Shown in pieces: positions 1 through 64,000 of a stretch of DNA of 64,000 bases. The translations under genes were made by a program, and so were the position numbers. Source of the stretch: Candidatus Omnitrophota bacterium (lineage in GTDB: Bacteria > Omnitrophota > Gorgyraeia > Zapsychrales > Zapsychraceae); the NCBI GenBank assembly GCA_050250375.1, contig JBFWOS010000001.1, forward strand, positions 407,090 through 471,089. The letters run 5' to 3'. The notes beneath the pieces are model-generated. The model saw only the letters and a list, made by a program, of their open reading frames with translations. It did no database searches and was not told the origin of the DNA. How positions within the stretch are numbered: position 1 is the first letter of the stretch; every line of letters begins with the position of its first letter.

Positions 1-606
1 AATGAAATCTTCATCTTTCTGTCGGTAAATTTTGTCGAGTTCAATAATCTCTAAACTGAGTAATTTATAGGACTTGGCATCAAAAAAATACGGGCTTGGA
101 TAAACTCCGTTAAAAATTGTCTGTTCCCTCTGGGTCACGACCGGCGGTAACTGGTAAAGATCCCCGAAAAAAATCATCTGAACGCCTCCGAAGGGTTCGT
201 TCTTTTTCTTTCCATACATCCTTAAGAAGGCATCAATACAATCCAACAGATCAGACCGGACCATTGAAATCTCATCAATGACAATGGCGTCTAAACTTTC
301 ATAAAGTCTTTTTTGTGACCGATGAAGGCGTATAGAGAAAACATTATCGGGTGTAATATCGGGACGAAAACAGAAAAAGGAATGGATGGTTTGCCCTTTG
401 ATGTTGACAGCCGCCACTCCGGTCGGCGCCAATACAACGATTTTTTTGGTTGTGTGTTCCCGAAAATACTGAAGAAGTGTGGATTTCCCCGTCCCGGCTT
501 TCCCGGTGACAAAGATATTCCTGATGTCATTTTCAAGCAAGTTATAACAAAACGCGAACTTTTCGTTAAAATCAAGATTTTGTTTGTCTTCAAACGTAGA
601 AATCAT
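1..606 (-). CDS. PIF1/RecD-like P-loop DNA helicase, N-terminal part. The gene runs off the window start; start codon is at 604-606.
   Basis: Manual translation of the minus strand, in a frame that is not in the ORF track because there is no in-window stop. It gives MISTFEDKQ...VTGKAGTGKSTLL (Walker A)...VVLAPTGVAAVNIKGQTIHSFF...IVIDEISMV...GGVQMIFFGDLYQLPPV, which are typical PIF1/AAA_30 helicase motifs. The track ORF 291..593(-) is an overlapping out-of-frame artefact. Confidence 0.7.
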   Translation of the reverse strand, partial: MISTFEDKQNLDFNEKFAFCYNLLENDIRNIFVTGKAGTGKSTLLQYFREHTTKKIVVLAPTGVAAVNIKGQTIHSFFCFRPDITPDNVFSIRLHRSQKRLYESLDAIVIDEISMVRSDLLDCIDAFLRMYGKKKNEPFGGVQMIFFGDLYQLPPVVTQREQTIFNGVYPSPYFFDAKSYKLLSLEIIELDKIYRQKDEDFI

Positions 607-609
607 TTT

Positions 610-1119
610 TTAATAATCAAGTAAAATTAAAGTTGCCAGGTTCACAATATCCTTATGCGTAAGCATGCCGCAGACTTTCTTATTACCTTTGACAATCGGG
701 ATACAACCGGTATTATGCCGGGTCATCGTTAAAACAGCTTCCGCTATACTGTCTTCAGGACTTAATGTCAGCGGATTCAAATGCATAATATCCTTAAGAC
801 GAAAACTATCCAGCGTTGTTTTATCATAAAAGAAATTCCCATCAATGACCATTTCATTGGAATAACCCATATAATTACCGGCTATAACCTTCCTCGGGGC
901 CAGAGTCTTATAAAGGTATTTATGCGTGATAATCCCGATCAATTGATCCAGCCGATTGACAACCGGAAGATAATATATTCCTTGCTGTACAAACAATTCT
1001 TCAGCTCGGCTTACAGCCTCATATTCATAAATTTTAACCACCGGCACGGTCATTATTTCTTTAATTTTGGTTTCTTTGAGAAGACGCTGTATGTAAACAA
1101 CCTCGTTCTTGAATTTCAT
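610..1119 (-). CDS. Tandem CBS-domain protein
   Basis: 169 aa with two CBS-like repeats (…GIITHKYL…, …CGMLTHKDIV…). Its stop lies 1 nt upstream of the helicase start, which suggests an operon. Confidence 0.75.
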   Translation of the reverse strand: MKFKNEVVYIQRLLKETKIKEIMTVPVVKIYEYEAVSRAEELFVQQGIYYLPVVNRLDQLIGIITHKYLYKTLAPRKVIAGNYMGYSNEMVIDGNFFYDKTTLDSFRLKDIMHLNPLTLSPEDSIAEAVLTMTRHNTGCIPIVKGNKKVCGMLTHKDIVNLATLILLDY

Positions 1120-1132
1120 GTTATCCCCCAGA

Positions 1133-1540
1133 TTATTTCGAAACCCAATTTCCGTTCTCTAACTGAACCTTTTCCCCGGCTTGAGCCTTTTCCCGCTGAA
1201 CACTTGCAAAGACTTTTTCAATCTTATTGATAGCTCCGCCCAATTGATTCTGCGAAGCGATCGTTTCATAAATTACCTTTCGATCTCTGTTTTCGGCTTC
1301 TATGACATCGACGATTTCAACTTTATGCTTCAAAACAGAAATATAACCCTGATTATTCTCACCGATCAATCCTTGTTTTTTTAAATCCTGGATTTGATCA
1401 TAACGGGAACGTCTGTTTTCCAATGCAACCGTCACTTCAGGCGTCATTTGTTTAATATTGTAATCGGCCGCATATGAATTTACCGGAATTGTCCCTAAAA
1501 TTAAAATTGTGTACAAAAACAAGAATGTATGCCGAACCAT
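1133..1540 (-). CDS. ydbL: YdbL-like periplasmic protein (DUF1318)
   Basis: The C-terminal 135 aa of track ORF 1133..1723 start at MVRHTFLFLYTILILG (signal peptide). The motif GENNQGYISV…ENRDRKVIYETIA…GEKVQLENGNWVSK matches the YdbL family pattern. The N-terminal part of the track ORF is read-through into the upstream ynbE-like gene, in another frame. Confidence 0.6.
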   Translation of the reverse strand: MVRHTFLFLYTILILGTIPVNSYAADYNIKQMTPEVTVALENRRSRYDQIQDLKKQGLIGENNQGYISVLKHKVEIVDVIEAENRDRKVIYETIASQNQLGGAINKIEKVFASVQREKAQAGEKVQLENGNWVSK

Positions 1541-1550
1541 AAATTCCTCC

Positions 1551-1757
1551 TTAATTATTTTGTAAAGTGGTCTTTGGCTTTTCCCCACTGACATAATCTT
1601 CAATATTGGTGGCTGTTTTTTCAAGCCCTTTGATATCCAAAGTGATATGTGCGTTGATCGTGATCGGGCGGTCGGGATCACCGACCGCTTTAACTGTGCA
1701 GCCGTAAAATAACATGCATGCAAAAAACAAAGGCATTAACTTTTTACCTAGGAACAT
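1551..1757 (-). CDS. ynbE: YnbE-like small lipoprotein
   Basis: Lipobox LFYGC followed by the PITINAHITLDI motif. It lies between the ydbH-like and ydbL-like genes, as in the E. coli ydbH-ynbE-ydbL operon. The start is uncertain (M11 or M18 of track ORF 1551..1787). Confidence 0.5.
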   Translation of the reverse strand: MFLGKKLMPLFFACMLFYGCTVKAVGDPDRPITINAHITLDIKGLEKTATNIEDYVSGEKPKTTLQNN

Positions 1758-2808
1758 TAAACCCTCCCGTTTTAAGAAACCGTTCAATCCCTAAAAGTGA
1801 TTCTAACAAATCACGATCAATATTAATATCAAATGTGTAGTTTGGTTTGAGATTATATTTTCTGATTTTCATTTCGACTTTGGCTTCAATTACCTTTTGG
1901 TTGGCATTCTTAGCGTTCAAAATGATATAATCCGCCGTAAGAAATCTGTTTTGTTTGATGACATCCTTCAAATCTTTAGACAGCACCACCGAATACGCTG
2001 GCACAAAATCAATCATCCACCCGACCACCCATGCCTTAATTTCGGCCCCTGCCTCAGATTCCATCACTAACACAAAAGATTCTATATTCTGGGCATCCCC
2101 TGTTAATCTTAAAGTGCCGGATATTAGACCACGAAAATTGGAATAAAGTTCCCCATAAACTTCATTTAAGCGCTCTGAACTAATGTGGTCGAATCGCAGC
2201 CCAACTTGATATGGGAACGAGGAAATGTTTTCTAAAGATATTTCCCCGCCTAATTTCCCACCATAAAAAGATGCATCACTAAGGTCAAAATTAAGACGGT
2301 TTAAATCTCCTGAAATTTTAATATCGGCATCACTGATGAGGTATTCAAGTGCTTTACCTTGGCTTATAAATATTCTTCCTGTGAGACCGATTGTCTGGTC
2401 TCTTCTGTGAACGGCTGAGAATTCCAAATCCGAATAATTAATATCAAGATCTTCTGTTGAAAAAGAACGCACCGAGACCGAAACGTCGAGATGGCCGCGT
2501 TTCGCCAAAAACCGAACAATACCAATAAGGTCTAAGTTGATTAATCCAATTTCGTGCTTCTTATTCTGAAGCGTAACTGTTGTTTCAACATTCTTAAATT
2601 TAAATTGGTCGGGGAATTTATATTCCGCCCTGCCAACCCTCAATTCATCAATGTGTGTATTTGGATACAACGATTCAACAAGGCGCGGAACAATTATCTG
2701 ATAAAAATAGGGCCGATTCAAAAGAACATAAAGTAATCCGGCTATGACAAATGCCCCTAAGAATATGCCTAGCACGAATTTAAAGCAATTCTTAAAAAAA
2801 ACCGTCAT
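1744..2808 (-). CDS. Membrane-anchored protein, possibly a YdbH/AsmA-like partner of YnbE/YdbL
   Basis: 354 aa with an N-terminal TM helix (FKFVLGIFLGAFVIAGLLYVLL). It sits immediately upstream of the ynbE/ydbL-like genes. It is much shorter than E. coli YdbH, so the assignment rests on context only. Confidence 0.35.
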   Translation of the reverse strand: MTVFFKNCFKFVLGIFLGAFVIAGLLYVLLNRPYFYQIIVPRLVESLYPNTHIDELRVGRAEYKFPDQFKFKNVETTVTLQNKKHEIGLINLDLIGIVRFLAKRGHLDVSVSVRSFSTEDLDINYSDLEFSAVHRRDQTIGLTGRIFISQGKALEYLISDADIKISGDLNRLNFDLSDASFYGGKLGGEISLENISSFPYQVGLRFDHISSERLNEVYGELYSNFRGLISGTLRLTGDAQNIESFVLVMESEAGAEIKAWVVGWMIDFVPAYSVVLSKDLKDVIKQNRFLTADYIILNAKNANQKVIEAKVEMKIRKYNLKPNYTFDINIDRDLLESLLGIERFLKTGGFNVPR

Positions 2809-2813
2809 GCAGG

Positions 2814-4349
2814 TTAAAACCCATTATCTTTAGCTTTATCCCGGGCTTTATCAAAATCCGACATAACAGTGTCTTGACGGACTTTTTGTTTTTCTAGATC
2901 TGGCCGATTTATGGTCGCTTGAACATTAACATTCTTAGGCGTCGTCATCTTTTGCCCTACAGACTCCATTTGCTTAATTTCTTGGATTGGATTTTCCGGT
3001 TGAACAGCGACAGGCTCTTGCTTGGGAGCCACGACGACCTGTTGTTTCTGGTCCTGATAAATATCTTTAATACCGACCGTTCTGCGCCTTTCTTCAAGAC
3101 TGTATCTGTAGTTTAGATAATTAGCATTCAGATTAGCGGCATACACGCGGTCTTCAACGAGTTTCTTGATATCTACCTCTAATAAGGCGGCGACATTTCG
3201 AAGGAATGATCTGTATTCAAATGAACGATGTCGGGACATTTGTACCAACTGCTTGTCAATTTCTACCAACTGATCAAAATAAGTCTTTTTCTCTATCTTG
3301 TTTTCACCCAGAATAGCAAAAAAATCATTGAACTTGGCCAGTTTATTCTTGTCTATTTTCTCAATTAACTCGCTTAACTGTTGTTGTTCTTCTTCAATCC
3401 GCTGCGATAATCGCTGCGAATTGGTCTGAATATTTTCGAGGATTGTCCTCTCTTCAATTTGCAGCTCTTGGTGAAGCTGTATCAAATCATTCAGGTCTTT
3501 GGGTGTAATCTTGACAAGTTTCTGGACAAGATCATTATACTGCCTGCGAAAATATTCGTCCTGCTGTTCAACATACGTTTCATTGACATCACCGAATATG
3601 ACCTGCTCACTATTGACGCCTCTGGACTTTTGGACGATTTTAACGGCGTTGACAAATCGCGGCGTTAATTCTTGCTGAAAATCAATTAACACTTCGTTGA
3701 GAAATACCTGGGCTTGTTTTACATTCGCGGCAAGACACTCTTCATCAGACTGACAGTTGTTAATAGGAATCAGCCTTTTCTGGACAAATGTTTGATTAAT
3801 GAATTCGACCAACTCGGCTATATCTTTCTGGGACACGCCCCAATCTTTATTTCCGTTGAGAGCGTATATTTTTTCCTTAATCTTCTCATAATTCTTCTCA
3901 CGAATCATAAGATTATTGACATTATATGTTTCCGTCAACAGTTGTCCAAGCTGGTCTAGCTCCGGCTTATAAGCCGAGAACTCCTCCCGTTCCTTTTTGA
4001 TTTCCTCTGCAAATAATTCAGCTACCTTCAGTGCTTTATCCTCCAAACCAATTAGCTGGGATATAATCGCATTGCGTTCCTGGAGCAATTTTTGACGTTG
4101 ATCCTTAAACTCAGATAATTTATTCAATAATTGGGCTAAGTGAAACTCTGCACCTTCCTGGAAGGTTGCATATTTAGATACCGTGGTCTTGTTTGGGTCA
4201 ACAACATTCTCATTATTTCCCAAACCGCCATAGTCCAATAACCGTGAAATCGGGCTTTCCCCGGTCTTTTCAGTGATATACTGATCGTATGTAAAGACTC
4301 CAATAACTATAAAAATTATTAACAAAACTAATAAGGTTTTATCTCCCAT
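2814..4349 (-). CDS. Membrane-anchored long coiled-coil protein (hypothetical)
   Basis: 511 aa with an N-terminal TM helix (LLVLLIIFIVIGVFTY). The remainder is heptad-rich and E/K/Q-rich. A 6-nt gap separates it from the downstream ydbH-like gene. Confidence 0.55.
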   Translation of the reverse strand: MGDKTLLVLLIIFIVIGVFTYDQYITEKTGESPISRLLDYGGLGNNENVVDPNKTTVSKYATFQEGAEFHLAQLLNKLSEFKDQRQKLLQERNAIISQLIGLEDKALKVAELFAEEIKKEREEFSAYKPELDQLGQLLTETYNVNNLMIREKNYEKIKEKIYALNGNKDWGVSQKDIAELVEFINQTFVQKRLIPINNCQSDEECLAANVKQAQVFLNEVLIDFQQELTPRFVNAVKIVQKSRGVNSEQVIFGDVNETYVEQQDEYFRRQYNDLVQKLVKITPKDLNDLIQLHQELQIEERTILENIQTNSQRLSQRIEEEQQQLSELIEKIDKNKLAKFNDFFAILGENKIEKKTYFDQLVEIDKQLVQMSRHRSFEYRSFLRNVAALLEVDIKKLVEDRVYAANLNANYLNYRYSLEERRRTVGIKDIYQDQKQQVVVAPKQEPVAVQPENPIQEIKQMESVGQKMTTPKNVNVQATINRPDLEKQKVRQDTVMSDFDKARDKAKDNGF

Positions 4350-4529
4350 GTAAATTATTCCTATTAATAGTATTAGCGTTAAATTTTATAGATATTGTAC
4401 ATTACTTTATCGAATTCCTCAACCAATCAATATGACCCTCCCCCAAATATCCCGCTGCCATTTTATCCCTTTAATAAGAATGATTAATCTGTCTCTTACA
4501 ATTCGTTTGTGATCCCATGCACCTTAAAA

Positions 4530-5144
4530 TTAAAAAGACGCACCTGAAGATTTTAGAAATTCGATTTCCGTTGATGTTGAACGCCGTTTCAGCACATCAT
4601 TTCGGTGAGGGAATCGCTCAAATTTCAAAATGATATCATGATGACGTTTGGCAAAATCATATACATTGGTAAAATATTCAATATTCCGAGGATCTTGCGT
4701 TTGGGCAGCATCAACCAAATTCTTAAAATATATTATGGATTTTTTCTGAATCATTAAGTTTTCCGAATGCATCATCGGCATATAAAGAAATTGCCGCTGG
4801 ATTAAGCTTAATTCTTCATCATAACTGTCTTTAATCGCGATCAGACAACTCTCAAGGGCCTGGAGATCTGTATCAAAAGCCTTTTCGGATCCACGGAAAA
4901 TGTTCCTTGAAAGTTGATCCAAAAGAATAATCAGGGCGAGGGCCCCAACGGATGAATCCATCCAAGACGAACACTTTCCTTTGCGCGCTTTAGTTAAATC
5001 GGAATTGAATTTATTTTTGATTTCTCGATCAATCTCTTCATCCTTAGAGAACCATCGCGCTTTTACAGGTAAATCATCGGTTAAAACCGTTTCTTCCGTA
5101 ATCCCATCAAACCAATAATCTAGTATGGCTGCTACACGTTCCAT
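4530..5144 (-). CDS. DUF924 family protein
   Basis: 204 aa with ILDYWF…W…LDQLSRNIFRG…FLYMPMMHSE…FAKRHHDIILKFERFPHRNDVLKRRSTSTEIEFL, which is the characteristic DUF924 signature. Confidence 0.8.
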   Translation of the reverse strand: MERVAAILDYWFDGITEETVLTDDLPVKARWFSKDEEIDREIKNKFNSDLTKARKGKCSSWMDSSVGALALIILLDQLSRNIFRGSEKAFDTDLQALESCLIAIKDSYDEELSLIQRQFLYMPMMHSENLMIQKKSIIYFKNLVDAAQTQDPRNIEYFTNVYDFAKRHHDIILKFERFPHRNDVLKRRSTSTEIEFLKSSGASF

Positions 5145-5454
5145 TGTTGCTTCCTTCGTCTACATTTATTGTCGGGTTAATTTCAAATTTACAATAGTGT
5201 GGCACTAAATTACAAAAATGATATGAGCAAACCAACCTAGTTCGTAAGTCGTTACGAACACAGAATGTTCATTCTGGAGCCACCCGGCTTTAATTACAGT
5301 AACTAAATTCTTCCGGGCTGTCAACTCCGTTAGAATCAATCTCGCACTAATAATTTTTGATACACCCACAGAATGCCAGAGTTCTGTGTGAACGGACAAA
5401 CGGCAAAAAAAACATCCCCCCTGATCCACGAGTGATTCAAGAATTATTATCCAA

Positions 5455-5485
5455 AGATTTTAATACAGTGAAGATTTTTGTCAAG
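5455..5485 (-). promoter_or_regulatory. Candidate sigma70-like promoter (TTGACA-16-TAAAAT) driving a ~300-nt leader upstream of the DUF924 gene
   Basis: Minus-strand sequence TTGACAAAAATCTTCACTGTATTAAAAT. Confidence 0.3.
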
Positions 5486-5496
5486 TAAACCAAATA

Positions 5497-5520
5497 TGGG
5501 GCCGATATTGACATCGGCCC
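5497..5520 (-). terminator. Rho-independent terminator downstream of the 5541..5825 gene
   Basis: GGGGCCGAT-ATTGAC-ATCGGCCCC hairpin. On the minus strand it is followed by ATATTTGGTTT. Confidence 0.5.
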
Positions 5521-5540
5521 CGAGAAGGTTAGCAGACTCC

Positions 5541-5825
5541 CTAATCCATAGGGAATGTAACGATGTCCATTAAACCGCCTCCAATATCTTTGAGCATAAA
5601 AAACGGAGATTCAATCAACCCTTTGGTAAAACCAATGGTCGTTGAATGATGTTCATTCATTTCCGTTTTTGTATGGTCATAGATGGCCAGAGGTGATTTA
5701 ACGATTTTGACCACACCTGATGTAAGCTTTTCTACTGGAGCGGGTAAAGCAAAAGCAGGTGCAGCCACCATGAAAACAAACGCAAACGCGGTAAAAACTG
5801 ACAATACCTTTCTCATCCTCCTCAC
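5541..5825 (-). CDS. Small secreted protein (signal peptide), hypothetical
   Basis: 94 aa with an N-terminal signal peptide (VFTAFAFVFMVAAPAFA-LPAP). Confidence 0.55.
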   Translation of the reverse strand: MRRMRKVLSVFTAFAFVFMVAAPAFALPAPVEKLTSGVVKIVKSPLAIYDHTKTEMNEHHSTTIGFTKGLIESPFFMLKDIGGGLMDIVTFPMD

Positions 5826-6031
5826 CTCCTTTTTTGCATCAACTTATCCTGATTGGACAGGACAAATTGAGCTTAAAAAAAGACTTGGATCATCTAAAGT
5901 AAGTATGCCATATTTAAAGACTTAGAACCAAGAAATTGTTAATTAATTCTACAATTTTCTATTAAAATATGACTATATATAACATATCATGCCATTTGTT
6001 AACATTATATAAGTATTTATATAATTATACT

Positions 6032-7174
6032 TTATTGGCTGAACTGATTTAATATGGTCACGACCTTTTTAATTTCTTGGCCTGTATTGTAAATATGCGG
6101 GGAAAGTCGAATATTTCCTTTCCAGAGGGCAGGATGAATCTTATTAATTGCCAGCGCCTTAACAACAGCCTCGTTCTGAGTTGAGTCTCGGTGGGAAAAA
6201 ACAAACAGGTTCGTTCTTTTTTCAGGGGTAATCGGACTGATGATCCCATACTTTGATTGATCCAAATATTCAATCAGATAGTTGATCAAGAATTGGTTAT
6301 GCTCTTGAACCTGATTTAGGCCAATATCCAGCCAATATCGAATCGCGGCCGTTAGTGGAACAAAATTAAAAAAATTTGCTGTTCCAAAGGTATCATATTT
6401 TCTGGCTGAATCCTGCGCCTTAAAAGATATTGGCCCTTCACTTTTTAACTCCTCTTCAGACAGATATGAAGACCAATACGCTTGATTAGAATCCAATTGA
6501 CGCCGGAATTCATCTTTAATCCAACAAAATCCTGTGCCATATGGACCACATAACCACTTGTAACCCACTGCCACCACAGCATCAACATTCATAGCAGTTA
6601 CGTTCAGAGGCATATTCCCGAGCGACTGGACGATGTTTAAAACAAATCGAATGTTATTCTTTTGGCACAACTTAGAGACCCCTTCTACATCCAACTGATG
6701 CCCGCTAAAAGAATGCACATGTGATAAACAGATCAGACGGGTCTGAGGAGTAATCTCTCTTTGTATTTCCTCCGGAAACAGTATCCGTTCCTTTGGTTTG
6801 ATTTGCTTTACAATCACACCTTTTTGCTGCAAACCAAGCCAAGGAATTATATTGGATGGAAAATCATTCTGCATGACGAGCACCTCATCCCCTGCCTGCC
6901 ATTGAATGCCATTCGCCAAGATGTGCAGCCCATAGCTGGCACTCGACCCAAGTATCACGTCCCTGCTTTCAACATTGATTAATTCGGCGATATTCTTTTT
7001 TAATTCCAGAGGTACTTTGATAAATTTAGGAATATCCAGCTGATAGACTGCACTTTTCCAATAAATGGCCTCCTTTAAAGCCTCTTCGGCCACCTTTGGA
7101 AGCGGACCTTCGCTAGCCGCATTGAGCCAGATAACATCTTTAAAATCATAAAAATCATGTTTATATGAATTCAT
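6032..7174 (-). CDS. Class V aminotransferase (cysteine desulfurase / isopenicillin-N epimerase-like, PLP-dependent)
   Basis: 380 aa with a YKWLCGPYGTGF PLP-lysine region and the overall fold-type I pattern. Confidence 0.8.
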   Translation of the reverse strand: MNSYKHDFYDFKDVIWLNAASEGPLPKVAEEALKEAIYWKSAVYQLDIPKFIKVPLELKKNIAELINVESRDVILGSSASYGLHILANGIQWQAGDEVLVMQNDFPSNIIPWLGLQQKGVIVKQIKPKERILFPEEIQREITPQTRLICLSHVHSFSGHQLDVEGVSKLCQKNNIRFVLNIVQSLGNMPLNVTAMNVDAVVAVGYKWLCGPYGTGFCWIKDEFRRQLDSNQAYWSSYLSEEELKSEGPISFKAQDSARKYDTFGTANFFNFVPLTAAIRYWLDIGLNQVQEHNQFLINYLIEYLDQSKYGIISPITPEKRTNLFVFSHRDSTQNEAVVKALAINKIHPALWKGNIRLSPHIYNTGQEIKKVVTILNQFSQ

Positions 7175-7476
7175 TAGTTTTCTTCAACAATCTCAAGAGT
7201 AGTTTTGTTTAAATAATCGAGGAATCTTTTAAAAAAAATAAACCAGAGCGTCAGCAATATAATGTTAATTATGAAACGCATTCTTGGCTCATGGACCACG
7301 AACGTGTTAGTGACAATAAATAAAGCGATATAGATGCCTGGTCTTGTAATTTGTTTATACTCTGTAGGTTCATACCGCAATGATCCCCCACACTGCTGAC
7401 ATTCCAAGATTCCATTCATTAATTGTTTAACAGATAGGTTGGATTTACAACGGGGGCAAATAGCCATGCAGATCAA
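7174..7476 (-). CDS. Zinc-ribbon membrane protein (hypothetical)
   Basis: CPRC…CQQCGG zinc ribbon followed by two TM helices. It overlaps the aminotransferase start by 1 nt. Confidence 0.5.
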   Translation of the reverse strand: MICMAICPRCKSNLSVKQLMNGILECQQCGGSLRYEPTEYKQITRPGIYIALFIVTNTFVVHEPRMRFIINIILLTLWFIFFKRFLDYLNKTTLEIVEEN

Positions 7477-7509
7477 CAGCCTGATTTGATAGAATTAATG
7501 AGACAAAAG

Positions 7510-7788
7510 TTATTCATGTTCCATATTTTTATGATAAATACTTTCCGCCAGTTCACTGACGTCTGCCCGGGCCTTTTGTCTTGGTGTTTTGAAAATCCAA
7601 CGATAGACTTCTACAGCCAGATCCAGCTCACCTTCAATAATTAAACGACGGACATCAAACATGGTCGCCTTCCCTTTTTCCGGAAAAATACCTTTTCTCC
7701 GGGCCTGATTCAACGACCATATCCAGCGGGATCGTATTAAAATATAAAAACAGGCGGAAAGAATTAGCAACGCATATAATATAGTCAT
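7510..7788 (-). CDS. Small membrane protein (hypothetical)
   Basis: 92 aa with an N-terminal TM helix. It is tightly spaced within the response-regulator operon. Confidence 0.4.
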   Translation of the reverse strand: MTILYALLILSACFYILIRSRWIWSLNQARRKGIFPEKGKATMFDVRRLIIEGELDLAVEVYRWIFKTPRQKARADVSELAESIYHKNMEHE

Positions 7789-7797
7789 ATCATTTCC

Positions 7798-8166
7798 CTA
7801 CTGGTTGTCGCCCAGACATTCTTTTATCCGAATAACTAGCTGGCCGATATCAACGGGTTTGACGTAATATTGTTTTATCCCTTCCAACTTAAAAACCTGC
7901 TCCATCGTTTCATTGGCGGTAAGAATAATCACCGGTGTTTGTGAACATCCGTCCAGACTTTTCATTTCTTGCATAAATTCATACCCATTAAGCTTCGGAA
8001 GTCCGATATCCAAGACAACCAAATCCGGCTTATCTGACTTAAGCAGTTCTAATCCTATATCGCCGTCCGTGGCGGTAATAACATCATAATGATTGGCTGA
8101 TAATCCGAACTTAATTAATGATAAACTTACCCGTTCATCATCGACCACAAGTATTTTATGAGACAT
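7798..8166 (-). CDS. Single-domain response regulator (CheY-like receiver)
   Basis: ILVVDDE…VITATDG…PDLVVLDIGLP…PVIILTA…VKP. The acidic pocket, phospho-acceptor Asp and Thr/Lys are present. Confidence 0.85.
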   Translation of the reverse strand: MSHKILVVDDERVSLSLIKFGLSANHYDVITATDGDIGLELLKSDKPDLVVLDIGLPKLNGYEFMQEMKSLDGCSQTPVIILTANETMEQVFKLEGIKQYYVKPVDIGQLVIRIKECLGDNQ

Positions 8167-8281
8167 CTTCTTCCTTTGCTCAAATTCATTAACATTTTAT
8201 ACAAATCTTCAGGAACAAACCAGAGAAAAAAAACATTGCTTTCGCTTTTTCCTCAATTAGAATATCTTAAAGGAGAAAAAT

Positions 8282-8638
8282 ATGGTTTTTAAAGATTTCG
8301 TCCAAAAACTAAAATATCTTGATCACCTGGCAGCCCGCTGGCTGTTAAGACACTTTTATTTCACATTTTTCCAACTGGTTCTTCTTGTCATTTTCGTTTT
8401 CTGGTTCAAGAACCTCTTGAATGTTATTGATATCAATCTGCGACAGACGGATAAAACGTTCGTCGAGGCCATTTTAACCACCCAGAACGTAAATTCAACG
8501 ATTATTGTTGTTCTTCTGTTATTAAATTCTTTCTGGATGTTATATATATTGAATGCGATGCAACGATATGCAAATCTCCTCAAAGACATCAGTTACAACA
8601 TTAACCGCCTGAGAAATACACAAAAAAAGCCGCACTAA
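8282..8638 (+). CDS. Hypothetical membrane protein
   Basis: Strong RBS (AAAGGAGAAAAATATG) and two hydrophobic segments. It is convergent with ftsA and overlaps its stop. Confidence 0.5.
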   Translation: MVFKDFVQKLKYLDHLAARWLLRHFYFTFFQLVLLVIFVFWFKNLLNVIDINLRQTDKTFVEAILTTQNVNSTIIVVLLLLNSFWMLYILNAMQRYANLLKDISYNINRLRNTQKKPH

Positions 8639-9873
8639 AAATACTCGGTATATAATTCTTTGACCTTGGTAATCATTCTCTGACCTAAATTAATCTGACC
8701 TTTTCTATAATTATCATTTTCCTTTGAATCTTCAAAGCCTTTCTGGGCTAAACTAATCGCGGTTGAGAATAACGCCGAATTCGAGACATTTCTTTGGTTG
8801 ATATTATTTATTTGCGCCAGGGTCACCGCCAATTTGGTCTTTTCTTCAATCTTTTCAATCAGCCCTGTAAGTAACGCCCCTCCTCCGATCATTTTTACGC
8901 CCGCATATAAATCTTCATAAAACTCCGATCTCAATATGGACTGATAAATTTCTTCAACAAAATTATCAACCTGATTCAGAATTGCATTGTATATTTGGAT
9001 TCGTTTGATCGGCGTATATGCGCTTTCCCGTTTAACCAGTATTTCTTCATCCTCTTGAATTTGAGAAATAATCGCTGTCGCGTAGGACTTCTTGATTTCT
9101 TCCGCCAATTCAAACGATAAACTCAATGCCCGCGCTATCTCCTGCGTAAAATCATTCCCTCCCATTTCTAAGGTCTCAATATATTTAAGACGGCCTTCAT
9201 GGAACACAAGGACACTGGTGGTGTTGGCTCCCACATCAATCAAAACACATCCTTTATTGCGATGGTCATCCGTCAGTACAATCTCTGACGAGACATATGA
9301 TCCGAAGAAAAGATTCTTGACATCATACCCCGCGTGGTTAACCGACTTAAAAATATTCTTTACCCTGTCTACATTCGAAACAATAATCAAAGATTGGACC
9401 GCTAATTTTCGTCCGTAAAGACCCAGCGGATTTGTTGCGGAATTAACGTCATCGACTTGATAAATCTGGGGCATTTCATGCAAAACTTCATCCTCCATTT
9501 TTACCCCTAACAACCTGGCTTGCTTGTTCAACTTGCGTACATCTGTAGCCGCGATGACTTTATTGCCCCGATCCACCAGAGGAATAGCCGTAGACGTTTT
9601 GCGCACATCAATAAAACTGCCGTCTAACCCTATTTGAATTTCCTTCGTCCGTACTCCTGTCTTTTCTGCGAGTTCATTCAAGACGTGGTTGATACAATCG
9701 GCAAATTCGTTTAGGTCGCTGACAGATGAATCCTTAAAACCATAAATCGGGTGTTCAAACGCACCAAGAATTTCCGGTTTGGAATCTTTGATCTGGATCA
9801 AGCTGACTTTCAGCTTTTGGGACCCGATATCGAGTCCGCAGAATACTTTGTCTTTCATTACACGATTTAACAT
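8635..9873 (-). CDS. ftsA: Cell division protein FtsA
   Basis: Actin-like ATPase motifs (GLDIGSQKLKV…, …DVGANTTSV…, …GGGALL). It is the terminal gene of the dcw cluster. Confidence 0.9.
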   Translation of the reverse strand: MLNRVMKDKVFCGLDIGSQKLKVSLIQIKDSKPEILGAFEHPIYGFKDSSVSDLNEFADCINHVLNELAEKTGVRTKEIQIGLDGSFIDVRKTSTAIPLVDRGNKVIAATDVRKLNKQARLLGVKMEDEVLHEMPQIYQVDDVNSATNPLGLYGRKLAVQSLIIVSNVDRVKNIFKSVNHAGYDVKNLFFGSYVSSEIVLTDDHRNKGCVLIDVGANTTSVLVFHEGRLKYIETLEMGGNDFTQEIARALSLSFELAEEIKKSYATAIISQIQEDEEILVKRESAYTPIKRIQIYNAILNQVDNFVEEIYQSILRSEFYEDLYAGVKMIGGGALLTGLIEKIEEKTKLAVTLAQINNINQRNVSNSALFSTAISLAQKGFEDSKENDNYRKGQINLGQRMITKVKELYTEYF

Positions 9874-10637
9874 TATTTTTTCCCGATAATAGGTTCTTTA
9901 AACCTCAAATCAATATAATTGACTTCCTTTAAATTAAGGTTTCCCTGGGTTAGAACAATCCCAAGAACTTTGATTTTATAATTTATCCTTTGGTCATCAA
10001 TAATGGCTTTAATATCTCTGTCCAAATGAAGAAGAATTCTGGACAGCTGGTCAACATCCATATTCATTATTTTGTATGACGAAAGCGTAGTGTTCTCATT
10101 AAAAGATTTTATAATTTTTAACCCGGCCATAATCTCAACATTATTAACTTTCCCACCGGGGTTAATCGAATCAATCTTTATTTTAGGCCCGCCGATCGAA
10201 GGCAGCTCATTATCTTTGTTTTCAGACTCCGATAAAATGACACCTTCATCATCCAGCACTAAATATTTATTATTGTGTTCGAATTGTGCCAACCGTTTGC
10301 GTTTTTTAGCCAACAGATGAATCTGATTAGGAAATTTTTTCTCAACCCTCAATTCGGAAATCTGCGGATATTTCATTAAAAGGCCTTGTTCGACATCTTG
10401 TAAATCTATCTGGAAAATATTCTTCCCCTGGAGCCGAACCAAATCCCGTCGTTGAATAAACTGAAGAGTCGGGTCTATTACAATTGTCTGTACAGAAAAT
10501 CTCTCTGATTCATTAAAATAACTTGCGGTCCGGTCAAACAAAAACAAACATGCGGCCAGGGCGGCAATAATAATGACAACTATGACAGAGGACTTAATTA
10601 TCCACGATGGAAAAATTTTCTTTTTTCGTTTTGGCAT
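9873..10637 (-). CDS. ftsQ: Cell division protein FtsQ (POTRA)
   Basis: N-terminal TM helix followed by POTRA/FtsQ-like domains. It lies between ddl and ftsA. Confidence 0.75.
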   Translation of the reverse strand: MPKRKKKIFPSWIIKSSVIVVIIIAALAACLFLFDRTASYFNESERFSVQTIVIDPTLQFIQRRDLVRLQGKNIFQIDLQDVEQGLLMKYPQISELRVEKKFPNQIHLLAKKRKRLAQFEHNNKYLVLDDEGVILSESENKDNELPSIGGPKIKIDSINPGGKVNNVEIMAGLKIIKSFNENTTLSSYKIMNMDVDQLSRILLHLDRDIKAIIDDQRINYKIKVLGIVLTQGNLNLKEVNYIDLRFKEPIIGKK

Positions 10638-11571
10638 AAGCTAATTCCGTTAGGATGATGCATAATTGATCAAAATTTATTCCGGCGCATAAAGCCGCCT
10701 TCGGCAGCAAGCTCGTTTGGGTAAACCCCGGTATTGTGTTAATTTCCAAAACATACGGCCTAAAATTGTTATCCAATATAAAGTCGATGCGTGATAGATC
10801 CCTGCATCCGGCAAGCATATGGACTTTTAGGGCGGTTTCCTGCATTAGATGTTTTAATTCAACCGGCAATTCCGCCGGAACATTATACCTCGTCTGACCA
10901 CTCTCATATTTCGCAGAAAAATCAAAGAACCCGCCTTCCGTCAAGATCTCCACAACATCCAAGGGCTTGTCATCAAGAATTCCGACTGTTAATTCACGAC
11001 CTTCAATAAATTCCTCCACCAAAATTTCTCTACCAAAAGACTTGGCGTATTCTATGGCTTTAAGTAATGCGTCGGCGCTTTTGACCACATTAACTCCAAT
11101 ACTCGACCCCTCACAAGAAGGCTTAACGACCAAAGGAAACGTATTCAGCGTTTCGCTAACTTTTAGCAGATTGATTTCCTCGTCCTGAAAAAAAACTACC
11201 GATCCGGGCACAGTGATCCTGTTGTCTCTAAGCATTTTTTGAGTGGAAACCTTATTAAACGCCAATCGGCTAGATTTTGAGTCTGAACCGGTATAGGGAA
11301 TCTTGATTTCCTCACAAATGGACTGGATCTGACCATCTTCCCCAATTTTTCCATGCAAGGCAATGAAAACCAGATTAATTTCTTTTTCAAGCAGCAAATT
11401 CTTGATTTTCGTAGAATCATCATCCCGGATATCCAGGGCCAAAACATCTAATCCCTGGGAACTCAACGAATCATGCACCGCTTTTCCTGACTTAAGAGAA
11501 ATCTCCCTCTCCGTCGAACACCCCCCCATCACAACCCCGATTCTGCCAAATTTTTTGATTCGTTTAATCAT
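10594..11571 (-). CDS. ddl: D-alanine--D-alanine ligase
   Basis: ATP-grasp Ddl signature (…VVMGGCSTEREISLKSG…, …LHGKIGEDGQIQ…, …EINTIPGFT…). Confidence 0.9.
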   Translation of the reverse strand: MIKRIKKFGRIGVVMGGCSTEREISLKSGKAVHDSLSSQGLDVLALDIRDDDSTKIKNLLLEKEINLVFIALHGKIGEDGQIQSICEEIKIPYTGSDSKSSRLAFNKVSTQKMLRDNRITVPGSVVFFQDEEINLLKVSETLNTFPLVVKPSCEGSSIGVNVVKSADALLKAIEYAKSFGREILVEEFIEGRELTVGILDDKPLDVVEILTEGGFFDFSAKYESGQTRYNVPAELPVELKHLMQETALKVHMLAGCRDLSRIDFILDNNFRPYVLEINTIPGFTQTSLLPKAALCAGINFDQLCIILTELAYAKTKKENFSIVDN

Positions 11572-12955
11572 GGACTCTTTGAAGAACGTTCATATTTTTA
11601 TTTTGGAGTTTCTTGACCAGGTCATAACCAATCTGGTTTACATCTCCCGCCCCCAACGTAATCACAAGATCCTCCGGTTGTATAATCTTTAATAGGTGAC
11701 CGAGTATCTTTTCTTTTTTAATATAAAGGACTGTTTTGTCACATATCTTTTTAATTTCCTGGACGAATTTACTGCTATTAACACCTTCAATCGGGGATTC
11801 GCTCGCCTCATAAACATCCGTGACAATGAGGTAATCAATGCCTTTCAAACTATCCATAAACTCCCGCCAGAGCCCCTTAAATCGAGTATACCGGTGAGGT
11901 TGAAAAACCGCAATCACACGGCCGGTCGACAACTCACTGGCCGTTTGCAATGTCGCCGAAATTTCCGTAGGATGATGGGCATAATCGTCAATGACATATC
12001 CGCCGTCAAATTCCCCTAGGGTTTGAAACCGCCTCTGGACACCATTAAAGAGCCCTAAACTCTCAACAACAGCTCCAAAGTCAATGCACAATTCTTCACC
12101 TAGACTAATACAGGCCAAGGCATTGGCAATATTATGCCTGCCGGGAATATTTAACGTGACCGTGCCCTTTAAAACACCATTAATAACGCAATCAAAAGTC
12201 GACCTAAAACCATCCATGCGTATGTTGGTCGCAAATACCTGATCATCGGAAGAAAAACCATATGTCTTATATTTTCTAGAACTCTGTCGGATTAAGTCAC
12301 ATAGTCGTTTATCATCACCATACGCGAGAATAATTCCATCAGGAGTTGTCTTTTCAAAAAACTTTTGATAAGTATCCGCAATATTCTTCCAATTTTGATA
12401 ATAATCAAGATGCTCAAGATCCATGTTTGTAATAATAGAGTACTGTGGTGAGAAATAAAGAAATGAGCCGTCACTTTCATCAACTTCAGAAACAAAATAC
12501 TTTCCTAGTCCTAAAGTTGCGCTTGAACTCTTTCCGTTGACGATACCCCCTATGGCGGATGTTGGATTAAGCCCTGCATGGTTCAGCATCTGCCCGATCA
12601 TCGAAGTGGTTGTTGTTTTCCCGTGCGCTCCGGCAACGGTAATCCCGACATGTTCACGCATTAATTGCGCCAGAACCTGAGCTCTCTGAAGAACAGGGGT
12701 CCCCCGGCGATGAGCGGCTGTCAATTCACAGTTTGATTCTTTAATGGCTGAAGAATAAACAACGACATCCGCATCCGCGATATTCTCTGAATTGTGTCCG
12801 ATAGTGACGGCGGCACCCTTCTTCAACAGATGATGAACCATTGAATTTTCTTTCACATCCGAACCGCTAACCTTATGCCCCTTGTCTAATAACAACGAGG
12901 CAATCGTTCCCATCCCGATACCGCCTATTCCGATTAAATGATAATGTTTATTCAT
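11564..12955 (-). CDS. murC: UDP-N-acetylmuramate--L-alanine ligase
   Basis: HLIGIGGIGMG…GAHGKTTTTSM Mur ligase motifs and dcw context. Confidence 0.9.
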   Translation of the reverse strand: MNKHYHLIGIGGIGMGTIASLLLDKGHKVSGSDVKENSMVHHLLKKGAAVTIGHNSENIADADVVVYSSAIKESNCELTAAHRRGTPVLQRAQVLAQLMREHVGITVAGAHGKTTTTSMIGQMLNHAGLNPTSAIGGIVNGKSSSATLGLGKYFVSEVDESDGSFLYFSPQYSIITNMDLEHLDYYQNWKNIADTYQKFFEKTTPDGIILAYGDDKRLCDLIRQSSRKYKTYGFSSDDQVFATNIRMDGFRSTFDCVINGVLKGTVTLNIPGRHNIANALACISLGEELCIDFGAVVESLGLFNGVQRRFQTLGEFDGGYVIDDYAHHPTEISATLQTASELSTGRVIAVFQPHRYTRFKGLWREFMDSLKGIDYLIVTDVYEASESPIEGVNSSKFVQEIKKICDKTVLYIKKEKILGHLLKIIQPEDLVITLGAGDVNQIGYDLVKKLQNKNMNVLQRVHD

Positions 12956-13733
12956 TGTTTAAGTATCTCTCCCATGAATCATTTAACTTGTTAATATCCT
13001 TAAATCTGACATAGACCGAATCCAACGCCCAATTAAACGGCGAACCTTCCTTTAATTTCCGGCAAAAACGGACAAATTTGGCCTTTCCGTGCTCATCAAT
13101 AAGATATTTGACCACACTCGCTGATTCCGCATAAAACAAACTTATAACCGCCTCATCCGTCACAGGTGTAAGGCCTATCATTGTCAACTCGTCCAGCGGC
13201 ATAAACCGGCCGTTATGCATAGCCTGGCGGACAACATCATGTGAACCAAAACGCTTGGCCCGTTCCGCATACATCGCCACTCCTTCCTCAAACCATAACG
13301 GAATATTTGTTTTATAGCCAACGAAATCTCTAAAAACAATATGCCCCAGTTCGTGGGGAAGGGTTGAATCAAAAAAACCATGGGCCGTCGGGAACGTTCT
13401 GATCTTTTTCTGAGTCGGGGACGCTGATCCATGGGACCAACCGGCCTGTTTACCTGCATATACATAATCCTCCGAACTGTCATAAATATAAATCTTAACC
13501 CTGTTCTCATAAGACCAATTTTGAGTCCGGCCGAACCCGAGATTTTTGCTGATGTTATTATAATAAGTTTCCGTGGCTTCCTCAACGGCATCAACAAAAT
13601 CTTTGGGGGCATTATTATAATAGACAACCACATGTTTCCCGCGCAATTCTTTCCATTCGGCCGCATACGAGTATGACCCCCATAATATGAACAAACCAAG
13701 GGTCAAAACAATAAATCTGGGATTTAATTTCAT
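12948..13733 (-). CDS. Secreted HExxH zinc metallopeptidase-like protein (peptidase MA-type), inserted in the dcw cluster
   Basis: Signal peptide (LFILWGSYSYA-AEW). HELGH at about aa 128, with a downstream EEG (EEGVAMYAE) as a candidate third ligand. It overlaps both murG and murC. Confidence 0.6.
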   Translation of the reverse strand: MKLNPRFIVLTLGLFILWGSYSYAAEWKELRGKHVVVYYNNAPKDFVDAVEEATETYYNNISKNLGFGRTQNWSYENRVKIYIYDSSEDYVYAGKQAGWSHGSASPTQKKIRTFPTAHGFFDSTLPHELGHIVFRDFVGYKTNIPLWFEEGVAMYAERAKRFGSHDVVRQAMHNGRFMPLDELTMIGLTPVTDEAVISLFYAESASVVKYLIDEHGKAKFVRFCRKLKEGSPFNWALDSVYVRFKDINKLNDSWERYLNNE

Positions 13734-14803
13734 ACCGCGCTTGCTATCTCCCCGGCTAAAGATTTTGCCGCCCCGTTAATATTTAATTCTGCTATTAAGC
13801 GATCAAACAAAACCTCCGCAGGCGGGTGTTCCAGCAGATAAGATATGTCCTCCATCAGTCTGGTTGGGGTTAAATCGGCATCTTGAACAATCCTGGCTGT
13901 ATTCGATTCTACCAATACATCCGCATTTTCTTTTTGATGTCCCTGCGCGTATGGGTACGGCACCAGTATGGCCGGTTTTTTAAACCAAGTTAATTCTCCG
14001 ATCGTGGAAGCCCCCGAACGGGATATGACAACATCCGCCAATTGGTATAATTTTTCCATAGGTTCAAAAAATTCAAATAATACATGCGGTAGATTTAGAC
14101 CGTCGTACATATCCTTTACTTCTTCTAATTTTCCTTTACCGCTGATATGCATCACTTGTATTTTAAACCTACCCTGCAGATGTCTTAAAAATTCACAGAA
14201 AATTTGATTGATTCTCTGGCTCCCCTGACTTCCTCCAAACACCAGGATAATTTTGTCTGTTTTATTGAAACCAAATTCTGCAAGAGACTGCAAACGGTCG
14301 AAACGCTTTGACGAACGTGATATCGGACATCCCGTATGAACCAGCCGCTTACTTGTTAAATATTTCTTTGTATGTTTAAAACTAACCGCTACTTTCTTAA
14401 CAAAAAAACTTAAGAGTTTATTGGCTCTTCCTGGAACGACATTTTGCTCATGAATAATCGATGGAATTCCTAAAACCACGGCTGCACTGACAACAGGAAA
14501 AGCTCCATACCCTCCAAATCCTGCGACGACCTGCGGATTGATCTTTCTTAATTCCGTAATTGCCTGTATTGAAACTAGAAAAAGTTTAACAGCCGATTTA
14601 AAATCTGCCCAGCGGCTTTTCCCTTGAAGCCCTGTTGCCCGCAACTCGACCAAAGAAAAACCTTCACTAGTGATCCGGGTCTTGCCGGCACCCATGGCTC
14701 CTAAAAACACAACCTCATGACCATCCGTCCTTAAGCATTTAGCGGCTTCAATCGCAGGAAATAAATGCCCCGCTGAACCTCCCGTTGCCAATACGATTTT
14801 CAT
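13730..14803 (-). CDS. murG: UDP-GlcNAc:undecaprenyl-PP-MurNAc-pentapeptide GlcNAc transferase
   Basis: MKIVLATGGSAGHLFPAIE…GGSQGS MurG signature. Confidence 0.9.
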   Translation of the reverse strand: MKIVLATGGSAGHLFPAIEAAKCLRTDGHEVVFLGAMGAGKTRITSEGFSLVELRATGLQGKSRWADFKSAVKLFLVSIQAITELRKINPQVVAGFGGYGAFPVVSAAVVLGIPSIIHEQNVVPGRANKLLSFFVKKVAVSFKHTKKYLTSKRLVHTGCPISRSSKRFDRLQSLAEFGFNKTDKIILVFGGSQGSQRINQIFCEFLRHLQGRFKIQVMHISGKGKLEEVKDMYDGLNLPHVLFEFFEPMEKLYQLADVVISRSGASTIGELTWFKKPAILVPYPYAQGHQKENADVLVESNTARIVQDADLTPTRLMEDISYLLEHPPAEVLFDRLIAELNINGAAKSLAGEIASAV

Positions 14804-15897
14804 AGATCTTCAATACGTGATATATTCAACAACAGCCCGACAGCCACCATATTAAAAATCAAAGCAGACCCCCCGTAACTGATAAACGGCAACGGGAGTC
14901 CCTTTGTAGGAAACACCCCGATACTCACGCCGATATTGACTACCGCCTGAAGGCCAATGAGACAAACTAAACCTAAAGCCAAATAATACCCGAAAGGATT
15001 TTGGGTTCGTTTGGTGATCCGCGCACCTTGCCAAATAAAAACCGCAAATAACAAAACCGTAAAAACGGTTCCGATTAACCCCAATTCTTCCCCAATAATT
15101 GACAAGATAAAATCCGTATGGGCCGCCGGCAAATAAAACAACTTTTGCATACTTTTCCCGAGTCCGACGCCGAATATGCCGCCTGATCCCAGTGCAATCT
15201 GAGATTGGGAAAGCTGAAACCCTACACCCTGACTATCCTGCCAGGGGTCAAGAAACGCTACAATTCTGCGCATTCGATACGGTTCGCTGACAACCAGATA
15301 AACCAAAGCCGGTAAAGCCGCCAGCGCTAAGCCGGTTAAATATATTATTTTTGTCCCGGCAACGAATAACATAATGAAGATAATTGAAGCAATCAGGACT
15401 GAACTCCCTAAATCAGGCTGTTTAACAATAAGTAAACAGACACTCCCCATTATAATCAATAACGGCAGAAATCCCTCTACAAAATTGGTTATTTTTAACT
15501 GTTTCCTGGAAAGGAAATCAGCCGCATAGACCATAATCGCAATCTTGGTAAACTCTGAAGGTTGAAAACTGACCGGGCCAAGTTTAAACCAGCGCCTTGC
15601 TCCATAACTCGTTGACCCGATTCCAGGGATCAATACAATGACCAAAAGTATAAAGGCCGCTAACATTAAAAATTTGGAATATTTTTGCAGCAATCGGTAA
15701 TCAATAGCCATGGACATAAACATGACCAGACTGCCCAAAACCAGAAAAATTAAATGGCGCTTAAGGAAATACGTTCGATCTCCCAAGTTTTCTGCGGCAT
15801 AAACACCGCTGGATGAATAAATCATGATAATACCCAAACAGATCAGAACCGTTACAACAGCCGTAATCGATATTCGTAAATTTCGCATATTCTCCAA
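14800..15897 (-). CDS. ftsW: SEDS-family peptidoglycan glycosyltransferase FtsW
   Basis: 10-TM SEDS protein located between murD and murG. Confidence 0.85.
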   Translation of the reverse strand: MENMRNLRISITAVVTVLICLGIIMIYSSSGVYAAENLGDRTYFLKRHLIFLVLGSLVMFMSMAIDYRLLQKYSKFLMLAAFILLVIVLIPGIGSTSYGARRWFKLGPVSFQPSEFTKIAIMVYAADFLSRKQLKITNFVEGFLPLLIIMGSVCLLIVKQPDLGSSVLIASIIFIMLFVAGTKIIYLTGLALAALPALVYLVVSEPYRMRRIVAFLDPWQDSQGVGFQLSQSQIALGSGGIFGVGLGKSMQKLFYLPAAHTDFILSIIGEELGLIGTVFTVLLFAVFIWQGARITKRTQNPFGYYLALGLVCLIGLQAVVNIGVSIGVFPTKGLPLPFISYGGSALIFNMVAVGLLLNISRIEDL

Positions 15898-15909
15898 AAT
15901 TTAATAAAA

Positions 15910-17205
15910 TTATAAATTATTGACGATACTTTTATAGATCCGGCCGCGGTCTTCATAATCTTTAAACATGTCAAAACTTGCGCACATCGGGCTTAATAAA
16001 ACACAATCCCCGTGATCGGCTTGATTCTTGGCTGACCTTACGGCCTCCTCAAGTTTTTGACATTCCTCGATTTGAACAAATCCGCGAAATGAATTTTTTA
16101 TTTTTTCTTTAGCTTCACCAATCACAAACATTTTTTTAACTTTTTTCCGGACAATCTCCGCTAAAACCGTAAAATCAATATTCTTATCTTTTCCTCCGCA
16201 GATCATCATGACCGGTCTTTGCATCTGGCTCAAGGCCCAATTACCGGCTTCTGCGGTGGTTGATTTCGAATCATTGATGAAATCAACCCCGTCTAAAGTT
16301 CGGACCAATTCCATCCGGTGCTCGACTCCTTTGAAATTATGAATTACCTCATTAAAGCCTTCTTCGCTGACACCCAGAATATCAGCAACTTTACGTACAG
16401 CTAAAAAATTGGGATTAAGTCCGGCAACATTTTCGGCTTGATTAAACCAATGGATGGTCGAATCTATTTTTTTTGTCAGGTCACGAATCAGCGCGCTGCT
16501 ATGGTTCAGAACAGCATGGTCATCGGCCGTCTGGTTATAAAATATTTTCTGTTTGGCTTCAAAATATTCTGCAATATCTTTATGCCGGTCCAAATGATTC
16601 TGGCTGAAATTTAATAAGACAGCAATGAACGGCCTGAAGCCTTTTACCCGACCATCTTTCCTCAAAGAATTATCCTTATCAATCAGGGATTCCAATTGAA
16701 ATGAGCTGAGCTCCAGAACAAAAAAATCATATTCATTTCCATCAATACAATAATCTGAAAACGGAAAACCGACATTGCCGCATAGCCTAGACTTATACCC
16801 GGCCTGTGTAAGAACTTTATTGATGAGCGTCACTACGGTCGTTTTTCCATTGCTTCCGGTGACGGCTATAATGGGAGACTGACAAAACTGATAAGCAAAT
16901 TCGATTTCTCCGAATACCGGGATAGACATTTCTTTCGCCCACTGAACGGGAATCGAATCAAAACGAACCCCCGGACTCAAAACCAAAAAATCGCTCCCGC
17001 TTATAAACTCCCTGGTATGTATGTTGTTTTCCAATCTAATCCCGCGTTGATTAATCCAGTCCAAATCATCTTTGGACATCTGTTCAACAGCCTGTGAATC
17101 GGAAATCCTTAGCTGTCCGTTTAAACGCAAGACTAACCGGGCCAAAGCTAATCCGCTTCGTTTTGCCCCAATAATCGTGACTATTTTACCTTCTAAATTC
17201 AGCAT
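15910..17205 (-). CDS. murD: UDP-N-acetylmuramoylalanine--D-glutamate ligase
   Basis: TGSNGKTT Mur ligase P-loop, an N-terminal Rossmann domain, and dcw position. Confidence 0.9.
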   Translation of the reverse strand: MLNLEGKIVTIIGAKRSGLALARLVLRLNGQLRISDSQAVEQMSKDDLDWINQRGIRLENNIHTREFISGSDFLVLSPGVRFDSIPVQWAKEMSIPVFGEIEFAYQFCQSPIIAVTGSNGKTTVVTLINKVLTQAGYKSRLCGNVGFPFSDYCIDGNEYDFFVLELSSFQLESLIDKDNSLRKDGRVKGFRPFIAVLLNFSQNHLDRHKDIAEYFEAKQKIFYNQTADDHAVLNHSSALIRDLTKKIDSTIHWFNQAENVAGLNPNFLAVRKVADILGVSEEGFNEVIHNFKGVEHRMELVRTLDGVDFINDSKSTTAEAGNWALSQMQRPVMMICGGKDKNIDFTVLAEIVRKKVKKMFVIGEAKEKIKNSFRGFVQIEECQKLEEAVRSAKNQADHGDCVLLSPMCASFDMFKDYEDRGRIYKSIVNNL

Positions 17206-17206
17206 T

Positions 17207-18295
17207 TTATCTGATTTTCAATGTTGTCAATGCCACTAATGCCAAGATAACTCCCAATATCCAGAGCCGAATTATAATCTTTGACTCTTCCCATCCGGAC
17301 ATTTGCAAGTGGTGATGAAAAGGTGCCATTTTGAATATTCTTTTTCCCAAAACCCGAAAAGAGAAAACCTGTAATATAACCGATAACGCTTCAATTACAA
17401 ATACGCCCCCGATGATGACAAGCAATAATTCTTTCTTAATGAGTACCGCCATAACCCCCAATGTCCCCCCCAATGACAGAGATCCCGTATCCCCCATAAA
17501 AACAGTGGCCGGATGACAATTAAACCACAAAAATCCCAAACTAGCTCCAACCATAGCGGAACAAAAAACCGTGAGCTCAGCGGCCTCGGCAACATATGGA
17601 ATAAATAAATATTGGCTGATCGTAAGATGCCCCGTGATATAACTTAAGATCGCTAACGTCATACTAACAACCAGAACACACCCGATGGCCAAGCCATCCA
17701 AACCATCGGTTAAATTGACCGCATTCGATGTCCCAATGACAATTAACGCGACGAACGGCACATATAAAATACCCAGGTCAATTATAGTATCCTTCAAGAA
17801 AGGCAAATCCAATTGTGTCGATGTCCCGGGGTTAAAAAAAACATATGATCCGATAAAGCACCCCAGTAGAATCTCCCAAATCAATTTAGTTCTTTTTGTC
17901 AATCCTCGATTCCGGCCTAATTTCTTTAATTTTCGATAATCGTCGACCCAGCCTAAAACAGCAAGATAAACACAGGTCAATAACGTCAACAAAACAAAAG
18001 GATTAGTCAAATTCCCCCATAACAACACCGAAACAACGATACTGCCGATAACAAATAATCCTCCCATCGTGGGCGTACCTTCTTTCTTGCCATGAAACTT
18101 ATCCAGATCCGGGCAATCATCCCTCTTTGCAATTTCACCGATTTTCATCATCCTGAGTTTACGGATAAAATACGGGCCGAATACCACACAAATCAAAAAC
18201 GTGGTAAATGCCGCCATACCGGTGCGAAAAGTAATATATTTGAAAATATTAAACCCGAAATGCAACTCGCGAAATTGGGATAAAAAGTAGAACAT
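17207..18295 (-). CDS. mraY: Phospho-N-acetylmuramoyl-pentapeptide transferase
   Basis: Polytopic protein with NAVNLTDGLDGLA and HHH motifs. Confidence 0.9.
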   Translation of the reverse strand: MFYFLSQFRELHFGFNIFKYITFRTGMAAFTTFLICVVFGPYFIRKLRMMKIGEIAKRDDCPDLDKFHGKKEGTPTMGGLFVIGSIVVSVLLWGNLTNPFVLLTLLTCVYLAVLGWVDDYRKLKKLGRNRGLTKRTKLIWEILLGCFIGSYVFFNPGTSTQLDLPFLKDTIIDLGILYVPFVALIVIGTSNAVNLTDGLDGLAIGCVLVVSMTLAILSYITGHLTISQYLFIPYVAEAAELTVFCSAMVGASLGFLWFNCHPATVFMGDTGSLSLGGTLGVMAVLIKKELLLVIIGGVFVIEALSVILQVFSFRVLGKRIFKMAPFHHHLQMSGWEESKIIIRLWILGVILALVALTTLKIR

Positions 18296-18298
18296 ATT

Positions 18299-19663
18299 TT
18301 AGGAGGTGTGAATTTTTTTTAAGAAATCGACCGTCAATTCCATGTTCATTGATCTTGAACCTTTGACAAGAATTGTATCACCCGGACGGCAGAATTGTTT
18401 TAATTTTTTATGTAATTCATTTCTGGTGTCAAAGTGAAACGCGGGTACGATTTTTGTTAAGTTCTGAAATGTCCGTACAGTTATTTTTGATTCCTGGCCT
18501 AAAGTCAGCAACAAATCAATGTCCGCCTTGAATATTTCTTCGGCCATTTTCTGATGCAGAACTTTGGACGATGCCCCCAGCTCCCGCATATCACCGCTCA
18601 CAACAATCTTTTTGCCTTTGACGTTTAAATTCCTGATAACGTCCAACGCGCTTTTAAAGGACAACGGATTAGAATTATAGGTATCATTGTAAATCCTGAT
18701 CTTCCCATACTTTTTTAATTCCCCTCGGTTCGGATCAGGCCTAAATTTAGAAATTTGAGCCTGAACATCTTCCTTCTTAACTCCAAAACATTCCGCACAT
18801 GAAATTGCCGCCAGCGCATTATAGATGTGATGCCGGCCCGGATTCGCCAAAGCATATTTTTTCTTGTTGACCTTAAAACGGACCCTGTTGTCTTGGTCCA
18901 TAATAATTGACTCGGCCTGATAGGCTGATTGAGTATTGATTGAAAACGCTAGTTTCCGAAACGGCAACCCTAAACTTTTGATTCTCCGCAAATAGTCATC
19001 ATCTCCGTTATATAGGATAACTCCCCCTTTTTTTAGACCTTTGGCGAGATTAACCTTTTCTTTGAAAACTCCGGCCTTATTCTTCAACCCTTCAAGATGT
19101 GACTCCCCGATATTCGTAAAGACCGCGAAGTCAGGTTCGGTAATTTCGGTCAGCCATGCGATATCCCCTTTTTGATTTGTCCCTAATTCCAAAACCGCAA
19201 TGGAATGGGATTTCTTCAATTTTAATAATGTCAGAGGAACGCCAATCCAATTGTTTTCTGAACGTTCATTCTTCAACACCTTAAACTTGGAACCCAAAAC
19301 GCTTGAAACCAAATTCTTCGTTGTTGTTTTCCCGGCACTGCCTGTGATCGCAACGACAGGGATGTCAAACTGAGAACGGTAAAAGTGAGCTATTTGCCCG
19401 AGGGCCTTAACTGTATCCTTTACACGAATTACACTAATTCCTTTGAGTTTCATTTTCTTAGAAACAAGAACGGCAACAGCACCCTGTTGGATGGCCTTCC
19501 TGACGAATGTGTGTCCATCATGATTGATCCCTTTGATGGCGACGTATAACGCCCCCTGCCCCAGCGCACGGGTATTGATAGAAACCGATTTCAAACTTAC
19601 AGCCGGATCACCGTTTTCCAGTCGGCCATTCGTTGCCTGAATAATTTGTTCTACAGTTAACAT
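18299..19663 (-). CDS. murF: UDP-MurNAc-tripeptide--D-Ala-D-Ala ligase
   Basis: ITGSAGKTTTK Mur ligase signature and dcw order. Confidence 0.9.
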   Translation of the reverse strand: MLTVEQIIQATNGRLENGDPAVSLKSVSINTRALGQGALYVAIKGINHDGHTFVRKAIQQGAVAVLVSKKMKLKGISVIRVKDTVKALGQIAHFYRSQFDIPVVAITGSAGKTTTKNLVSSVLGSKFKVLKNERSENNWIGVPLTLLKLKKSHSIAVLELGTNQKGDIAWLTEITEPDFAVFTNIGESHLEGLKNKAGVFKEKVNLAKGLKKGGVILYNGDDDYLRRIKSLGLPFRKLAFSINTQSAYQAESIIMDQDNRVRFKVNKKKYALANPGRHHIYNALAAISCAECFGVKKEDVQAQISKFRPDPNRGELKKYGKIRIYNDTYNSNPLSFKSALDVIRNLNVKGKKIVVSGDMRELGASSKVLHQKMAEEIFKADIDLLLTLGQESKITVRTFQNLTKIVPAFHFDTRNELHKKLKQFCRPGDTILVKGSRSMNMELTVDFLKKIHTS

Positions 19664-21114
19664 CGCAAATATTGCCTTACAACAGTTCTTTCATCAAATT
19701 TAATGGTACGGTCCTTAAATATCTGATAATCTTCATGGCCTTTACCCGCAATCAGCACAACATCCCCTTCATCCGCAATATTTAACGCCTTAATAATGGC
19801 TTGTTCACGATCAACCTCCACAATATAGTTTTCACCTTCCATGCCTTTGATAATTTCGTCAATAATTGCTTTCGGTTCTTCATTCCTGGGGTTATCGCTG
19901 GTCACCACACAATAATCCGCGAGTCGGCTGGCAACAAGCCCCATGGCCGGGCGTTTTGTTCTGTCGCGGTTGCCTCCGCATCCGAATACCAATATAATTC
20001 TTCCCTTGGTTACAGACTTTAACGTGGTCAATACGTTTTCTAAAGCGTCTTGGGTATGCGCATAATCAATGAGGATCGAATAGCCTTGCTGGCAGTCAAT
20101 TCGTTCAAGCCTGCCGGGGACATATTTGAGACTCTCCACTCCCCGCCGTATATTCTCCAGGCTTATTCCTTCTTTTAAACTGACCGCCGCCGCTGCAAGG
20201 ATATTGTATATGTTATACTGCCCCAGCAGACTGGTCCGGATAACAACATCTCCCTGCGAAGTTACGAGTTTAAATTGCGTCTGTTCTATTTCGAGTTTAA
20301 TTTCGCGGGCCATTACATCTGCATTATGACGAATTCCATAAGTCACCCGGGTGCCTGCGGATTGTGAAACTAACTTTTGTCCGAATTCGTCATCAATATT
20401 AATAACAGAACATCCTTCAGGACTAACCATTTTAAACAGTTTGGCTTTGGCATTAAAATATTCCTGTCTTGTTTTGTGATAATCCAAATGATCACTGGTC
20501 AGATTGGTAAAGACCGCTGCTTTGAAATGAATCAAATCAACCCTGTTTTGATCTAACGCGTGCGAAGAGACTTCCATAACGCAATACTCAACACCGTCGC
20601 TAACTAAACCATATAATAACTTCTGATTTTCGAGAAATCCCGGCGTAGTGTTTACGGAAGGTAACATTCTCTCACCGACCCTATAATTCACCGTGCCGAT
20701 AACGCCGCAAGTCTTGTCATCCCCATGCAAAATTGATTCAATCAAATAAGTAATGGTCGTCTTTCCGTTTGTTCCCGTTATTCCGATCACCTTTATTTTC
20801 TCCGAAGGCTGTTGGTAAAACCGTTTTGTAATCAATTTTAAAAATGTGACGGGGTCATCCGTCTGCAGAAAACAAACGCCGGGATATCCTTCTTCAGGAA
20901 AAGGCTTGTCAGCCACAACGACAACGGCACCCTTGGTGATTGCATCATGGATGTATTCATAACCATCAAAACTGCTTCCCTTTAATGCAACAAACAAACT
21001 ATCCTTTTCAACAGATCTTGAATCACAACTTAAGGATTTGATAGGACGATTCCAAGATTTCAGATCTATTTTGCCGTCATAAATATCTGCAAGCAATTCT
21101 TCTAAGGTCATCAT
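19657..21114 (-). CDS. murE: UDP-MurNAc-L-Ala-D-Glu--2,6-diaminopimelate ligase
   Basis: GITGTNGKTTITY…DNPR motifs and dcw order. Confidence 0.9.
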   Translation of the reverse strand: MMTLEELLADIYDGKIDLKSWNRPIKSLSCDSRSVEKDSLFVALKGSSFDGYEYIHDAITKGAVVVVADKPFPEEGYPGVCFLQTDDPVTFLKLITKRFYQQPSEKIKVIGITGTNGKTTITYLIESILHGDDKTCGVIGTVNYRVGERMLPSVNTTPGFLENQKLLYGLVSDGVEYCVMEVSSHALDQNRVDLIHFKAAVFTNLTSDHLDYHKTRQEYFNAKAKLFKMVSPEGCSVINIDDEFGQKLVSQSAGTRVTYGIRHNADVMAREIKLEIEQTQFKLVTSQGDVVIRTSLLGQYNIYNILAAAAVSLKEGISLENIRRGVESLKYVPGRLERIDCQQGYSILIDYAHTQDALENVLTTLKSVTKGRIILVFGCGGNRDRTKRPAMGLVASRLADYCVVTSDNPRNEEPKAIIDEIIKGMEGENYIVEVDREQAIIKALNIADEGDVVLIAGKGHEDYQIFKDRTIKFDERTVVRQYLRC

Positions 21115-22808
21115 AAATTGTTTGGTTTTGATAGTTCTGCTGTTTGTAAATATTTTAATGCGTTCTCCAGGACTTCTTTGGCGACCGGCGCTGCGACGGT
21201 CCCACCGAAATAACTGGGATGTGGTTCATCAACAATAACTACACAGGCGAGCTGAGGATCATCAGCCGGAGCAAATGCAAAAAATGAAGCGACAAATTTA
21301 CTATGCGAATATAACCCATCCACGACTTTTTGTGACGTCCCTGTTTTTCCAGCAACCCGCATTCCGTCAATTTTTGCTTTTTTTGCCGTTCCATTTTCGG
21401 TGACACCAACCAGAATGTCGCGAACCCGGCGGGCCGTATGTTCACTTATGACCCTGTCGATGATCTCAGGCTGCACCGCTTTGATAATTTGATTCTGCTT
21501 ATCTTTGATATATTTTAGGATGTGCGGCCGCATATAATAACCATCATTCGCGATCACCGAAATAGCCCCTATGAGCTGAAGCGGTGTCACCGTAACTTCA
21601 TGGCCAATCGGTATCGCGCCAATTGTTGTTTTAGACCACTCAGAAGGTTTTTTCAGCCAGCCGTCCACTTCGCCTTTCAACTCAATATTGGTCAACAGTC
21701 CAAACCTAAACCGCCGCGCATAATTATAAATCACATCCGGCCCCATTTTCTGAGCTATTTTTGTAACGCCGATATTGCTTGAAACTTCAAAGACCTGTTG
21801 AAACGTAAGCTTGCCATGCGGACGATGATCATGCAGGGTATGGTTGGCCACGCGGTATTCTCCATTTTCACAAAATATTTCGTCTGATTCAACAAAATAG
21901 TCTTCTTCTAAAGCCGCGGCGGCTGCAACAATTTTAAAAACAGAACCGGGTTCCAAAACAAAGCTAACCGCCCGATTAGTACGATTTTCTACATCGCTTT
22001 GGCCTACCAGTTCAAGATTATAGGTCGGCCTGTTCGCGAGGGCTAAAATCTCCCCTGTTTTGGGATTAGAAACAATGATTGTTGCTGACTTAGCGTTGTG
22101 TTGAACAAAGGCTTTTTCAAGGGCCCTCTCTGCGATATACTGAATGGTTTCATCAATTGTCAGCACAACATCCAATCCATCTTGCGGCGATATAAAACTC
22201 TTCTCCAACAAGAGTTCCCGTTGCTTCGCATCTCTGATAAACAACGCCTTACCTGATTTACCTTTGAGAAACCGATCAAAAACTAACTCCACACCTTCTA
22301 ACCCTCTATTGTCTATATCAGCAAAGCCAATGACATGCGCCGCCAATTCACCATTGGGGTAATACCGCTTGCTCTCATCGATAAAAGATAAACCCCTGAT
22401 CCGATATGACTTAATAACATTTGCCAATTCCAAGGGTAATTTTCGTTTAAGCCAGACAAAATATTTTTTTCTATTAAGCCTACTTTCGATAAGCGATTTA
22501 TCAATCCCCAATAAATAGGGTAAGACCTCCAAAGCCTTTTTTTTGTCGTCTTCAGACATCTCATTTGGATTCGCGTATAAAGAATGAACCGAAACATTTA
22601 AGGCTAATGGCCTAGAATTTCTGTCAAAGATAGTCCCTCTGACGGGCTCAAGTTCAATTAATTGATTGTGCTGTTTATTAGCTAAATTGGCTAAATGGTC
22701 GGCTTTAAAAACTTGGATAAGAACTAAATTTACAATAAAAATACAAAGACAAGTTATTAGAAATAAAATGACCAAGCTGAATCTGAGTTCATGTTTTCTG
22801 TTTTGCAC
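21111..22808 (-). CDS. ftsI: Class B penicillin-binding protein (peptidoglycan transpeptidase) FtsI
   Basis: SVFK (SxxK), SSN and KTGT motifs. There is an N-terminal TM helix. Confidence 0.85.
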   Translation of the reverse strand: MQNRKHELRFSLVILFLITCLCIFIVNLVLIQVFKADHLANLANKQHNQLIELEPVRGTIFDRNSRPLALNVSVHSLYANPNEMSEDDKKKALEVLPYLLGIDKSLIESRLNRKKYFVWLKRKLPLELANVIKSYRIRGLSFIDESKRYYPNGELAAHVIGFADIDNRGLEGVELVFDRFLKGKSGKALFIRDAKQRELLLEKSFISPQDGLDVVLTIDETIQYIAERALEKAFVQHNAKSATIIVSNPKTGEILALANRPTYNLELVGQSDVENRTNRAVSFVLEPGSVFKIVAAAAALEEDYFVESDEIFCENGEYRVANHTLHDHRPHGKLTFQQVFEVSSNIGVTKIAQKMGPDVIYNYARRFRFGLLTNIELKGEVDGWLKKPSEWSKTTIGAIPIGHEVTVTPLQLIGAISVIANDGYYMRPHILKYIKDKQNQIIKAVQPEIIDRVISEHTARRVRDILVGVTENGTAKKAKIDGMRVAGKTGTSQKVVDGLYSHSKFVASFFAFAPADDPQLACVVIVDEPHPSYFGGTVAAPVAKEVLENALKYLQTAELSKPNNL

Positions 22809-22839
22809 TGCTGATACATTACCATTTTATTAGGCTGGA

Positions 22840-23223
22840 TTATTCCTTGATTCTTGCTTCAGCGCGCGACGCAAAGGATATAATACTTGTTAAAGGATTC
22901 GCATTGGCTGAAGACAACTGGGTGCTGTTAACATCCTGTTCATCCACCAACTTCTGGGTCGAAGAAATGTGGATGATGTTGTTCGGATTAACAAACTGCA
23001 TCCCGGACTTATCACCCAACATCTCAAATCCCAGATTATTGGCCGATTTTATTCTCAAAATTGCGTATGTTAAATTCTGGTTTTGTTGATTTAATTGATA
23101 AATCATTTTTTCCTTATCTTTACCCAAATAGGCCAAATCAAAAATCTGCATTTGCATATGGATATACGTTAAAGATAAAAGGGTTATTACTCCCATTGTT
23201 TTAATAAAAGTAAATAATTTCAT
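22840..23223 (-). CDS. ftsL: FtsL-like division protein (small bitopic coiled-coil)
   Basis: 127 aa with an N-terminal TM helix and a coiled coil. It lies between rsmH and ftsI. Confidence 0.55.
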   Translation of the reverse strand: MKLFTFIKTMGVITLLSLTYIHMQMQIFDLAYLGKDKEKMIYQLNQQNQNLTYAILRIKSANNLGFEMLGDKSGMQFVNPNNIIHISSTQKLVDEQDVNSTQLSSANANPLTSIISFASRAEARIKE

Positions 23224-24161
23224 CCATTCCTCTCTATGATTCGAAATCTTGCACTGCGGGATCTTGGGTTTATCGATATTTCTTTTTCTGAAGGTCTTAA
23301 CGGTTTCTTAACCAAACAGCGCACTAAATTTGCCTTGGCAAACATTTTAAATTTGTTTTTAACAATCCGATCTTCCAATGAATGAAAGGATATTATCCCT
23401 AATCGCCCTTGAGGCTTTAAAAGTGAAATGCATTTATCAATCGCTATTTCAAGGGTTTCCAGCTCACGGTTCACCGCAATCCTAAAGGCCTGAAATGTCC
23501 GGGTAGCCGGATGGATGCGTTGGGGTTTTCCCTTCATGGGTATAGCTTTTTGAACAATTCTGGATAAATCGTCTGTAAATTCTATCGGATGCTTTGAGCG
23601 TTCAGACACGATCAAACGAGCAATTCGATTTGACCATCTCTCCTCTCCAAAATCCTTGAGAATGATAGCAATCTCCTTTTCTGATAATGAATTGACCAGA
23701 TCATAAGCCGAAATCGGCGCATTCTGATCCATCCTCATATCCAATGGACCGGCTTGTCTAAGACTAAAACCCCTTTCAGGATTATCAAGCTGGTAACTAG
23801 AGATCCCTAAATCGAGAAATATGCCATCGACCTTGTGTATATTCAAATCGTTAAGAACATCATCAATAAAACGAAAATCTTTATGAACAAAATGACACTG
23901 GTGTAAATGCGCCCCCAAAGAAATAGTGGCTTTCTTCAATGATTCTTCATCCCTATCCAACCCAATTAACAAGCCTTTGGAACCAATCCGTTGTAAAAAT
24001 CTTAACGCATGCCCCCCCATACCTAAGGTGCCATCGACGAATACCTCATTCGATTTCGGATCCATAAAATCCAGCACTTCATCAGGCATAACCGGAAGAT
24101 GGTCATGCGGGCTTTGGTCAAAAATGTTCTGAGTTTCGGTCATCATTAACGATTTGATCAT
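23220..24161 (-). CDS. rsmH: 16S rRNA (cytosine1402-N4)-methyltransferase RsmH/MraW
   Basis: VDGTLGMGGH…DLGISSYQLD…SFHSLEDRIVK signature. Confidence 0.9.
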   Translation of the reverse strand: MIKSLMMTETQNIFDQSPHDHLPVMPDEVLDFMDPKSNEVFVDGTLGMGGHALRFLQRIGSKGLLIGLDRDEESLKKATISLGAHLHQCHFVHKDFRFIDDVLNDLNIHKVDGIFLDLGISSYQLDNPERGFSLRQAGPLDMRMDQNAPISAYDLVNSLSEKEIAIILKDFGEERWSNRIARLIVSERSKHPIEFTDDLSRIVQKAIPMKGKPQRIHPATRTFQAFRIAVNRELETLEIAIDKCISLLKPQGRLGIISFHSLEDRIVKNKFKMFAKANLVRCLVKKPLRPSEKEISINPRSRSARFRIIERNG

Positions 24162-24178
24162 TTAGATCCCACTCCCCT

Positions 24179-24442
24179 TTACGCTGAAAAACAGGGAACT
24201 TTTTGCTCATGGACTGCTCGACTAAAACGATCCATTACAAGTTGGTATTGCGGTTTATCCTTCAATTCATCCCACGTGTCTTTTGATCCGTTGCGTATGT
24301 AAATTCGATCCCGCTGCCTAAAAACTAGAAAAAGTCTTGTTCGACCCGTAGCCGTCTCCACCGTGGAACAAAAAATGCAGTCACAATTTGGTAAATCAAT
24401 GAGATGCTGAAATACAATACTTGCTGCGTCAAATTGCTCCAT
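24179..24442 (-). CDS. Small Cys-containing hypothetical protein inserted between mraZ and rsmH
   Basis: 87-aa ORF that fills the only sizeable gap in the operon. A G-rich SD (AGGGGGG) lies 4 nt upstream of the ATG. It contains CDCIFC. Confidence 0.4.
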   Translation of the reverse strand: MEQFDAASIVFQHLIDLPNCDCIFCSTVETATGRTRLFLVFRQRDRIYIRNGSKDTWDELKDKPQYQLVMDRFSRAVHEQKVPCFSA

Positions 24443-24487
24443 TGTACCCCCCTAATTTTGATGGTGAATACAAACTTGTGGTCTAGG

Positions 24488-24925
24488 CTAAATATCCAAC
24501 AAGTTTTCAGAAATCTCTTCAAACGTACCGCTGGAACCTGAATAGTATGTTTCCCAGCTTTTTTTGTCCCAAATTTCAATACGGTTGGAAACCCCAATCA
24601 AAATGGTTTCACGCTTAATAACGGCATAATCTTTAAGATAATTCGGTATGATAAACCGCCCTTGTTTATCGGGAGTGACATCAATAGCCCCCGCAAAAAA
24701 CATCCGGTTAAAACTCCGCGTTTCTTTTCGAGTAAACGGCATATTCTTGAATTTTTGTTCTTGTGCCCGCCATTCGTCTTCAGCAAACATAAATATGCAT
24801 TTATCAAGCCCGCGTGTAAGGAAAAACCGTTCTATTGAATACTCCTTGCAGGTTTCTCGGAACTTCGCCGGCAGTATCAACCTTCCCTTACGATCTAAAT
24901 TATGTAGAAATTCACCATAGAACAT
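24488..24925 (-). CDS. mraZ: Transcriptional regulator MraZ
   Basis: MFYGEFLHNLDRKGRLILPAKFR…DKQGRFIIP duplicated MraZ repeats. Confidence 0.9.
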   Translation of the reverse strand: MFYGEFLHNLDRKGRLILPAKFRETCKEYSIERFFLTRGLDKCIFMFAEDEWRAQEQKFKNMPFTRKETRSFNRMFFAGAIDVTPDKQGRFIIPNYLKDYAVIKRETILIGVSNRIEIWDKKSWETYYSGSSGTFEEISENLLDI

Positions 24926-24940
24926 GTTTCAACCTATTAT

Positions 24941-25003
24941 CCACATCACTCCACTTTCCTCCACTATGTTGAACATTTTAACTACACAAATGGGCCATGT
25001 CAA
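24941..25003 (-). promoter_or_regulatory. Pmra-like promoter (TTGACA-17-TAAAAT) followed by three GTGG direct repeats at 10-bp spacing (MraZ-box-like operator)
   Basis: Minus strand reads TTGACATGGCCCATTTGTGTAGTTAAAAT. Then AGTGGAG / AAAGTGGAG / TGATGTGGAT follow, with CCAC at + 24941, 24951 and 24961. Confidence 0.45.
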
Positions 25004-25182
25004 TCGAAAAATACCACATTTTTAACGTAAACCAATAAAATACAATAATTTGTACTCAAAACAAGCTTGCATACAATATTTAGTTGTTTTTTTGACTAAA
25101 TTACACGCTGTAAAGCTTGGCTTGTAACGAAATAGTTAAACTTTCATCTTTTTGATTAATCTAACGCAGGTTAACAATAGGA

Positions 25183-26115
25183 TTAAAATTTGGAAAGAAT
25201 TTGTTCGGAAAGGATTGCATCTTTTTCTAAGCGGGCGATTAAAAGATTTTTATCACGAAACATTTCTTCTTCACGAATTTTCTCAATAAATTCGACTAAA
25301 ACTTCCTTTTGATATATATACTGACTGAAATTAAATATATGGACTTCTAATGTGATAGGACTGGTGACGCTTTTAAAGGATGGACGACGACCAACGTTGG
25401 CCATCGCCTTAAATTGTTGCCCGTCAATCTTTACTAAAGCCGCGTATACACCAACAGGGGGAAGCACTTCGCCATTCAATGTTATGTTTGCCGTCGGGAA
25501 ACCCAATCCACTCCCTCTTCCGTCTCCTTTACAAACCTTGCCAAGAATGGAGACAAAACGCCCCAAATGTCGGGCTGCTTCAGCAATTTGTCCCGCCGCT
25601 ATTAATTTTCTGATGCTGGTGCTTCCGATCTTTCCATCCTCGCTGTTGACCGGTTTCATGGGGGAAACCACAAATCCATATTTCAAACCCGCCTCTCTAA
25701 ACGTGTCGATAGTTCCTTTGCGGTCACGTCCGAAACGAAACTCCTCACCGACGAGAATCTCCTCAGGACGTATGCGATCCACCAGATATCGCTTGATAAA
25801 ATTTTCAGGTGTAAGATTTGCAAAACGGCTTGTAAAATGGACGACAACACAGACCGACACCCCTAAACTTTCGATCAATCTCAATCGATGCGGGATCGTT
25901 ATGATGTACGGCATATAAATTTCAGGCTTGAGTACTTTTACAGGGTGCGGGACAAATGTCATGACGATCGCCTGGCCATTTTTTAATTGGGCCTTCTTTA
26001 CAGTTTTTGTAATCAGCTCCTGATGACCCAAATGCACCCCATCAAATACTCCAATGGCGAGAACGGATTTCTTGTAACTTTTCTTAACCTTCCCAATTCC
26101 GTATATGACCTTCAT
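25183..26115 (-). CDS. ribF: Bifunctional riboflavin kinase / FMN adenylyltransferase
   Basis: AIGVFDGVHLGHQ…FGRDRKG…GFPTANI signature. Confidence 0.9.
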   Translation of the reverse strand: MKVIYGIGKVKKSYKKSVLAIGVFDGVHLGHQELITKTVKKAQLKNGQAIVMTFVPHPVKVLKPEIYMPYIITIPHRLRLIESLGVSVCVVVHFTSRFANLTPENFIKRYLVDRIRPEEILVGEEFRFGRDRKGTIDTFREAGLKYGFVVSPMKPVNSEDGKIGSTSIRKLIAAGQIAEAARHLGRFVSILGKVCKGDGRGSGLGFPTANITLNGEVLPPVGVYAALVKIDGQQFKAMANVGRRPSFKSVTSPITLEVHIFNFSQYIYQKEVLVEFIEKIREEEMFRDKNLLIARLEKDAILSEQILSKF

Positions 26116-26749
26116 TCAAATCCTCAATCATTACTGCCTCTTCTAATTTAAATTTTCCTACTTTTGTCCTCTGAATTTGAGATATACATGCTCCGCAGCC
26201 GAGTAAATCGCCTATATCTGCCGCTAATTGCCGAATGTATGTGCCTTTAGAACAGTCCACATAAATCTTTATATAGGGGAGATTGATATCTTCAACTTTT
26301 ATACAATCAATCCTCACAGTTCTTGGCTTTCGTTCAATGACAATTCCTTGACGCGCCAATTCATACAACCTCTGCCCATTATGTTTCACCGCCGAAACCA
26401 TGGGGGGAACTTGTTCAAATTCTCCCTGAAAACTTGAGACTGCTTTTAAGATTTGTTCATTCGTCACATGCTTAAATGGATTTTGTGCAATGATTTTTCC
26501 CTGGATGTCGGCCGAATCGGTCACGGTACCCAACATCACTGTCGCACGATAACTTTTATCGAACGTTATAAATTGGCTCGATAACTTTGTGGATTTTCCC
26601 AATAAGACAACCAAAACTCCGGTTGCCAATGGATCAAGCGTCCCGGCATGACCAACTTTCTTCATCTTAAATCTTCGCCTTACCCTAAAAACCACATCAT
26701 GGGAAGTGATCCCCTGAGGCTTGTTAACAATGAGAATCCCTTCGATCAT
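26084..26749 (-). CDS. truB: tRNA pseudouridine55 synthase
   Basis: GILIVNKPQGITSHDVV…GHAGTLDPLATGVL. Confidence 0.9.
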   Translation of the reverse strand: MIEGILIVNKPQGITSHDVVFRVRRRFKMKKVGHAGTLDPLATGVLVVLLGKSTKLSSQFITFDKSYRATVMLGTVTDSADIQGKIIAQNPFKHVTNEQILKAVSSFQGEFEQVPPMVSAVKHNGQRLYELARQGIVIERKPRTVRIDCIKVEDINLPYIKIYVDCSKGTYIRQLAADIGDLLGCGACISQIQRTKVGKFKLEEAVMIEDLNEGHIRNWEG

Positions 26750-27708
26750 AATGCCTTACTCAGCTCTTTTAAAATAATTGCCTTTGCCTCGGACATCTTC
26801 TTCTTAACGACACATCCACTAGCCCGTTTGTGTCCTCCTCCGTCAAACCTATGCGCAATTGTAGCGACATCCACAAAACTTGTTGAACGAAAATTAACTC
26901 TTATTTCCTTCCTTTTGATTTCAGTAAGAATAAAGATTACTTCAACCCCCAATATTGATCTCAAGAATTTGAAGATCGCATCCCTCAAATCAAAATCTTC
27001 TGAAATCTTTTCAATCCACTTCCTCTTTAATTCTACACAAATGATTCGGCCTTGACTGTAAGTTTCAAAACTATCAAGAATTTGAGTGAATACTTTCAAA
27101 TCATGCTGTGGAATCGTCTCGTAGATCTTATGATATAATTCATTAACATTAATGTTATACTTCAAAAGTTCAGCCACCGCAGAGTGAGTGTTCGAAGAAG
27201 TATTTTCATAACGAAACGAACCAGTATCAGTCATCATCCCGCAGTAGAGATTTGTTGCCAAACTTTTGTTCAGATTGCATCTCACATATTTTAGAAAATC
27301 AAAAATTACCTCAGCCGTAGAAGACGCCTCAATATCAATCAGATTGATAGTTCCAAAACGATCATTTGTAACATGATGATCGATATTAACCATAATTCTT
27401 TCCGGATTCAATACGCCCTTTACTTTTCCGATTCGGCCTAAATCACCGCAATCCAGGATAAAAGCCACATCATAAGGAACAGTTTTTACCGTCTTTAAAC
27501 TCTTGATAGATTTGGAACCTGGAAAAAACTCAAATCGTTTGGCCAAAACACCCTCATTAACAATGTGTACTTTTTTCCCCAGTGATCGAAGGTACTCCGA
27601 CAAAGCCAGCTCAGAACATAATGCATCCGGATCAGGGTTAACATGTGTCGAGATTAAAAATATCCGGTTTTTCTTAATTACATCACTAATCTCTTTCTTG
27701 ATCATCAT
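26746..27708 (-). CDS. nrnA: DHH-family phosphoesterase (NrnA-like oligoribonuclease/pAp phosphatase)
   Basis: HVNPDPDALCS…DCGD…DHH motifs and a DHHA1-like C-terminus. Confidence 0.8.
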   Translation of the reverse strand: MMIKKEISDVIKKNRIFLISTHVNPDPDALCSELALSEYLRSLGKKVHIVNEGVLAKRFEFFPGSKSIKSLKTVKTVPYDVAFILDCGDLGRIGKVKGVLNPERIMVNIDHHVTNDRFGTINLIDIEASSTAEVIFDFLKYVRCNLNKSLATNLYCGMMTDTGSFRYENTSSNTHSAVAELLKYNINVNELYHKIYETIPQHDLKVFTQILDSFETYSQGRIICVELKRKWIEKISEDFDLRDAIFKFLRSILGVEVIFILTEIKRKEIRVNFRSTSFVDVATIAHRFDGGGHKRASGCVVKKKMSEAKAIILKELSKAL

Positions 27709-28036
27709 TGATTTCCTTTATGGTTTCTTCAATCTTTGCGTTAATGCTAACCGACTGATCATAAATAAAATGAATTTCAGGAGTATGCCTGATTTGTACA
27801 CGCTGGCTAACCATATGCCTGATTAATCCGCGGGCATTATTTAGCACCAAACCCGCATCTTTTATATTGTTAGCATCCCCCAGCACACTAAAATAAACCT
27901 TGGCATTCTTTAAATCTGGACTGACATCAACATGAGTAACGGTAATCAATGACATCCGGGGGTCCCCTAGCTCCTGATGAATAATCGTACTTATTTCCCG
28001 TCTCATCTGATTATTGACTTTCTCCATCCTTCCCAT
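27686..28036 (-). CDS. rbfA: Ribosome-binding factor A
   Basis: RMEKVNNQMRREISTII…LITVTHVDVSPDLKNAKVYFSV. Confidence 0.85.
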   Translation of the reverse strand: MGRMEKVNNQMRREISTIIHQELGDPRMSLITVTHVDVSPDLKNAKVYFSVLGDANNIKDAGLVLNNARGLIRHMVSQRVQIRHTPEIHFIYDQSVSINAKIEETIKEINDDQERD

Positions 28037-28048
28037 ATCAATCTCTCC

Positions 28049-29305
28049 TTAATTGCTTTCAATTAAAAACTTTGCCACACCTATCTCTTGCTTGCGGGTT
28101 TTGATACTCCGGTCAATCTTTTGAAGAAAAATTGTATTCATAATTTCTCCAATCTGCCGGCCGGATCGAGCCCCCATCTTTTTGATATCTTCGCCTTTAA
28201 TGCTAAGCCGAACATCCCGATCACATAAAAACTGTTTCAATCTTACTCGGATATTCTCTTTTGACGATCGACACCAAATATAGCAGAGCACTTCTTCTGT
28301 CAATCCACTCAACAATTGGAAATTTTCTGAGGGCTTTCTTGAGTCATTCGTCAATTTCTTTAAAATTAATGACGTATCATTGATTTGCAACAAACTCTTT
28401 CTCTTTTCTTTTCCAAGATTAAAACGAATTCCTATGCTATCGAGAACCCCCTGCTCATTACCTTCCAGCATACCCATGAAACATAAAAACCAGATAGACG
28501 CCCCTAATTTTTTAATCCTAGACTTTTCCTCGGCCACATTGCGCTGAATCAGTCGAAGCACAGGTAAGTTAATATCCAATTCTTCATTAACGGACAACAA
28601 AATGTTCAATTCGTCCAGCCGTTTAACAATAGGACACACATCTCCCTCATTTAATATTTTCTTTAATTCATTGAGAAACCGGTCCTTTGAAATTTCGTTA
28701 AATATATTTAATTTCAAAGCCTTCTTTAAAAGTGTCAGTGTTTTCCGCTCGATACTGAACCCCAACCGTTGCTCATACCTCACCGCTCTAAGGATACGCG
28801 TTGGATCGTCCAAGAAACTTTTCTCATGGAGAACCCTGATTTTCCGCTTCTTCAAATCTTCATATCCGTTAAATAAATCAATCAACTCACCTTTACCTGA
28901 GTTGTTAATATTCAGAGCCATCGCATTAATCGAGAAGTCCCGGCGGAACAAATCATCCTTCAAACTTCCACGACTTATAATGGGAAGCGCCCCCTTTTTC
29001 CGGTAATACTCTTTACGGGAACTGGCAAAATCAATGCGTTGACCCGACTTTAAAAACAACGTTGCTGTTTTAAATTCAGGATATGCGACTAACCGAAGCC
29101 TCTCTTTCTTAGCGAATTCTTTGGCAAAAACGATCGCATCTGACTCTACCACAATATCCAAATCGCAATTCATCTTTTTTAAAATTGTATCTCTAACTAT
29201 TCCTCCCGCCAGATAAATACCGATGCCTTGCGATGCCGCCTCGCGAACAATTCTATTTAGAATCGTTGCTGTTTGACGATTCAACTTAGGTAAAGACAAA
29301 AACAT
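28049..29305 (-). CDS. CCA-adding tRNA nucleotidyltransferase / poly(A) polymerase family protein
   Basis: GIYLAGGIVRDTIL…DLDIVV head-domain motifs. Confidence 0.75.
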   Translation of the reverse strand: MFLSLPKLNRQTATILNRIVREAASQGIGIYLAGGIVRDTILKKMNCDLDIVVESDAIVFAKEFAKKERLRLVAYPEFKTATLFLKSGQRIDFASSRKEYYRKKGALPIISRGSLKDDLFRRDFSINAMALNINNSGKGELIDLFNGYEDLKKRKIRVLHEKSFLDDPTRILRAVRYEQRLGFSIERKTLTLLKKALKLNIFNEISKDRFLNELKKILNEGDVCPIVKRLDELNILLSVNEELDINLPVLRLIQRNVAEEKSRIKKLGASIWFLCFMGMLEGNEQGVLDSIGIRFNLGKEKRKSLLQINDTSLILKKLTNDSRKPSENFQLLSGLTEEVLCYIWCRSSKENIRVRLKQFLCDRDVRLSIKGEDIKKMGARSGRQIGEIMNTIFLQKIDRSIKTRKQEIGVAKFLIESN

Positions 29306-29308
29306 AAT

Positions 29309-30200
29309 TTATCCTCGCGGATGAAACTCCCGATGAACTGACTTTAGTCTTTCTTTGTCAACATGAGTATAAATCTGTGTCGTCGAAATATCCGCGTGCC
29401 CCAACATCTCCTGAACAGACCTTAAGTCGGCACCATTCTCCAATAAATGAGTAGCAAAGGAGTGTCTTAACGTATGCGGTTTAATTTCCTTCTTGATATT
29501 GGCCTTCTTCGCATGTTGTTTGATAATCTTCCAGATACTTTGCCGGCTGATTCTTTTTCCTAATCGGCTTAAAAACAATTGAACGGGCATTGCATTCTTG
29601 GCAAGCTTCACCCGAACGTTTTCACAATAATTAATTACCGCCTCTTTGGATCGTCGACCGATAGGTATAATTCGTTCTTTGTTTCCTTTTCCGATGCACC
29701 GGACAAAACCGACACTTAAGTCTATATTTTCTAGCTTCAAGTTCGACAATTCAGACACCCGCATACCACTCGCATAAAACAACTCTAAAATGGCTTTATC
29801 ACGAACGGCCTGCCACCCTTTCCCTTTAGAAACGTTGATCATAGATTCAATTTCCGAGGCTGTCAGCACATCCGGAATACGTTTCCAAAGTTTCGGTGTT
29901 TCCACTAAGTTGGTGGGATCTTCTTTGGCTAAACGCTCTCTGACCAAAAACCGGTGAAACGTCTTTATTGCCGCCAATGCTCTACAAATAGAGTTGGTTG
30001 ATAACTTCTTCTCCTTTTGATCGTACATAAAGTCTGTCACATGCTTTCTAACGACTGAATCCGCCTGAAAAACACCATTCCTCTTTAGAAATTGGGCGTA
30101 CTTCAACAAGTCCCTCCGGTATGCCAATAGAGTATTATTGGCTAACCCTCTTTCAACCGCAAGATAGTTTATAAATTCTTCAATATTCTTTATGAGCATC

Positions 30201-30220
<20 letters not shown>
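29309..30220 (-). CDS. Tyrosine recombinase XerC/XerD
   Basis: C-terminal R…HxxR…Y catalytic region (LRHSFATHLLENGADLRSVQEMLGHADISTTQIYTHV). It is chromosomal-type, and ftsK is nearby. Confidence 0.85.
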
Positions 30221-32986
<2,766 letters not shown>

Positions 32987-33125
32987 CATTATGGAATAAA
33001 CTGTTGTAGTTAACAATAAAACAAGTTAGTAGTTTATCATTAATTAATAACGACGTCAAACATTTGGGTTTTACAACCACAACGTAAGACATTATGGGGT
33101 AATTACTTATGAAGTTTCTATGATT

Positions 33126-33560
33126 TTAATTTTCTTTAATCCCAAAACCAATTTCCGCTTCAGATACCAGTTTATCACGGACGAAGGCTTTGGTTTTCAA
33201 GAAACCTGCCTTGGGAAGGAGTTTTATACCCGTTACTTCAATCCTAAGCTGGTCCCCGGGTACGACCGGAGCAATAAACTTAGAAGTAACTTTGGCTAAA
33301 TAATAGATCAAATCTTTACCCTGCATATTTTTGCTGTAATAAAAATAAATACATCCAGCCTGGGCCATGGCTTCAATAATCAATACACCCGGCATCACTT
33401 TTTCTTCAGGAAAATGTCCGACAAAATAATTTTCATTGATGGATACGTTCTTGATGGCCACGAGTTTTTCATTAGGAACCAATTCGGTCACTTTATCAAT
33501 CATTAAAAATGGAAAACGATGGGGGATGATCTTTTGTATTTCTCGTATGTCTAACTGCAT
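33126..33560 (-). CDS. fabZ: 3-hydroxyacyl-ACP dehydratase FabZ-like
   Basis: HRFPFLMIDKV…GHFPEEKVMPGVLIIEAMAQ hot-dog fold signature. Confidence 0.85.
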   Translation of the reverse strand: MQLDIREIQKIIPHRFPFLMIDKVTELVPNEKLVAIKNVSINENYFVGHFPEEKVMPGVLIIEAMAQAGCIYFYYSKNMQGKDLIYYLAKVTSKFIAPVVPGDQLRIEVTGIKLLPKAGFLKTKAFVRDKLVSEAEIGFGIKEN

Positions 33561-33588
33561 TATAATATTTCCTCTCTCAAAAATTATG

Positions 33589-34341
33589 TTACCTCATGGC
33601 TAAACCACCGTCAACGACAATTACTTGTCCCGTTATATATCCGGCGGCTTCACTCAAAAGAAAGGCAACGCAATTTGAAACATCTTCCGGCGTTCCAATT
33701 CGCCCTAGTGGTATTTCTTGTTTAAATTGCACCATCTGTTCTTCTGTAAACTTGGATAAAATCTCTGTCTGGATAAAACCCGGGGCGATTGCATTGACCT
33801 TCACATTAAACCGCGCAACTTCCTTGGCCAATGCTTTAGTAAATGCGTTCATTCCCCCCTTGCTTGCAGAATAATTAGTCTGTCCAACCAGTCCAATCAC
33901 ACCGCTGATTGACGAAATATTAATAATATCCCCCTGTTTCTGTTTCATAAATGAAACAATGCAATGCCGGCATACATTAAACATCCCGTTGAGATTGGTA
34001 TCTATAACCTTGTGCCACTGTTCCGGCGCCATCATCATTAAGGCCTTATCGTCAATAACACCGGCATTGTTGACCAGAATGTGAAATTCCCCGAATTCCT
34101 GTTTAATTTCATCAATCCATGTTTTTACGGCACCATAATCCGCGATATTTACAGATTTTTTATGGCAACGGACACCCTTTTCCTCCACGAGATCATAGAG
34201 CGTTTGTGCCTCGGACTCACTGGTTAAATAATTAAAGGCGATGTTGCAACCCAAAGAAGCTAATTTAATAACAATATCCCGGCCGATTCCCCGGCTCGCA
34301 CCGGTAACGATGGCCACTTTTCCATTTAAATTATGATTCAT
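33589..34341 (-). CDS. fabG: 3-oxoacyl-ACP reductase (SDR) FabG-like
   Basis: TGASRGIG…NNAG…S…YSASK catalytic tetrad. Confidence 0.8.
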   Translation of the reverse strand: MNHNLNGKVAIVTGASRGIGRDIVIKLASLGCNIAFNYLTSESEAQTLYDLVEEKGVRCHKKSVNIADYGAVKTWIDEIKQEFGEFHILVNNAGVIDDKALMMMAPEQWHKVIDTNLNGMFNVCRHCIVSFMKQKQGDIINISSISGVIGLVGQTNYSASKGGMNAFTKALAKEVARFNVKVNAIAPGFIQTEILSKFTEEQMVQFKQEIPLGRIGTPEDVSNCVAFLLSEAAGYITGQVIVVDGGLAMR

Positions 34342-35575
34342 ATTTTCCTAAGACCATACAGGCATGGTTTCCGCTGGGGCCAAATGAATTGATTAAAATA
34401 TTTCTTACTTTTGACTCCCGCGATTGGTTTGGCACATAATCAAGGTCACATTCCGGATCGATCTCTTGAAAATTTGTGGTAGGAGGAATAAACTCATTCA
34501 CCAGAGAACCCACACAAGCCGCTGTAGCAAATGCCCCTCCGGCGCTGTATGTCTCCCCGACCATGGATTTTATTGAACTAACCGGGATATGCATACTCCT
34601 TTGACCAAAAACCTCTTTTATTGCTTTTGTTTCAATTTGATCTGCCGATAAGGTAGAATTGGCATTCGCGCATATGTAATCAATATCGTGGATTCCGATT
34701 TTTGCATCATTCAAGGCATCCTTCATTGCCTCAATCATTCCGACTCCACGCGGGTTAAATTTATTGAGACGGTACGGATCAAAATAATAACCGAAGCCGA
34801 GAATTTCAGCCATGATCACCGCATTCCGCTCGAGGGCATGATCAAGTTCTTCAAAAGCTAACAAACAGGCCCCCTCACCAAACGTTATCCCGTTTCTACG
34901 GCGGTCAAACGGACAACTGATATACCGGCTCCCCTCTACGGAACCCGATAAATACTGCAAGGCGTGAAACCCGAGAAAAGTCGGTTCACATAATTCCTCA
35001 ACACTTCCGGTATAAACCATTTTAACCCTGCCCATCTTAATAAAATCGCAGGCGTAACTCATGGCATCAAGGCTGGCCGTGAATCCGGTAGAAATAGTTG
35101 TATTAAATCCCTGAATATTATTCCAAATCGAAACCTGGCTTGCCGGTGAATTAATTACCGTGTTCGGAAAATGGGCCGGATTTGTATACCTGGGACCTTC
35201 CGTTAACGTCACTTTATCAAAGTCACTGATACTTTTCAAACTTCCAAACGTCGTTCCAACGGAGACACCAACATCATCCGTATTTTGTTCGGTGATCACG
35301 TATCGACTGTCATCAATGCAAAGCCTGGCCGCAGAACATAATAATTTTGTACTGCGATCCAATGAACGCAGCCCTTTCTGCCCCATATAAATTGTTGGAT
35401 CAAAATCACTGATTTCTCCGGCGATATTGACCCTAAACCGCTCATCAACGTCAAAGAGCGTGATCGGTTTAAAACCGTCCTGACCGTTTCTAAGAGCTTG
35501 CCAAAATTCTTCCTTGCCTTTGCCATTACAAGCTAAAACACCTACCCCGGTGATCACTACGCGCTTATCCATCAT
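34331..35575 (-). CDS. Beta-ketoacyl-ACP synthase II (FabF) homolog lacking the Cys-His-His catalytic triad (predicted non-condensing)
   Basis: Full-length KAS fold (VVITGVGVL…, SSIKSM…, NSFGPSGNHA). When aligned to E. coli FabF, C163 becomes F (ISTGFTAS), H303 becomes N (YICANANST) and H340 becomes E (SMVGETYS). Confidence 0.75.
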   Translation of the reverse strand: MMDKRVVITGVGVLACNGKGKEEFWQALRNGQDGFKPITLFDVDERFRVNIAGEISDFDPTIYMGQKGLRSLDRSTKLLCSAARLCIDDSRYVITEQNTDDVGVSVGTTFGSLKSISDFDKVTLTEGPRYTNPAHFPNTVINSPASQVSIWNNIQGFNTTISTGFTASLDAMSYACDFIKMGRVKMVYTGSVEELCEPTFLGFHALQYLSGSVEGSRYISCPFDRRRNGITFGEGACLLAFEELDHALERNAVIMAEILGFGYYFDPYRLNKFNPRGVGMIEAMKDALNDAKIGIHDIDYICANANSTLSADQIETKAIKEVFGQRSMHIPVSSIKSMVGETYSAGGAFATAACVGSLVNEFIPPTTNFQEIDPECDLDYVPNQSRESKVRNILINSFGPSGNHACMVLGKYES

Positions 35576-36165
35576 CTTCTATCCGCCATCTGCCTTTCTA
35601 TATACCTAGCCAGAATATCTACCTCGATATTAACCGACATTTGTTCTTTGAGTAATCCCAAATTGGTTTCTTTTTCCGTCAAAGGAATGATATAAACTGA
35701 AAAATATTCCTTAGTGACCGCCCCAACTGTCAAACTCACTCCATTTATACAAATTGACCCTTTAGGAGCAATAAATCTTGCAATTAAATGATCCAGGGAG
35801 AATCGCAACTCAAGATAATTCTCTTTTGCAATTCTTTTTATCAACATCGAAACTTGATCCACATGCCCTGTAACAATATGCCCATCCAAACGTCCGCTGG
35901 ATTTTACAGCCCTTTCCAGGTTAACTTTGTCACCGCTCTTGAGCTTGCCCAATGTCGTTTTTTCCAATGTCTCAGCCATGGCATCAAATATCAGATTCTT
36001 TTCTTCGACGGCCGTTACAGTCAAACAAACCCCGTTAACACAAATGCTGCTCCCCAATCTAACGCCTTTACTAATTTTAGTCGCTTGAACGACTAAAATA
36101 GCCAAGTTTTCTTTGCTGACAAGCCTCTTAACGGTCCCTATCTCTTCAACGATTCCTGTGAACAT
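35572..36165 (-). CDS. ribE: Riboflavin synthase alpha subunit
   Basis: MFTGIVEEIGTV… duplicated lumazine-binding repeats. Confidence 0.85.
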   Translation of the reverse strand: MFTGIVEEIGTVKRLVSKENLAILVVQATKISKGVRLGSSICVNGVCLTVTAVEEKNLIFDAMAETLEKTTLGKLKSGDKVNLERAVKSSGRLDGHIVTGHVDQVSMLIKRIAKENYLELRFSLDHLIARFIAPKGSICINGVSLTVGAVTKEYFSVYIIPLTEKETNLGLLKEQMSVNIEVDILARYIERQMADRR

Positions 36166-36823
36166 CGGCCACCACCAAAATGTCTTTATTAAATTTTCTT
36201 ATTTTCCGAATCTTCAATATACAGGTTTTCTTAATACTTTTAATCAACAAACCATCAATGGAATTTTTTGCCATGGAATCACCCACTATTTTGGGCGCAA
36301 TATAAATATGCATTTGATGGATAATTTTTTCTTTAAGAGCAGCGCCAATGATGGTAGCTCCCCCTTCAATAAGCAACTTCTTTATACCTTTATCTAAAAG
36401 CATCCTGGATAAATAATTCAAATCTACTCTTTTATTCTTTGCCGGACATTGAATCACCTGAACCTTCAAATCTTCTAATTTTCTTTTCTTACTTAACGAC
36501 GCATTTCTGGTTGTTGCGACAATCCATCTATGACCTGACTTGAACAGCCTTGCTTTTGTCGATATACGTAATGAAGAATCAACAACAATCTTCTGAAGAT
36601 TTTTATTTCTTATTCCTGTCAATCGCGGATCGTCTTTGATAACCGTATCAATTCCTACCAGGATCGCGTCAAAACGGTCCCGTTGCTTCCGGGCATATTT
36701 TCTGGTGTCACCGGAAGTAATCCATTTGGACTGGCCGGTTCTGGTTGCAATCTTACCATCAATCGTCTGGGCACATTTCGCAACGACGAATAAAGATTCC
36801 GACCTATTCTTACCCATTTGCAA
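36146..36823 (-). CDS. ribD: RibD-type 5-amino-6-(5-phosphoribosylamino)uracil reductase domain protein (stand-alone, no deaminase domain)
   Basis: AQTIDGKIA…SKWITSG… and LLIEGGATI RibD_C pattern. Confidence 0.75.
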   Translation of the reverse strand: MQMGKNRSESLFVVAKCAQTIDGKIATRTGQSKWITSGDTRKYARKQRDRFDAILVGIDTVIKDDPRLTGIRNKNLQKIVVDSSLRISTKARLFKSGHRWIVATTRNASLSKKRKLEDLKVQVIQCPAKNKRVDLNYLSRMLLDKGIKKLLIEGGATIIGAALKEKIIHQMHIYIAPKIVGDSMAKNSIDGLLIKSIKKTCILKIRKIRKFNKDILVVADVHRNR

Positions 36824-37634
36824 CTGCCTTTAGTTTTTCTACTATTTCATAGGGAATTGTAACTTTCCCCAAATATGTATTCTTCTTTGCATCACCATGC
36901 GCATCCGAACCGCCTGTTGCGACCAAATTGTACTTGTCTGCCAAATTCGCATAAAACTCGATTGTAGCCGGCATACAATTCGGATAATAAACCTCTATCC
37001 CTTTTAGACCCGCGTCAACCAGACCTGGGATAAGTTCATCGACCATAGTAAACATTGGATGGGCCAATACCGGCACACCGCCATATTTTAGGATCAATTC
37101 TATCCCTTCGGTCGGAGTTAATTTCAACTTGGGGGCGTAAGCAGGTTTATCATCCGCCAGATACCGGTCAAACGCAGCCTTGATGTTCGGGACAATCCCG
37201 TGTTTTACCATCACCGCGGCCAAATGCGGCCGGCCAACAGCGTTGCTTTCTGTCAAGGCGCAGACTTCATCAAAATCAATGTTTCCAACCCCAAGGTCAT
37301 TTAACTTACTAATCATTAATTTCATTCTTTCAAGCCGGGAATACTGCAACCGATTTAAACTTTCAATCAGATTAGAATTCTTATAAGAAATCAGATACCC
37401 TAAAATGTGAACATCTTTATTATTGGCTTGAGTAGAAAGTTCGATTCCAGGGATTACTTCTATGCCGTATTGTGCGGCCGCCACCATAGTCGGCGCAATC
37501 CCTTCAACTATATCGTGATCGGTTATTGCTATACACTGGATTCCTAACTGGTATGCTTTTTCTACGACTTCCTGGGGAGAAGATGTACTATCGGAATAGT
37601 GGGTATGAATGTGCAGATCGGCTATTTTAGCCAT
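36810..37634 (-). CDS. PHP-domain phosphoesterase (TrpH/YciV-like)
   Basis: ADLHIHTHYSD…AITDHD…GGSDAHG PHP metal-binding motifs. Confidence 0.8.
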   Translation of the reverse strand: MAKIADLHIHTHYSDSTSSPQEVVEKAYQLGIQCIAITDHDIVEGIAPTMVAAAQYGIEVIPGIELSTQANNKDVHILGYLISYKNSNLIESLNRLQYSRLERMKLMISKLNDLGVGNIDFDEVCALTESNAVGRPHLAAVMVKHGIVPNIKAAFDRYLADDKPAYAPKLKLTPTEGIELILKYGGVPVLAHPMFTMVDELIPGLVDAGLKGIEVYYPNCMPATIEFYANLADKYNLVATGGSDAHGDAKKNTYLGKVTIPYEIVEKLKAVANG

Positions 37635-37635
37635 A

Positions 37636-38058
37636 TCAAGATTTTTTTTCGGCCATTTCAGTTTTATGAATTTTGTCTAGAATTCCATTGACGAACTTGC
37701 TGGACTCCACGTCTCCATACTTTTTGGCTAACTCGACCGCTTCGTTGATTGAAACCTTCGGAGGAATATCTTCGGCATATAACAGTTCATAGACACCCAT
37801 GCGTAAAATATTTCGATCAATAATAGCCATCCGCTTCAATTGCCAATTGGTCGCGTATTTGGAAATCTTCTCATCAATGATTGTAATATTACTTTCCACC
37901 CCTAATACGATTCGGTCTGAAAAGTTATGTACGGTCTGATCAAACTTTTCTTTCTGGACCCAATAATTCTCGTTCGCTGCCGTTATGGTCCTTTTTGTTA
38001 CCTCGGCCTGATAAAGTATTTTTAAAGACTCTTCTCGCCCTTTACTTCTCTTTCGCAT
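37636..38058 (-). CDS. nusB: Transcription antitermination factor NusB
   Basis: NusB fold signature (…[12 protein letters not shown]…), embedded in the rib operon as in many bacteria. Confidence 0.85.
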
Positions 38059-38093
38059 TTAATTTTTCCTCGTCGGTTATGTAATCCTGACAA

Positions 38094-38558
38094 TTAAATT
38101 TCTGGCAGTAAATTGACCATTTCAACCGCTGTTTCCGCGGCATCCCGCCCCTTGTTGTGACCTTTTGGTTGGGAACGCTTATCAATCAATTTAACTGATT
38201 TAGCTGCTAAAATCTCAAATATTACCGGCTTCTGCGACTGTAGCGATACCTGCATAATGCCACTTGCCACATTATCTGTAACTAATCGATAATGCTCCGT
38301 TTGCCCCTCAATGACGGCCCCCAAACATATAACCGCATTGATATCTTTCTTAGTAGCATATTTAAGGGCGATTAAGGGGATTTCAAATGCCCCCGGAACC
38401 CAAGCAACCTTAATATCCTTTTGAGAAACACCCAGCTTAGACAGTTGATCCAAACAACCGTTCAGTAAACGCCGGGTAATAGTTTCATTAAAACGTGAAA
38501 CCACAATCGCTATTCTGATTCCCTTACCAGAATTTTTCTTTACGGTCTGCATTTTCAT
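38094..38558 (-). CDS. ribH: 6,7-dimethyl-8-ribityllumazine synthase
   Basis: IAIVVSRFNE…WVPGAFEIP…ICLGAVI. Confidence 0.9.
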   Translation of the reverse strand: MKMQTVKKNSGKGIRIAIVVSRFNETITRRLLNGCLDQLSKLGVSQKDIKVAWVPGAFEIPLIALKYATKKDINAVICLGAVIEGQTEHYRLVTDNVASGIMQVSLQSQKPVIFEILAAKSVKLIDKRSQPKGHNKGRDAAETAVEMVNLLPEI

Positions 38559-38621
38559 CGAAAAAACTATAGAATCCTCTTTAAAAAATTTTATCCGAAC
38601 TTCAAATGCCGATTATCTAAA

Positions 38622-39770
38622 TCAAACTTTCGTCTTTTGCGACGAAAACACAGATAAGGGTACACGTTCCGTGACAGACAATCCAAAACCTTCTAAACCA
38701 ACTATCTTTCGGGGATTATTCGTAAGTAATCGTATATTCTTGACACCCAAATCAACGAGTATTTGTGCCCCTAACCCATAATGCCTTAAATCCGGCAATA
38801 GGGAAAATTCTTCCTGAGAATCCTGCTTTACAGCATTATTCTTTAAGCCGTTCAATTTATCAAAATTCAATCGAGGCATTGACTGTCTCATATAAATGAC
38901 AACGCCAGAACCATTTTCATTAATCATTTTAAAAGCGGTGGCTAAAGCACCCGAACTTTTTAACCCCTTGGCCTGAAACACATCGTTAAGTATATTCTCG
39001 GCATGAACACGGACAAGAGTCGGTTCATTAGTCTGGATATCCCCATAAACCAAAGCAATATGCTCCAGATCATCAACTTGGGAATGGTATTTAATAACCT
39101 TAAAATCACCATATTCTGTCGATAGGACGTTTTCATCACCACGTTCAACCAACTTCTGATATTTCGTTAAATATTCAATTAGACTGTCGATGGTACAAAT
39201 CTTAATTGAATGTTTTTTTGAAAACTCGATCAGGTCGTTGGTTCGGGCCATTGTTCCGTCTTCATTCATTATCTCACAGATAACACCAGCCGGATATAAA
39301 CCAGCCAAACGAGTCAAATCCACAGATGCCTCTGTATGTCCAGCCCGGACTAATACCCCGCCTCTCTGGGCACGAAGAGGAAAAAGGTGGCCAGGAGTTA
39401 TAATATCCGTTGGTTTTGTTTTTTGTTCAATGAGAAGTTTCACCGTGTATGCCCTGTCAGCAGCAGAAATGCCGGTCGTTATTCCTTTGGCCGCATCAAC
39501 TGAAATGGCCCATCCGGTATCGCATTTTTGATGCTTTCGGCTATGATCAATTTTCATGGGGTGAAGATCCAATTCATCCAAACGGGTCGCTTCCATCGGA
39601 ACGCAGACTAAACCCCGCGCCTCTTTCGCCATAAAATTAATAATTTCAGGCGTAATGTATTCAGCGGCGCATAATAAATCGCCTTCATTTTCACGACCTT
39701 CATCATCCATAACGATGATCATTTTTCCAGTTTTTAGATCTTCAAGAACTTCCCCGATAGTGTTAAACAT
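38622..39770 (-). CDS. ribBA: Bifunctional DHBP synthase / GTP cyclohydrolase II
   Basis: N-terminal DHBP synthase (DDEGRENEGDL) and C-terminal GCH II domains. Confidence 0.9.
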   Translation of the reverse strand: MFNTIGEVLEDLKTGKMIIVMDDEGRENEGDLLCAAEYITPEIINFMAKEARGLVCVPMEATRLDELDLHPMKIDHSRKHQKCDTGWAISVDAAKGITTGISAADRAYTVKLLIEQKTKPTDIITPGHLFPLRAQRGGVLVRAGHTEASVDLTRLAGLYPAGVICEIMNEDGTMARTNDLIEFSKKHSIKICTIDSLIEYLTKYQKLVERGDENVLSTEYGDFKVIKYHSQVDDLEHIALVYGDIQTNEPTLVRVHAENILNDVFQAKGLKSSGALATAFKMINENGSGVVIYMRQSMPRLNFDKLNGLKNNAVKQDSQEEFSLLPDLRHYGLGAQILVDLGVKNIRLLTNNPRKIVGLEGFGLSVTERVPLSVFSSQKTKV

Positions 39771-39802
39771 GACTTTCCCTCTCTGATGGTTATCCTATGA
39801 TA

Positions 39803-39830
39803 TAAAAAAATCCCACTCAACCGTTGGGAT
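39803..39830 (-). terminator. Terminator-like hairpin plus U-tract in the ribBA leader, about 35 nt upstream of the start codon. It may be an attenuator.
   Basis: Minus strand reads AATCCCAACGGTTGAGTGGGATTTTTTTAT. Confidence 0.3.
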
Positions 39831-39935
39831 TAGTATTATATTATTACTATAAATAATATAGTCCTTTTTTGGTTTGTACTATATTCGAAATGATTAAACT
39901 TGTCAAGGAATTTGTCCTGCCCTATAATACCTTTT

Positions 39936-40403
39936 ATGACGAATGAAATGAAAGTTGCTCAAAAGCTTAAAGTTAGGAAGAAAACCCTGGCTCTGGCCGA
40001 ATCTTGCAGCGGAGGGTTGCTTTCCCACCGTTTGACCAATATCCCGGGCAGTTCACAATTCTTTTTTGGAGGGGTCGTCTGCTACAGCAACACATCCAAA
40101 ACCAAACTTCTTGGCATTCCTAATATGATCATCAAGTCCAAGGGTGCCGTCTCAAGTGATGTTGCTATATTGATGGCCAAAAATGTGAGGAAATTATTTA
40201 AGTCTGATTATGGCGTTGGAATAACGGGGATCGCCGGTCCGGATGGAGGCTCAAAATCAAAACCAGTCGGACTCACTTTTGTTGCTGTAGCCTCCTTAAA
40301 CGAAGTCCTTTGCATCAAATGCCAATTTCAAACAAACCGTGCCTCCAACAAACAACATGCCACAACGCAAGCATTAAAATTACTAGATGAAATTATTCTT
40401 TAG
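39936..40403 (+). CDS. CinA C-terminal domain protein (NMN deamidase PncC-like)
   Basis: LALAESCSGGLLSHRLTNIPGSS…GGVVCYSN…GITGIAGP. Start is taken at the ATG (MTNEMKV); the track begins at an upstream CTG. Confidence 0.8.
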   Translation: MTNEMKVAQKLKVRKKTLALAESCSGGLLSHRLTNIPGSSQFFFGGVVCYSNTSKTKLLGIPNMIIKSKGAVSSDVAILMAKNVRKLFKSDYGVGITGIAGPDGGSKSKPVGLTFVAVASLNEVLCIKCQFQTNRASNKQHATTQALKLLDEIIL

Positions 40404-40417
40404 GCCTGCTAACTCAC

Positions 40418-42769
40418 TTGAAAAATCCTCTTGATTATAACAAACTACCGCACCCAAAAGAAAAACACCTATTTCTTTTAATAGTAATCCTCGAATTTCT
40501 TCAACTAATCTATTGCGTAATGTCTAACCGCCTGGTTGTTCACGACACATTTTTCCGTTTTTATATGCAATATTATTATCTCAACACCTATGTTAACTAT
40601 TTGGAATTTCCTTTTTGGATTCCTTACTTGACACATGGCACACTCGCGACTCCATGGCAAGGACTTGTAGGAATCCATGGGATCTTTAACAACACACTTT
40701 TTCTAACCGGAAATATTCTGAAATATGTTAATTTTTTACCCATATTCTATATGGGCGTTTTCTTTGACCGGTTAGTCCTGTTACTCGGAACATGGTATTT
40801 TTCAAAACGTTTATACAACTCCCCCCTAGTGTCATTCTTTGTTACTACCAGCATTTTAATTTCAAGCGTTTGGGCAAGTCAAATTCATCTCAATTTTCTT
40901 TTTTACTATGCAATCCCTCTCATCATTTATTTATTCCATCGTTTTCTCGAAACACAAAAATGGCGATATTGTTTTTTAGCGCTGAATCTTTTCAGCCTTC
41001 AATGTGTTGATAAACTGTTCTATTTCTTACCGGTTGTCAGTTTGACCATCTCATTGTATTTCTTTTTTTATGCCCTTCTTAATTTCCAGGAAGTGTCCAG
41101 CCACATAAAAAAAATTAAATTTAATTTGAATGGAATATTCTGTCTAGCTCTAGTTCTAACATCCGCGCTTGTCGTCTTTTATTTGGTTAAAATAGGCATG
41201 GCTGGCGATATCGTTAAAAATGTTTTTCAAAGAAATGAAGACGGTAGTGTTAATTTGAATATATTCCTCACTTACTCCCAAGATAATAGTCTAACGAAAT
41301 GGGCAGAACTTCTGCTTGGACTATCGATTAAGAACGACACCACTCTTTATTGCGGACTATTAATCCCACTAATGGCCTTATTTGCCCTCTCATTTAATTT
41401 AAACCGGAAAAGCCTCCCTTTGATTCTAACCGGTTTCACTCTTTTCTTATTTAGTCTTGGCTCAATCGTTTCCATATTCTTTTATCATAGCTGGCCGACC
41501 ATGAAATTTTATAGACACATATTCCAAATCGTTTCAATCGTTCGACTTTTTTTGTGTTTATTTTCCGGCTTCGGGTTCTTGAAATTATTTGAGTTTATCT
41601 TTTCGCAAACGCGCTCCCGTCTAGAATGTATATGGCTAGCAACTACCTCTCTTGGCGTTCTAATCGCTGGTTTGATTTTCTTCAATCAGGCAGGAAACAG
41701 CACCTACATTGTTGAATTCATCAAGCCCTTAACTTACGACACAGATTTAAACCTACTTGCTGGTAATAGCAGCCATTACTATTCATATTTTCGATTCTTA
41801 GGGATTAAGTATATTCTTTGTTCTTTACTGGTATCTTCGTTGTTATTCTTGAACAGGCCATCGAGAAAATGGGTTGTTTTTCTTTTAATTATATTTCATT
41901 TATTAGATGGATACATCTATACTCTAAAAGAATTTAATAACAGAACTGTAGCTATATCCCCCAAACAACTTTCACTTACCCAATTTCAACCAATAATTTA
42001 TAATAATAGGCGTTCTCAAGATGAGTTTTCATTATTTAACAGTCGTTTTGATCTGTTAACACCGGAGTTACTGTCCAAAAGCATGCTCAGCTGGAATATC
42101 CATGCGCTCATGTTTAATGACCCCTTTTATTCACAGCTAAGAACAGACCATTGGTTAAAACCGTATGATCAGTATACTACTATTGACCCGCTTGGATTAA
42201 AGAATGCAACAAAGAAAAAGTCTGGAATAACGGAAAATAAAATCCAATTCTTCCGGCAAGCATACTGCTCGGATAGCACCAAGACATCAAGAGTCATGGC
42301 CCTCCCAGAAAACGATGGCAACAATTTATTTCTCGAGTGTTTACCCGACGAACCTCCAACAAATCTTCTCAGCAAAGATTGGGAGGTACAATCAGCATTG
42401 AGATCAAATGACAGACTTTCTCTTTCCCCCATTATAAATTTTTTCAGTTCTAACAGAATTGAAATTGAAGTTTATAATCCGAGTAAACAACCCATCTGGC
42501 TCTTTTATAGTGATGTTTGGCACCCGTTTTGGAAAGTACAAGTCAATCATAAGGATTCACCTCTTTACAAAGCGGATATAGCATACAAAGCTGTTTTACT
42601 TGTTCCTGGGACTAATAAAGTCCTTTTCTATTTCTCTGCATCCACTTGGAGACTTCTAACCTTTTTAATTATTCTTAATTCTTTTTTTTGGTTCTGTTAT
42701 ATAATTTATTTATTAAAGTCTACAATTTTCCAAAATGACTCTGAAAAGGCAAAAAAATTACATCTGTGA
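40418..42769 (+). CDS. Large polytopic membrane protein, YfhO-like (GT-C-type) candidate glycosyltransferase
   Basis: 783 aa. About 13 TM helices fill the first ~480 aa, followed by a ~250-aa soluble domain ending …WHPFWKVQVNHKDSPLYKADIAYKAVLLVPGTNKVLFYF, then a final TM helix. This is the YfhO-family architecture. Confidence 0.45.
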   Translation: MKNPLDYNKLPHPKEKHLFLLIVILEFLQLIYCVMSNRLVVHDTFFRFYMQYYYLNTYVNYLEFPFWIPYLTHGTLATPWQGLVGIHGIFNNTLFLTGNILKYVNFLPIFYMGVFFDRLVLLLGTWYFSKRLYNSPLVSFFVTTSILISSVWASQIHLNFLFYYAIPLIIYLFHRFLETQKWRYCFLALNLFSLQCVDKLFYFLPVVSLTISLYFFFYALLNFQEVSSHIKKIKFNLNGIFCLALVLTSALVVFYLVKIGMAGDIVKNVFQRNEDGSVNLNIFLTYSQDNSLTKWAELLLGLSIKNDTTLYCGLLIPLMALFALSFNLNRKSLPLILTGFTLFLFSLGSIVSIFFYHSWPTMKFYRHIFQIVSIVRLFLCLFSGFGFLKLFEFIFSQTRSRLECIWLATTSLGVLIAGLIFFNQAGNSTYIVEFIKPLTYDTDLNLLAGNSSHYYSYFRFLGIKYILCSLLVSSLLFLNRPSRKWVVFLLIIFHLLDGYIYTLKEFNNRTVAISPKQLSLTQFQPIIYNNRRSQDEFSLFNSRFDLLTPELLSKSMLSWNIHALMFNDPFYSQLRTDHWLKPYDQYTTIDPLGLKNATKKKSGITENKIQFFRQAYCSDSTKTSRVMALPENDGNNLFLECLPDEPPTNLLSKDWEVQSALRSNDRLSLSPIINFFSSNRIEIEVYNPSKQPIWLFYSDVWHPFWKVQVNHKDSPLYKADIAYKAVLLVPGTNKVLFYFSASTWRLLTFLIILNSFFWFCYIIYLLKSTIFQNDSEKAKKLHL

Positions 42770-43482
42770 ATAATATGAATTTCCTTCAAATCACTAAACG
42801 CATCTTACTGTTGAGCGGAATAATATTATTTTCTATTACAGTCGTTACATTGTACTTTAGCATGACCATAAATGTTCCCCCGATCCTACTTATCAAAACC
42901 TTTGTAAATCAAGGTTATGTTTTGCACCATAACCTGGTACGCCCCTGCTCTGCATTTACTTTAAATTTTAATATTTATATATATTTTGTTTTGTTCTTTT
43001 CTACAGCTATTGCATTCATTTTCCAAAAAACTATTGTCAGAAATCTTGAGTTCACCTTTCAACAATTTATTTTTTGTATAATAAGCGTCTTATTCACTTT
43101 AGTATCTATGAACCAACTGTTTAACTTTCAATATTATTTTAAGTTCGAACAACAATTATTCGGAAACAAATCTCTTAGGGAAAAAAATTCTAATCTTTAT
43201 GAGGGAATTGTTTACAGATACTCCATCTTTTGTCATAATTTTATAAATGGCGCCCAAAATGCTCAACTAATTACTGATCTGGATCTGAACCGAGAACCCG
43301 GCATGCTGGATCACCGGATGCTGGCGTATTACCTATATCCGATCGACATCCGTAATGTCCGAAGAAAAGCCCCCGACTACCTGCTATTCTTTATGAAAAG
43401 AAACGCCAGCGATCATGTCCCTGATAACTTTAAAATAATCGCTGTGATAAATAAGGATAATTTGATCGCAAAAAGAAAATAA
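42766..43482 (+). CDS. Cassette 1 small subunit: 3-TM protein with the conserved C-terminal 'DPGML-HR…YYLYPIDIRN' domain
   Basis: Paralogous to 45786..46586 and 48130..48870. The track start is a GTG; the first ATG is at 42775. It is translationally coupled to the following gene. Confidence 0.5.
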   Translation: MNNMNFLQITKRILLLSGIILFSITVVTLYFSMTINVPPILLIKTFVNQGYVLHHNLVRPCSAFTLNFNIYIYFVLFFSTAIAFIFQKTIVRNLEFTFQQFIFCIISVLFTLVSMNQLFNFQYYFKFEQQLFGNKSLREKNSNLYEGIVYRYSIFCHNFINGAQNAQLITDLDLNREPGMLDHRMLAYYLYPIDIRNVRRKAPDYLLFFMKRNASDHVPDNFKIIAVINKDNLIAKRK

Positions 43483-43485
43483 AGC

Positions 43486-44871
43486 ATGGAAACGTTCATC
43501 CTAATACTGAATACATTAATCTTCCCAACGGTCTTCGGCTATTACCTCATCTGTTTATTGGATAACAACCAACCCTTCCCCTTCTCAGTCAAAATTGCTA
43601 TTGGATACGGCCTTGGTTTAGGTTGCCTTACCCAGTGGATGTTAATTTTATGCACCCTAAATATCCCTTTATCTTTTACAGTAGTTATTTCTCCCTTATC
43701 AATTCTCCTAATGTTTGTCTTCATAAAAATTAAATGCAAAAAAAGAATCTTGGGACCAACGGACGAACAATCTCAGGGGCTAAAATTAAATTTCTTATCA
43801 ATTCTACTCACAACCTATATACTTTTGTGTCTTGTATTTATTTTCTGGAGGACTTTCAACATACCTTTGTCTACGTGGGATGCATTTTCGTATAATGGCT
43901 TTGTCGCAAAAGCCATTTATTTTGAAAAATCATTATATTACTTGCCTAATATGCCTCATTACGAATACCCCCTGCATGCCCCTTTTATGCAAGTCTGGGC
44001 GTCCTTGTGTCTGGGGGAGTGGAACGATCTCTTTATCAATATTTTCTTCCCCTTTTATCTTCTCTTTTTCTTGGTTTTCTTATTTTATTTCTTAATTCAA
44101 TTTACTAGCCGTACATGGGCACTTCTCGGCCTAGCGCTTATTGTTTCTTCAAACTTATTGGTTCAACACGCTAGTATCGCGTATCGAGACATCCCGTTAA
44201 TGTACTACGTTAATATTTCGTTGTTGCTTTTAATTCTCGCCAATAAAGACGACGGATCGCGGAAAAAATTATTTTTATCCGGATTAATGGCGGGTATCGC
44301 TACTTCTGTCAAATTGGACGCTACAGGATATATCGTGGTGTTAACCTTTATCTTGTTATTCATGCTCTTTCTGAATAACTCAACCGCCACAAAACAAAAG
44401 ATTATTAATTTCCTTCTTTTTACTGTTCCTTGTTATTCGATCTTACTTTTCTTCAATATATATAAAATTCTAGTTGTGGAACCCAAAGCGCCTCAAATAA
44501 CTGGAGAAAAATTGAGCTTTGATCTTTATTCAGTCAAACTCAAATTCGGTGTTGAAGCACTAACACGATTTAATACCGTTGTAGCGAGAATCATGGACAA
44601 CTTATTCTTAAGCGGGAATTGGGGAATTGTTTGGATAATCTTCTTTTTTAGCTTGGTCCATTTACAAAAGGCAGAAAAATCGCTTGAAATAAGAATACTG
44701 TTAGTGGCGTTAATTGCCTTTTTCGGTTTACAAATAGTCGGGTATACGTTTACCCAATATTATTATTGGATTGCCGACACACATACGTCATTATCCCGGC
44801 ATTTACTCAGCCAGTTTCCTATTGTTGTTGCTCTAATTATACTTTTAAATGGACAAAAAATACAACCATAA
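43486..44871 (+). CDS. Cassette 1 large subunit: ~12-TM polytopic membrane protein (GT-C-like candidate)
   Basis: Conserved motifs shared with its two paralogs: FGYYLI, WDAFSY…AKAIYFEKS…YP, HASIAYRDIPLMYY, LSGNWGIVW. Confidence 0.55.
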   Translation: METFILILNTLIFPTVFGYYLICLLDNNQPFPFSVKIAIGYGLGLGCLTQWMLILCTLNIPLSFTVVISPLSILLMFVFIKIKCKKRILGPTDEQSQGLKLNFLSILLTTYILLCLVFIFWRTFNIPLSTWDAFSYNGFVAKAIYFEKSLYYLPNMPHYEYPLHAPFMQVWASLCLGEWNDLFINIFFPFYLLFFLVFLFYFLIQFTSRTWALLGLALIVSSNLLVQHASIAYRDIPLMYYVNISLLLLILANKDDGSRKKLFLSGLMAGIATSVKLDATGYIVVLTFILLFMLFLNNSTATKQKIINFLLFTVPCYSILLFFNIYKILVVEPKAPQITGEKLSFDLYSVKLKFGVEALTRFNTVVARIMDNLFLSGNWGIVWIIFFFSLVHLQKAEKSLEIRILLVALIAFFGLQIVGYTFTQYYYWIADTHTSLSRHLLSQFPIVVALIILLNGQKIQP

Positions 44872-44876
44872 CTCGA

Positions 44877-45752
44877 TTAAGACTTTACCAACAATAAATT
44901 CACATACCTTTCGCCGCGACACATTTCAATAATCTCTTCATTTTTGCATTGCCCGATGGTTCGTTCATGATCGTTGATTACAGAAATCTTAAATCCATGC
45001 TCCTCGATCAATTTAAGAAACTCAATCGGTTTAGACCGATAATGCGTAAAAACATCCGGAAAAAACTCGCAGAAAATAACTAAACTCTTATGACGGCTTA
45101 AAAAACTTTTCATCCCTTCGAATGCCAAAGGTTCCGCCCCTTGAATATCCATCTTGATTACATCGTATCGTTCATCAGTTTTAAAAAACTCGTCTAATTT
45201 TATTGACTGCACAGTAAAGGATGTCCTCTGATCACCCGAATCAAAAATTCGATGATCCCCTCTATTCTCTTCACAAAAATATAACTTTAACTCCCCCTTT
45301 AAATTTGATACCGCGCCCTGAAATACAGTCACATTTGCACATAAGTTTACATCTATATTTTTCTGAAGCAACCGATAGTTTTCCGGGTCCGGCTCAAACG
45401 CTGTTACGTGGCCTTCTTTACCAACCCATTTGGAAATTTGTAACGTATGATATCCTATGTTGGCTCCAATATCCAATACCTTCATGCCCGGCTTTATATG
45501 TTCTTTCATTAATGTTGTTTCATAGTCCTCTAGGGTGGCATATTTCCAAAATAACATGGCTGCTATTCGGTCCATTGTGTTTCCGTACATTATTTGTCCA
45601 CGGACAACGACCGCTAGATCTTTCCTTCGTTTCAATATTTTGGCGAGCATTCTTAGAAAAGGCCTAAACCAAGCTTGACGGGACAAAACATACAAGACCC
45701 TGAGGATAAAATAGACTGTCGACTTAAAGATGTATGCGCCGGTTATTTTCAC
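44877..45752 (-). CDS. FkbM-family SAM-dependent methyltransferase
   Basis: MKVLDIGANIGYHTL…AFEPDP…IKMDIQGAE. Confidence 0.8.
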   Translation of the reverse strand: MKITGAYIFKSTVYFILRVLYVLSRQAWFRPFLRMLAKILKRRKDLAVVVRGQIMYGNTMDRIAAMLFWKYATLEDYETTLMKEHIKPGMKVLDIGANIGYHTLQISKWVGKEGHVTAFEPDPENYRLLQKNIDVNLCANVTVFQGAVSNLKGELKLYFCEENRGDHRIFDSGDQRTSFTVQSIKLDEFFKTDERYDVIKMDIQGAEPLAFEGMKSFLSRHKSLVIFCEFFPDVFTHYRSKPIEFLKLIEEHGFKISVINDHERTIGQCKNEEIIEMCRGERYVNLLLVKS

Positions 45753-45785
45753 TGAATAGGAGAATGATAGATCTTTGTTAATTGA

Positions 45786-46586
45786 ATGCGCTGTACTATA
45801 TTGGAAATGATAACCCTTGTCAATAAAATTGTGCTGGCCTATAATGATTTAAATCGTATTAAAAACAAAGAAAGCATGAACAGATCCATTCTAAAATATT
45901 ATATTGCCCTCAATATACTTACTTTTTATCTTTTATTGAGCGGCCTCGCATTATATATGAAACTTCCAGAAAAGCATCTATTTGGTTTTCTGACAGAAAC
46001 TTCGTTCAAGCCGCACCAAAATATAATGCTCTATGGACAATTAAATCATATCCCCTTTCCAATATTCTTGTATGTTGCCATATTTGTCTTAACCATCATC
46101 TTATGGGTTTTTAATCGAGTGATCCATTCTGCGAATCCGAACAACTATCCTCTCGACTGCGTTCGGACTTTTTTCCTAATAAGCACCCTGTCAGTATTCA
46201 CGTTTCTATTAATAATACAAACAATATGTATATCTAAGGTTTGGGGCAAGTCTTTCGAACTTTTCGCAAATAAGACGGAAGTTGAAAAATTTCATGGATC
46301 AACCGTACAACAAAGCTTAATTATGGCTGAATTCTGTAAAAAATTCGCTCCTGGCACACAAAAAGCCAAATTCGAGACTGACCTGGATATCACGGAAGAT
46401 CCGGGCATGTTAATTCACAGGAGCTTTGCCTTCTACCTCTATCCCATTGATATCCGAAATATTTACCGCGGCGAGCCAAATTTATGGATTGCATTTCAAA
46501 AAAAAGAGGCAATTCGACATGTCCCCCGCGGATACAAAGTCCTCGGCATATTGGATGACCAAAATATAATAGCCATGAAAGAATAA
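45786..46586 (+). CDS. Cassette 2 small subunit (paralog of 42766..43482)
   Basis: C-terminal DLDITEDPGMLIHRSFAFYLYPIDIRN. The stop overlaps the next start (TAATG). An alternative start at M31 is possible. Confidence 0.5.
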   Translation: MRCTILEMITLVNKIVLAYNDLNRIKNKESMNRSILKYYIALNILTFYLLLSGLALYMKLPEKHLFGFLTETSFKPHQNIMLYGQLNHIPFPIFLYVAIFVLTIILWVFNRVIHSANPNNYPLDCVRTFFLISTLSVFTFLLIIQTICISKVWGKSFELFANKTEVEKFHGSTVQQSLIMAEFCKKFAPGTQKAKFETDLDITEDPGMLIHRSFAFYLYPIDIRNIYRGEPNLWIAFQKKEAIRHVPRGYKVLGILDDQNIIAMKE

Positions 46587-47962
46587 TGGATTTGCTATCG
46601 GTTACATTGTATTTATTAATCCCAACCACGTTGGGGTATTTCCTCGTAACCCTGCTCAGTTGGAAAACCCCCCTTCCATTCTTCGTAAAATTTATGCTTG
46701 GATATGGCATTGGAGCTGGCCTTTTAACCCACTGGGCGGTTATTCTCAGTTATTTCAAAATACCTTTTTGTGCAGTGTCAATCAATGTTCCGATCTTAGC
46801 CGTTACTTTACTTCTCTTTTGCTTAATTGCCAGAATAAAAAACAAGCCAAACTTAAAATTACTCAAATACAAACTAAAATTCGATACTATAAATTCCATA
46901 TTTCTCTTATTCAGTATTTACATTATATGTTTTATTTTTTGGTCTGGCACAAATATACCTATATCCGAATGGGATACCTATTCCACATTGGGACTAAAAG
47001 CAAAAACCATTTATTACGACAAATCCTTGAATTATTTACCGTATATCGGAAAATTTAATTACCCCATTCACTTAGAATTAATGCTTGCCTGGCTTTCATC
47101 TTGCCTTGGATACTGGGACAACACTGTCATAAAATTCGTTTTCCCAATGTCCTGCCTGGCCTATCTGGTCATACAGTATTATTTCTTAAGGCACTTTACT
47201 TCTGCTCGTTGGGCCTTATTTAGCATCGTATTACTTTTGTCTTCAGCATTTGTCGTTTATCATTCTTATATTTCATACCGGGACATTACCATGATGTTTT
47301 ACAACTGCACAGCCATTCTCTTAATTATTCTTTGGTATAGTCAAAAGCAGAATATGTATCTTGTCTTGGGAGCATTATTCTCAGGAATGACATCATTTAT
47401 AAAATTGGAGGGCTTCGGATATCTTGGCATTCACAATCTTCTGGTTTGGATGCTTATGTATTACATAAATTTTATTGACACGAAAAAAAAGACTAAATTA
47501 ACCATCCTGTTTGGAACCATCAGCTTCGGGATGTATGCACTTTTCATGTTTTATCGAAAACTTTACATCCTTCCTTTTGTACCACCGGAATTGCTTAATT
47601 CCGAACATTTTAACCTTTCACACCTCACTTTAAACCTCTCTGCCGACACTTTGTTCAGGATAAAAATCGTTATGAGACGCTACATCACGAACTTCTACTT
47701 AACCGGTAATTGGTCACTTGTATGGTTGTTTTTTCTTATCAGCGTTCTCCAAATATCAAACAAAAGAATATCTATGGAAATTAAAGCGTTTTTCTTTGTT
47801 TTAGGATTATTCTTTGTGGTATATCTTTTTTCTTATATCTTTACACAACATTACTTGTGGGTTGCATTTAAAGCCGATGTATTATCCCGATCTTTGCTCC
47901 ATATTTTCCCACTCATCACCATTTTAATTCCTTTATTAAATGTCCCGGAAGAGGTGAATTAG
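46586..47962 (+). CDS. Cassette 2 large subunit (paralog of 43486..44871)
   Basis: LGYFLV, WDTYST…AKTIYYDKS…YP, HSYISYRDITMMFY, LTGNWSLVW. Confidence 0.55.
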   Translation: MDLLSVTLYLLIPTTLGYFLVTLLSWKTPLPFFVKFMLGYGIGAGLLTHWAVILSYFKIPFCAVSINVPILAVTLLLFCLIARIKNKPNLKLLKYKLKFDTINSIFLLFSIYIICFIFWSGTNIPISEWDTYSTLGLKAKTIYYDKSLNYLPYIGKFNYPIHLELMLAWLSSCLGYWDNTVIKFVFPMSCLAYLVIQYYFLRHFTSARWALFSIVLLLSSAFVVYHSYISYRDITMMFYNCTAILLIILWYSQKQNMYLVLGALFSGMTSFIKLEGFGYLGIHNLLVWMLMYYINFIDTKKKTKLTILFGTISFGMYALFMFYRKLYILPFVPPELLNSEHFNLSHLTLNLSADTLFRIKIVMRRYITNFYLTGNWSLVWLFFLISVLQISNKRISMEIKAFFFVLGLFFVVYLFSYIFTQHYLWVAFKADVLSRSLLHIFPLITILIPLLNVPEEVN

Positions 47963-48129
47963 GCCAATGGAGCGCCCCAATGAAACCTGGCCACCATTTT
48001 GCATCAGAAAAGTTAATTTCTTTACAAAATCTTGTTAACATAAATAATAGTGTTATAAAATTACCTTACAAATAATATCCAAAACCCAATACAAAAATAT
48101 TAAACCATAAAGAAATCCGGGACATCGAT

Positions 48130-48870
48130 ATGTTCAAAATAGAAAAAAAAGATATCCTACTCACTTGCGCAGCATTCTCACTCTTTCTACTGCCAATTAT
48201 TTGCATGATGTCTTTCGCACTCGATATTCCTATTTCGACCGCAGTAACATTGATTCAGGCCAAACTATACAGGCCACATTTCAACATTTTTGAAGTCTAC
48301 CAAATTGGCGACGTTCATCCATTAAAAGCCCTATATATCGTATTACTTCTAACTGCACTCATTCTCATACTTTTCTACAGGATATCTCTTCCTAACAAAC
48401 TTTCAAAATATGCCCCACAACTTATATTTCTTACATATCTTCTGGGAATTCTAACAGTTGCAACCTTAAACTTTGTCATGCGAATAAAATATTATAAACA
48501 TGACCTGAAACTTTATCATGGAAAAACCTTAGATGAAAAAAACTTTCTTTTAAACCATGAGCCTTATCTTTTTGTTGAAAAGGTCCGGAATGTACTATCC
48601 GGTCGTCATAGTGGAGAATTCATCACAACCGAAAATCTTCTAGAGGATCCCCACATGACAACACACCGGATACTGTCTTTTTACCTCTATCCCATTATTT
48701 CATTACGTCTAGACAACAATACCCCAAAAGACATATTTATCTACTATCATACTGATGATTCTCGACTAAGGATACCTAACGATCAGAAAATACTGACCAC
48801 TTCCAATGACCTTAGTCTTACATTAACAATCAAAAATAAGGATTCATCCATACGTGATATTAATTTCTAA
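48130..48870 (+). CDS. Cassette 3 small subunit (more diverged paralog)
   Basis: C-terminal LEDPHMTTHRILSFYLYPI. It overlaps the next gene by 17 nt. Confidence 0.45.
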   Translation: MFKIEKKDILLTCAAFSLFLLPIICMMSFALDIPISTAVTLIQAKLYRPHFNIFEVYQIGDVHPLKALYIVLLLTALILILFYRISLPNKLSKYAPQLIFLTYLLGILTVATLNFVMRIKYYKHDLKLYHGKTLDEKNFLLNHEPYLFVEKVRNVLSGRHSGEFITTENLLEDPHMTTHRILSFYLYPIISLRLDNNTPKDIFIYYHTDDSRLRIPNDQKILTTSNDLSLTLTIKNKDSSIRDINF

Positions 48871-50251
48871 TATTCTGATTAGTTTGCTTATACCCCTTTG
48901 CTTTGGGTATTTAATCTTACTTAAATTATGTAAGTTTAGATTGCCATTGCCTCTTGAACTATCCATTGGATTTGGAACTGGATTTGGACTGTTATCCATT
49001 TGGATGTTGTGCTTAGATATTCTTAATCTTCCGTTCAACCGCACGAACATTAGCGCACCAATATTGATCTTATCTTGTGTTCTTGCAATAAATGTAATGA
49101 AAAGCAAGAAAAACAAAGAAAAACCTCTCCTGTTTAACCAAGAAACTCCGATTACCAATCAATTATCTGATTTTTTTCAAATTACGATTATGGGCATTCT
49201 AATTACATATATCCTATTGAATATTTTCTATGTATATTGGAGAGCGTTGACGTTTCCTGTATACTGCTGGGATGAAATCTCAACTATTGCGTTTAAGGCC
49301 AAAGTTTTCTTCCACGAAAAATCTATCCCCGAATTGAACTTACTTCCCCATCAATCATATCCGCTTTTAACTCCTCTAGTCGAGTCTTGGACAGCTTTTA
49401 ACTTAGGCTATTGGAATGACAGTTTAATTAAGATAATTTTTCCTTTAATTTTCTCAGCGTACTTATGCACTCATTATTATTTCCTTTGTCTCAATACGAA
49501 TCGACGGTGGGCTATTTGGGGGGTAGCATTATTGCTCTCAAGCAACTTCTTTTTATTTCACGCAACAATCGCCTATCGAGATTTCATTCTCATGTATTAT
49601 ACGTGTTCAGCGATTATCTTGTTGTTGTTCTGGCGGCAAACTCGTTGCAATTCATTTCTTTTCCTATCGTCGCTATTCTCAGGATTTGCAACATTTACAA
49701 AACTTGAAGGAACAGCCTACATGTTAATCTTTCTGATTATTTTTCTAATAATAGAAGTTAAAAATCAAACGATCAAGGCAACCAGAAGAATTAAAAACGC
49801 ACTTATTTTCACAATTCCAAGTTTATCCTTAGCATCCTTATTTCATTTATATAAAATATTCCATAATGCCGAAAAAGATGGTCTCGGTCACATAGACAAA
49901 ACTCATTTTGAAGTTTCTTTTGATAAAGCCTCACTGACACCCCAAATCCTCAGCAGCTTTTCTGAAAATCTATTCCTTTCAGGCAATTGGAACCTGCTAT
50001 GGGGCGCTTTACTTATCACTCTTCTACTGTCCTTAAGAAGGCCAAAAACGTTTGAATCTAATATACTATTAACCAGTTTATTTTTATTTTTTGGGCTGCA
50101 TACCTGTGTCGCCGCCTTCTCTTCAAATTTCATCTGGATTGCTGGGGAATTAAATACCACCACGTTATCTAGACTAATCCTGCACTTCTTTCCGTTGGCA
50201 GTTTTGGCGATTATTCTAATCAATTTTTCTTTATTGAAAGACAGTGATTAG
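48854..50251 (+). CDS. Cassette 3 large subunit (paralog of 43486..44871)
   Basis: FGYLIL, WDEIST…AKVFFHEKS…YP, HATIAYRDFILMYY, LSGNWNLLW. Confidence 0.55.
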   Translation: MILISNILISLLIPLCFGYLILLKLCKFRLPLPLELSIGFGTGFGLLSIWMLCLDILNLPFNRTNISAPILILSCVLAINVMKSKKNKEKPLLFNQETPITNQLSDFFQITIMGILITYILLNIFYVYWRALTFPVYCWDEISTIAFKAKVFFHEKSIPELNLLPHQSYPLLTPLVESWTAFNLGYWNDSLIKIIFPLIFSAYLCTHYYFLCLNTNRRWAIWGVALLLSSNFFLFHATIAYRDFILMYYTCSAIILLLFWRQTRCNSFLFLSSLFSGFATFTKLEGTAYMLIFLIIFLIIEVKNQTIKATRRIKNALIFTIPSLSLASLFHLYKIFHNAEKDGLGHIDKTHFEVSFDKASLTPQILSSFSENLFLSGNWNLLWGALLITLLLSLRRPKTFESNILLTSLFLFFGLHTCVAAFSSNFIWIAGELNTTTLSRLILHFFPLAVLAIILINFSLLKDSD

Positions 50252-51030
50252 GTTGTTTTTTGAAGTTCAATTTTACAAAACATTCCCACCCACGAATTTA
50301 AAGGTGAAATTAGGACTTCAAGAAATTTAACCAAAGGATATGTGCATGACGGCACAAGTTGTCTCATTGAGACGCCACCACTGAGCAAATATCGAATAGG
50401 TGTATGATTTTGGTATGATTTAATCTTAAGAGAAGGATACTCTTGTTGAAATTTGGCGCGATCCCTAAAAAATATTATCCACGGGAGTGCTCCATTGGCA
50501 TCTGACATCGGGCCATCACCTTCAATATTCCACCCGGAGGCCGGATCAAATTGCTCGTGATGGAAATTCTGAAACACGAATCTGCTCCATATCGTATTCG
50601 CCGGCTCAATCATAACAATTCTTCCATTGACTTTAAGACAGCGGTCCATTTCGGTTAAAATTCTTCGAGGATTCTTTATGTGATGCAAAACATCAATCAT
50701 TAGAAATGCATCGACACTATTATTTCCAAACGGCATCGCCTCAGCGGAGAAACAAAGATCAATCCCCTTTAAATCAAGTACATCTGAGGTGAAAACTTTT
50801 GGATTGATTTCCTTTATAAACCCGCCCCCACTTCCTAATTCTATAAACTTTCCGTTAGGGAATTGTTGAATAATTTTCTTAAATATCAGATAATTTTCAT
50901 TATAGATTTTCGTTAGAAAGGGTTTATTTTTGATAATACGGGAATGTAATTCAGTGGTACGTGGATCATCCAGACTTGTTATCGTATCAACTTCTGGGAG
51001 TTTCAACCATTTTTTTAGGTGTTCAATCAT
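50248..51030 (-). CDS. Class I SAM-dependent methyltransferase
   Basis: ELGSGGG…VDAFLMIDVLHH…GRIVMIEP. Confidence 0.75.
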   Translation of the reverse strand: MIEHLKKWLKLPEVDTITSLDDPRTTELHSRIIKNKPFLTKIYNENYLIFKKIIQQFPNGKFIELGSGGGFIKEINPKVFTSDVLDLKGIDLCFSAEAMPFGNNSVDAFLMIDVLHHIKNPRRILTEMDRCLKVNGRIVMIEPANTIWSRFVFQNFHHEQFDPASGWNIEGDGPMSDANGALPWIIFFRDRAKFQQEYPSLKIKSYQNHTPIRYLLSGGVSMRQLVPSCTYPLVKFLEVLISPLNSWVGMFCKIELQKTT

Positions 51031-51098
51031 TACTTTATTATTGCTGTAGCTGGTTTTGTCAAGGACAACATTCTTGTTAATGCATAATATGTGAAAGA

Positions 51099-51833
51099 TT
51101 AATTCCCTTTCTTTTCAGCCGTTATATATAGTGAACCCGAAATCTCCTTAAGCAAGGCTGCCTTTTCCAAGACATTACCGAACTTGGAGACAATAGGAAT
51201 CAAGACTTCTGGTGTTAAGGGATGCAGAAAATCAAACGGTTGGATTCTAATATTTGTAAAATGACACTTTTCCAATAACCCTAATAATTGCCACCGCGAG
51301 AAAGCTGTTTCATCAGGGCTTACTCGCGCCAGCTTTCGAATAAATTTAAAACTTCGCTCCAAGAAAATTTGCGGATTCAATATATTGGGTTCAGTAAAAG
51401 AAATACCCCCTCCAGGTTTAAGAACCCGGTGGCATTCTATTAAAGCCTTTTCAATGTCCAAATGATGTAGAACCGAACTCCCTATAACAGCATCAAATTC
51501 CGCATCCCTATAAGACAATTCATAGGCGTTTTCAAGTTTAAAAGTGACATTTGAAGAAGTCACACGGTTCCGGGCGACCTCCAGAAGATCCGGTGAAATA
51601 TCATTTGCGATTATGTTCGCGCCGCTTTGCGCCAAATATTCTGTGAAATATCCAACACCACATCCCAATTCTAACACCGTCATACCTTTCAAAATATGCC
51701 TGGTGAGCATTTCAACACGTCTTTGTCTACGAATCTGTCCAGCTGGAGTTTCCCAATACCATAAGGTACCAGACCAGGATTCTTTCAATAGTTTTCCATG
51801 TTCAATTTCATTCTTAATGCGCTGATCAGACAT
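51099..51833 (-). CDS. Class I SAM-dependent methyltransferase
   Basis: VLELGCGVGYFT…FDAVIGSSVLHHL…LKPGG. Confidence 0.8.
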   Translation of the reverse strand: MSDQRIKNEIEHGKLLKESWSGTLWYWETPAGQIRRQRRVEMLTRHILKGMTVLELGCGVGYFTEYLAQSGANIIANDISPDLLEVARNRVTSSNVTFKLENAYELSYRDAEFDAVIGSSVLHHLDIEKALIECHRVLKPGGGISFTEPNILNPQIFLERSFKFIRKLARVSPDETAFSRWQLLGLLEKCHFTNIRIQPFDFLHPLTPEVLIPIVSKFGNVLEKAALLKEISGSLYITAEKKGN

Positions 51834-51840
51834 GGCAGGA

Positions 51841-53274
51841 CTAATCTTCTCTTTTAATATAGAATTCTCGGCGGGGAACCAAAATAAGTTCTCTAAATCC
51901 TCTTATACACGCTGCCAGCAAATGCATACCGTGCTTGAAAGATCTCATTTTTGATTCTCCGGAAACCCGTGATTTATAATGAACCGGGACTTCCATGATT
52001 TTACTTCCCAGTTTAGCAGCTCCAAATAACAGGTCAAAATCTCCCCACTTGTCTTTTCCCCACTTTATGCGTTTGAAATCTTTCTTATAAAGAGCTTTCG
52101 TTCCGCAAAGTGTATCTGTCAGATTCTGTTGAGTAATAAAACTCATAATCCAACCAAAAATTTTATTCCCGAATAAATTAATCATACGCATAGCCTGGTC
52201 TTCCATCGGATAGACAAGTCGTGTCCCATTCACAAATTGACAGAGCCCTTTGTTTAATGGGTTAAAAAATCGTGGGAGCTCTTCAGGCGGAGTTGAAATA
52301 TCGGCATCCAAGATCATGATTATTTCTTCCTCCGCAGCATCAAATCCGGCCTTAACAGCCTGGCCTTTCCCGCGATTCGGGCTATAATCAATTAGTTTTA
52401 AATTCGGAAATTCAGCCTGCAAGGACCGGACTTTAGCCGCTGTTCCGTCTTTACTTCCGTCATTGACAACAACAATCTCCGTTCGTTTACCCATATGAGG
52501 TACCCGTCGAATAGCATCCTCAATATTCCCTTCTTCATTATAACAAGGGATGATGACGGAACATCCACATCCCAAATCCGTTTTATTTTCAGGCTCAGGT
52601 TGGATCGTAAGATACTGGGTTGAAGAAAGCAAACTGAATGGCCATAACCGGATTCCTACCGAATTGGCTAAATATGATAAAAACGGAATATATTTTGGAA
52701 AAAGCAACAAGTGTCCATAATAACTGACAGAAAAATCCATTAACTCTATAACTTTAAAGAGACTGCGCCGTTCAATAAAGTTATGCGGACCTTCCGGCAT
52801 CTTTGCATTGATTTTTTCCATGAACATCAGGATCGGGTCCCACCATGGATTAATCGTTGTGAGAAAAATCTTGGTCGTTGGTTTACAAAACTTGTAGGCA
52901 CTTCGGAATACATCCATGACATCGTATACATGATCAACGATATCGACCATAATAATATAGTCAAACTTTTCATCCAAGTTAAAATCTTCCACCGGTGAAT
53001 GAATAAATTCATACTGGGGGAATTTCTTTCTGGCAACCTTGAGCATTTCTTCACTGAGATCCACCCCAACCCCCCTTGAAGGCTCCATATATGCCAAGAT
53101 TTCTCCCGTACCGCATCCAAATTCAAGAACGGAACTTCCTTTGGGAATCATCTGTGAAATAAAAGCCTTAAGGGTATTGTAATAATACGCATTTTTTTGC
53201 TTCCAATAGTCGTAATTCGGGGCAATTTTATCAAAATGTTGCCGGACTTCATCTTTGGTCATTATAGGTGTCAT
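51841..53274 (-). CDS. Fusion protein: N-terminal class I SAM methyltransferase plus C-terminal GT2 polyprenol-phosphate glycosyltransferase (DPM1/CsbB-like)
   Basis: N-terminal VLEFGCGTGE…DYIIMVDIVDHV. C-terminal SVIIPCYNEEGNI…VVNDGSKDGT…ILDADIS…DTLCGTKA. Confidence 0.75.
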   Translation of the reverse strand: MTPIMTKDEVRQHFDKIAPNYDYWKQKNAYYYNTLKAFISQMIPKGSSVLEFGCGTGEILAYMEPSRGVGVDLSEEMLKVARKKFPQYEFIHSPVEDFNLDEKFDYIIMVDIVDHVYDVMDVFRSAYKFCKPTTKIFLTTINPWWDPILMFMEKINAKMPEGPHNFIERRSLFKVIELMDFSVSYYGHLLLFPKYIPFLSYLANSVGIRLWPFSLLSSTQYLTIQPEPENKTDLGCGCSVIIPCYNEEGNIEDAIRRVPHMGKRTEIVVVNDGSKDGTAAKVRSLQAEFPNLKLIDYSPNRGKGQAVKAGFDAAEEEIIMILDADISTPPEELPRFFNPLNKGLCQFVNGTRLVYPMEDQAMRMINLFGNKIFGWIMSFITQQNLTDTLCGTKALYKKDFKRIKWGKDKWGDFDLLFGAAKLGSKIMEVPVHYKSRVSGESKMRSFKHGMHLLAACIRGFRELILVPRREFYIKRED

Positions 53275-53283
53275 ATTCGATCC

Positions 53284-54072
53284 TTACCGTCTATCCCGTA
53301 ATTTTGCCAACAATCTTAAAATTTCAATATAAAGCCATATAAGAGTTACCACCAGCCCGAAAGCCCCATACCACTCCATAAATTTTGGCAACCCGTTTCT
53401 TGAACCGTTCTCAATAAAATCAAAATCCAAAACTAAATTTAAAGCGGCAATGGTTACTACAACCAAACTGAATCCAATCCCTATGGGACCGCTTCCACGC
53501 ATGCTTGAAAACAAGTTTGATCCAAATAAACTGGCGATAAATACAACTAAATAAAATAAAGCAATCGCTCCGGTTGCCGCAATAATTCCCATTCGAAACT
53601 TGTGTGTCACCTTGATAAGTCCAGATTTATAGATAAGAAGCAAGGAGAATAAGGTCCCAAACGTCAATCCCACCGCCTGAATGACCAGTCCGGGATACTG
53701 AAGTTCAAAAAAAGCAGATATGCCGCCTATGGCGAGTCCCTCAAGTAATGCGTAAACAGGGGCTGTCACCGGAGACCATTCTCTCTTAAAACAGGTAATC
53801 AAGGCCACAATAAACCCGCCTATAATTCCGGCCATCATCGCCGTCATTACAACCCCCGGAACTTGGGCAGCGGCACCATCGGGCGCGCCTTCCAGAATCG
53901 GTGAAACATAAGAAGAAATTTTTCCCCACACCCACGTTGCACTCAACATCAATAACCCCAATAGGACAAATGTCTTATTCACGGTTCCTTGGATGGTCAT
54001 ACTTTGCCCCACACCAAAATTTCCGGACTGTTCAAAAGCCCGACTATTTAATACTGGATTTGAAGTTCTCAT
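53284..54072 (-). CDS. Bax-inhibitor-1/YccA-like 7-TM membrane protein (tentative)
   Basis: 262 aa with seven hydrophobic segments and a basic C-terminus (LAKLRDRR). Confidence 0.45.
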   Translation of the reverse strand: MRTSNPVLNSRAFEQSGNFGVGQSMTIQGTVNKTFVLLGLLMLSATWVWGKISSYVSPILEGAPDGAAAQVPGVVMTAMMAGIIGGFIVALITCFKREWSPVTAPVYALLEGLAIGGISAFFELQYPGLVIQAVGLTFGTLFSLLLIYKSGLIKVTHKFRMGIIAATGAIALFYLVVFIASLFGSNLFSSMRGSGPIGIGFSLVVVTIAALNLVLDFDFIENGSRNGLPKFMEWYGAFGLVVTLIWLYIEILRLLAKLRDRR

Positions 54073-54088
54073 TCTAATACTCCTCTCT

Positions 54089-54544
54089 TTAAATTATCCC
54101 GGCCCAGCGGATAGCGATATGCATAATGATATTAGTGTAGATCCCGGCGACAATGTCATCCATCATGATCCCCAGACCGCCTTCAAATTTCTCAAACTCA
54201 TTGACCGGATAAAGTTTGAACATATCCAGCGCTCTGAATAAAAAGAACGCGGTTATTAGCACCGGCCATTTCAAGGGGAGAAGAAAAAATGACAACATGA
54301 TTCCGGATATTTCGTCAATAACCACGCAGGAAGGATCTTTGCGCCCCAAGATATCTTCCATTGGACCGCTAACCAAAAGTCCGATAACAGTAACGCCGGC
54401 TAAAACCACCAGATAGAAAAGAATCGATTTGGACAAAATGATGCACAACAAGGCACCAGCCAGGCTGGCCAATGTTCCCGGCGCCAGCGGTACGTTCCCA
54501 ATATAAAAAAATGTGGATATTAACCTAATAAAACTGCTGGTCAT
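54089..54544 (-). CDS. pgpA: Phosphatidylglycerophosphatase A
   Basis: PGTLASLAG…VVIDEISG PgpA signature. Confidence 0.8.
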   Translation of the reverse strand: MTSSFIRLISTFFYIGNVPLAPGTLASLAGALLCIILSKSILFYLVVLAGVTVIGLLVSGPMEDILGRKDPSCVVIDEISGIMLSFFLLPLKWPVLITAFFLFRALDMFKLYPVNEFEKFEGGLGIMMDDIVAGIYTNIIMHIAIRWAGII

Positions 54545-55128
54545 GATACTCTGAATACTTTTTTGTTATTCATGTAATAGGATACCCCGGAGGCCAAAGT
54601 CATCAAGACTGCAACAAGAACAAGAAAATCGATAACATCATTCCATCGACTGATTGTCACGTCAGACCAGTTATCCGTAAAGCTAGCGGAACGAAGCACA
54701 ACATAAATGAGTATAAATCCCGATGCAATAAATTGTGAGACTGTTTTATACTTCCCGAACTGCTCGGCCGAAAGAACATATCCTTTTGTTTTGGCATAAA
54801 GCCGCATAAAAGTTATAAGCACCTCACGGCCAAAAATAATCAGAAAGACATAAACAGGAACAATGCCTATTTTAACAAAAACCAGAAAAGCCGAAAGCAT
54901 AAGAAATTTATCCGCAATCGGATCCATAATTTTTCCAAAATCGGAAATCAAATTATGTTTTTTGGCCATATAGCCGTCATAATAATCGGTGAATGAGGCC
55001 AAAAAAAATATTATCGCTCCAACAAGTTTAAAGAAAAAGCCATCTGCCATCATTAACAAAATAAAGAAAAACGTAAGCACGATTCTAGATAAAGTTAATG
55101 TGTTGGGTGTTAAAAACACGTGTTTCAT
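54541..55128 (-). CDS. pgsA: CDP-diacylglycerol--glycerol-3-phosphate 3-phosphatidyltransferase
   Basis: DGYMAKKHNLISDFGKIMDPIADK CDP-alcohol phosphatidyltransferase motif. Confidence 0.85.
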   Translation of the reverse strand: MKHVFLTPNTLTLSRIVLTFFFILLMMADGFFFKLVGAIIFFLASFTDYYDGYMAKKHNLISDFGKIMDPIADKFLMLSAFLVFVKIGIVPVYVFLIIFGREVLITFMRLYAKTKGYVLSAEQFGKYKTVSQFIASGFILIYVVLRSASFTDNWSDVTISRWNDVIDFLVLVAVLMTLASGVSYYMNNKKVFRVS

Positions 55129-56435
55129 ATCACCTCTCCTGATAAGTCATACGCCAATGCGTCGGTTATTTTGACTTGGACAAATTCTCCGGCTTTTAAC
55201 GGCTTCTGACTTCGAACGAAGACCACGCCATCTACATCCGGGGCATCATATTCACTTCGACCGATATAAGCATTGTCTTCATTTTCTTGTTTCTCATCAA
55301 TCAATACTTTAAGTATCCGCCCAATAAAATTTTCCTGTATTTCCTGGGAGATGGTTTGCTGGATTCTCATTAATTCATTCATGCGTTGTTTTTTTAGTTT
55401 ATCCGGAATTTGTTTAGGCATGCCCGCGGCAAGAGTGCCTTCTTCTTTTGAGTATAAAAATGTCCCAAGCTTTTCAAATCTTGTATTACTTACGAAATCG
55501 ACTAGATCGGTGAAATCCTGGTCTGTTTCACCAGGCAGTCCAAGGATAAAGGTAGTCCGTAAACTGCCGCTTGGCATTTGTTTACGAAATTTCTCCATCA
55601 GTTCAATCGTTCCCTGACGTGTTATATTCCGGTTCATTTCAGTGAGGATATGGTCACTTATATGCTGCAAGGGAATATCGATATATTTACAAATCTTTTC
55701 TTCCCGGGCCATGACATCAATCAATTCATCCGTCACATGGGCGGGAAAAGCATACAACAATCGAATCCATTGTATATTTTTTGTGACTTTGACAATCTCC
55801 TTAAGCAATTTTGCTAAACTTAACTCATGATACAGATCCATTCCGTACGCCGTAATATCTTGACCAATCAGATTGATTTCGACAACCCCCTGCTGATCAA
55901 GCCGTTTAATTTCGTCCAGGACAGATTCAATCGTGCGCGAGACAAATTTACCTTTCAGTTTTGGGATGATACAAAAGCTGCACTTATTATAACAACTCTC
56001 GCTGATCTTGACATAGGCAAAATGTTTTGGCGTAAGCAAATGGCTAGACGGTATGTCGTTGCGGTCTAATTTTTGAGTTCCGATAATCGCATCTATGCCT
56101 TTGAATTCCTCGCTTAATTCTTTATGGTAACGTTGGGCCAAGCACCCGGCAACAATAACTTTCTTTATCTTACCCTTCTTTTTCAATTCCAATAGATCGA
56201 TGATCGTATCAATTGATTCCTGTTTAGCCTCATCAATAAATGCACATGTATTCACTATCGCGATCTCAGAGTCATCAAAATCAACAATCCGGTGCCCTTT
56301 GCGTTTCAAATTACTTAATATCGTCTGAGAATCAACCAAATTACGGGCACACCCAAGATTAATGATTCCAACGTTCTTTCCTTGGGATTGGCGTTCTTTG
56401 TTAAAGTCTTTGGTTGTTTTTGTAGAATTTATCAT
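55125..56435 (-). CDS. rimO: Ribosomal protein uS12 methylthiotransferase RimO (radical SAM)
   Basis: LGCARNLVDSQ N-terminal MTTase domain, CYNKCSFC radical-SAM cluster and a C-terminal TRAM domain. Confidence 0.85.
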   Translation of the reverse strand: MINSTKTTKDFNKERQSQGKNVGIINLGCARNLVDSQTILSNLKRKGHRIVDFDDSEIAIVNTCAFIDEAKQESIDTIIDLLELKKKGKIKKVIVAGCLAQRYHKELSEEFKGIDAIIGTQKLDRNDIPSSHLLTPKHFAYVKISESCYNKCSFCIIPKLKGKFVSRTIESVLDEIKRLDQQGVVEINLIGQDITAYGMDLYHELSLAKLLKEIVKVTKNIQWIRLLYAFPAHVTDELIDVMAREEKICKYIDIPLQHISDHILTEMNRNITRQGTIELMEKFRKQMPSGSLRTTFILGLPGETDQDFTDLVDFVSNTRFEKLGTFLYSKEEGTLAAGMPKQIPDKLKKQRMNELMRIQQTISQEIQENFIGRILKVLIDEKQENEDNAYIGRSEYDAPDVDGVVFVRSQKPLKAGEFVQVKITDALAYDLSGEVI

Positions 56436-56475
56436 TATTAATTATTCTTCGTTTACCAAAATACGATCAAATCGA

Positions 56476-57465
56476 TCAATTCGTCACCGACAATCCATCT
56501 TTAGTAATTGTCACACTCTTGGCCTTCCGGTTTTTCCGGCCAAGTGCGCCAATTAACTTTCCGTTAACTTCAAATTCCAAATTTATAATATTTTTCCCGG
56601 TTATGACTATTTCCTTATCAGCATCCCAGGATTCAACAGAACCCTTATTTAAGGTTGACTGAAACACTATTTTCTCGTCAGCCTTAACTCTTAGCCAGCT
56701 GTCTTTCTGAGCCCGGATCGTCAATCTCACCTCTTTTTGTACAGGCTGTACGATTGGAATCACGGTCGGTTGTTTCTTGACAGCCACTTCAGGTTTCGGT
56801 TGCGGGGTCGGGACAACAGAAGTGGTAACAACAGGTTTCTCCACCTTAGGTTTAACCTCAATCTCACGAACTTTAGATTCAACTTTTTCCGCATCAATTG
56901 TATGAACTGACTTATTTATAATGTTTTCTTTTTTAACCGTTTGTTTTTTAGGTTTATTCCTCAAAGACTGGGATATAAAGACTATAACTTTGAAAAAAAT
57001 AAACAATACTATAAATATCCCGATAATGGCGGCTATCTGTTTTTTTCGTTGATGGGTCAGATATTTCTTAAGCGCTTGTTTAATATTAAATTCAAAATCT
57101 GTATCAACCTCTTGCTTAACAACCTTAGGCAGCTCCTCCTTATGATACTCTTCAATCACTTCCGTGACGTCTATGTTCAGATAACCTGCATAAATTTTGA
57201 GAAAGCCCTTAATATAAAATGGTGATAAAGTCCGAATCGTGTACCCTTCTTCTATAGCTTTTAGGGCATCTAACGGAATCTTGGTCGCCTCATGAACAGC
57301 TTCAAGACTTAACCCCTTTTCAATCCTTGTATTCTTCAAGAGTACCCCTTTTCTTACAGGACTCTCTTGGACCGATGGGTTTTGATTTCTTTTATCCGGC
57401 CCCTTATCTTTGTTCTCAGATTCTTCCATTTCTACCTCGACTTCTTGATTGCCGTCATTCATTGT
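56476..57465 (-). CDS. rodZ: RodZ-like cytoskeleton protein (HTH_XRE + TM + DUF4115)
   Basis: HTH (LKNTRIEKGLSLEAVHEATKIP), one TM helix, and C-terminal …SWLRVKADEKIVFQSTLNKG…. The start is probably at the internal MNDGNQ; the track ORF extends to 57546. Confidence 0.7.
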   Translation of the reverse strand, partial: TMNDGNQEVEVEMEESENKDKGPDKRNQNPSVQESPVRKGVLLKNTRIEKGLSLEAVHEATKIPLDALKAIEEGYTIRTLSPFYIKGFLKIYAGYLNIDVTEVIEEYHKEELPKVVKQEVDTDFEFNIKQALKKYLTHQRKKQIAAIIGIFIVLFIFFKVIVFISQSLRNKPKKQTVKKENIINKSVHTIDAEKVESKVREIEVKPKVEKPVVTTSVVPTPQPKPEVAVKKQPTVIPIVQPVQKEVRLTIRAQKDSWLRVKADEKIVFQSTLNKGSVESWDADKEIVITGKNIINLEFEVNGKLIGALGRKNRKAKSVTITKDGLSVTN

Positions 57466-59740
57466 CTTCACCCTGCATATTCTCCAAAAGCCATTGTTCC
57501 CGATCAACCAATATATCCCTTGGCTTGCTTCCGCAGTAAGGGCCAACGATGCCCGCCTGTTCCATCATATCAATTAGCCTTGCCGCTCTAGTATACCCCA
57601 ATCGCATACGCCTTTGTAAGATTGAAACGGAGGCCTGATTTGTTTCAATAACTAACTGGACCGCCTGGTCGTAATATTCATCCTTTTCTTCTCCTGCATT
57701 CACTGCTCCGGCTTTGTGGCTATTTAGAATATTCTCATCATAAGAAGGTGCTTGCTGGTCCTTAATAAACTGAATAACCTTACTGATCTCTTCGTCCTTT
57801 ACATAATTCCCCTGCCCACGGGTCGGCTTGGCATCACCGGGTTTAAGAAATAGCATATCCCCTTTCCCCAACAAGCTTTCAGCCCCATTCATGTCAAGAA
57901 CTGTTCGCGAATCTACTTTGGATGCAACTTTAAAGGAAATTCTGGCCGGAAAATTCGCTTTAATGACTCCTGTAATGACGTTAACCGAAGGCCGTTGCGT
58001 TGCCAAAATCAAATGTATCCCTACCGCTCTTGATAATTGTGCCAGCCGGGTGATGGAACCTTCCACTCCTTTGGCAGAAACTTGCATAAGATCAGCCAAC
58101 TCATCAATAATAACAACAATGTAATACATGTGATGGCCTTTTTCATTATAGGCCTTTATATTCTTAACTCCGGCTTTTGATAATCGTTTATAACGGCTTT
58201 CCATTTCTCCGACGACCCAATTCAATACCGCTGATGCCTTCTTTGGATCTGTTACCGTTGGAGCTAACAAATGAGGAATGTCATTGTATTGCGCCAACTC
58301 AACCATTTTCGGATCCACCATAACAAAACGAACTTCATCCGGAGAAGCATTAAGTAAAATTGATGTAATAATACCATTAACACAAACTGACTTTCCAGAA
58401 CCGGTCGTCCCGGCAATGAGTAAATGAGGCATATCCGCAAGATCGGCGACCATAGATTTTCCAGCAATATCTTTCCCCAAGGCAATGGTTAACTTTGAGC
58501 CTGAACTACGGAACTCTGGGCTGGTAAGTACGTCTTTTAAGTAGACCGAAGCCGAGGAATCATTAGGGACCTCAATTCCAACCCGACTTTTTCCGGGAAT
58601 TGGGGCAACAATCCTGACGGTTGGGGCTTTCATGGCCAATGCGATGTCGTTCGACAGTGTAGTAAATTTCTGAACCTTTACCCCAGGCCCCGGCTCAAGT
58701 TCATAGCGCGTAATGGCCGGCCCGCGTTCAATATCGACAACCCGTGCCCCGACCCCAAAACTAGCTAGCGTCTCTTCCAAACGTTTAGCATCGTTAATCA
58801 AGTTATTTTGAATCTTATTAGTTGATACTTTAGGTGGATCCTGCAATAAATCGAGACTAGGGATAGTAAATTCGCCGACAATTTGTGGCCCCTCATCCTG
58901 TTCATTTTTCTCTTCATTCGGTTGTGTAATCCGGATTTGAGGTTTTTTGGGCTTAGCAAATTTCTTTTCTATATCATTTTCAGCCGCTTTGACATCTTCC
59001 ATATCCTCTTCAAAATCACTGTCTTGATCGTCTTCAGATAACTCTGGCTCTTCGAAATCATCGTCTTCATCTTTCTTTGATTTCTCACCAACAATTTTCT
59101 TAGACTTAGTCTGCTTTGGGAGGATGGTCGATTGATTTAATTTAATTGATGGCTTAAATGCGGCAATACTGAAATTCCCTTCTTTTAATCCATCCCTAAA
59201 GGATTCAAAAAATGCGATACCGTTATTATAAATTCTAAGAAAAAAAGGAGTAACCAATACCTCCCCGGTTAATATCATGGCCAGAGAGCCCAAAGTAAAT
59301 AAAACAATGTATGTTCCCAACGTACCCAAATACTGATACAAAAAATCTGAAACGAATACACCAACCAGTCCAGCTCGCTGGAAACGATCAATGATATCCT
59401 GAGAACCATATAAACTAATCATCGAACTGATAACACAAAATAATACAATAAAGCTTAGAAATTTTGACACTGTAAAATGTATGTCCCGGGATGTAAACTT
59501 ATTCCAGCTCCAGAAAAGGAGAAACAAAACAAGTGCATAGGCACTATAGCCACATATAAATAAGATACTCCCGGCAATATAGGCTCCGCTAATCCTGATT
59601 AAATTCTTGGCAGGAACATTTGGTTCTGAGGTAAACCAGGAAAGATCATTGGGCGTGAATGATATTAAACTAGCGAATAAAATCATCCCTAAAGCAAGGA
59701 CAATTATCGCTTTGATTTCATTAATATGTTCTTCATTCAT
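57455..59740 (-). CDS. ftsK: DNA translocase FtsK/SpoIIIE
   Basis: N-terminal four TM helices, an acidic linker, the motor domain (GTTGSGKSV…) and a C-terminal gamma domain. Confidence 0.9.
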   Translation of the reverse strand: MNEEHINEIKAIIVLALGMILFASLISFTPNDLSWFTSEPNVPAKNLIRISGAYIAGSILFICGYSAYALVLFLLFWSWNKFTSRDIHFTVSKFLSFIVLFCVISSMISLYGSQDIIDRFQRAGLVGVFVSDFLYQYLGTLGTYIVLFTLGSLAMILTGEVLVTPFFLRIYNNGIAFFESFRDGLKEGNFSIAAFKPSIKLNQSTILPKQTKSKKIVGEKSKKDEDDDFEEPELSEDDQDSDFEEDMEDVKAAENDIEKKFAKPKKPQIRITQPNEEKNEQDEGPQIVGEFTIPSLDLLQDPPKVSTNKIQNNLINDAKRLEETLASFGVGARVVDIERGPAITRYELEPGPGVKVQKFTTLSNDIALAMKAPTVRIVAPIPGKSRVGIEVPNDSSASVYLKDVLTSPEFRSSGSKLTIALGKDIAGKSMVADLADMPHLLIAGTTGSGKSVCVNGIITSILLNASPDEVRFVMVDPKMVELAQYNDIPHLLAPTVTDPKKASAVLNWVVGEMESRYKRLSKAGVKNIKAYNEKGHHMYYIVVIIDELADLMQVSAKGVEGSITRLAQLSRAVGIHLILATQRPSVNVITGVIKANFPARISFKVASKVDSRTVLDMNGAESLLGKGDMLFLKPGDAKPTRGQGNYVKDEEISKVIQFIKDQQAPSYDENILNSHKAGAVNAGEEKDEYYDQAVQLVIETNQASVSILQRRMRLGYTRAARLIDMMEQAGIVGPYCGSKPRDILVDREQWLLENMQGEDNE

Positions 59741-59857
59741 CCTGATAGCGTATTTATTATTAGTATTATTAGGGCCTGGTAAATAAACAGGCAGGTTTTA
59801 TTCAAACCCACCTGGTTTATTGTATCATACCCGGCTAATTCTGGATGAGAATATAAA

Positions 59858-61972
59858 TTAATTTGATTCGGCCTGTTTCCGGCTGAGATTCATACGTTTC
59901 ATTTGGTCGATTTCAACCAGCTTTACTTTAAACTCATCGCCAACTTTTACGACCGAACTCACATCTTTTACATATTCGTCGGATAACTCAGAAACGTGAA
60001 CTAGTCCTTGACGACCTGGCAAAAATTCACAAAATGCACCAAAATTCGTCACTTTGGCCACTTTCGCATTATATATCTTACCGACTTCAGGAATCTCTAC
60101 TAGCCCATCAATGAATCTTTTAGCCTTATTTGCAGAGTCAGCTTTAGTCGCCGCAATTAAGACTTTACCATCGTCATCAATATCAATTGTTTCTGCACCG
60201 GTTTCTTCCATAATCCGTTTAATCATCTTCCCTCCCGGGCCGATGACTTCACCAATTTTGTCTTGAGGAACCATTGTCGTTACAATTTTCGGAGCATATT
60301 CATTCAATTCTTCTGCTGGTTTAGAAATAGTCGCCGACATATTATCAAGAATTTTTATTCGGGCTTCTTTTGCCTGGTGAATCCCTTTTGCCAATACATC
60401 TAACGGGACACCCTTTATTTTTAGATCCAACTGTATGGCTGTAATACCTTTTCGTGAGCCCGCAATTTTATAGTCCATATCTCCATGATGATCTTCAAGC
60501 CCCATAATATCGGTTAAGAGCCTAAAGTCTTTCGGATTATCGCCCATAAGCAGGCCAATGGATATACCGGCGACGGCATTCTTAATCGGAACACCCGCAG
60601 CCATTAAACTTAAACATCCGGCACAAACCGATGCCATACTTGAAGAACCATTAGATTCAAGGATTTCAGAAACCACCCTCACCGTGTACGGAAATTCTTC
60701 TTTTTTCGGCATAACCCCTTGAATTGCCTTTGCAGCCAAAGCACCATGCCCTATTTCCCGACGGCCAGGACCACGGCTTCCCTTTGCTTCGCCGACACTG
60801 AACGCAGGAAAATTATAATGTAGCATAAAATTGCTGTATGTAAGTTCCTGCAGACCTTCGACCATCTGCTCATCTCTTTTTGTGCCCAAAGTAACAACAG
60901 CCAGGCTTTGCGTCTGCCCGCGGGTAAAAAGAGCTGACCCGTGTGTGCGGGGCAGTAAATTGATCTCACTGGTCAATTCTCTCAGTTCATCGGTTTTTCG
61001 TCCGTCAGTTCTTTTATTGTGTTCAAAAATAGACTTCCTAACGACATCATATTCAACCTTATCAAACATCGCCAAAATATGACCAGCCGGAACTTCTTTT
61101 TCATTGTCTTTAAATTGTTCAAACGCCGCTGAATTGCCTAACAATTCATCTAACAATGTGCGTCGAGCTTCCTCACGCTGCATTTTATCGGCGATGGTAT
61201 AAACCTTTTCCAGTTTAACCTGTATTAGTTCAGAAACTTTTTTCTTTAAATCAGGATGAGGAATGAATAATTTTACCTCGGATTTAGCTTTACCTACCCG
61301 TTGTTTAAACTGATTTTGCAGATCAACCATTTCGCTCATTTTAGTTTGAGCAAAATTTAATCCATCAATCACAATCTCATCGGACACTTCATACCCTTCA
61401 CCTTCAATCATTACTATTCCGTCTTTTAATCCAACGACGAAAAGTTCGAGAACACATTTTTTTCGCTGTTCATACGTTGGATTCATAATAAATTCACCGT
61501 CAACTAACCCGACCCTTACCGCGCCTATTGGTCCATCAAAAGGTATATCAGATATATGCAACGCAGCTGATGCCCCGATAGTTGCCAAAACATCAGGATC
61601 GTTCTCGCCATCTGAACTAATTACGTTACAGGTCACAACTACGTCATTATAAAACCCTTCAGGAAACAAAGGCCGTATCGGACGGTCAATGATCCTGGCC
61701 GTCAACGTTTCTTTTTGAGTTGGACGCCCTTCTCTTTTAAAGAAACCTCCAGGGATCTTACCAGCCGCATATGCCTTTTCTTGATATTCGACCATTAACG
61801 GAAAGAAGTCTACATCTTCCCTCGCCTTTGACGTCATACAGGCAGCAACCAGGACGGTTGTTCCACCTACCGTAACAGTAACTGCCCCATTGGCTTGTTT
61901 CGCCAATTTCCCGGTTTCTAAAATAAGTTTTTGCGCCCCGAAGGCCATTTCAATAACTTCATTCTGAATCAT
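59858..61972 (-). CDS. pnp: Polynucleotide phosphorylase
   Basis: Two RNase PH domains plus KH and S1. The start is at MIQNEV, preceded by AGGGAGAAAAGA. The track ORF begins 18 codons upstream. Confidence 0.9.
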   Translation of the reverse strand: MIQNEVIEMAFGAQKLILETGKLAKQANGAVTVTVGGTTVLVAACMTSKAREDVDFFPLMVEYQEKAYAAGKIPGGFFKREGRPTQKETLTARIIDRPIRPLFPEGFYNDVVVTCNVISSDGENDPDVLATIGASAALHISDIPFDGPIGAVRVGLVDGEFIMNPTYEQRKKCVLELFVVGLKDGIVMIEGEGYEVSDEIVIDGLNFAQTKMSEMVDLQNQFKQRVGKAKSEVKLFIPHPDLKKKVSELIQVKLEKVYTIADKMQREEARRTLLDELLGNSAAFEQFKDNEKEVPAGHILAMFDKVEYDVVRKSIFEHNKRTDGRKTDELRELTSEINLLPRTHGSALFTRGQTQSLAVVTLGTKRDEQMVEGLQELTYSNFMLHYNFPAFSVGEAKGSRGPGRREIGHGALAAKAIQGVMPKKEEFPYTVRVVSEILESNGSSSMASVCAGCLSLMAAGVPIKNAVAGISIGLLMGDNPKDFRLLTDIMGLEDHHGDMDYKIAGSRKGITAIQLDLKIKGVPLDVLAKGIHQAKEARIKILDNMSATISKPAEELNEYAPKIVTTMVPQDKIGEVIGPGGKMIKRIMEETGAETIDIDDDGKVLIAATKADSANKAKRFIDGLVEIPEVGKIYNAKVAKVTNFGAFCEFLPGRQGLVHVSELSDEYVKDVSSVVKVGDEFKVKLVEIDQMKRMNLSRKQAESN

Positions 61973-62052
61973 TCTTTTCTCCCTTAAACACTGCATCAAC
62001 GCTATCAGTTTCAAGTCATGCCCCAAAAACTAAAAGCATGTATGTCTGGTCG

Positions 62053-62322
62053 CTATTTACGTAAATTGAGTTTAGATATTGTATCCTGATATTTTTGAGG
62101 ATCTTTTTTCTTTAGGTAGGCCAACAAGCGTCGTCTTTTACCAATCATCATTAAAAGACCACGACGAGAATGAAAATCCTTTTTGTGTGCTTGAAAATGC
62201 TCAGCTAAATAATTAATCCTTTCGGTTAGCAAAGCAATCTGGACTGCAGGTGAACCAGTGTCTTTAGAATGCGATTTAAAATCATCAATTACTTCTGTTT
62301 TTCTTTCCTTTAGTAATACCAC
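62053..62322 (-). CDS. rpsO: 30S ribosomal protein S15
   Basis: 89 aa with …[21 protein letters not shown]…[20 protein letters not shown]. Confidence 0.95.
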
Positions 62323-62536
62323 TTCACTCCTCCTTCACTATTTTTCATAAGGCACCCTAACCACATCACCTGTCCATACAGTGTGCTGCAGTCCCGGCAA
62401 AAATAAACCGGACGTTTACCTTCAGCTAAGGTCGCTATTATACTATCCCCCTTTATCGAAGTCAAGACATATACATGACGCCGAAAAAATTAAGACGCTT
62501 ACATTAAATCATCACATATATCAGCAAATAAACAAC

Positions 62537-62905
62537 TTAAGAAGATTTCGCAATCTTCTTTTTGGTGGATTTTTTCGTTTTATCCGTTGAGTTCTTGCGT
62601 TTAAGCTTTGTCTGCAAGGATTTTTGTTCCTGATCAATCCCCTTATACTCTTCCAATAACTTTTTTAATAGAGGGCTTGGACTTGCAGGGTTTCGCAATT
62701 TTACAAATTCTTTGCCAATTTGATAATAAAGCTTTTCTTTCTTAAGACCTGCCGTTGTGGCATCAAGTTGAATCTTACTTTGTTTTGTAATCTTAACTAA
62801 TTCAATCTCACCTTTTTTGACAAGTTCGGAGGCCTCTTTACCAAACTTGATTAATTGTTCCTTAGTTTTTTCCCATTCTGTCTTAACATCATAATTTTGA
62901 GCCAT
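62537..62905 (-). CDS. Lysine-rich hypothetical protein (coiled coil plus basic tail)
   Basis: 122 aa with C-terminal …KLKRKNSTDKTKKSTKKKIAKSS. A terminator-like hairpin (AAGAAGAT-TTCGCA-ATCTTCTT) overlaps the stop. Confidence 0.5.
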   Translation of the reverse strand: MAQNYDVKTEWEKTKEQLIKFGKEASELVKKGEIELVKITKQSKIQLDATTAGLKKEKLYYQIGKEFVKLRNPASPSPLLKKLLEEYKGIDQEQKSLQTKLKRKNSTDKTKKSTKKKIAKSS

Positions 62906-63054
62906 TGACCAACCTCCATATTTTCATTTAATAACTTAAATAATCTCAAATACTTAAGTTTATCATTATAACAAGCACATTTAGATTTATGCAATATTTT
63001 TATCAACCAAAGAATTAAGTTGAAAGCATTGATTATTAAAGTTATACTAAAATT

Positions 63055-63291
63055 ATGAAAGATGGACTGATGTTATTCGCTGGGATTGCACTTGTTTTCG
63101 GCTTGATTGTATACGGCATTTATAAATTCACACGAACGAATTATGATGCCCCGCAAAGAACGCAAGAAGAAATCAATCAAGCTTATGAAGAAAAAGTGTC
63201 TTATCAACAACAAATTGATGACGTAGAGCGCCGCAGAAAAGATCTTATGCGTCAACAGAAGCAACGCTTGCGCGATATGCAACGACACTAA
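63055..63291 (+). CDS. Small single-TM protein (hypothetical)
   Basis: 78 aa with TM helix LMLFAGIALVFGLIVYGIY and a charged coiled tail. Confidence 0.4.
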   Translation: MKDGLMLFAGIALVFGLIVYGIYKFTRTNYDAPQRTQEEINQAYEEKVSYQQQIDDVERRRKDLMRQQKQRLRDMQRH

Positions 63292-63309
63292 TTACAAACA
63301 ACTTGCAAT

Positions 63310-63765
63310 TTAGTGGTGTTCACGCGCGACAATAATCCTCCGCGTCATTTCCTCTTCATACAATTTAATGATATTATTTAATTCATTTTCACCCAAAAAA
63401 TGAACGATTGCTTTTTCTATGGCAACGAACCTGTATTTCATATATAGATAATCCTGCGAAAAAATTTTCTTGCCGTCTCCAGAATATTTCTTATTTTGCG
63501 CTTTATCGAATTTCTCAACCTTGTAATTCTCGAAATTTTGGATTAGATGTTTATACTCTTCATTCCCCGACACTGATTTATATTCTTTGGTATTGATTAA
63601 CTCTTCAAACAAATAGTCGTCAACAATCTTTTGTGTAGAATACCGATCAATTCGATCCAACGCCTCCTTAGTTGTCATATAACACCAAATCAAATAGCGT
63701 CGAATCAATTTTTTGTCGTTAACATTCGGATTATTATTCATTTTCTTAAAATCATTCTTTATCAA
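63310..63765 (-). CDS. Hypothetical protein
   Basis: 151-aa ORF with no recognised motif. Confidence 0.45.
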   Translation of the reverse strand: MIKNDFKKMNNNPNVNDKKLIRRYLIWCYMTTKEALDRIDRYSTQKIVDDYLFEELINTKEYKSVSGNEEYKHLIQNFENYKVEKFDKAQNKKYSGDGKKIFSQDYLYMKYRFVAIEKAIVHFLGENELNNIIKLYEEEMTRRIIVAREHH

Positions 63766-63891
63766 ATGTCACCGCTAAATGGCGCTCAATTGCCCTCTTT
63801 TAATCAGCCAACACACACTAGTATGCCTATTTCGATATTTAAAATTACGTCAGTCACCAAAATATATGTGAAGCATAGACTATAGGGACTT

Positions 63892-64000
63892 AACAATCCT
63901 CCGTGCATCCTCCGACAGTCTCACCAGGCTCACAACATCCATTACCACAAATAGACACACACCCTAATGTCGAATTAAAACAAGCAGTCTCAGCCATACA
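63892..64000 (-). CDS. Partial ORF encoding the C-terminus of a Cys-rich peptide (…CMAETACFNSTLGCVSICGNGCCEPGETVGGCTEDC*). It runs off the window end.
   Basis: Manual translation gives an open frame with no stop for 36 codons, in a region that is locally GC-richer, with 9 Cys in 36 aa. Confidence 0.25.

What the first reader, a model, noticed from the sequence alone, without database searches (positions are those of the whole stretch)
8635..25003. dcw cluster with atypical composition: no ftsZ after ftsA, no murB between murC and ddl, and a secreted HExxH peptidase between murG and murC
The gene order mraZ-rsmH-ftsL-ftsI-murE-murF-mraY-murD-ftsW-murG-X-murC-ddl-ftsQ-ftsA is canonical, with three exceptions.
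- The cluster ends at ftsA. The next gene downstream is a convergent plus-strand ORF, and an unrelated response-regulator operon follows. There is no ftsZ within 8 kb.
- murB is absent from its usual murC–ddl slot.
- At 12948–13733, overlapping both neighbours so clearly co-transcribed, sits a signal-peptide-bearing HELGH metallopeptidase-like protein.

A secreted protease co-expressed with the peptidoglycan precursor genes could be a cell-wall or divisome-associated hydrolase. ftsZ may lie elsewhere or be absent, as in some PVC-group bacteria.
Basis: partly seen in the sequence, partly recalled or inferred. Interest (0 to 1): 0.55.

Follow-up and report, generated by a model that had tools for sequence, protein, structure and literature searches.

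The report
Omnitrophota division cluster with built-in peptidase
This is the cell-wall and division gene cluster of an uncultured Omnitrophota bacterium: across this group the cluster has no ftsZ in its usual place, and in most sampled lineages it carries an extra, strongly conserved exported zinc peptidase of unknown role.

Summary
Window 8635-24925 (minus strand) encodes mraZ-rsmH-ftsL-ftsI-murE-murF-mraY-murD-ftsW-murG-X-murC-ddl-ftsQ-ftsA. There is no ftsZ or murB anywhere in the 64 kb.

The organism is a Candidatus Omnitrophota MAG (PVC superphylum), and the layout is a lineage trait, not a local accident:
- All 83 related loci have murG-X-murC.
- None of 58 loci with at least 1.5 kb after ftsA has ftsZ. 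The same queries find ftsZ in 33 control loci.
- murB stays in the cluster only in some sublineages.
- Published surveys found no FtsZ in most Omnitrophica genomes, although FtsA is kept.

X is a roughly 27 kDa protein with a signal peptide. It has a complete gluzincin catalytic set (H127-E128-x-x-H131, E150, Y201) and a predicted fold closest to M9 and M1 peptidases. It is as conserved as the Mur ligases.

Its wider family sits in type II secretion operons, between gspF and gspG. Peptidoglycan is the substrate common to both settings. I therefore infer a periplasmic peptidoglycan-remodelling peptidase, but this is not shown. Some ftsZ-less clusters lack X, so X is not simply a replacement for FtsZ.

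I could not test whether ftsZ and murB are absent from the whole genome.

The parts
24975..25003 (-). Best sigma-70-like promoter match upstream of mraZ (TTGACA-17-TAAAAT)
   Evidence: 11 of 12 matches, the best site in 7400-25400. This is a consensus match only. The total number of such sites in the region is no higher than in shuffled sequence.
24488..24925 (-). mraZ
   Evidence: PF02381, E = 1.6e-37
23220..24161 (-). rsmH (mraW)
   Evidence: PF01795, E = 3e-104
22840..23223 (-). ftsL-like ORF, 127 aa, with one N-terminal TM helix
   Evidence: Assigned by position only. No Pfam or NCBIfam hit; sequence. Conserved in 48 related loci at a median of 39% identity.
21111..22808 (-). ftsI (class B PBP)
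   Evidence: PBP_dimer plus Transpeptidase domains
19657..21114 (-). murE
   Evidence: three Mur ligase domains, plus position in the cluster
18299..19663 (-). murF
   Evidence: three Mur ligase domains, plus position in the cluster
17207..18295 (-). mraY
   Evidence: Glycos_transf_4 and MraY_sig1
15910..17205 (-). murD
   Evidence: MurD-like_N plus Mur ligase M and C domains
14800..15897 (-). ftsW (SEDS family)
   Evidence: PF01098, E = 3e-114
13730..14803 (-). murG
   Evidence: Glyco_transf_28 N- and C-terminal domains
12948..13733 (-). X: 261-aa gluzincin peptidase with a signal peptide (clan MA, PF13485). HELGH is at nt 13355-13341, E150 at 13286-13284 and Y201 at 13133-13131.
   Evidence: AF2 model pLDDT 88. 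Foldseek top matches are M9 collagenase peptidase domains. The catalytic residues are 99-100% conserved across the family. X lies between murG and murC in 83 of 83 loci.
11564..12955 (-). murC
   Evidence: TIGR01082, 492.7 bits (cut-off 335)
10594..11571 (-). ddl
   Evidence: NF002378, 335.9 bits (cut-off 243)
9873..10637 (-). ftsQ
   Evidence: POTRA_1 plus FtsQ_DivIB_C
8635..9873 (-). ftsA, last gene of the cluster. Its C-terminal motif ...KELYTEYF is conserved.
   Evidence: (TIGR01174, 221.6 bits against a cut-off of 175.85)
8282..8638 (+). Convergent 118-aa ORF with two TM helices, specific to Omnitrophota. It overlaps the end of ftsA by 4 nt and closes the cluster where ftsZ would normally lie.
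   Evidence: present in 55 of 64 loci; 44 homologues; the named ones are all Omnitrophica, none has a Pfam domain; helical hairpin, pLDDT 72

Best explanation
The region is the division and cell wall (dcw) operon of a Candidatus Omnitrophota bacterium, in the form typical of a large part of that phylum.

Shown:
1. All lipid II and septal synthesis genes from mraZ to ftsA are present, tightly packed on one strand, and follow one strong promoter-like site.
2. ftsZ is missing from its ancestral slot after ftsA in every Omnitrophota-type locus examined. Where the older arrangement survives, ftsA is followed directly by yggS-proC.
3. murB has left the cluster in the window's sublineage only.
4. A 261-aa gene, X, is inserted between murG and murC and overlaps both. 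It encodes a protein with a signal peptide and a complete gluzincin catalytic set (H127, E128, H131, E150, Y201). It is as conserved as the Mur ligases.
5. X belongs to a large family of proteins of about 260 aa. The other sampled clades of that family sit inside type II secretion operons, between gspF and gspG or next to the secretin.

Inferred:
- X is an active periplasmic zinc peptidase, made in step with MurG and MurC.
- It cuts peptidoglycan stem peptides or cross-links locally, making room for new septal wall. Its paralogues would do the same for an envelope-spanning secretion machine.
- Division in these bacteria is probably organised without FtsZ, around membrane-bound FtsA and the FtsW-FtsI synthase.
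For: Architecture and spread:
- Gene identities.
- Organism.
- 83 of 83 loci have murG-X-murC.
- 65 loci include ftsA, 58 of them with at least 1.5 kb downstream. None has an FtsZ-like ORF, even at phmmer E <= 10.
- The same queries detect ftsZ after ftsA in 33 unrelated dcw loci, so the search is sensitive.
- ftsA is followed by yggS-proC in L094, L097 and L102; in L085 only the yggS-like gene is visible before the locus ends.
- Literature: Omnitrophica listed among FtsZ-less PVC phyla. FtsZ 'NA' in 4 of 5 genomes, with FtsA present in 3 of those 4 (PMC8178401). FtsZ not detected in 2 of 3 genomes (PMC5147048).

X as an enzyme:
- PF13485 above the gathering cut-off.
- AF2 pLDDT 88.
- Foldseek: M9 collagenase peptidase domains (TM 0.55-0.64), then M1 enzymes.
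- H127, E128, H131, E150 and Y201 are 99-100% conserved among about 140 representatives at 50% identity.
- Median identity across loci is 51%, against MurC 52, MurD 53, Ddl 49.5, FtsA 43 and MurG 42.
- A hydrophobic N-terminus is present in nearly all 30 aligned homologues, and the mature protein starts at a conserved (E/D)W(K/Q)E motif.

Link to peptidoglycan:
- Five of five sampled non-dcw relatives, from four different sequence clusters, lie in T2SS operons.
- Almost no positions are specific to the dcw clade, which argues for the same kind of substrate in both settings. Peptidoglycan is the obvious shared element.
- That envelope-spanning machines often have dedicated wall hydrolases is established knowledge (for example the lytic transglycosylases of type III and IV secretion systems and the T6SS endopeptidase TagX). 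I cite it from memory.
Against: - No known peptidoglycan peptidase belongs to this family. X has no recognisable wall-binding domain (LysM, SPOR, OmpA-like) and no match to M15, M23, M14, M74 or NlpC/P60 models.
- The structural neighbours, collagenases and aminopeptidases, act on proteins and peptides.
- A T2SS setting could equally mean that the paralogues are secreted cargo or process secretion-system proteins.
- Clusters without X exist that also lack ftsZ: L099, L175, L101 and L102. X is therefore neither universal nor tied to the loss of ftsZ.
- Operon membership shows co-expression, not shared function.
- Whole-genome absence of ftsZ was not tested here. One recent paper groups Omnitrophota with phyla in which dcw genes are 'highly conserved' (PMC12283558).
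Confidence: 0.4

Rival explanations
1. X is a periplasmic protease acting on protein substrates: maturation, turnover or quality control of bitopic or periplasmic parts of envelope machines. Candidates are FtsL, FtsQ and FtsI in the divisome, and pseudopilins, GspC-like proteins or the secretin in the T2SS. It would not act on peptidoglycan.
For: - The closest structures are protein and peptide hydrolases of families M9 and M1.
- Both genomic settings encode many single-pass membrane proteins with periplasmic domains.
- There is precedent, recalled from memory, for periplasmic proteases processing division proteins: E. coli Prc trims the C-terminus of FtsI.
Against: - The dcw and T2SS clades share nearly all conserved positions. 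That is unexpected if each recognised a different machine-specific protein.
- No partner-binding domain such as PDZ or TPR is present in a protein of only 261 aa.
Confidence: 0.25
2. X is an exported, possibly extracellular, protease used on the environment or on a host. Its paralogues are T2SS cargo encoded next to their secretion system, and the dcw copy sits in the operon only because that ensures steady expression.
For: - Signal peptide.
- T2SS-linked paralogues.
- E. coli encodes the T2SS-secreted metalloprotease SslE/YghJ next to its gsp genes (recalled from memory).
- Omnitrophota are proposed to be host-dependent or predatory (title of PMC10066038).
Against: - The position inside the secretion operon, between gspF and gspG, is fixed in four of the five T2SS-linked loci sampled; in the fifth (L084, a 1.7-kb contig) X lies next to the secretin. 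A fixed internal position is more typical of a machine component than of cargo.
- The position between murG and murC, often with overlapping codons, is invariant in 83 of 83 loci across proteins only 45-71% identical. Conservation equals that of essential enzymes. This is hard to explain as hitch-hiking.
Confidence: 0.12
3. There is nothing unusual about division. ftsZ and murB have simply moved elsewhere in this genome (an ordinary rearrangement), and FtsA works with FtsZ as usual.
For: - FtsA is a full-length equivalog with a conserved C-terminal membrane-targeting-like motif. In Planctomycetota and Chlamydiota FtsA was lost together with FtsZ, so keeping FtsA could imply keeping FtsZ.
- PMC12283558 describes dcw genes as highly conserved in Omnitrophota.
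- 'Omnitrophica bacterium OLB16' has ftsA and ftsZ with adjacent accession numbers.
- For murB this reading is almost certainly right. The pathway needs MurB, other Omnitrophota carry it, and the same paper reports murB as conserved across PVC.
Against: - Two independent surveys did not find FtsZ in most Omnitrophica genomes while finding FtsA.
- ftsZ is absent from the slot in every one of 58 or more loci here.
- I found no Omnitrophota FtsZ sequence that could serve as a query.
Confidence: 0.15
4. X is a catalytically dead scaffold (a pseudo-peptidase) that only binds a partner.
For: No activity data exist. Small exported proteins in division clusters are often structural.
Against: All five catalytic residues are 99-100% conserved over a family with 7024 members at E <= 0.001. 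That pattern is typical of active enzymes.
Confidence: 0.05

Closest known systems
Canonical bacterial dcw cluster (mraZ ... ftsA-ftsZ), as in E. coli and most phyla
   Same: Same genes in the same order from mraZ to ftsA, on one strand, tightly packed, with a promoter-like site before mraZ.
   Different: - No ftsZ at the distal end.
- No murB between murC and ddl in this sublineage.
- An extra exported peptidase gene between murG and murC.
- A convergent lineage-specific 2-TM ORF closes the cluster.
FtsZ-less division in Chlamydiota and Planctomycetota (PVC superphylum)
   Same: - Same superphylum.
- ftsZ not detected, while peptidoglycan synthesis genes, FtsK and RodZ are present.
- The literature lists Omnitrophica among the FtsZ-less PVC phyla.
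   Different: - Those phyla also lost FtsA and have fragmented dcw clusters.
- Here FtsA, FtsQ and an intact, compact cluster are kept.
- Whole-genome absence of ftsZ was not verified here.
Clan MA(E) gluzincins: M9 collagenase peptidase domain and M1 aminopeptidases (LTA4H, ERAP1)
   Same: HExxH plus a downstream Glu ligand plus a conserved Tyr. Predicted fold matches with TM-score 0.5-0.64.
   Different: - Only 12-18% identity, and no sequence-level hit to any PDB chain.
- A single 261-aa domain without an activator, helper, PKD or CBD domain.
- No GxMEN exopeptidase motif. The edge strand reads W-S-H-G-x-A.
Dedicated wall hydrolases of envelope-spanning machines and 'space-maker' endopeptidases (for example MepS/MepM, T6SS TagX, secretion-system lytic transglycosylases)
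   Same: The proposed logic is the same: a periplasmic hydrolase co-encoded with the machinery that must insert material into, or pass through, the wall. The family occurs both in dcw and in T2SS operons.
   Different: The fold and family are entirely different from any known peptidoglycan hydrolase. Activity on peptidoglycan is untested. The comparison rests on my own knowledge of those systems.
SslE/YghJ, a T2SS-linked secreted metalloprotease of E. coli
   Same: An HExxH zinc protease encoded with gsp genes.
   Different: SslE is a lipoprotein of about 1500 aa in family M98, encoded upstream of the operon, and is cargo. X-like proteins are about 260 aa and sit between gspF and gspG. This comparison is from memory and was not tested.

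Membership tests
dcw cluster | Conserved gene content and order mraZ-rsmH-ftsL-ftsI-murE-murF-mraY-murD-ftsW-murG-murC-...-ftsQ-ftsA on one strand | tested here: met
dcw cluster | ftsZ immediately after ftsA | tested here: not met
   Positive control.
dcw cluster | murB between murC and ddl (common but not universal) | tested here: not met
   Present in related loci L068, L073, L074, L085, L087 and L094.
Clan MA(E) gluzincin metallopeptidase | HExxH motif plus a Glu third zinc ligand about 18-25 residues downstream | tested here: met
   H127, E128, H131 and E150. E128 and E150 are 100% conserved; H127 and H131 are 99%.
Clan MA(E) gluzincin metallopeptidase | Thermolysin-like two-subdomain fold | tested here: met
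   AF2 pLDDT 88. Foldseek probability 1.0 to M9 and M1 catalytic domains.
Clan MA(E) gluzincin metallopeptidase | Pfam clan member scoring above the gathering threshold | tested here: met
   PF13485, 67.8 bits against 32.4
Clan MA(E) gluzincin metallopeptidase | Zinc-dependent peptide-bond hydrolysis | not testable with these tools
   Needs biochemistry
Peptidase family M9 (collagenase / flagellinolysin) | Sequence-level membership | tested here: not met
   Flagellinolysin model scores 26.8 bits against a cut-off of 205. A profile of X finds no PDB chain at E <= 10.
Peptidase family M1 (aminopeptidase N type) | GxMEN exopeptidase motif upstream of HExxH | tested here: not met
   The corresponding conserved strand is W99-S-H-G-x-A. 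PF01433 appears only as a faint precomputed hit in one paralogue.
Known peptidoglycan peptidases (M15, M23, M14, M74, NlpC/P60, amidases) | Match to any of these family models | tested here: not met
   PF13485 is the only Pfam hit at E <= 0.01. The only NCBIfam hit is the weak flagellinolysin match.
FtsA | Actin-like fold with SHS2 insert, scoring above the equivalog cut-off | tested here: met
   TIGR01174, 221.6 bits against 175.85. PF14450 plus PF02491.
FtsA | C-terminal amphipathic membrane-targeting helix | tested here: inconclusive
   The conserved C-terminus ...(K/R)xKELYxEYF resembles E. coli ...LNSWLRKEF. Judged by eye only.
FtsZ-less PVC division (Chlamydiota / Planctomycetota type) | No ftsZ anywhere in the genome | not testable with these tools
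   Only the 64-kb window and 20-kb loci could be read. The literature supports phylum-level absence.
FtsZ-less PVC division (Chlamydiota / Planctomycetota type) | FtsA also lost | tested here: not met
   ftsA is present. Loss of FtsA in those phyla is stated in PMC12283558.
T2SS-associated X-like peptidases | Encoded between gspF and gspG or next to the secretin | tested here: not met
   The window's copy lies between murG and murC. No gsp genes were found among the window ORFs scanned. No second copy of X is in the window.

The most novel reading that the evidence does not exclude
Omnitrophota divide with a compact divisome that has FtsA but no FtsZ. A previously unrecognised class of peptidoglycan hydrolase, a minimal gluzincin of the PF13485 type, has been built into the lipid II operon. 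The same enzyme family serves as the wall-opening component of type II secretion systems in these and related bacteria. The conserved 2-TM ORF that occupies the place after ftsA would be a further lineage-specific division factor.
Probability: 0.2. Interest if true: 0.8.

Novelty: new variant of a known kind. Interest (0 to 1): 0.6.

Why it matters
- Omnitrophota would be the only phylum known so far, to my knowledge, that keeps FtsA, FtsQ and a full, compact dcw operon but has no FtsZ. That makes it a natural test case for what FtsA and the FtsW-FtsI synthase can do without the Z-ring, an open question for PVC cell biology.
- The papers I could read disagree on whether Omnitrophota have FtsZ. 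A clear genome-wide answer would be useful.
- X is as conserved as the Mur ligases and is fixed inside the operon in most lineages sampled. None of the papers I could search or read mentions it.
- If X acts on peptidoglycan, it defines a new hydrolase family. It would also explain a conserved unknown gene in many type II secretion operons.
- If X does not act on peptidoglycan, the finding reduces to a lineage-specific operon variant.

Tried and rejected
- **Whole-genome test for ftsZ.** Not possible. The tools return at most 10 kb either side of a chosen gene. Protein searches list only the 120 best hits, so an E. coli or B. subtilis FtsZ query would never reach Omnitrophota. No Omnitrophota FtsZ turned up in any of about 175 loci to serve as a query. 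I chose not to spend a database search on it.
- **murB elsewhere in the window's genome.**
  - I searched with an in-cluster Omnitrophota MurB from L068.
  - The two contexts I looked up were both in-cluster.
  - The cluster-member lookup gave no locus tags.
It did serve as a positive control for FtsZ detection.
- **Sequence search of X against PDB chains.** No hit, even at E <= 10.
- **Literature.**
  - Nothing on PF13485 function.
  - Nothing on a metallopeptidase in dcw clusters.
  - Seymour 2023 and Williams 2021 do not discuss division or wall genes.
  - Megrian et al. 2022, on dcw cluster evolution, is not held. It may already describe this layout.
  - One paper search was wasted because I set min_terms too loosely.
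- **'X compensates for the loss of FtsZ'.** Rejected as a simple rule. L099, L175, L101 and L102 lack both.
- **X as an M1-type aminopeptidase.** Rejected because there is no GxMEN motif.
- **X as a lipoprotein.** Rejected for the window's copy because it has no lipobox cysteine.
- **Rfam scan of the window.** No RNA family detected.
- **ORF118 structure.** Only a helical hairpin of moderate confidence, so I ran no fold search on it.

Full report
**1. The observation**

On the minus strand, 24925 down to 8635 encodes mraZ, rsmH, a 127-aa single-TM ORF in the ftsL position, ftsI, murE, murF, mraY, murD, ftsW, murG, X, murC, ddl, ftsQ and ftsA.

- Nearly all junctions overlap or are separated by 31 nt or less. 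The one exception is a 326-bp gap between mraZ and rsmH.
- X (12948-13733) overlaps murG by 4 nt and murC by 8 nt.
- The best promoter-like site of the region lies just upstream of mraZ at 25003-24975. It is a consensus match only.
- After ftsA comes a convergent ORF (8282-8638), then a response-regulator gene.
- tblastn with E. coli FtsZ and MurB finds nothing in the 64 kb. Pfam scans of the window's larger ORFs show no tubulin-like or MurB-like protein.

**2. Whose genome this is**

X is 100% identical to a protein of a Candidatus Omnitrophota MAG, assembly GCA_050181705.1. All named homologues among the top 120 are Omnitrophota or Omnitrophica.

**3. The layout is a lineage trait**

A scan of one genome per GTDB species found relatives of X in 274 genomes. 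I annotated the best 80 loci plus three others with the window's own proteins.

- All 83 loci show murG-X-murC.
- 65 include ftsA, and 58 of those have at least 1.5 kb downstream. None has an FtsZ-like ORF, even at phmmer E <= 10.
- The same FtsZ queries found ftsZ right after ftsA in 33 dcw loci of other phyla fetched later. The method is therefore sensitive.
- murB lies between murC and ddl only in L068, L073 and L074 of this set. It does so also in more distant X-bearing clusters: L085, L087, L094, L096, L097 and L127.
- Loss of murB from the cluster is therefore a rearrangement within a sublineage. MurB is abundant in Omnitrophota generally.
- In L094, L097 and L102 ftsA is followed directly by yggS-proC; L085 shows a yggS-like gene right after ftsA before the locus ends. 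From my knowledge of other phyla, those genes often follow ftsZ. This looks like a clean loss of ftsZ from its slot.

**4. FtsZ in the literature**

- Pende et al. 2021 (PMC8178401) name Omnitrophica, with Planctomycetes and Chlamydiae, as phyla lacking FtsZ. Their table lists FtsZ as 'NA' in 4 of 5 Omnitrophica genomes, while FtsA is present in 3 of those 4. Only 'OLB16' has both.
- Rivas-Marín et al. 2016 found FtsZ only in OLB16 and left open whether incomplete data explained the rest.
- A 2025 paper groups Omnitrophota with phyla whose dcw genes are 'highly conserved'.

The absence of FtsZ is therefore already noted, only in passing, and not consistently. I could not test the whole genome.

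The window's FtsA passes the equivalog cut-off. It also carries a C-terminal ...KELYxEYF motif that is conserved across the FtsA sequences of 65 loci I sampled, and that resembles a membrane-targeting helix. RodZ and FtsK are also in the window.

**5. What X is**

- X is 261 aa. Its N-terminus has a Sec-type signal peptide and an A-x-A-like cleavage site, with no lipobox (judged by eye).
- PF13485 (Peptidase_MA_2) scores above its gathering threshold.
- The AF2 model is confident, with pLDDT 88. Its best structural matches are the peptidase domains of M9 collagenases, then M1 enzymes. Identity is only 12-18%, and there is no sequence-level PDB hit.
- A profile search of 1.84 billion representatives finds 7024 relatives, 224 of them at E <= 1e-30. 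The 150 best listed are mostly about 260 aa.
- Across about 140 representatives, H127, E128, H131, E150 and Y201 are 99-100% conserved. This is the full gluzincin catalytic set with M9/M1-like spacing. The GxMEN aminopeptidase motif is absent.
- Across the 83 loci, X is as conserved (median 51% identity) as MurC, MurD, MurE and Ddl. It is more conserved than MurG, FtsA and FtsQ.

**6. A clue from paralogues**

- Members of the clade containing X (39-44% identical) are again between murG and murC.
- Five of five sampled members of other clades lie in type II secretion operons. The order is gspE-gspF-[X-like]-gspG-pseudopilins-gspK-gspL/M, or the gene sits next to the secretin.
- One of these is from an Omnitrophica MAG. 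Another cluster includes a Lentisphaerales MAG.
- Almost no alignment positions distinguish the dcw clade from the rest.

**7. How it most likely works**

Shown: an exported clan MA peptidase with intact catalytic residues, fixed inside the lipid II operon, from a family otherwise fixed inside T2SS operons.

Inferred: both settings concern machines that must insert material into, or pass through, the wall. The two clades share their conserved surface. The simplest common substrate is therefore peptidoglycan. X would be a periplasmic stem-peptide or cross-link hydrolase, made in step with MurG and MurC, that opens the wall for septal synthesis. I give this about 0.4.

Rivals:
- A protease of machine proteins (0.25).
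- Secreted cargo (0.12).
- A dead scaffold (0.05).

Separately, I give ftsZ being merely relocated in this genome about 0.15.

**8. Limits**

- Clusters with ftsA but without both X and ftsZ exist. L099 and L175 have murG-murC-murB. L101 and L102 have a murC-murB fusion.
- The loss of ftsZ is therefore wider than the insertion of X, and X is not simply a stand-in for FtsZ.
- X resembles no known wall hydrolase family and has no wall-binding domain.

**9. Novelty**

The FtsZ-less, FtsA-positive state of Omnitrophota is already noted in the literature. I did not find the conserved peptidase inside the cluster, its T2SS-linked family, or the conserved closing 2-TM ORF described in any paper I could search. 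Megrian et al. 2022 could not be read.

I rate this a new variant of a known kind, with interest 0.6.

Noticed in passing
window 8282-8638 (+): A 118-aa ORF with two TM helices, convergent with ftsA and overlapping it by 4 nt. It is found only in Omnitrophota, has no Pfam family, and is present after ftsA in 55 of 64 loci. It has invariant polar residues within the helices (H24, Q31, N82, S83). The AF2 model is a helical hairpin (pLDDT 72). It occupies the place where ftsZ would be; its function is unknown.
   Followed up: partly
L084, L086, L089, L090, L091: Relatives of X (30-37% identical) are a conserved, undescribed gene of type II secretion operons, between gspF and gspG or next to the secretin. 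One is from an Omnitrophica MAG.
   Followed up: partly
L101 894-3203; L102 6579-8891: murC-murB fusion genes (769-770 aa), like the one reported for Verrucomicrobium spinosum. They lie in clusters that lack both X and ftsZ, with yggS-proC-ylmG following ftsA in L102 (contig of 391 kb, organism unknown).
   Followed up: no
L099 1946-4483; L175 4574-7029: Clusters whose MurB is 50-59% identical to Omnitrophota MurB have murG directly followed by murC (no X) and still no ftsZ after ftsA. X is therefore not universal in this group.
   Followed up: partly
window 56476-57546 (-) and 57455-59740 (-): RodZ (HTH_25 plus RodZ_C) and a full-length FtsK (4TM, alpha, motor and gamma domains) are adjacent, and their called ORFs overlap. 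Both proteins are implicated in FtsZ-independent division in Chlamydia.
   Followed up: no
window 24162-24487 (-); ORF 24179-24442: An unusually long 326-bp gap between mraZ and rsmH contains an 87-aa ORF with no family match. The related loci did not reach far enough to check whether it is conserved.
   Followed up: no
window 40418-50251 (+): A block of seven plus-strand ORFs (238-783 aa) has no significant Pfam or NCBIfam hit and lower GC (0.34-0.37, against about 0.40 elsewhere). It is interrupted by an FkbM-type methyltransferase gene on the other strand.
   Followed up: partly
window 8635-8700 (ftsA C-terminus) and 65 related loci: FtsA ends in a strongly conserved ...(K/R)xKELYxEYF motif across the phylum. 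That is tighter sequence conservation than I would expect for a generic amphipathic membrane anchor.
   Followed up: partly
L018, L019, L029, L030 and others (record titles): Many MAGs carrying the Omnitrophota-type cluster are labelled 'uncultured Planctomycetales', and one 'Lysobacterales', in their public records. This is probably mislabelled taxonomy or bin contamination.
   Followed up: no
window 7174-8166 (-): The response regulator, a 92-aa ORF, a CxxC zinc-ribbon protein (TIGR04104-like) and a class V aminotransferase follow the cluster in the same order in L001. The response regulator does so in 26 loci. This is a second conserved neighbourhood next to the dcw cluster.
   Followed up: no

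Follow-up and report, generated by a model that had tools for sequence, protein, structure and literature searches.

KS*, a 414-residue protein encoded behind the riboflavin genes of a Candidatus Omnitrophota bacterium, has the fold of the elongating ketosynthase (KS) FabF and none of its three catalytic residues. We propose that it is probably a non-catalytic subunit, resembling a chain-length factor (CLF), of a heterodimeric elongating KS whose active KS and ACP are encoded elsewhere in the genome. It most likely joins a recently described kind of protein, the inactive FabF partner subunits, as judged from its similarity to amxFabFmut of anammox bacteria.

The KS* gene and its catalytic positions

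The window, meaning the whole stretch of 64 kb that was analysed, contains the following features around KS*; residue counts refer to 120 homologues with at least 62% identity to KS*, and FabF residues carry E. coli mature numbering.

33126..33560, minus strand: fabZ-type 3-hydroxyacyl-ACP dehydratase (DH), 28 nt after fabG
33589..34341, minus strand: fabG-type 3-ketoacyl-ACP reductase (KR), translationally coupled to KS*, whose end it overlaps by 11 nt
34331..35575, minus strand: KS*, FabF-fold protein of 414 aa without the catalytic triad, amxFabFmut-like and CLF-like
34376..34378, minus strand: Pro400 (codon CCC), aligned with the gating Phe400 of FabF; loop GPSG, not GFGG
34553..34555, minus strand: codon GAG, Glu341 at His340; Glu in 120/120 orthologues
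34568-34570, minus strand: Lys336, the retained Lys335; Lys in 120/120
34658-34660, minus strand: Asn306 in place of Thr305; Asn in 120/120
34664..34666, minus strand: codon AAT, Asn304 at His303; Asn in 116/120
35081..35083, minus strand: Phe165 (codon TTC), where E. coli FabF has the nucleophile Cys163; Phe in 120/120
35138..35170, minus strand: FPNTVINSPAS, residues 136-146, helix-loop-helix/dimer-interface motif, the most conserved stretch of KS*
35572..36165, minus strand: ribE (riboflavin synthase), whose stop codon and the KS* start overlap by 4 nt (ATGA)
36146..39770, minus strand: ribD (reductase domain only), PHP-domain protein, nusB, ribH and ribBA, the upstream part of the same-strand run
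39878..39906, minus strand: highest-scoring sigma-70-like promoter sequence (11/12) between ribBA and cinA; a consensus match only

The KS* frame comprises 414 codons with no internal stop. The N- and C-terminal ketoacyl-synt domains of Pfam (PF00109 and PF02801) cover the protein end to end, and the NCBIfam FabF model TIGR03150 aligns with it over model positions 1-406 of 407 at 354.1 bits, under the equivalog cut-off of 493.75; KS* also scores under the cut-off of every other KS equivalog model of NCBIfam. Catalytic positions were placed by HMMER alignments to solved FabFs and by MAFFT alignment with E. coli FabF. The Cys-His-His triad of FabF (KAS II) is absent from KS*, which carries Phe165, Asn304 and Glu341 instead, so the exchanges of Cys163 for Phe, His303 for Asn and His340 for Glu claimed in an earlier, sequence-only reading are borne out, as is its claim that the lysine of the KSM motif is kept. 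The same reading took the C-terminal NSFGFGG to be intact and was mistaken there: the loop reads NSFGPSGN, with Pro at position 400 in 109 and Val in 11 of the 120 orthologues, and Gly401 is lost. In FabF, GFGG is the gating/oxyanion loop that contains Phe400 (PMC7138838). The equivalents of FabF Asp311, Glu314 and Asp265 are kept.

Columns that are at least 98% invariant make up about 25% of the 120-orthologue alignment. In a wider family of dead KSs, the Glu340/Lys335 pair (FabF numbering) is the signature; the Cys position holds F, Y, I, M, V, E, Q, A, L, T, G or N, and position 303 holds N, S, A, G, C or T. The signature of KSQ-type decarboxylating loading KSs, Gln at the Cys position with both His kept, differs from the Phe/Asn/Glu of KS*. 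Public databases nevertheless name these proteins as ketosynthases, some homologues as '3-oxoacyl-ACP synthase II' (JGI) and KS* or its close homologues as 'beta-ketoacyl synthase (family protein)' or beta-ketoacyl-ACP synthase family proteins (NCBI), so that metabolic reconstructions of Omnitrophota may count an elongating enzyme wrongly.

Intactness and selection

KS* is an intact, strongly conserved gene under purifying selection, not a pseudogene. Measured against an orthologue of 86% protein identity, its dN is 0.088, below those of fabG (0.105), ribH (0.148), ligA (0.165) and ribE (0.236); dS is saturated even at this identity, and only dN is therefore comparable. The triad loss is not a sequencing error, since F/N/E/K are fixed in 116-120 of the 120 homologues. 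Explanations by gene decay, sequencing error or misalignment of an active FabF have practically no chance. Two of the three substitutions do lie a single nucleotide from a Cys or His codon (TTC vs TGC and AAT vs CAT); against this, the frame is full length and uninterrupted, a protein identical to KS* is present in independent assemblies, the substitutions are fixed in 120 orthologues, and dN is under that of neighbouring essential genes. Recovery in independent assemblies, fixation among orthologues and dN together refute these explanations. The sequence-only reading had itself named a triad at shifted positions and a frameshifted pseudogene as ways in which it could fail; the frame bears no such damage, and careful alignment disclosed no second Cys/His register, the nearest Cys (C302) aligning with E. 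coli Asn301.

Similarity to the anammox subunit amxFabFmut

The best PDB sequence match of KS* is chain C of 9s5h (420 bits, E 8e-125, residues 4-413), with active KSs far below it at no more than 273 bits. The triad positions of chain C hold V/N/E, and its partner in the crystal, chain B, is an active KS. A Planctomycetia MAG protein matches chain B at 95% identity, and proteins of Jettenia, Loosdrechtia and Kuenenia match it at 87-91%. The sequence features of 9s5h match the Brocadia fulgida amxFabF2/amxFabFmut heterodimer of a 2026 preprint (10.64898/2026.05.19.726425), and the closest solved protein is thus the inactive subunit of a FabF heterodimer, which supports the sequence-only suggestion of a non-condensing, CLF-like KS partner. 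The evidence for the heterodimer model comes from this preprint, and the protein that it describes shares only about 50% of its residues with KS* (49.9% identity over the full length).

According to the preprint, which also describes the triad substitutions of amxFabFmut, with Asn/Glu (or Cys) replacing the two His, neither subunit is active alone and the pair decarboxylates malonyl-ACP and forms acetoacetyl-ACP; amxFabFmut acts like a chain-length factor, its residues F135, T138 and V139 belonging to a helix-loop-helix that lines the acyl tunnel of the partner, and F135 and V139 tuning the chain-length preference (10.64898/2026.05.19.726425). The loop of this helix-loop-helix is ordered only in the heterodimer crystal, amxFabFmut of Scalindua brodae alone crystallises as a homodimer, and the closest structural homologue is B. 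subtilis FabF (10.64898/2026.05.19.726425). The authors regard the pair as the first chain-length factor in fatty-acid synthesis and its gene cluster as unique to ladderane producers (10.64898/2026.05.19.726425).

The tunnel residues correspond to F136, T139 and V140 of KS*; F and V are present in 120/120 orthologues, and all three in 70/70 sequences of the clades with and without an adjacent partner gene. The ACP-docking residues K65, R68 and R127 (FabF numbering; PMC7138838) are kept in 118-120 of the 120 orthologues. The AlphaFold model of KS* (pLDDT 92) superimposes on B. subtilis FabF (4LS5) with a TM-score of 0.96-0.97 and an rmsd of 1.7 A, and the loop of the helix-loop-helix is the sole low-confidence stretch of this single-chain model. 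Net charges of the interface segments, obtained by sequence counting, give no clear heterodimer signature, amxFabFmut itself not being positive when so counted.

Operon and gene neighbourhood

The overlaps of KS* with ribE and fabG and the fabZ gene that follows were correctly described in the sequence-only reading, as was the gene order ribBA-ribH-nusB-trpH-ribD-ribE-KS*-fabG-fabZ; two names in it need amendment, 'trpH' being a PHP-domain protein and 'ribD' the RibD_C reductase domain only. The sigma-70-like match upstream of ribBA is a possible start of the operon. No riboswitch or other RNA was found in the 64-kb window with Rfam. Tblastn searches of the window, one using KS* and one using E. 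coli ACP as the query, gave no further KS and no ACP, in agreement with the earlier remark that no active KS lies nearby, and Pfam searches of essentially all large ORFs of the window gave no other KS, ACP, FabD or FabH. Within about 10 kb beyond either edge there is likewise no KS, ACP or other fab gene; the active KS and dedicated ACP that adjoin amxFabFmut-type genes are thus missing from the window and from these flanks.

The order ribE-KS*-fabG-fabZ is conserved across Omnitrophota. Among 80 metagenome KS* loci, ribE lies directly upstream of KS* in 42, and KR and DH follow in most of these; of the 66 loci with enough upstream sequence to judge, 41 have ribE in this place. In the 14 rib-linked loci whose flanks are complete, no active KS or ACP occurs within 9-10 kb of KS*. 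In 22 of the 80 loci KS* has an ACP and/or an active CHHKF KS as a neighbour, mostly as KS*-KR-ACP-DH-KS, with an active KS 53-59% identical to amxFabF2. This complete five-gene module is carried by a sister clade, and its KR and DH are 50-56% identical to FabG and FabZ of the window. What was taken earlier for a stand-alone oddity, a dead KS accompanied by reductase and dehydratase, is the KS*-KR-DH portion of this module. Two further loci, L104 (ACP-KS*-DH-KS) and L110 (fabD-KR-ACP-KS*-DH...KS), encode KS* proteins that are 68-69% identical to that of the window and nested within the rib-linked clade. Together with the sister-clade module, their arrangement suggests that this genome most likely does encode the KS and the ACP, at another place.

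A scan centred on amxFabF2-like KSs found a dead X-x-E-K KS directly adjacent at almost every non-actinobacterial locus, and fused proteins of about 820 aa exist in which an active KS is followed by a dead one. Nearly all relatives of KS* have an active Cys-His-His KS as their neighbour, a further point in favour of the CLF-like partner reading. Look-alike clusters that are nearly complete are present in Nitrospirota, Acidobacteriota and Planctomycetia, among others.

Search for the active partner

The searches described here placed no amxFabF2-like or other active elongating KS in the genome of the window or in any rib-linked genome. With amxFabF2 (9s5h_B) as the query, the best 120 matches were all anammox proteins. 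The amxFabF2-like representative P0261 retrieved three KSs labelled Omnitrophota, each of which lies in a gene cluster with its own dead KS and was rejected as the partner. The match lists of KS* and of the amxFabF2-like KSs have no contig in common, one apparently shared contig (4976 bp) proving to be unrelated, and a genome scan with amxFabF2-like KSs gave no match on any contig carrying a rib-linked KS*. The 1.17-Mb contig Ga0265297_10000002 yielded a single match, its rib-linked KS*. Three 'orphan' ACP-KS pairs of Omnitrophota (L033, L041 and L044) were also set aside as belonging to another system: they lie within radical-SAM/sugar clusters and are accompanied by a KS-like gene that is short and degenerate. 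A search of the literature on Omnitrophota lipid synthesis found nothing relevant.

Proposed role of KS*

We propose that KS*, with its FabF fold, dimer interface and basic ACP-docking patch preserved, would on its own neither form an acyl-enzyme nor decarboxylate malonyl-ACP. It would pair with an active Cys-His-His KS, most likely an amxFabF2-like one, whose gene, like that of the ACP, would lie outside the window in this genome. The FPNTV helix-loop-helix would contribute to the acyl tunnel of the partner, and KS* would in this way help to set chain length and to position the ACP, while the co-translated FabG and FabZ would perform the next two steps of every elongation round. The product and the partner's identity are, like the physical KS*/KS heterodimer, inferred. 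KS* may serve a specialised acyl-chain route, as the sequence-only reading suggested.

An unlikely alternative is that KS* works without any active partner, as a homodimer binding ACP or acyl-ACP; in that form it might supply FabG and FabZ with intermediates, serve as a sink or sensor for acyl-ACP, or use acyl chains obtained from a host. The setting would be one of small-genome, possibly host-dependent bacteria. The majority arrangement (42/80 loci) lacks ACP and active KS and still keeps KS*, KR and DH tightly coupled, no partner occurs within about 84 kb, the ACP-docking residues are conserved, and the S. brodae crystal indicates that a homodimeric form is physically possible. Such a role is difficult to reconcile with the partner-tunnel residues, which do not vary within or between the orphan and the partner-adjacent clades and show no sign of altered constraint after adjacency was lost; moreover, L104 and L110, with adjacent ACP and active KS, fall within the orphan clade, and FabG and FabZ require 3-ketoacyl-ACP substrates, which only a condensing enzyme supplies. 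It is less probable still that KS* has gained a new catalytic function, in which the invariant constellation of Asn304, Asn306, Glu341, Lys336 and Asp/Glu would carry out a non-Claisen reaction on an ACP-bound substrate. The invariance of the replacement residues (F, N306, E and K each in 120/120, against a background of about a quarter of columns) would suit an active site, as would the conservation of Glu at 340 with Lys335 across a very wide family. In that family, however, the Cys position and position 303 vary freely, unlike a catalytic site; amxFabFmut alone has no detectable activity (10.64898/2026.05.19.726425); the bulky Phe at 163 and the lost GFGG oxyanion/gating loop point to a pocket that is filled and closed; and the Glu-Lys pair may more simply be a structural salt bridge. 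The CLF-like subunit of a heterodimeric KS is thus the reading that we prefer.

Implications

It is conceivable, although we regard it as doubtful, that in the many rib-linked Omnitrophota the KS*/KS system is no accessory pathway and is the sole fatty-acid synthase, or else that no active KS exists and KS*, FabG and FabZ process host acyl chains. If KS*/KS were the sole synthase, the membrane acyl chains of an entire phylum would be made by a CLF-controlled heterodimeric KS, and under either of these readings genome-based 'FabF present' calls for Omnitrophota would be wrong. A KS*/KS enzyme may prime itself by decarboxylating malonyl-ACP, in which case FabH would not be needed.

A dead FabF of the amxFabFmut kind is fixed across Omnitrophota and look-alike clusters occur in further phyla, so KS/CLF-type fatty-acid synthases appear to be widespread and fewer genes can be specific to ladderanes. 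The split layout, with the silent subunit, KR and DH in a riboflavin operon and the catalytic subunit and ACP presumably elsewhere, would be unusual for KS/CLF pairs and offers a natural test of whether silent subunits need co-translation with their partner.

Comparison with known systems

Canonical FabF (KAS II; E. coli and B. subtilis 4LS5) shares with KS* the fold, the length, Lys335, Asp311, Glu314, Asp265 and the ACP-docking residues; KS* differs in having no Cys-His-His triad, in GPSG replacing GFGG and in missing the TIGR03150 cut-off. The CLFs of type II PKSs (KS-beta; actinorhodin ActB 1TQY_B and ishigamide Iga12) are, like KS*, inactive KS-fold paralogues that have lost the triad, and KS* would likewise be expected to pair as a heterodimer with an active KS, whose acyl cavity it would shape. 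In sequence they are more distant, 1TQY_B scoring 144 bits, FabFs 230-265 bits and 9s5h_C 420 bits; unlike many of them KS* has Phe and not Gln at the Cys position, and unlike them, whose genes directly follow that of KS-alpha in a PKS cluster and are usually coupled to it, it has no adjacent KS, is not translationally coupled to a KS-alpha and sits with fully reducing partners of the FabG/FabZ type.

The rhizobial AcpXL cluster for very-long-chain fatty acids, acpXL-fabZXL-fabF2XL-fabF1XL, encodes two FabF paralogues with a dedicated ACP and FabZ, in a gene order resembling that of anammox Cluster I. The papers found on the AcpXL cluster make no mention of the triad of FabF1XL or FabF2XL.

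The five-gene modules of uncultured bacteria (L145-L170, L007, L011 and L013-L015) encode KS* proteins that are 53-60% identical to that of the window with the same FNEKP signature, and hold the shared genes in the same order. Unlike the window they have their own ACP and active amxFabF2-like KS, in some cases also a phytoene-desaturase-like oxidase and an NAD-dependent reductase, and they have no linkage to riboflavin genes.

In amxFabFmut (chain C of PDB 9s5h/9s5i), the Cys position is Val or Thr where KS* has Phe, position 400 is Arg where KS* has Pro, and R127, kept in KS*, is Asn. The KS* gene, unlike that of amxFabFmut, adjoins no active KS, ACP, phytoene-desaturase-like or radical-SAM gene and is joined to a riboflavin/nusB operon with FabG and FabZ, and its Omnitrophota host is no ladderane producer, unlike the hosts of amxFabFmut. 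The two proteins nevertheless share the FabF fold, a hydrophobic residue at the nucleophile position, Asn at His303, Glu at His340 and the retained Lys335 (F/N/E/K in the window and V/N/E/K in B. fulgida), an identical FPNTV tunnel motif, K65 and R68, and B. subtilis FabF as the closest canonical structure.

Active-site residues of KS*

Residues of KS*, the catalytically dead FabF-like ketosynthase, were assigned by aligning the protein to solved FabFs with HMMER and to E. coli FabF with MAFFT, and the two methods agree on the key positions:

34331..35575, minus strand: KS* open reading frame, 414 codons without internal stop
Phe165 (TTC): at the nucleophile Cys163 of E. coli FabF
Asn304 (AAT): at His303 of E. 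coli FabF
Glu341 (GAG): at His340 of E. coli FabF
Lys336: at Lys335 of E. coli FabF, kept

The three triad substitutions claimed from the sequence alone (C to F, H to N, H to E) are all correct, since the alignments are concordant and a search for a shifted Cys/His/His triad found no Cys or His in another register. The position of E. coli FabF Thr305 is Asn in KS*. The same sequence-only reading took the C-terminal NSFGFGG to be intact, which does not hold: KS* reads NSFGPSGN, so that GFGG, the gating/oxyanion loop of FabF (PMC7138838), has Pro in place of Phe400 and lacks Gly401. Both Pfam ketosynthase domains match KS* from end to end; the NCBIfam FabF equivalog TIGR03150 aligns over 406 of 407 positions at 354 bits against a curated cut-off of 493.75, and KS* passes none of the other ketosynthase (KS) equivalog models.

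The reading frame is intact, and an identical protein in an independent assembly, substitutions fixed in the orthologues and a low dN rule out both a pseudogene and a sequencing artefact. The two sources that encode the identical protein are an NCBI Candidatus Omnitrophota MAG (1,225,656-bp contig) and an independent Logan assembly. Against the orthologue in L092, a locus of a close relative (86% identity), dN is 0.088 for KS*, lower than for its neighbours fabG (0.105), ribH (0.148), ligA (0.165) and ribE (0.236) in the same comparison, in which dS is saturated.

The operon around KS*

The genes ribBA-ribH-nusB-PHP-ribD-ribE-KS*-fabG-fabZ lie on one strand and are separated by no more than 63 nt; the ribE stop and the KS* start overlap as ATGA, KS* and fabG overlap by 11 nt, and fabZ follows 28 nt further on. 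This order is kept on three Omnitrophota contigs (1.17, 3.36 and 0.52 Mb), on which KS* is 64-68% identical. The best promoter-like match, by consensus only, lies upstream of ribBA. No Rfam family reached gathering score over the whole 64-kb window, including 39771-39899, and thus no recognisable FMN riboswitch precedes ribBA, though riboflavin genes lead the operon.

RibD (36146-36823, minus strand) has 225 aa and comprises the RibD_C reductase domain alone, so the riboflavin deaminase step in this lineage must be encoded elsewhere or missing. The close relative's version (L092, 8759-9430) has 223 aa; RibD in three Omnitrophota loci (L002, L004 and L005) is the full 364-366 aa, with deaminase and reductase. 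The operon belongs to a nearly unbroken run of about 31 kb of minus-strand genes (8635-39770), from ribBA through KS*-fabG-fabZ, whose order is kept in relatives; its annotated genes include acylphosphatase, ligA, xerC/D-like, CCA/polyA polymerase-like, rbfA, DHH phosphoesterase, truB, ribF and, at the far end, ftsA, with MraZ recognised only in the matching locus L001. Elsewhere in the window are three tandem paralogous two-gene modules:

42766-44871, plus strand: first module
45786-47962, plus strand: second module
48130-50251, plus strand: third module

Each comprises a gene of about 240-266 aa and one of about 460 aa (24-30% identity among the short genes, 31-36% among the long ones), none with a Pfam match. 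A 783-aa ORF, also free of Pfam matches, lies upstream, and similar pairs adjoin cinA in L005 and L092.

Structural relatives of KS*

In the PDB, no sequence matches KS* better than 9s5h chain C (E 8e-125, about 50% identity), which has Val/Asn/Glu at the triad positions. Its partner in the crystal is chain B, an active Cys-His-His KS that shares 95% identity with a Planctomycetia MAG protein and 87-91% with proteins from Jettenia, Loosdrechtia and Kuenenia. As the matches of both chains fit the description in a May 2026 preprint (10.64898/2026.05.19.726425), we infer that they are the Brocadia fulgida pair amxFabF2 (active) and amxFabFmut (inactive). According to that preprint, neither subunit shows activity by itself, co-expression gives a pair that decarboxylates malonyl-ACP and forms acetoacetyl-ACP, and ACP contacts both subunits. 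Type II PKS chain-length factors are far more remote from KS* (ActB, 144 bits) than FabFs (230-265 bits).

The AlphaFold model of KS* (pLDDT 92.3, pTM 0.93) superimposes on B. subtilis FabF with a TM-score of 0.96-0.97, and this FabF is likewise the closest structural homologue of amxFabFmut (10.64898/2026.05.19.726425). The sole low-confidence block, residues 131-140 (window 35156-35185, pLDDT 58), is the helix-loop-helix loop, which in amxFabFmut is ordered in the heterodimer but not in the crystal of the homodimer (10.64898/2026.05.19.726425). The block overlaps FPNTV, the N-terminal half of the best-conserved stretch of KS*.

KS* loci in relatives

JGI/ENA metagenome contigs were scanned with a KS* alignment, and the 80 loci obtained were sorted by ORF/HMM analysis. 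In 42, ribE lies immediately upstream of KS*, in most followed by FabG-type (KR) and FabZ-type (DH) genes; in 22, an ACP and/or an active KS with the residue signature CHHKF adjoins KS*; in the remaining 16, mainly short contigs, neither ribE nor ACP/active KS was detected. The commonest partner-adjacent order is KS*-KR-ACP-DH-KS. Here the active KS shares 53-59% identity with amxFabF2; KS* has the FNEKP signature in common with the window's copy, at 53-60% identity, and KR and DH match the window's FabG and FabZ at 50-56% identity. Given this shared order, signature and similarity, the window's trio is the KS*-KR-DH portion of a five-gene module, minus ACP and catalytic KS. A neighbour-joining tree shows the rib-linked and FNEKP five-gene clades as sisters, with the pair nested among further partner-adjacent dead KSs and amxFabFmut. 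Two loci within the rib-linked clade, whose KS* is 68-69% identical to the window's, include an active KS:

L104: ACP-KS*-DH-KS(CHHKF)
L110: fabD-KR-ACP-KS*-DH, two inserted ATPase genes, KS(CHHKF)

Four unrelated loci encode a histidine kinase downstream of their KS clusters, which suggests a conserved regulatory link:

L008, 6299-9570: GAF kinase, no 7TM region detected; GAF or HD-GYP (HD_5) protein; response regulators
L011, 12664-17717: 7TM-GAF kinase; GAF or HD-GYP (HD_5) protein; response regulators
L104, 14122-18449: 7TM-GAF kinase; GAF or HD-GYP (HD_5) protein
L110, 8237-9892: 7TM-HisKA kinase

Proposed role of KS*

We propose that KS* is probably the silent partner, of chain-length-factor type, in a heterodimeric elongating ketosynthase. 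The co-translated FabG and FabZ would work together with this ketosynthase, and the genes for its catalytic KS (probably amxFabF2-like) and for the ACP would lie elsewhere. More than 120 homologue clusters are at least 62% identical to KS*, the organism labels shown being all Omnitrophota or Omnitrophica. In 120 such homologues, the Cys163 position is Phe and the His340 position Glu in every one, the His303 position is Asn in 116, and Lys335, Asp311, Glu314 and Asp265 are retained throughout. The most conserved stretch, FPNTVINSPAS (residues 136-146), holds exact counterparts of amxFabFmut F135, T138 and V139, and the basic ACP-docking residues K65, R68 and R127 of E. coli FabF are retained in 118-120 of the 120. 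This conservation points to a partner-directed role.

The main rival, a partner-independent ACP or acyl-ACP-binding role, is to our mind rather doubtful. In its favour, KS and ACP have been lost from the operon repeatedly, and the earlier remark that no active KS is nearby was borne out: neither a second KS nor an ACP was found in the window or in about 10 kb past either edge, nor any active KS or ACP within 9-10 kb of KS* in 14 fully flanked rib-linked loci. Contigs known to carry rib-linked KS* gave no active-KS matches, and homology searches for amxFabF2-like proteins met Omnitrophota members only in clusters with their own dead KS. However, the partner-directed residues are unchanged in KS*, and the substrates of FabG and FabZ must come from a condensing enzyme; tunnel-lining and ACP-docking residues are the same in orphan and partner-adjacent groups, with no shift in constraint seen between them. 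That KS* carries a new catalytic activity is very improbable. In a sample of the wider dead-KS family drawn from 1.8 billion representatives, the residue at the Cys position is free to vary and position 303 is variable too, with Glu340 and Lys335 near-constant. This pattern agrees better with a dead pocket that is filled and structurally stabilised than with a new active site.

Dead and active ketosynthase pairs beyond anammox bacteria

A genome scan centred on amxFabF2-like KSs found a dead KS with the X-x-E-K signature directly adjoining in nearly all non-actinobacterial loci. Fusions of an active to a dead KS (about 820 aa) are common and act as natural Rosetta-stone evidence for the pairing. 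Many fusions (P0122, P0126, P0129, P0137 and others; about 800-870 aa) start with an active KS (CHHKF) and end with a dead KS, in which Glu often stands at the His340 position. A different small system of some Omnitrophota combines an ACP and an active KS (387-390 aa) with a degenerate KS-like protein of only about 290-303 aa:

L033, 5091-7371: amid radical-SAM genes, also aminotransferase and glycosyltransferase genes
L041, 8808-11146: amid radical-SAM genes
L044, 8791-11164

The anammox Cluster I resembles gene sets found in Omnitrophota, Nitrospirota, Planctomycetia, Acidobacteriota and Zixibacteria, which hold a dead KS, KR, ACP, DH and an amxFabF2-like KS (56-58% identity), together with an NAD-dependent reductase and an amine oxidase of phytoene-desaturase-like type:

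L007, 7443-11194
L008, 1-5607
L011, 6648-12662
L013-L015 and L017-L029

The preprint calls Cluster I unique to ladderane producers (10.64898/2026.05.19.726425); such gene sets and dead-FabF/active-FabF pairs are widespread beyond them, the dead subunits carrying FabF annotation in public records, and this spread may outweigh the KS* gene itself in importance. This kind of dead FabF subunit is known only since the 2026 preprint and only from anammox bacteria. KS* is a member of the same kind in another phylum, in an unusual arrangement in which the silent subunit is joined to a riboflavin operon and would stand apart from its catalytic partner.

Follow-up and report, generated by a model that had tools for sequence, protein, structure and literature searches.

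Introduction

In the three-component systems GtrA/GtrB/Gtr* of Shigella and Salmonella and CsbB/GtcA/YfhO of Bacillus and Listeria, a cytoplasmic GT2 enzyme makes a polyprenyl-phosphate monosaccharide, a polytopic GT-C enzyme transfers the sugar on the outside, and one donor synthase can serve several GT-C paralogues (PMC5836110, PMC7389260, PMC8035078). New GT-C families with lipid-linked donors are still emerging, as in the GT136 pentofuranose system of Citrobacter (ORF12/14/15), where an additional extracytoplasmic acceptor-binding domain (CBM) matters to GT-C function (PMC11127046). In eukaryotes, GPI mannosyltransferase I, PIG-M/PIG-X (Gpi14/Pbn1), is a heterodimeric GT-C (PMC12653191, PMC9306709).

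Here, we examine positions 40418-53274 of a 64,000-nucleotide stretch of DNA (the window) from a metagenome-assembled genome (MAG) of an uncultured Candidatus Omnitrophota bacterium. Like the three-component systems, this locus follows the scheme of a GT2 donor synthase and polytopic GT-C proteins, with several GT-C paralogues and a YfhO-related protein. Unlike them, it has no GtrA/GtcA-type flippase, its GT2 carries a fused SAM methyltransferase, with up to three more alongside, and its predicted GT-C (L), from a family for which no model exists, is always paired with a dedicated small protein (S). The GT136 system, by contrast, has its extra domain fused in cis, a MATE flippase, a phosphoribose-derivative donor and no methylation (PMC11127046). 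Compared with ArnT (5f15), L is 11% identical, is shorter (461 residues versus 541 in the solved chain) and lacks a soluble domain within its chain. Also absent are the Ara4N pathway genes ArnA, B and D and the ArnE/F flippase of the ArnC/ArnT pathway (ArnC 9hwj, 9bhc, 8vxh), whose lipid A modification has no counterpart to the methyltransferases found here. Set against PIG-M/PIG-X, the present system is bacterial, S has three TM helices, and we infer the association of S with L.

Results and discussion

All 11 of the 11 ORFs were found again, and the gene positions and pair junctions of the initial annotation are confirmed. On the plus strand, a 783-aa polytopic protein (40418-42769), whose ORF overlaps that of S1 at GTGA, is followed by three pairs: S1 (42766-43482) and L1 (461 aa, 43486-44871), separated by 3 nt; S2 (45786-46586) and L2 (458 aa, 46586-47962), joined at TAATG; and S3 (48130-48870) and L3 (465 aa, 48854-50251), overlapping by 17 nt. 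The 783-aa protein had been called YfhO-like. It matches no Pfam model itself, YfhO included, and the label stands, weakly, at the level of its family (1622 representatives), in which 17 of 25 sampled homologues weakly match PF09586 (YfhO; best 2.9e-10) and D43, after TM1, is invariant. As its homologues align from residue ~13-19, the long TTG start is favoured over Met35 of the NCBI entry. The gene was found only in the window and in loci L001 and L003. Its product appears to be an accessory to the system and, from Pfam and the family search, a candidate GT-C remotely like YfhO.

A 53-nt bidirectional promoter-like element occurs twice within the 64 kb, where no copy is expected. Copy 1 (39876-39928) lies between ribBA on the minus strand and CinA, the 783-aa gene, S1 and L1 on the plus strand; copy 2 (45793-45845) lies between the FkbM gene (minus) and S2/L2 (plus). 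The two are ~85% identical over ~55 nt. Copy 1, which reads TTGTCA-17-TATAAT on the plus and TTGACA-17-TATAGT on the minus strand (11/12 each), is present at the equivalent place in loci L001, L003 and L004. S2 is 100% identical to the protein AB7S78_11930 of an NCBI Omnitrophota MAG. Its 266-aa ORF is probably over-extended: since the conserved element falls within codons 1-30, where relatives have stop codons, the likely start is Met31 (ATG 45876, 236 aa).

The truly unfamiliar part of the module is the S-L two-gene unit. Across 24 non-redundant loci, S lies directly upstream of 32 of 33 strong L genes, so that the pairs are indeed conserved as neighbours; most gaps measure between -17 and +26 nt, and the largest is +233 nt. 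The S clade matches the L clade in 24/29 pairs, the mirror-tree correlation lies above 500/500 permutations, and the clades of S and L thus co-diverge. Locus L001 has a separate orthologue for each of the three window pairs, and the 17-nt S3/L3 overlap is kept in the L3-type pairs of loci L001, L010 and L015. L3 is the most widespread L clade; in single-pair loci the pair adjoining the methyltransferase-GT2 fusion (MT-GT2) is of this type. The same chromosomal slot holds an S-L pair in 14 of the 24 loci, and MT-GT2 adjoins S-L in 13. Counting against our main reading, the pairs of loci L006, L015, L020, L025 and L026 lie far from any MT-GT2.

Identity among the three L proteins is 31-36% (E 1e-63 to 1e-83), far above chance; between L2 and L1 it is 36% (E 2e-83), and L2 matches the family HMM at E 2e-149. 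Structurally, 13 TM helices are predicted, against the roughly 12 initially annotated, in an N-out topology consistent with the positive-inside rule that places all conserved polar residues in periplasm-facing loops. The window proteins themselves fall below the Pfam PMT_2 model, which 14 of 35 family members match weakly and one distant member (the relative of L027) matches above the gathering score. The searches placed L in no characterised non-glycosyltransferase family; its predicted fold is GT-C, and we regard it as an unmodelled GT-C family.

The MT-GT2 fusion (51841-53274, minus strand) combines a methyltransferase domain (residues ~29-181) with a GT2 domain (~237-455) by Pfam; no TM helix is predicted. 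Among PDB structures the GT2 domain matches P. furiosus DPMS (5mlz, 2.5e-17), ArnC (2.9e-17) and GtrB (2e-12). In NCBIfam it matches AglJ best (9e-31), followed by a Dol-P hexose transferase (9e-25), at 107 bits against an equivalog cut-off of 325, a match that fixes neither sugar nor lipid. By these comparisons the domain is closest to the polyprenyl-phosphate monosaccharide synthases (DPMS, ArnC, GtrB, AglJ), in line with its earlier description as DPM1/CsbB-like. MT-GT2 has the invariant motifs GCGTG and ILDAD; it is 89-95% identical in loci L004 and L001, and no other gene of the neighbourhood is as well conserved. Together with methyltransferases it forms a cassette widespread beyond Omnitrophota (at least 577 metagenome matches), in which adjoining GT-C-like proteins, at 500-850 aa, exceed L in length and lack an S-like partner. 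Its 126 metagenome neighbours include 26 methyltransferases, 14 proteins of GDP-mannose-dehydratase or epimerase type and 11 PMT_2 GT-Cs. In locus L009, an S-L pair lies next to pathway genes for a heptose nucleotide sugar, to an AglJ-like GT2 and to two methyltransferases.

Three further methyltransferases, all on the minus strand, accompany the fusion: an FkbM-family enzyme (44877-45752; PF05050 8.8e-21, TIGR01444 3.2e-28) and the class I enzymes MT9 (50248-51030; PF08241 2.4e-11) and MT10 (51099-51833; PF08241 1.8e-25). Pfam upholds these domain calls and that of the GT2, and brings the methyltransferase domains to four, rather than the five initially implied. TM segments are predicted in none of them, and methylation would therefore take place in the cytoplasm. 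Among few, phylogenetically related genomes, the FkbM gene is restricted to loci with an L1-type pair (4/4), MT9 orthologues lie beside an L3-type pair in each of 7 loci, and MT10 is present in 5/5 multi-pair and 0/8 single-pair loci. MT9-like genes flank 29, and MT10-like genes 19, of 80 metagenome MT-GT2 loci.

For a lipid-phosphate-linked sugar that is methylated in the cytoplasm and only then transferred by a GT-C, the archaeal Agl pathway offers a precedent: the SAM methyltransferase AglP acts on a dolichol-phosphate-linked glycan before transfer by AglB. The AglJ match of the fusion is a further likeness; unlike the window system, Agl is archaeal N-glycosylation that builds an oligosaccharide on dolichol phosphate, has separate methyltransferase and GT2 enzymes, ends with an oligosaccharyltransferase and has no S-like subunit. 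Alternatively, the methyltransferases could act on something other than the sugar donor, such as a lipid, quinone-like molecule or protein, while the GT-Cs transfer unmethylated sugar, the clustering reflecting a shared envelope pathway. The class I matches are indeed generic, with UbiG, UbiE/MenG, BioC and phospholipid N-methyltransferase among them, and the phospholipid genes PgsA and PgpA adjoin; these two, however, belong to a conserved housekeeping backbone. We consider this explanation unlikely: across phyla, every relative of the fusion has its methyltransferase domain joined covalently to the GT2, and unrelated metagenome loci with sugar-nucleotide genes and PMT_2 GT-Cs show MT9-, MT10- and FkbM-like genes lined up after MT-GT2.

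The S proteins (~240 aa) consist of three TM helices and an alpha/beta domain (predicted structure of moderate pLDDT, 68.7) and are paralogous far above chance (S1/S2 E 7e-30, S1/S3 2e-11, S2/S3 1e-9). The positive-inside rule gives an N-in/C-out topology, and the alpha/beta domain probably faces the periplasm. Neither sequence nor structure searches found a relative; S belongs to no known family and is a protein family not previously described. Could S be a dedicated flippase, or a protein that delivers the polyprenyl-phosphate sugar to its cognate L? Three-component systems require a flippase (PMC7389260, PMC11127046), none is recognisable within the window, and S is a small membrane protein, 1:1 and translationally coupled with each GT-C. 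Nevertheless, conservation sits in the soluble C-terminal domain and is poor in the TM helices, of which there are only three; Pfam and NCBIfam show no similarity to GtrA/GtcA, SMR, MATE or Wzx; and a single donor synthase has no need of three distinct flippases, all of which leaves this role doubtful.

It is less probable still that S anchors the TM-less MT-GT2 in the membrane or couples it to each GT-C, as DPM3 does for human DPM1. DPMS, ArnC and GtrB have TM helices of their own, and the GT2 equivalent of locus L009 bears its own GT2_TM_C domain, as would fit an anchoring role for S. The C-terminal domain, however, is placed on the periplasmic side, and S is stoichiometric with L rather than with MT-GT2, three S genes here accompanying one fusion. 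Moreover, lone S-L pairs exist with no MT-GT2 nearby, and S was absent from all 80 loci examined of the at least 577 MT-GT2 relatives. Most likely, S is an obligate accessory subunit of L, and it may contribute in trans an extracytoplasmic module for acceptor binding or stabilisation, which in other GT-Cs is present in cis. It is very improbable that L, like PIG-U/GAB1 in the GPI transamidase, has the GT-C fold but no catalytic activity, or that it adjoins MT-GT2 only through incidental housekeeping synteny.

With S as an accessory subunit, the pathway would begin at the cytoplasmic face, where the GT2 domain, by homology, would move a sugar, probably GDP-activated and of manno type, from its nucleotide to polyprenyl phosphate. 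The fused methyltransferase domain together with MT10, MT9 and FkbM may O-methylate this sugar, either once it is on the lipid carrier or at the stage of its nucleotide precursor, giving one or several differently methylated donors, which a flippase encoded elsewhere would carry to the periplasmic face. There, three paralogous transferases, each a catalytic 13-TM L with a 3-TM S whose alpha/beta domain faces the periplasm, and, in this genome, the YfhO-like GT-C would pass the sugar to acceptors in the periplasm or at the surface; candidates are LPS or lipid A, other glycans and proteins.

Conclusion

Each testable element of the extracytoplasmic glycosylation reading passed, and neither the protein families nor the gene neighbourhoods spoke against it. 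The interpretation as a glycosylation module largely holds; the idea of one indivisible unit does not, as the YfhO-like gene is confined to three loci and the MT-GT2 cassette occurs elsewhere without S-L. On balance, we favour periplasmic glycosylation of the type that uses a lipid-linked monosaccharide donor and GT-C transferases, here probably with methylated donors and two-subunit S+L transferases. The gene set most likely attaches methylated sugars to the cell surface.

Results

In the ORF map, the genes of the locus (40418-53274) lie exactly where the initial annotation had placed them, and the overlapping or abutting S/L junctions that it described are found in the sequence. The plus strand carries a 783-aa ORF (40418-42769), followed by three pairs of a small protein with three transmembrane (TM) helices (S) and a large polytopic partner (L): S1/L1 (42766-43482/43486-44871), S2/L2 (45786-46586/46586-47962) and S3/L3 (48130-48870/48854-50251). 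On the minus strand are an FkbM-type methyltransferase (44877-45752; PF05050, 75 bits), the methyltransferases MT9 (50248-51030; PF08241, 44.6 bits) and MT10 (51099-51833; PF08241, 89.9 bits), and MT-GT2 (51841-53274), a fusion of Methyltransf_23 (PF13489, 63.8 bits) with Glycos_transf_2 (PF00535, 1.5e-29). Pfam thus returns the proposed FkbM protein, two class I methyltransferases and both halves of the fusion, with FkbM, MT9, MT10 and the methyltransferase domain of the fusion all above the gathering score. The three pairs are, as proposed, true paralogues, L1-L3 sharing 31-36% identity (E 1e-63 to 1e-83) and S1-S3 24-30% (E 1e-9 to 7e-30).

By Pfam, the flanks and other scanned ORFs of the window are housekeeping genes (riboflavin operon, CinA, BaxI, PgpA, PgsA, a MiaB-like enzyme, RodZ, FtsK, PNPase, the dcw genes MraW and FtsA, LigA and Fab genes), among which the locus forms the only plus-strand block. 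G+C is lower in the locus (0.34-0.37 at window positions 40000-50000) than in the 50 kb around it (0.38-0.43), a dip that may be no more than a consequence of the hydrophobic, T-rich codons of membrane proteins. Elsewhere in the window, ORFs of 354 and 511 aa (1744-4349), of 168 aa (30201-30707) and, toward the end, of 122 and 151 aa (62537-63765 region) have no Pfam match, a XerC/D-type tyrosine recombinase (29309-30220) adjoins LigA, and a scan with Rfam detected no RNA family.

Exact matches (100% identity) to S1, S2 and the 783-aa protein occur in an NCBI MAG that is labelled Candidatus Omnitrophota bacterium. Unlike these neighbours, L1 has no match at 100% in the protein collection (best 74%), while its ORF is intact in the window. 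The NCBI locus tags are numbered such that only a single gene fits between S1 and S2, so the deposited annotation probably lacks one of L1 and FkbM or treats it as a pseudogene.

A 53-nt element, GTACTATATTnGAAATGATnAnnCTTGTCAAnnAAnTTGTnCTGnCCTATAAT, occurs exactly twice in the window (39876-39928 and 45793-45845), each copy preceding a plus-strand unit of the locus. It consists of two near-consensus sigma-70-like promoters pointing in opposite directions from a common palindromic -35 box, its core is kept at equivalent places in three other loci (L001, L003 and L004), and it could serve as a common regulatory module. The ORF starts of S2 (ATG 45786) and CinA (TTG 39900) overlap this promoter-like element. 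Because relatives carry stop codons within the S2 extension, S2 probably starts at ATG 45876 (236 aa), and CinA, whose relatives are 155 aa long, probably also starts later than the TTG. For the 783-aa protein, NCBI annotates a 749-aa form starting at Met35. The longer form with its TTG start, which is also present in a Logan assembly, looks correct, as homologues align from residue ~13-19 and the first TM helix spans residues 18-36.

Context look-ups and a scan covering a single genome for each GTDB species yielded 24 non-redundant S-L loci, including that of the window. Those from named genomes are nearly all labelled Omnitrophota, with a few labelled 'uncultured Planctomycetales', and several others are unlabelled metagenome contigs. 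The proposal that small and large genes are conserved as neighbours was borne out, in that an S gene lies directly upstream of L on the same strand for 32 of 33 strong L genes, with an overlap that is usually 1, 4 or 17 nt. The sole exception, in locus L007, has a weak S-like gene directly downstream. S and L clades match in 24 of 29 pairs, and the correlation of their distance matrices exceeds all of 500 permutations. As each pair of the window has its own orthologue in L001, the triplication is ancestral and the pairs duplicate as units. The smallest version, S, L and MT-GT2, is found in three loci (L013, L014 and L019), and S is absent from the distant L-like GT-C loci of other phyla (L029-L034).

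In 14 of the 24 loci, S-L occupies the same slot between ribH-ribBA-CinA and BaxI-PgpA-PgsA, which argues for vertical inheritance of the module; a mobile-island origin was rejected on this ground. Relative to L001, identity is 54-56% for S, 61-69% for L and 70-92% for the housekeeping neighbours, and MT-GT2 is the most conserved gene of the locus (95% to L001, 89% to L004).

Several loci depart from the simple arrangement. Two tandem S genes precede a single L in L016 (8491-11398) and L023 (8375-10978). In L011 (2485-4370), a second L gene behind a shortened S (158 aa) is split into ORFs of 80 and 391 aa, possibly by a frameshift or through decay of the pair. L020 (1-15975) has three pairs, a gene for a 642-aa PMT_2 protein lying between them, and upstream a GmrSD-type restriction endonuclease; MT-GT2 is absent within 16 kb. 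Very divergent L-like genes have small neighbours with weak S similarity in L007 (6419-9916; downstream, E 4e-7) and L028 (1188-3145; upstream, 6e-6), and in L027 (8090-11305) a 133-aa ORF upstream of L reaches E 0.79, with MT-GT2 following L on the same strand. The S family may reach further than the HMMs detect.

L1-L3 are polytopic proteins with a predicted GT-C fold. They have no match in Pfam, NCBIfam or PDB sequences; for PMT_2 (PF13231; GT39/GT83-type) they miss the gathering threshold, with nothing at E<=0.01 or even E<=1. Within the L family, 14 of 35 members show weak PMT_2 matches (best 3e-6), and the distant relative in L027 exceeds the gathering score (32.7 vs 26.1 bits). Judged by these matches, L is related to PMT_2, yet is not a member at the level of the model. 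L forms a rare family (32 clusters among 5.8 billion). PDB sequence searches with L1, the 783-aa protein, profiles of L, S and the 783-aa protein, and the L027 relative gave nothing meaningful.

Family-wide hydropathy and K+R counts indicate 13 TM helices in L, running from an external N-terminus to an internal C-terminus. All strongly conserved polar residues (W131-D132, K142, Y161-P162, H228, Y233-R234-D235, K276, N378-W379 and R438) fall in periplasm-facing loops. D132 is invariant, and W131 and K142 are at least 90% conserved; these three lie in a 62-residue loop (123-184) that is periplasmic by the positive-inside rule. L thus shows the GT-C pattern of an acidic residue conserved in a long extracytoplasmic loop behind a TM helix, with D132 as a candidate catalytic or donor site. 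In the GT-Cs described so far, TM1 is usually followed by the small extracytoplasmic domain (PMC11127046). The acidic loop of L comes after TM4, not TM1, which suggests that L has three additional helices at its N-terminus and lacks a soluble domain of its own.

S, also when searched as a profile, has no match in Pfam, NCBIfam or PDB sequences, and is represented by only about a dozen clusters in a large protein collection. By the positive-inside rule, its N-terminus is cytoplasmic and its C-terminal domain periplasmic, and L is predicted to expose its catalytic loops and its N-terminus on that side too. We considered a HAD-like 'TDxD' motif as catalytic in S and rejected it, since S proteins of the pair-3 type lack it.

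The GT2 domain, a catalytic domain of GT-A type, had been read as a polyprenyl-phosphate sugar synthase, and its closest similarities are indeed to polyprenyl-phosphate monosaccharide synthases, both in PDB (Pyrococcus DPMS 2.5e-17, ArnC 2.9e-17, GtrB 2e-12) and in NCBIfam (AglJ 9e-31, dolichyl-phosphate hexose transferase 9e-25). All matches remain below the NCBIfam equivalog cut-offs that define exact activity (AglJ 107 vs 325 bits, ArnC 65 vs 529), so they do not fix the sugar or lipid specificity. Both GCGTG (SAM motif I) and ILDAD (DxD) are invariant in the fusion, which has no predicted TM helix. MT-GT2 adjoins S-L in 13 of the 24 loci, a context in which L may use a lipid-phosphate-linked sugar donor.

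The separate methyltransferases follow the pairs: FkbM is limited to loci with an L1-type pair (4/4), MT10 to multi-pair loci (5/5, versus 0/8 single-pair loci with MT-GT2) and MT9 to positions beside L3-type pairs (7 loci). As none of the methyltransferases has TM segments, they must act in the cytoplasm. We hypothesize that each added S-L pair brings a methyltransferase that would make a distinct donor, a pattern drawn from few and related genomes.

In L009 (1-16603), an S-L pair adjoins a complete heptose-type nucleotide-sugar pathway (SIS, GHMP kinase, HAD and nucleotidyltransferase) with an epimerase, an AglJ-like GT2 with its own GT2_TM_C, two methyltransferases, a B12-binding radical SAM enzyme (HpnJ-like, 1e-57), paralogous 482- and 486-aa proteins without Pfam match and a PgfS/ArnC-like GT2. 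This gene content suggests a C- or O-methylated heptose donor.

When metagenomes were scanned with the MT-GT2 alignment, soil, peat, sediment and sludge yielded at least 577 full-length relatives with 36-46% identity over the two domains; 80 loci were kept for neighbourhood analysis (L035-L114). No S was found in these 80 loci, and L-like matches were weak and rare. The genes that often follow MT-GT2 are MT9-like (29 loci), MT10-like (19) and FkbM-like (10), sometimes all three in a row. Pfam assigned 26 of 126 flanking genes to methyltransferases, 14 to GDP-mannose-dehydratase-type enzymes and epimerases (best 5e-142) and 11 to PMT_2 GT-Cs (best 3e-17). Large proteins with at least eight TM helices, mostly of 500-850 aa and often several per locus, occur in 39 of the 80 loci, none of them with an S-like partner. 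Five such 500-850-aa polytopic proteins are present in L062 and at least three each in L056, L049 and L081; some loci encode TPR-containing PMT_2 proteins. The GT-C-like proteins adjoining MT-GT2 outside Omnitrophota are ~100-400 residues longer than L, which fits S supplying a module in trans without proving it.

The description of the 783-aa protein as YfhO-like holds as a remote, family-level relation: 17 of 25 sampled homologues have weak YfhO (PF09586) matches (best 2.9e-10), while the protein of the window itself gives nothing at E<=1 against that model. Its family counts 1622 representatives, and the invariant D43 directly follows TM1. Of the 80 metagenome loci, 4 have a YfhO-like gene next to MT-GT2. 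Because the 783-aa protein is confined to the window and the two nearest relatives of the window, we consider it an accessory GT-C rather than part of the core.

Discussion

In this study, the gene arrangement proposed by the initial annotation was confirmed and its interpretation as a glycosylation locus supported. The best-supported model is periplasmic glycosylation following the logic of GtrB/Gtr*, CsbB/YfhO or ArnC/ArnT (PMC5836110, PMC7389260, PMC8035078, PMC11127046). Unlike in those systems, the donor synthase here carries a fused methyltransferase and has further methyltransferases beside it, from which methylated polyprenyl-phosphate sugars are predicted as donors. Further, the GT-C belongs to a compact, unmodelled family always paired with a small putative subunit predicted to face the periplasm, and there is no linked flippase: no GtrA/GtcA, SMR or MATE protein was found in the scanned ORFs, which cover most, not all, of the 64-kb window, or among recurrent neighbours of the 24 loci. 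A flippase may be encoded elsewhere in the genome.

Four other explanations fit the data less well than this periplasmic glycosylation model. S could itself be the flippase, or a DPM3-like anchor for MT-GT2; the methyltransferases could act on a non-sugar substrate; or L could be non-catalytic. What counts against these readings is how S is conserved, its predicted topology, its stoichiometry with L and, across phyla, the linkage of MT-GT2 to sugar genes and GT-Cs.

For S and L to form a functionally required complex would agree with their adjacency (32/33), start/stop overlaps and co-divergence, all of it genomic evidence. The nearest functional analogue of the pairing would be the heterodimeric eukaryotic GPI mannosyltransferase I, composed of Gpi14/PIG-M and Pbn1/PIG-X (PMC12653191, PMC9306709). 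Other GT-Cs carry fused acceptor-binding domains (PMC11127046), which hints that S might make such a contribution in trans. That S and L evolve faster than their neighbours within a conserved, vertically inherited slot is the pattern expected of a surface-glycan determinant.

Our literature searches turned up neither this locus nor S nor MT-GT2 systems, and we found no account of methylated lipid-linked monosaccharide donors in bacterial periplasmic glycosylation. The combination of MT-GT2, further methyltransferases, sugar-nucleotide genes and a GT-C is a widespread type of system, of which the S-L split is the Omnitrophota-specific form.

GT-C enzymes build or decorate most extracytoplasmic glycans, in LPS modification, teichoic acids, mycobacterial arabinan and protein N-, O- and C-glycosylation. 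To our knowledge, bacterial GT-Cs are regarded as single-subunit enzymes, and a bacterial family whose genes are always accompanied by one for a small, dedicated partner facing the periplasm would introduce a new principle of architecture. A joint reading, which we put forward tentatively and hold to be doubtful as a whole, is that S-L is the first obligate two-subunit GT-C described in bacteria, that its donors are pre-methylated and matched to the pairs, and that the MT-GT2 cassette marks a large unrecognised class of systems. If true, S-L would be a functional analogue of eukaryotic PIG-M/PIG-X, with the extracytoplasmic recognition module residing in a protein of its own that evolves fast and represents a new fold family. 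The donors would be pre-methylated polyprenyl-phosphate sugars, pair 1 being served by FkbM, pair 2 by MT10 and pair 3 by MT9, allowing combinatorial diversification of a methylated surface glycan. Omnitrophota is an uncultured phylum, and S-L would offer a tractable test case of two genes expressible in E. coli. Beyond that phylum, MT-GT2 chemistry may be common, given the abundance of the fusion in metagenomes, and on the joint reading its cassette would define a 'methyl-sugar' class of periplasmic glycosylation across soil and sediment bacteria.

Follow-up and report, generated by a model that had tools for sequence, protein, structure and literature searches.

A small three-helix membrane protein paired with a predicted GT-C glycosyltransferase in Omnitrophota: a candidate auxiliary subunit

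Three genes for small membrane proteins (S1 to S3) were found in the 64-kb stretch of Omnitrophota DNA analysed here (the window), each directly followed by the gene for a larger polytopic protein (L1 to L3) which is predicted to be a GT-C glycosyltransferase. On balance, we lean towards a two-chain GT-C enzyme in which S serves as the dedicated auxiliary subunit. The earlier note on this DNA had described the small proteins as partners of a 'large subunit' and did not identify the latter as a GT-C glycosyltransferase. The genes of the region are as follows.

40418..42769, + strand: 783-aa polytopic membrane protein of unknown family
42766..43482, + strand: S1, small protein with three transmembrane (TM) helices and a C-terminal alpha/beta domain (predicted periplasmic)
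43486..44871, + strand: L1, predicted compact all-helical GT-C glycosyltransferase, 461 aa
44877..45752, − strand: FkbM-type methyltransferase, between the first and the second pair
45786..46586, + strand: S2, second small paralog, maximal ORF
46586..47962, + strand: L2, predicted GT-C paralog, 458 aa
48130..48870, + strand: S3, third small paralog, subtype with 'YPIISLRLDN' where the others have 'YPIDIRN'
48854..50251, + strand: L3, predicted GT-C paralog, 465 aa, GTG start
50248..51030, − strand: SAM methyltransferase, convergent to L3
51099..51833, − strand: SAM methyltransferase (Methyltransf_11/25)
51841..53274, − strand: fusion of an N-terminal SAM methyltransferase and a predicted GT2 polyprenyl-phosphate glycosyltransferase

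The three S proteins are true paralogs, as the earlier note had proposed. All three ORFs are present on the + strand, and the similarity was significant in every pairwise BLASTP comparison: S1 and S2 matched with an E-value of 5e-31 (30% identity across 233 aa), S1 and S3 with 1e-12, and even the worst pair, S2 and S3, with 8e-11. The shared motif blocks are located at 43279-43365 (S1), 46380-46469 (S2) and 48631-48708 (S3). NCBI places the start of S1 at ATG 42775 (P0002, 235 aa). The maximal S2 ORF probably over-extends, because a strong divergent promoter-like pair lies within its 5′ part (45795-45845) and homology begins only near ATG 45876, which is probably the true start (236 aa). S3 had been thought to have lost a DIRN segment through divergence. 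This has to be corrected, as its variant, 'YP[IT]IS[LM]RLDN', is common to the family members P0005, P0006, P0009 and P0010 and represents a conserved subtype with no decay.

An exhaustive profile search extended the S family far beyond the three genes. It comprises 408 clusters at 50% identity (E ≤ 1e-3), with 157 representatives at E ≤ 1e-30, and nearly all of 150 members listed are 200–260 residues long. The genome matches are to metagenome-assembled genomes of Omnitrophota and Planctomycetales. The family is uncharacterised; neither Pfam and NCBIfam nor the sequences and folds of the PDB contain a consistent match to it, in agreement with the motif having been unrecognisable in the earlier reading. 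S1 to S3 gave no Pfam match, and in NCBIfam only sub-threshold TM noise. When 98 diverse members were compared with Pfam, no family matched more than one of them at E ≤ 0.01; the most frequent match at E ≤ 10, DUF4131, was obtained for eight (best E-value 0.014). A search of PDB sequences with the S profile returned nothing better than an E-value of 0.28, and a Foldseek search of PDB folds with the S model (best E-value 2.4) detected no solved relative.

The strongest conservation falls in the non-hydrophobic C-terminal domain of about 105 residues. Among the 98 members Pro189 is 100% conserved, and this domain further contains a conserved Thr/Ser167, Asp168 (88%), Asp/Asn170 (96% combined), Arg181 (85%), Arg193 (88%) and Lys208 (85%). 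Polar residues in or near the membrane are also conserved, namely Asn53 (92%), Gln114 (87%) and Tyr70 (85%). The His and Arg of the 'HR' motif, for which a catalytic role had been suggested, are conserved to 67% and 85% respectively, the His being substituted by Gln, Tyr or Arg. The suggestion of a catalytic His/Arg pair is not supported, and the idea of a catalytic His is weakened because this residue is only 67% conserved; Pro189, Tyr188, Leu187, Asn53, Asp168, Arg193, Gln114 and Lys208 all surpass it.

Hydropathy analysis and an AlphaFold2 (AF2) model agree on three TM helices (residues 3-32, 65-91 and 95-129), which are followed by an alpha/beta domain of about 105 residues with a pLDDT of about 95 at the C-terminus. 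The single-chain model was built on a shallow alignment of 14 sequences and has a pTM of 0.55. The density of Lys and Arg is 0.21 in the N-terminus and loop 2 versus 0.075 in loop 1, a bias with which 81 of the 98 members agree, and a cytoplasmic LigT domain is fused to the N-terminus in two separate cluster representatives (P0012 and P0061). Because of this charge bias and these fusions, we infer a cytoplasmic N-terminus, three TM helices and a conserved C-terminal domain in the periplasm.

L is, according to its model and its sequence relatives, a compact all-helical GT-C glycosyltransferase. L1, L2 and L3 share 34–38% mutual identity and have no Pfam match at E ≤ 0.1. Of 28 aligned members of the L family, 14 match PMT_2 at E ≤ 0.01 (best E-value 3.9e-8) and two match PMT. 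The AF2 model of L1 (single chain, pLDDT 86.5, pTM 0.91) is all helix and consists of transmembrane and juxtamembrane helices only, with no soluble periplasmic domain. When it was compared with PDB by Foldseek, ranks 1–28 were all GT-C enzymes (probability 0.57–1.00, TMq 0.33–0.49), a uniform list although the E-values are modest (6e-3 to 0.9). It includes Pmt1/2, AftA, Pmt4, ArnT (TMq 0.49), ALG9/12, AglB and PglB, and further AftB, PimE, EmbB, DPY19 and Gpi14. L has an invariant Asp132, next to a Trp131 that at least 90% of members retain. The two are located about seven residues past the helix 103-125, in a loop which is low in Lys and Arg (density 0.053) and therefore predicted to be periplasmic; by charge bias, three TM helices precede it. 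In single-chain GT-C enzymes (ArnT, PglB/AglB and Emb, for example), the polypeptide includes a soluble periplasmic domain.

Each S gene is translationally coupled to its L paralog of about 460 residues, and the position directly upstream claimed in the earlier note thus holds for all three junctions. S1 and L1 share a reading frame, with 3 nt between the S1 stop and the L1 start (TAA, one codon, ATG); the L2 start overlaps the S2 stop (TAATG); and L3, which begins with GTG, has 17 nt in common with the end of S3. The gene for the 783-aa membrane protein, which has a counterpart in locus L001 only, is probably the first of an operon with S1 and L1, because its stop overlaps the S1 start. In the window and 36 further loci, each of the 41 S genes has a co-directional L gene directly behind it, set off by a short gap or overlapping slightly (27/27 in the window and L001-L022, 14/14 in the metagenome loci L023-L036), which strengthens the proposed partnership. 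The adjacency is retained in unrelated neighbourhoods, such as those of L002 (ExbBD/TPR) and L022 (PFK/PilZ).

The two families also diverge together. Their distance matrices correlate with r = 0.84 (Mantel test, 0 of 5000). The three types stay matched across genomes: all are present in L001 and two in L006, which holds an S2/L2-type and an S1/L1-type pair with S and L nearest neighbours of the same type in each. As the same types recur in L001 and L006, the duplication must predate the split from these related genomes, and the older duplication assumed before is borne out. S diverges faster than L (e.g. 56% versus 61% and 31% versus 48% identity in matched pairs).

The neighbouring genes point to the supply of a sugar donor. 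The GT2 gene beside the pairs is shown by sequence comparison to code for a putative polyprenyl-phosphate glycosyltransferase: the best PDB relatives of its GT2 domain are Dol-P-Man synthase (2.5e-17), ArnC (2.9e-17) and GtrB (2e-12). The methyltransferase–GT2 fusion is the presumed maker of a lipid-linked sugar donor. Its orthologue is convergent to the S–L pair in L001, L006-L010, L013, L014, L024, L025, L031 and L032, and an adjacent GT2 recurs beside S–L in at least 12 loci. Orthologues of the other methyltransferases adjoin S–L as well, those of the FkbM-type protein in L006, L009 and L025, those of the protein convergent to L3 in L008, L013 and L024, and those of the Methyltransf_11/25 protein in L006, L007, L009, L014 and L025. 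No flippase gene, GtrA-like or SMR-like ones included, was recognisable in the 64-kb window.

In the mechanism we propose, the methyltransferase–GT2 protein would load polyprenyl phosphate with a sugar, which may be methylated, on the cytoplasmic side of the membrane. After flipping, each S–L pair would move the sugar to a periplasmic or envelope acceptor. L would provide the catalytic loop with the invariant Asp132, while the TM helices of S may pack on L and place the periplasmic domain over the active site, where it might stabilise the enzyme or select the acceptor. Three diverged pairs could then serve three different acceptor sites or linkages. We consider a specific 1:1 complex of each S with the L protein encoded just downstream the most likely arrangement; adjacency and co-divergence would also be expected from any tightly coupled function without a stable complex. 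That the S domain 'replaces the missing periplasmic domain' of L is meant as an analogy: no similarity of the S soluble domain to the C-terminal periplasmic domain of ArnT/PMT_2-type enzymes was found, and over the whole length of the PMT_2 protein of L019 none was detectable.

Other roles for S have to be weighed against that of a subunit. With a polyprenyl-phosphate GT2 and a GT-C enzyme present and no recognisable GtrA-like or SMR-like flippase gene in the window, the flippase role could fall to S, which is small, has several TM helices and conserves Asn53, Gln114 and Tyr70; it might flip the polyprenyl-phosphate-sugar or hand it to the GT-C enzyme, like GtrA or ArnE/ArnF. We consider this unlikely. 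None of the 98 members matches the GtrA or EamA/SMR families in Pfam, pairs without an adjacent GT2 exist (e.g. L002 and L022), and a flippase would not need the soluble domain, which is the most conserved part of S. Moreover, there are three S genes per GT2 gene, and the partner with which S duplicates and diverges is L rather than the donor maker. A rather unlikely reading is that S is an independent membrane-anchored periplasmic enzyme or binding protein (it might be a transferase or hydrolase, for instance, or a module that binds phosphate) which works on the glycan that L works on, at an earlier or later step, and is adjacent for co-regulation only. The conserved soluble-domain positions (Asp168, Asp/Asn170, Arg181, Arg193, Lys208 and Thr/Ser167) would fit such a role, since in the S model they surround a beta-loop-alpha unit (strand 162-166, helix 176-187), the kind of ligand-binding site that occurs in Rossmann-like folds. 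However, the domain is very small, S resembles no enzyme family or fold that was searched, the proposed catalytic His is only 67% conserved, and successive enzymes of a pathway are not usually linked as tightly as by this invariable adjacency, the overlap of stop and start codons and the pairing by type.

The same genomic evidence that speaks for a subunit would also suit a protein that regulates L, or that helps transiently in its assembly, insertion or stability, and stays outside the active enzyme, and the faster evolution of S agrees with this. Such a role appears improbable, as translational coupling suggests roughly equal rather than catalytic amounts, and the fact that each L copy has an S paralog of its own speaks for a specific, lasting interface. 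There is next to no chance that the similarity among the S proteins is a compositional effect of hydrophobic, AT-rich ORFs which are not genes. The GC content of the region is indeed low (34–37%) and long spurious ORFs occur on other frames, but the BLASTP E-values, down to 5e-31 with composition adjustment, and a family of hundreds of homologues of the same length, conserved most strongly outside the hydrophobic part, refute this reading.

GT-C glycosyltransferases build or decorate lipid A, cell-wall glycans and glycoproteins. To our knowledge, the bacterial enzymes are generally regarded as single chains with their own periplasmic domain, and a partnership of the S–L type has not yet been described in bacteria. 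If S is a subunit, a conserved and obligately paired small protein would define a new architectural type of GT-C enzyme and open a way to learn how acceptor specificity is encoded. About 400 clusters of 'hypothetical proteins' from two phyla that have received little study would gain a role, and the finding would point to a pathway of envelope modification by methylated sugars in the Omnitrophota, which are uncultured, very small bacteria.

Among known systems, GtrA-GtrB-GtrC and CsbB/GtcA/YfhO share the logic: a GT2 produces the polyprenyl-phosphate sugar, a GT-C enzyme transfers it outside the cytoplasm, and a small membrane protein takes part. GtrA and GtcA, of about 120 residues and with four TM helices, are not known to have a soluble domain, and there is one of them for each donor. 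S differs by its three TM helices and its conserved, predicted periplasmic domain; it does not match that family and occurs once per GT-C enzyme. Its three helices, its soluble domain of about 105 residues and the lack of any such Pfam family among the matches listed for 98 members speak against membership in a GtrA-like or SMR-like flippase family. More distant relatives of L are encoded in L020 and L021, where a membrane protein gene also directly precedes the GT-C gene with overlapping stop and start. These upstream proteins have a C-terminal soluble segment with a loosely similar 'EK...Y.F...P...Y.L.P' pattern but differ from S in length (404–456 aa) and by an extra N-terminal domain; they match DUF6798 weakly, below threshold (E-value 0.02), and their profile–profile comparison with the S family was not significant (probability 7% and 0.1%).

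L resembles ArnT, which gave the best TM-score among the GT-C matches (TMq 0.48–0.49), in that its relatives match PMT_2 and that it is genomically paired with a GT2 similar to ArnC, DPMS and GtrB. Unlike ArnT and PMT_2 proteins, L1 to L3 are below Pfam detection, have only about 460 residues and are predicted to be fully helical, without a C-terminal periplasmic domain. L is always accompanied by S; we know of no such upstream partner for ArnT.

The closest parallel is eukaryotic. The compact GT-C enzyme Gpi14/PIG-M requires a membrane-anchored subunit with a luminal domain, Pbn1/PIG-X (PMC12653191). It is a GT-C of about 400–460 residues without a soluble domain of its own, as L is predicted to be, and has a separate membrane-anchored partner at a ratio of 1:1, whose soluble domain is non-cytoplasmic and lies beside the active site (PMC12653191); we suppose the same arrangement for S. 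The fold of L1 also matched Gpi14 itself (9wno_A, TMt 0.48). The Gpi14/Pbn1 system belongs to the eukaryotic ER whereas S–L is bacterial, and Pbn1 combines a single C-terminal TM helix with a large luminal domain of beta-sheet, in contrast to the three TM helices and the small C-terminal alpha/beta domain of S. Pbn1/PIG-X chains were absent from the 50 PDB fold matches listed for S, and S had no Pfam match. The likeness is an analogy of architecture and function, not family membership. We tentatively regard S–L as a possible prokaryotic counterpart of PIG-M/PIG-X: a two-chain bacterial GT-C whose acceptor-facing module resides on a separate three-TM chain, with a fold that has no solved relative, and whose duplication may have diversified acceptor specificity in the envelopes of Omnitrophota and Planctomycetota.

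The S and L genes, encoding small proteins with three membrane segments and larger polytopic membrane proteins, respectively, lie on the plus strand in a cluster at 40418–53274. This cluster is flanked by cinA and riboflavin genes on one side and by a BaxI gene on the other.

Genes of the S–L cluster.
40418–42769, plus strand: 783-aa polytopic membrane protein with about 11 hydrophobic segments; its stop codon overlaps the S1 start
42766–43482, plus strand: S1, ORF of 238 aa
43486–44871, plus strand: L1, polytopic ORF of about 460 aa directly after S1
after S1–L1 and before S2–L2, minus strand: FkbM methyltransferase
45786–46586, plus strand: S2, maximal ORF of 266 aa
46586–47962, plus strand: L2, polytopic ORF of about 460 aa directly after S2
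48130–48870, plus strand: S3, ORF of 246 aa
48854–50251, plus strand: L3, polytopic ORF of about 460 aa directly after S3
after S3–L3, minus strand: two SAM methyltransferases
51841–53274, minus strand: fusion of a SAM methyltransferase domain with a polyprenyl-phosphate GT2

That the three small proteins are paralogues, as the earlier note had proposed, was borne out by BLASTP (E-values of 5e-31 for S1/S2, 1e-12 for S1/S3 and 8e-11 for S2/S3), and the motif blocks it described were located at 43279–43365, 46380–46469 and 48631–48708. A chance or compositional origin of the similarity is excluded. L1, L2 and L3 share 34–38% identity.

All three S/L junctions look translationally coupled from their sequence. 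At S1/L1 (43480–43488), TAA is followed by one codon and ATG in the same reading frame; this shared frame is probably incidental, because S2/L2 (a TAATG overlap) and S3/L3 (a 17-nt overlap) overlap in different frames. A strong, near-perfect pair of overlapping, divergent sigma-70-like promoter elements (45795–45845, 11 of 12 matches on each strand) is found between S2 and the FkbM gene, at a position that the maximal S2 ORF includes in its 5' end. Homology of S2 to the family starts at 45867. For both reasons the true S2 start is probably the ATG at 45876 and not 45786, giving a product of 236 aa. A second divergent pair of this type (39878–39928), matching equally well at 11 of 12 positions per strand, separates ribBA from cinA.

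S is a genuine feature, and its family is uncharacterised. A word-indexed search returned 14 clusters, all unnamed or annotated as 'hypothetical protein', including the window's own copies from a Candidatus Omnitrophota MAG. An exhaustive profile search yielded 408 representatives of 50% identity clusters at E ≤ 1e-3, with 157 of them at E ≤ 1e-30; among the best 150 of the 408, almost all have 200–260 residues. Matches assigned to genomes came from Omnitrophota (7), Planctomycetales (5) and an unclassified MAG (1). S1–S3 gave no match in Pfam and only sub-threshold noise in NCBIfam. Among 98 diverse members, no Pfam family was shared by more than one protein at E ≤ 0.01, the hits being scattered transmembrane noise; the commonest match at E ≤ 10 was DUF4131 (8 of 98, best E 0.014). 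Profiles of 14 and 98 members found no sequence relatives in the PDB, and the S1 model had no fold match there (best Foldseek E 2.4). The family, whose motif the earlier note did not recognise, thus has no consistent counterpart in Pfam or NCBIfam or among PDB sequences and folds. A relationship of the S soluble domain to the PMT_2 C-terminal domain was rejected at sequence level (hhalign of the complete 537-aa PMT_2 protein from locus L019 with the S profile, E 0.5).

Hydropathy analysis gives three membrane segments for S, in accord with an AF2 model of S1 computed from a shallow 14-sequence alignment (mean pLDDT 80.6, pTM 0.55), which places the transmembrane helices at 3–32, 65–91 and 95–129 and a short helix in the first loop (36–45). 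The remainder is modelled as a compact alpha/beta domain with strands 162–166, 202–205, 219–224 and 230–234 and helices 134–156, 176–187 and 211–214; pLDDT reaches about 95 at the C-terminus. Across the 98 members, K+R residues are denser in the N-terminal tail and loop 2 (0.21) than in loop 1 (0.075), a pattern obeyed by 81 of 98. P0012 and P0061, which represent separate clusters, have a cytoplasmic LigT phosphoesterase domain joined to the S N-terminus. Charge bias and these fusions suggest that the N-terminus is cytoplasmic, and the conserved C-terminal domain would therefore lie in the periplasm. The single ORFs combining the LigT/2',5'-RNA-ligase-like part with S (215–1609 of locus L005 for P0012) may be real fusions or adjacent-gene run-ons.

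Conservation among the 98 members is highest at Pro189 (100%), followed by Leu187 (94%), Tyr188, Ala232 and Asn53 of loop 1 (92% each), Pro216 (90%), Tyr185 (89%), Asp168 and Arg193 (88% each), Gln114 of TM3 (87%), and Arg181, Lys208 and Tyr70 (85% each). The His of the 'HR' motif, for which a catalytic role had been suggested, is retained in only 67% and is elsewhere Gln, Tyr or Arg, so an essential catalytic His is unlikely. The divergent S3 motif does not reflect decay: its form 'YP[IT]IS[LM]RLDN' is a stable subtype common to the representatives P0005, P0006, P0009 and P0010.

The L proteins are compact GT-C enzymes. L1–L3 themselves have no Pfam match; 14 of 28 aligned relatives match PMT_2 (best E 3.9e-8) and two match PMT. 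The AF2 model of L1 (pLDDT 86.5, pTM 0.91) is wholly helical and has no soluble domain. Its best 28 PDB matches in Foldseek are all GT-C glycosyltransferases, at modest E-values of 6e-3 and weaker; they include Pmt1–Pmt2, AftA, Pmt4, ArnT (TMq 0.49), ALG9, ALG12 and AglB, and further PglB, AftB, PimE, EmbB, DPY19, PIG-U and Gpi14. Asp132 is invariant and Trp131 is conserved in at least 90%; both are located just after helix 103–125, in a long loop of low K/R density (0.053), while loops 26–32 and 85–102 are rich in K/R. By this distribution, the Asp132 loop is predicted to be periplasmic, as is the N-terminus of L. ArnT, PglB/AglB and the Emb proteins have a periplasmic domain of their own, whereas L lacks one.

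All fetched loci were translated in six frames, and their ORFs were searched with HMMs of S and L. Each S gene in the window and loci L001–L022 (27 of 27) has an L-family gene behind it on the same strand, with a start less than 150 nt downstream; in 14 further metagenome loci, an L gene likewise follows 14 of 14 S genes. These counts include a few duplicates of one region, such as L002/L003, and L008/L024 and L009/L025 also look duplicate. Between the aligned regions in the window and L001–L022, the interval is about 30 nt at most, and at the other extreme the regions overlap slightly. The pair is retained where the gene neighbourhood is unrelated, beside ExbB/ExbD and TPR genes in L002 and beside PFK and PilZ genes in L022. 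Approached from the L side, the relatives P0039 and P0044 both have an S gene upstream. We saw no S–L fusion proteins: all 33 L relatives are 447–486 residues long, and among the best 150 S matches only three exceed 300 residues, namely the two LigT fusions and P0133, whose N-terminal extension has no Pfam match.

For 19 full-length pairs, the S and L distance matrices are correlated with r = 0.84 (Mantel 0/5000), S evolving somewhat faster than L (e.g. 31% vs 48% identity in matched pairs). L001 has all three of the pair types found in the window, and L006 has one S2/L2-type and one S1/L1-type pair, with S and L nearest neighbours of the same type in each. Shared phylogeny explains part of the correlation but not the type-specific pairing of paralogues. 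Tandem arrays also occur in other genomes (L004, 5–1418; L006, 3287–7993, with a cinA-like ORF between its two pairs; L014, 133–4343, with two pairs in direct succession). The second L gene of L014 appears to be interrupted between 3187 and 3177, by a split or a frameshift.

The 783-aa gene probably heads an operon with S1, since its stop overlaps the S1 start. Its product has no match in Pfam, NCBIfam or the PDB, and comparisons with S and with L were both negative; L001 is the only locus in which we saw a counterpart (808 aa). For the GT2 part of the fusion protein, the nearest relatives are Dol-P-Man synthase (2.5e-17), ArnC (2.9e-17) and GtrB (2e-12), all of them polyprenyl-phosphate glycosyltransferases. 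The methyltransferase part resembles the sugar N,N-dimethyltransferases TylM1/DesVI, acting on dTDP-aminosugars (E about 5e-11). The lipid-linked donor may accordingly be a methylated sugar, and possibly an amino sugar. Orthologues of the fusion are convergent to S–L in at least 12 loci (L001, L006–L010, L013, L014, L024, L025, L031 and L032). The gene set fits glycosylation in the periplasm from a monosaccharide donor that is linked to lipid. In all 2-kb bins the GC skew is below zero (−0.10 to −0.24), and outside the S–L cluster nearly all genes are on the minus strand; the window thus lies within one replichore. The plus-strand cluster opposes this orientation and has a GC content of 34–37% vs about 40% elsewhere in the window.

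We regard it as somewhat probable that S serves its GT-C partner L as a dedicated auxiliary subunit. Anchored by three helices, S would place its small conserved periplasmic domain at the extracytoplasmic face of L, where it might stabilise the enzyme or help to select the acceptor; the three diverged pairs could then provide three specificities. Donor sugar, acceptor and biochemical role of S are what we infer here. We recognised no flippase of the GtrA-like or SMR-like kind in the 64-kb window, and the nearby small membrane proteins are PgpA and CDP-alcohol phosphatidyltransferase. S itself is an improbable flippase or donor-delivery component: there is one S per L, its number following L and not GT2, and its conserved soluble domain fits such a role poorly. 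Neither of two further readings seems likely to us: that S acts as an independent periplasmic enzyme or binding protein is doubtful, and little weight is given to a role in regulation or as a transient assembly factor.

At 2787–4001 of L020 and 3–1373 of L021, a membrane protein of another kind, with 404–456 residues, precedes more distant L-like GT-C genes. It has a weak, sub-threshold DUF6798 match and a C-terminal segment loosely like the S motif pattern, and some relatives carry SGNH/GDSL lipase domains (PF13472). Its homology to S is not significant, as the one local hhalign match (E 0.0047, probability 7%) vanished with profiles on both sides; a distant analogue of S is a possible, unproven hint.

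In the literature we found no relevant description of a bacterial GT-C accessory subunit or of DUF6798. Overall, these genes are best viewed as a GT-C glycosylation system whose enzyme probably has a small, dedicated partner subunit. Among known arrangements, eukaryotic GPI mannosyltransferase I comes closest: its compact GT-C enzyme, Gpi14/PIG-M, depends on Pbn1/PIG-X, which is anchored in the membrane and has a luminal domain (PMC12653191). S belongs neither to the PIG-X/Pbn1 family nor to any other family tested, and the likeness would therefore be one of architecture only.
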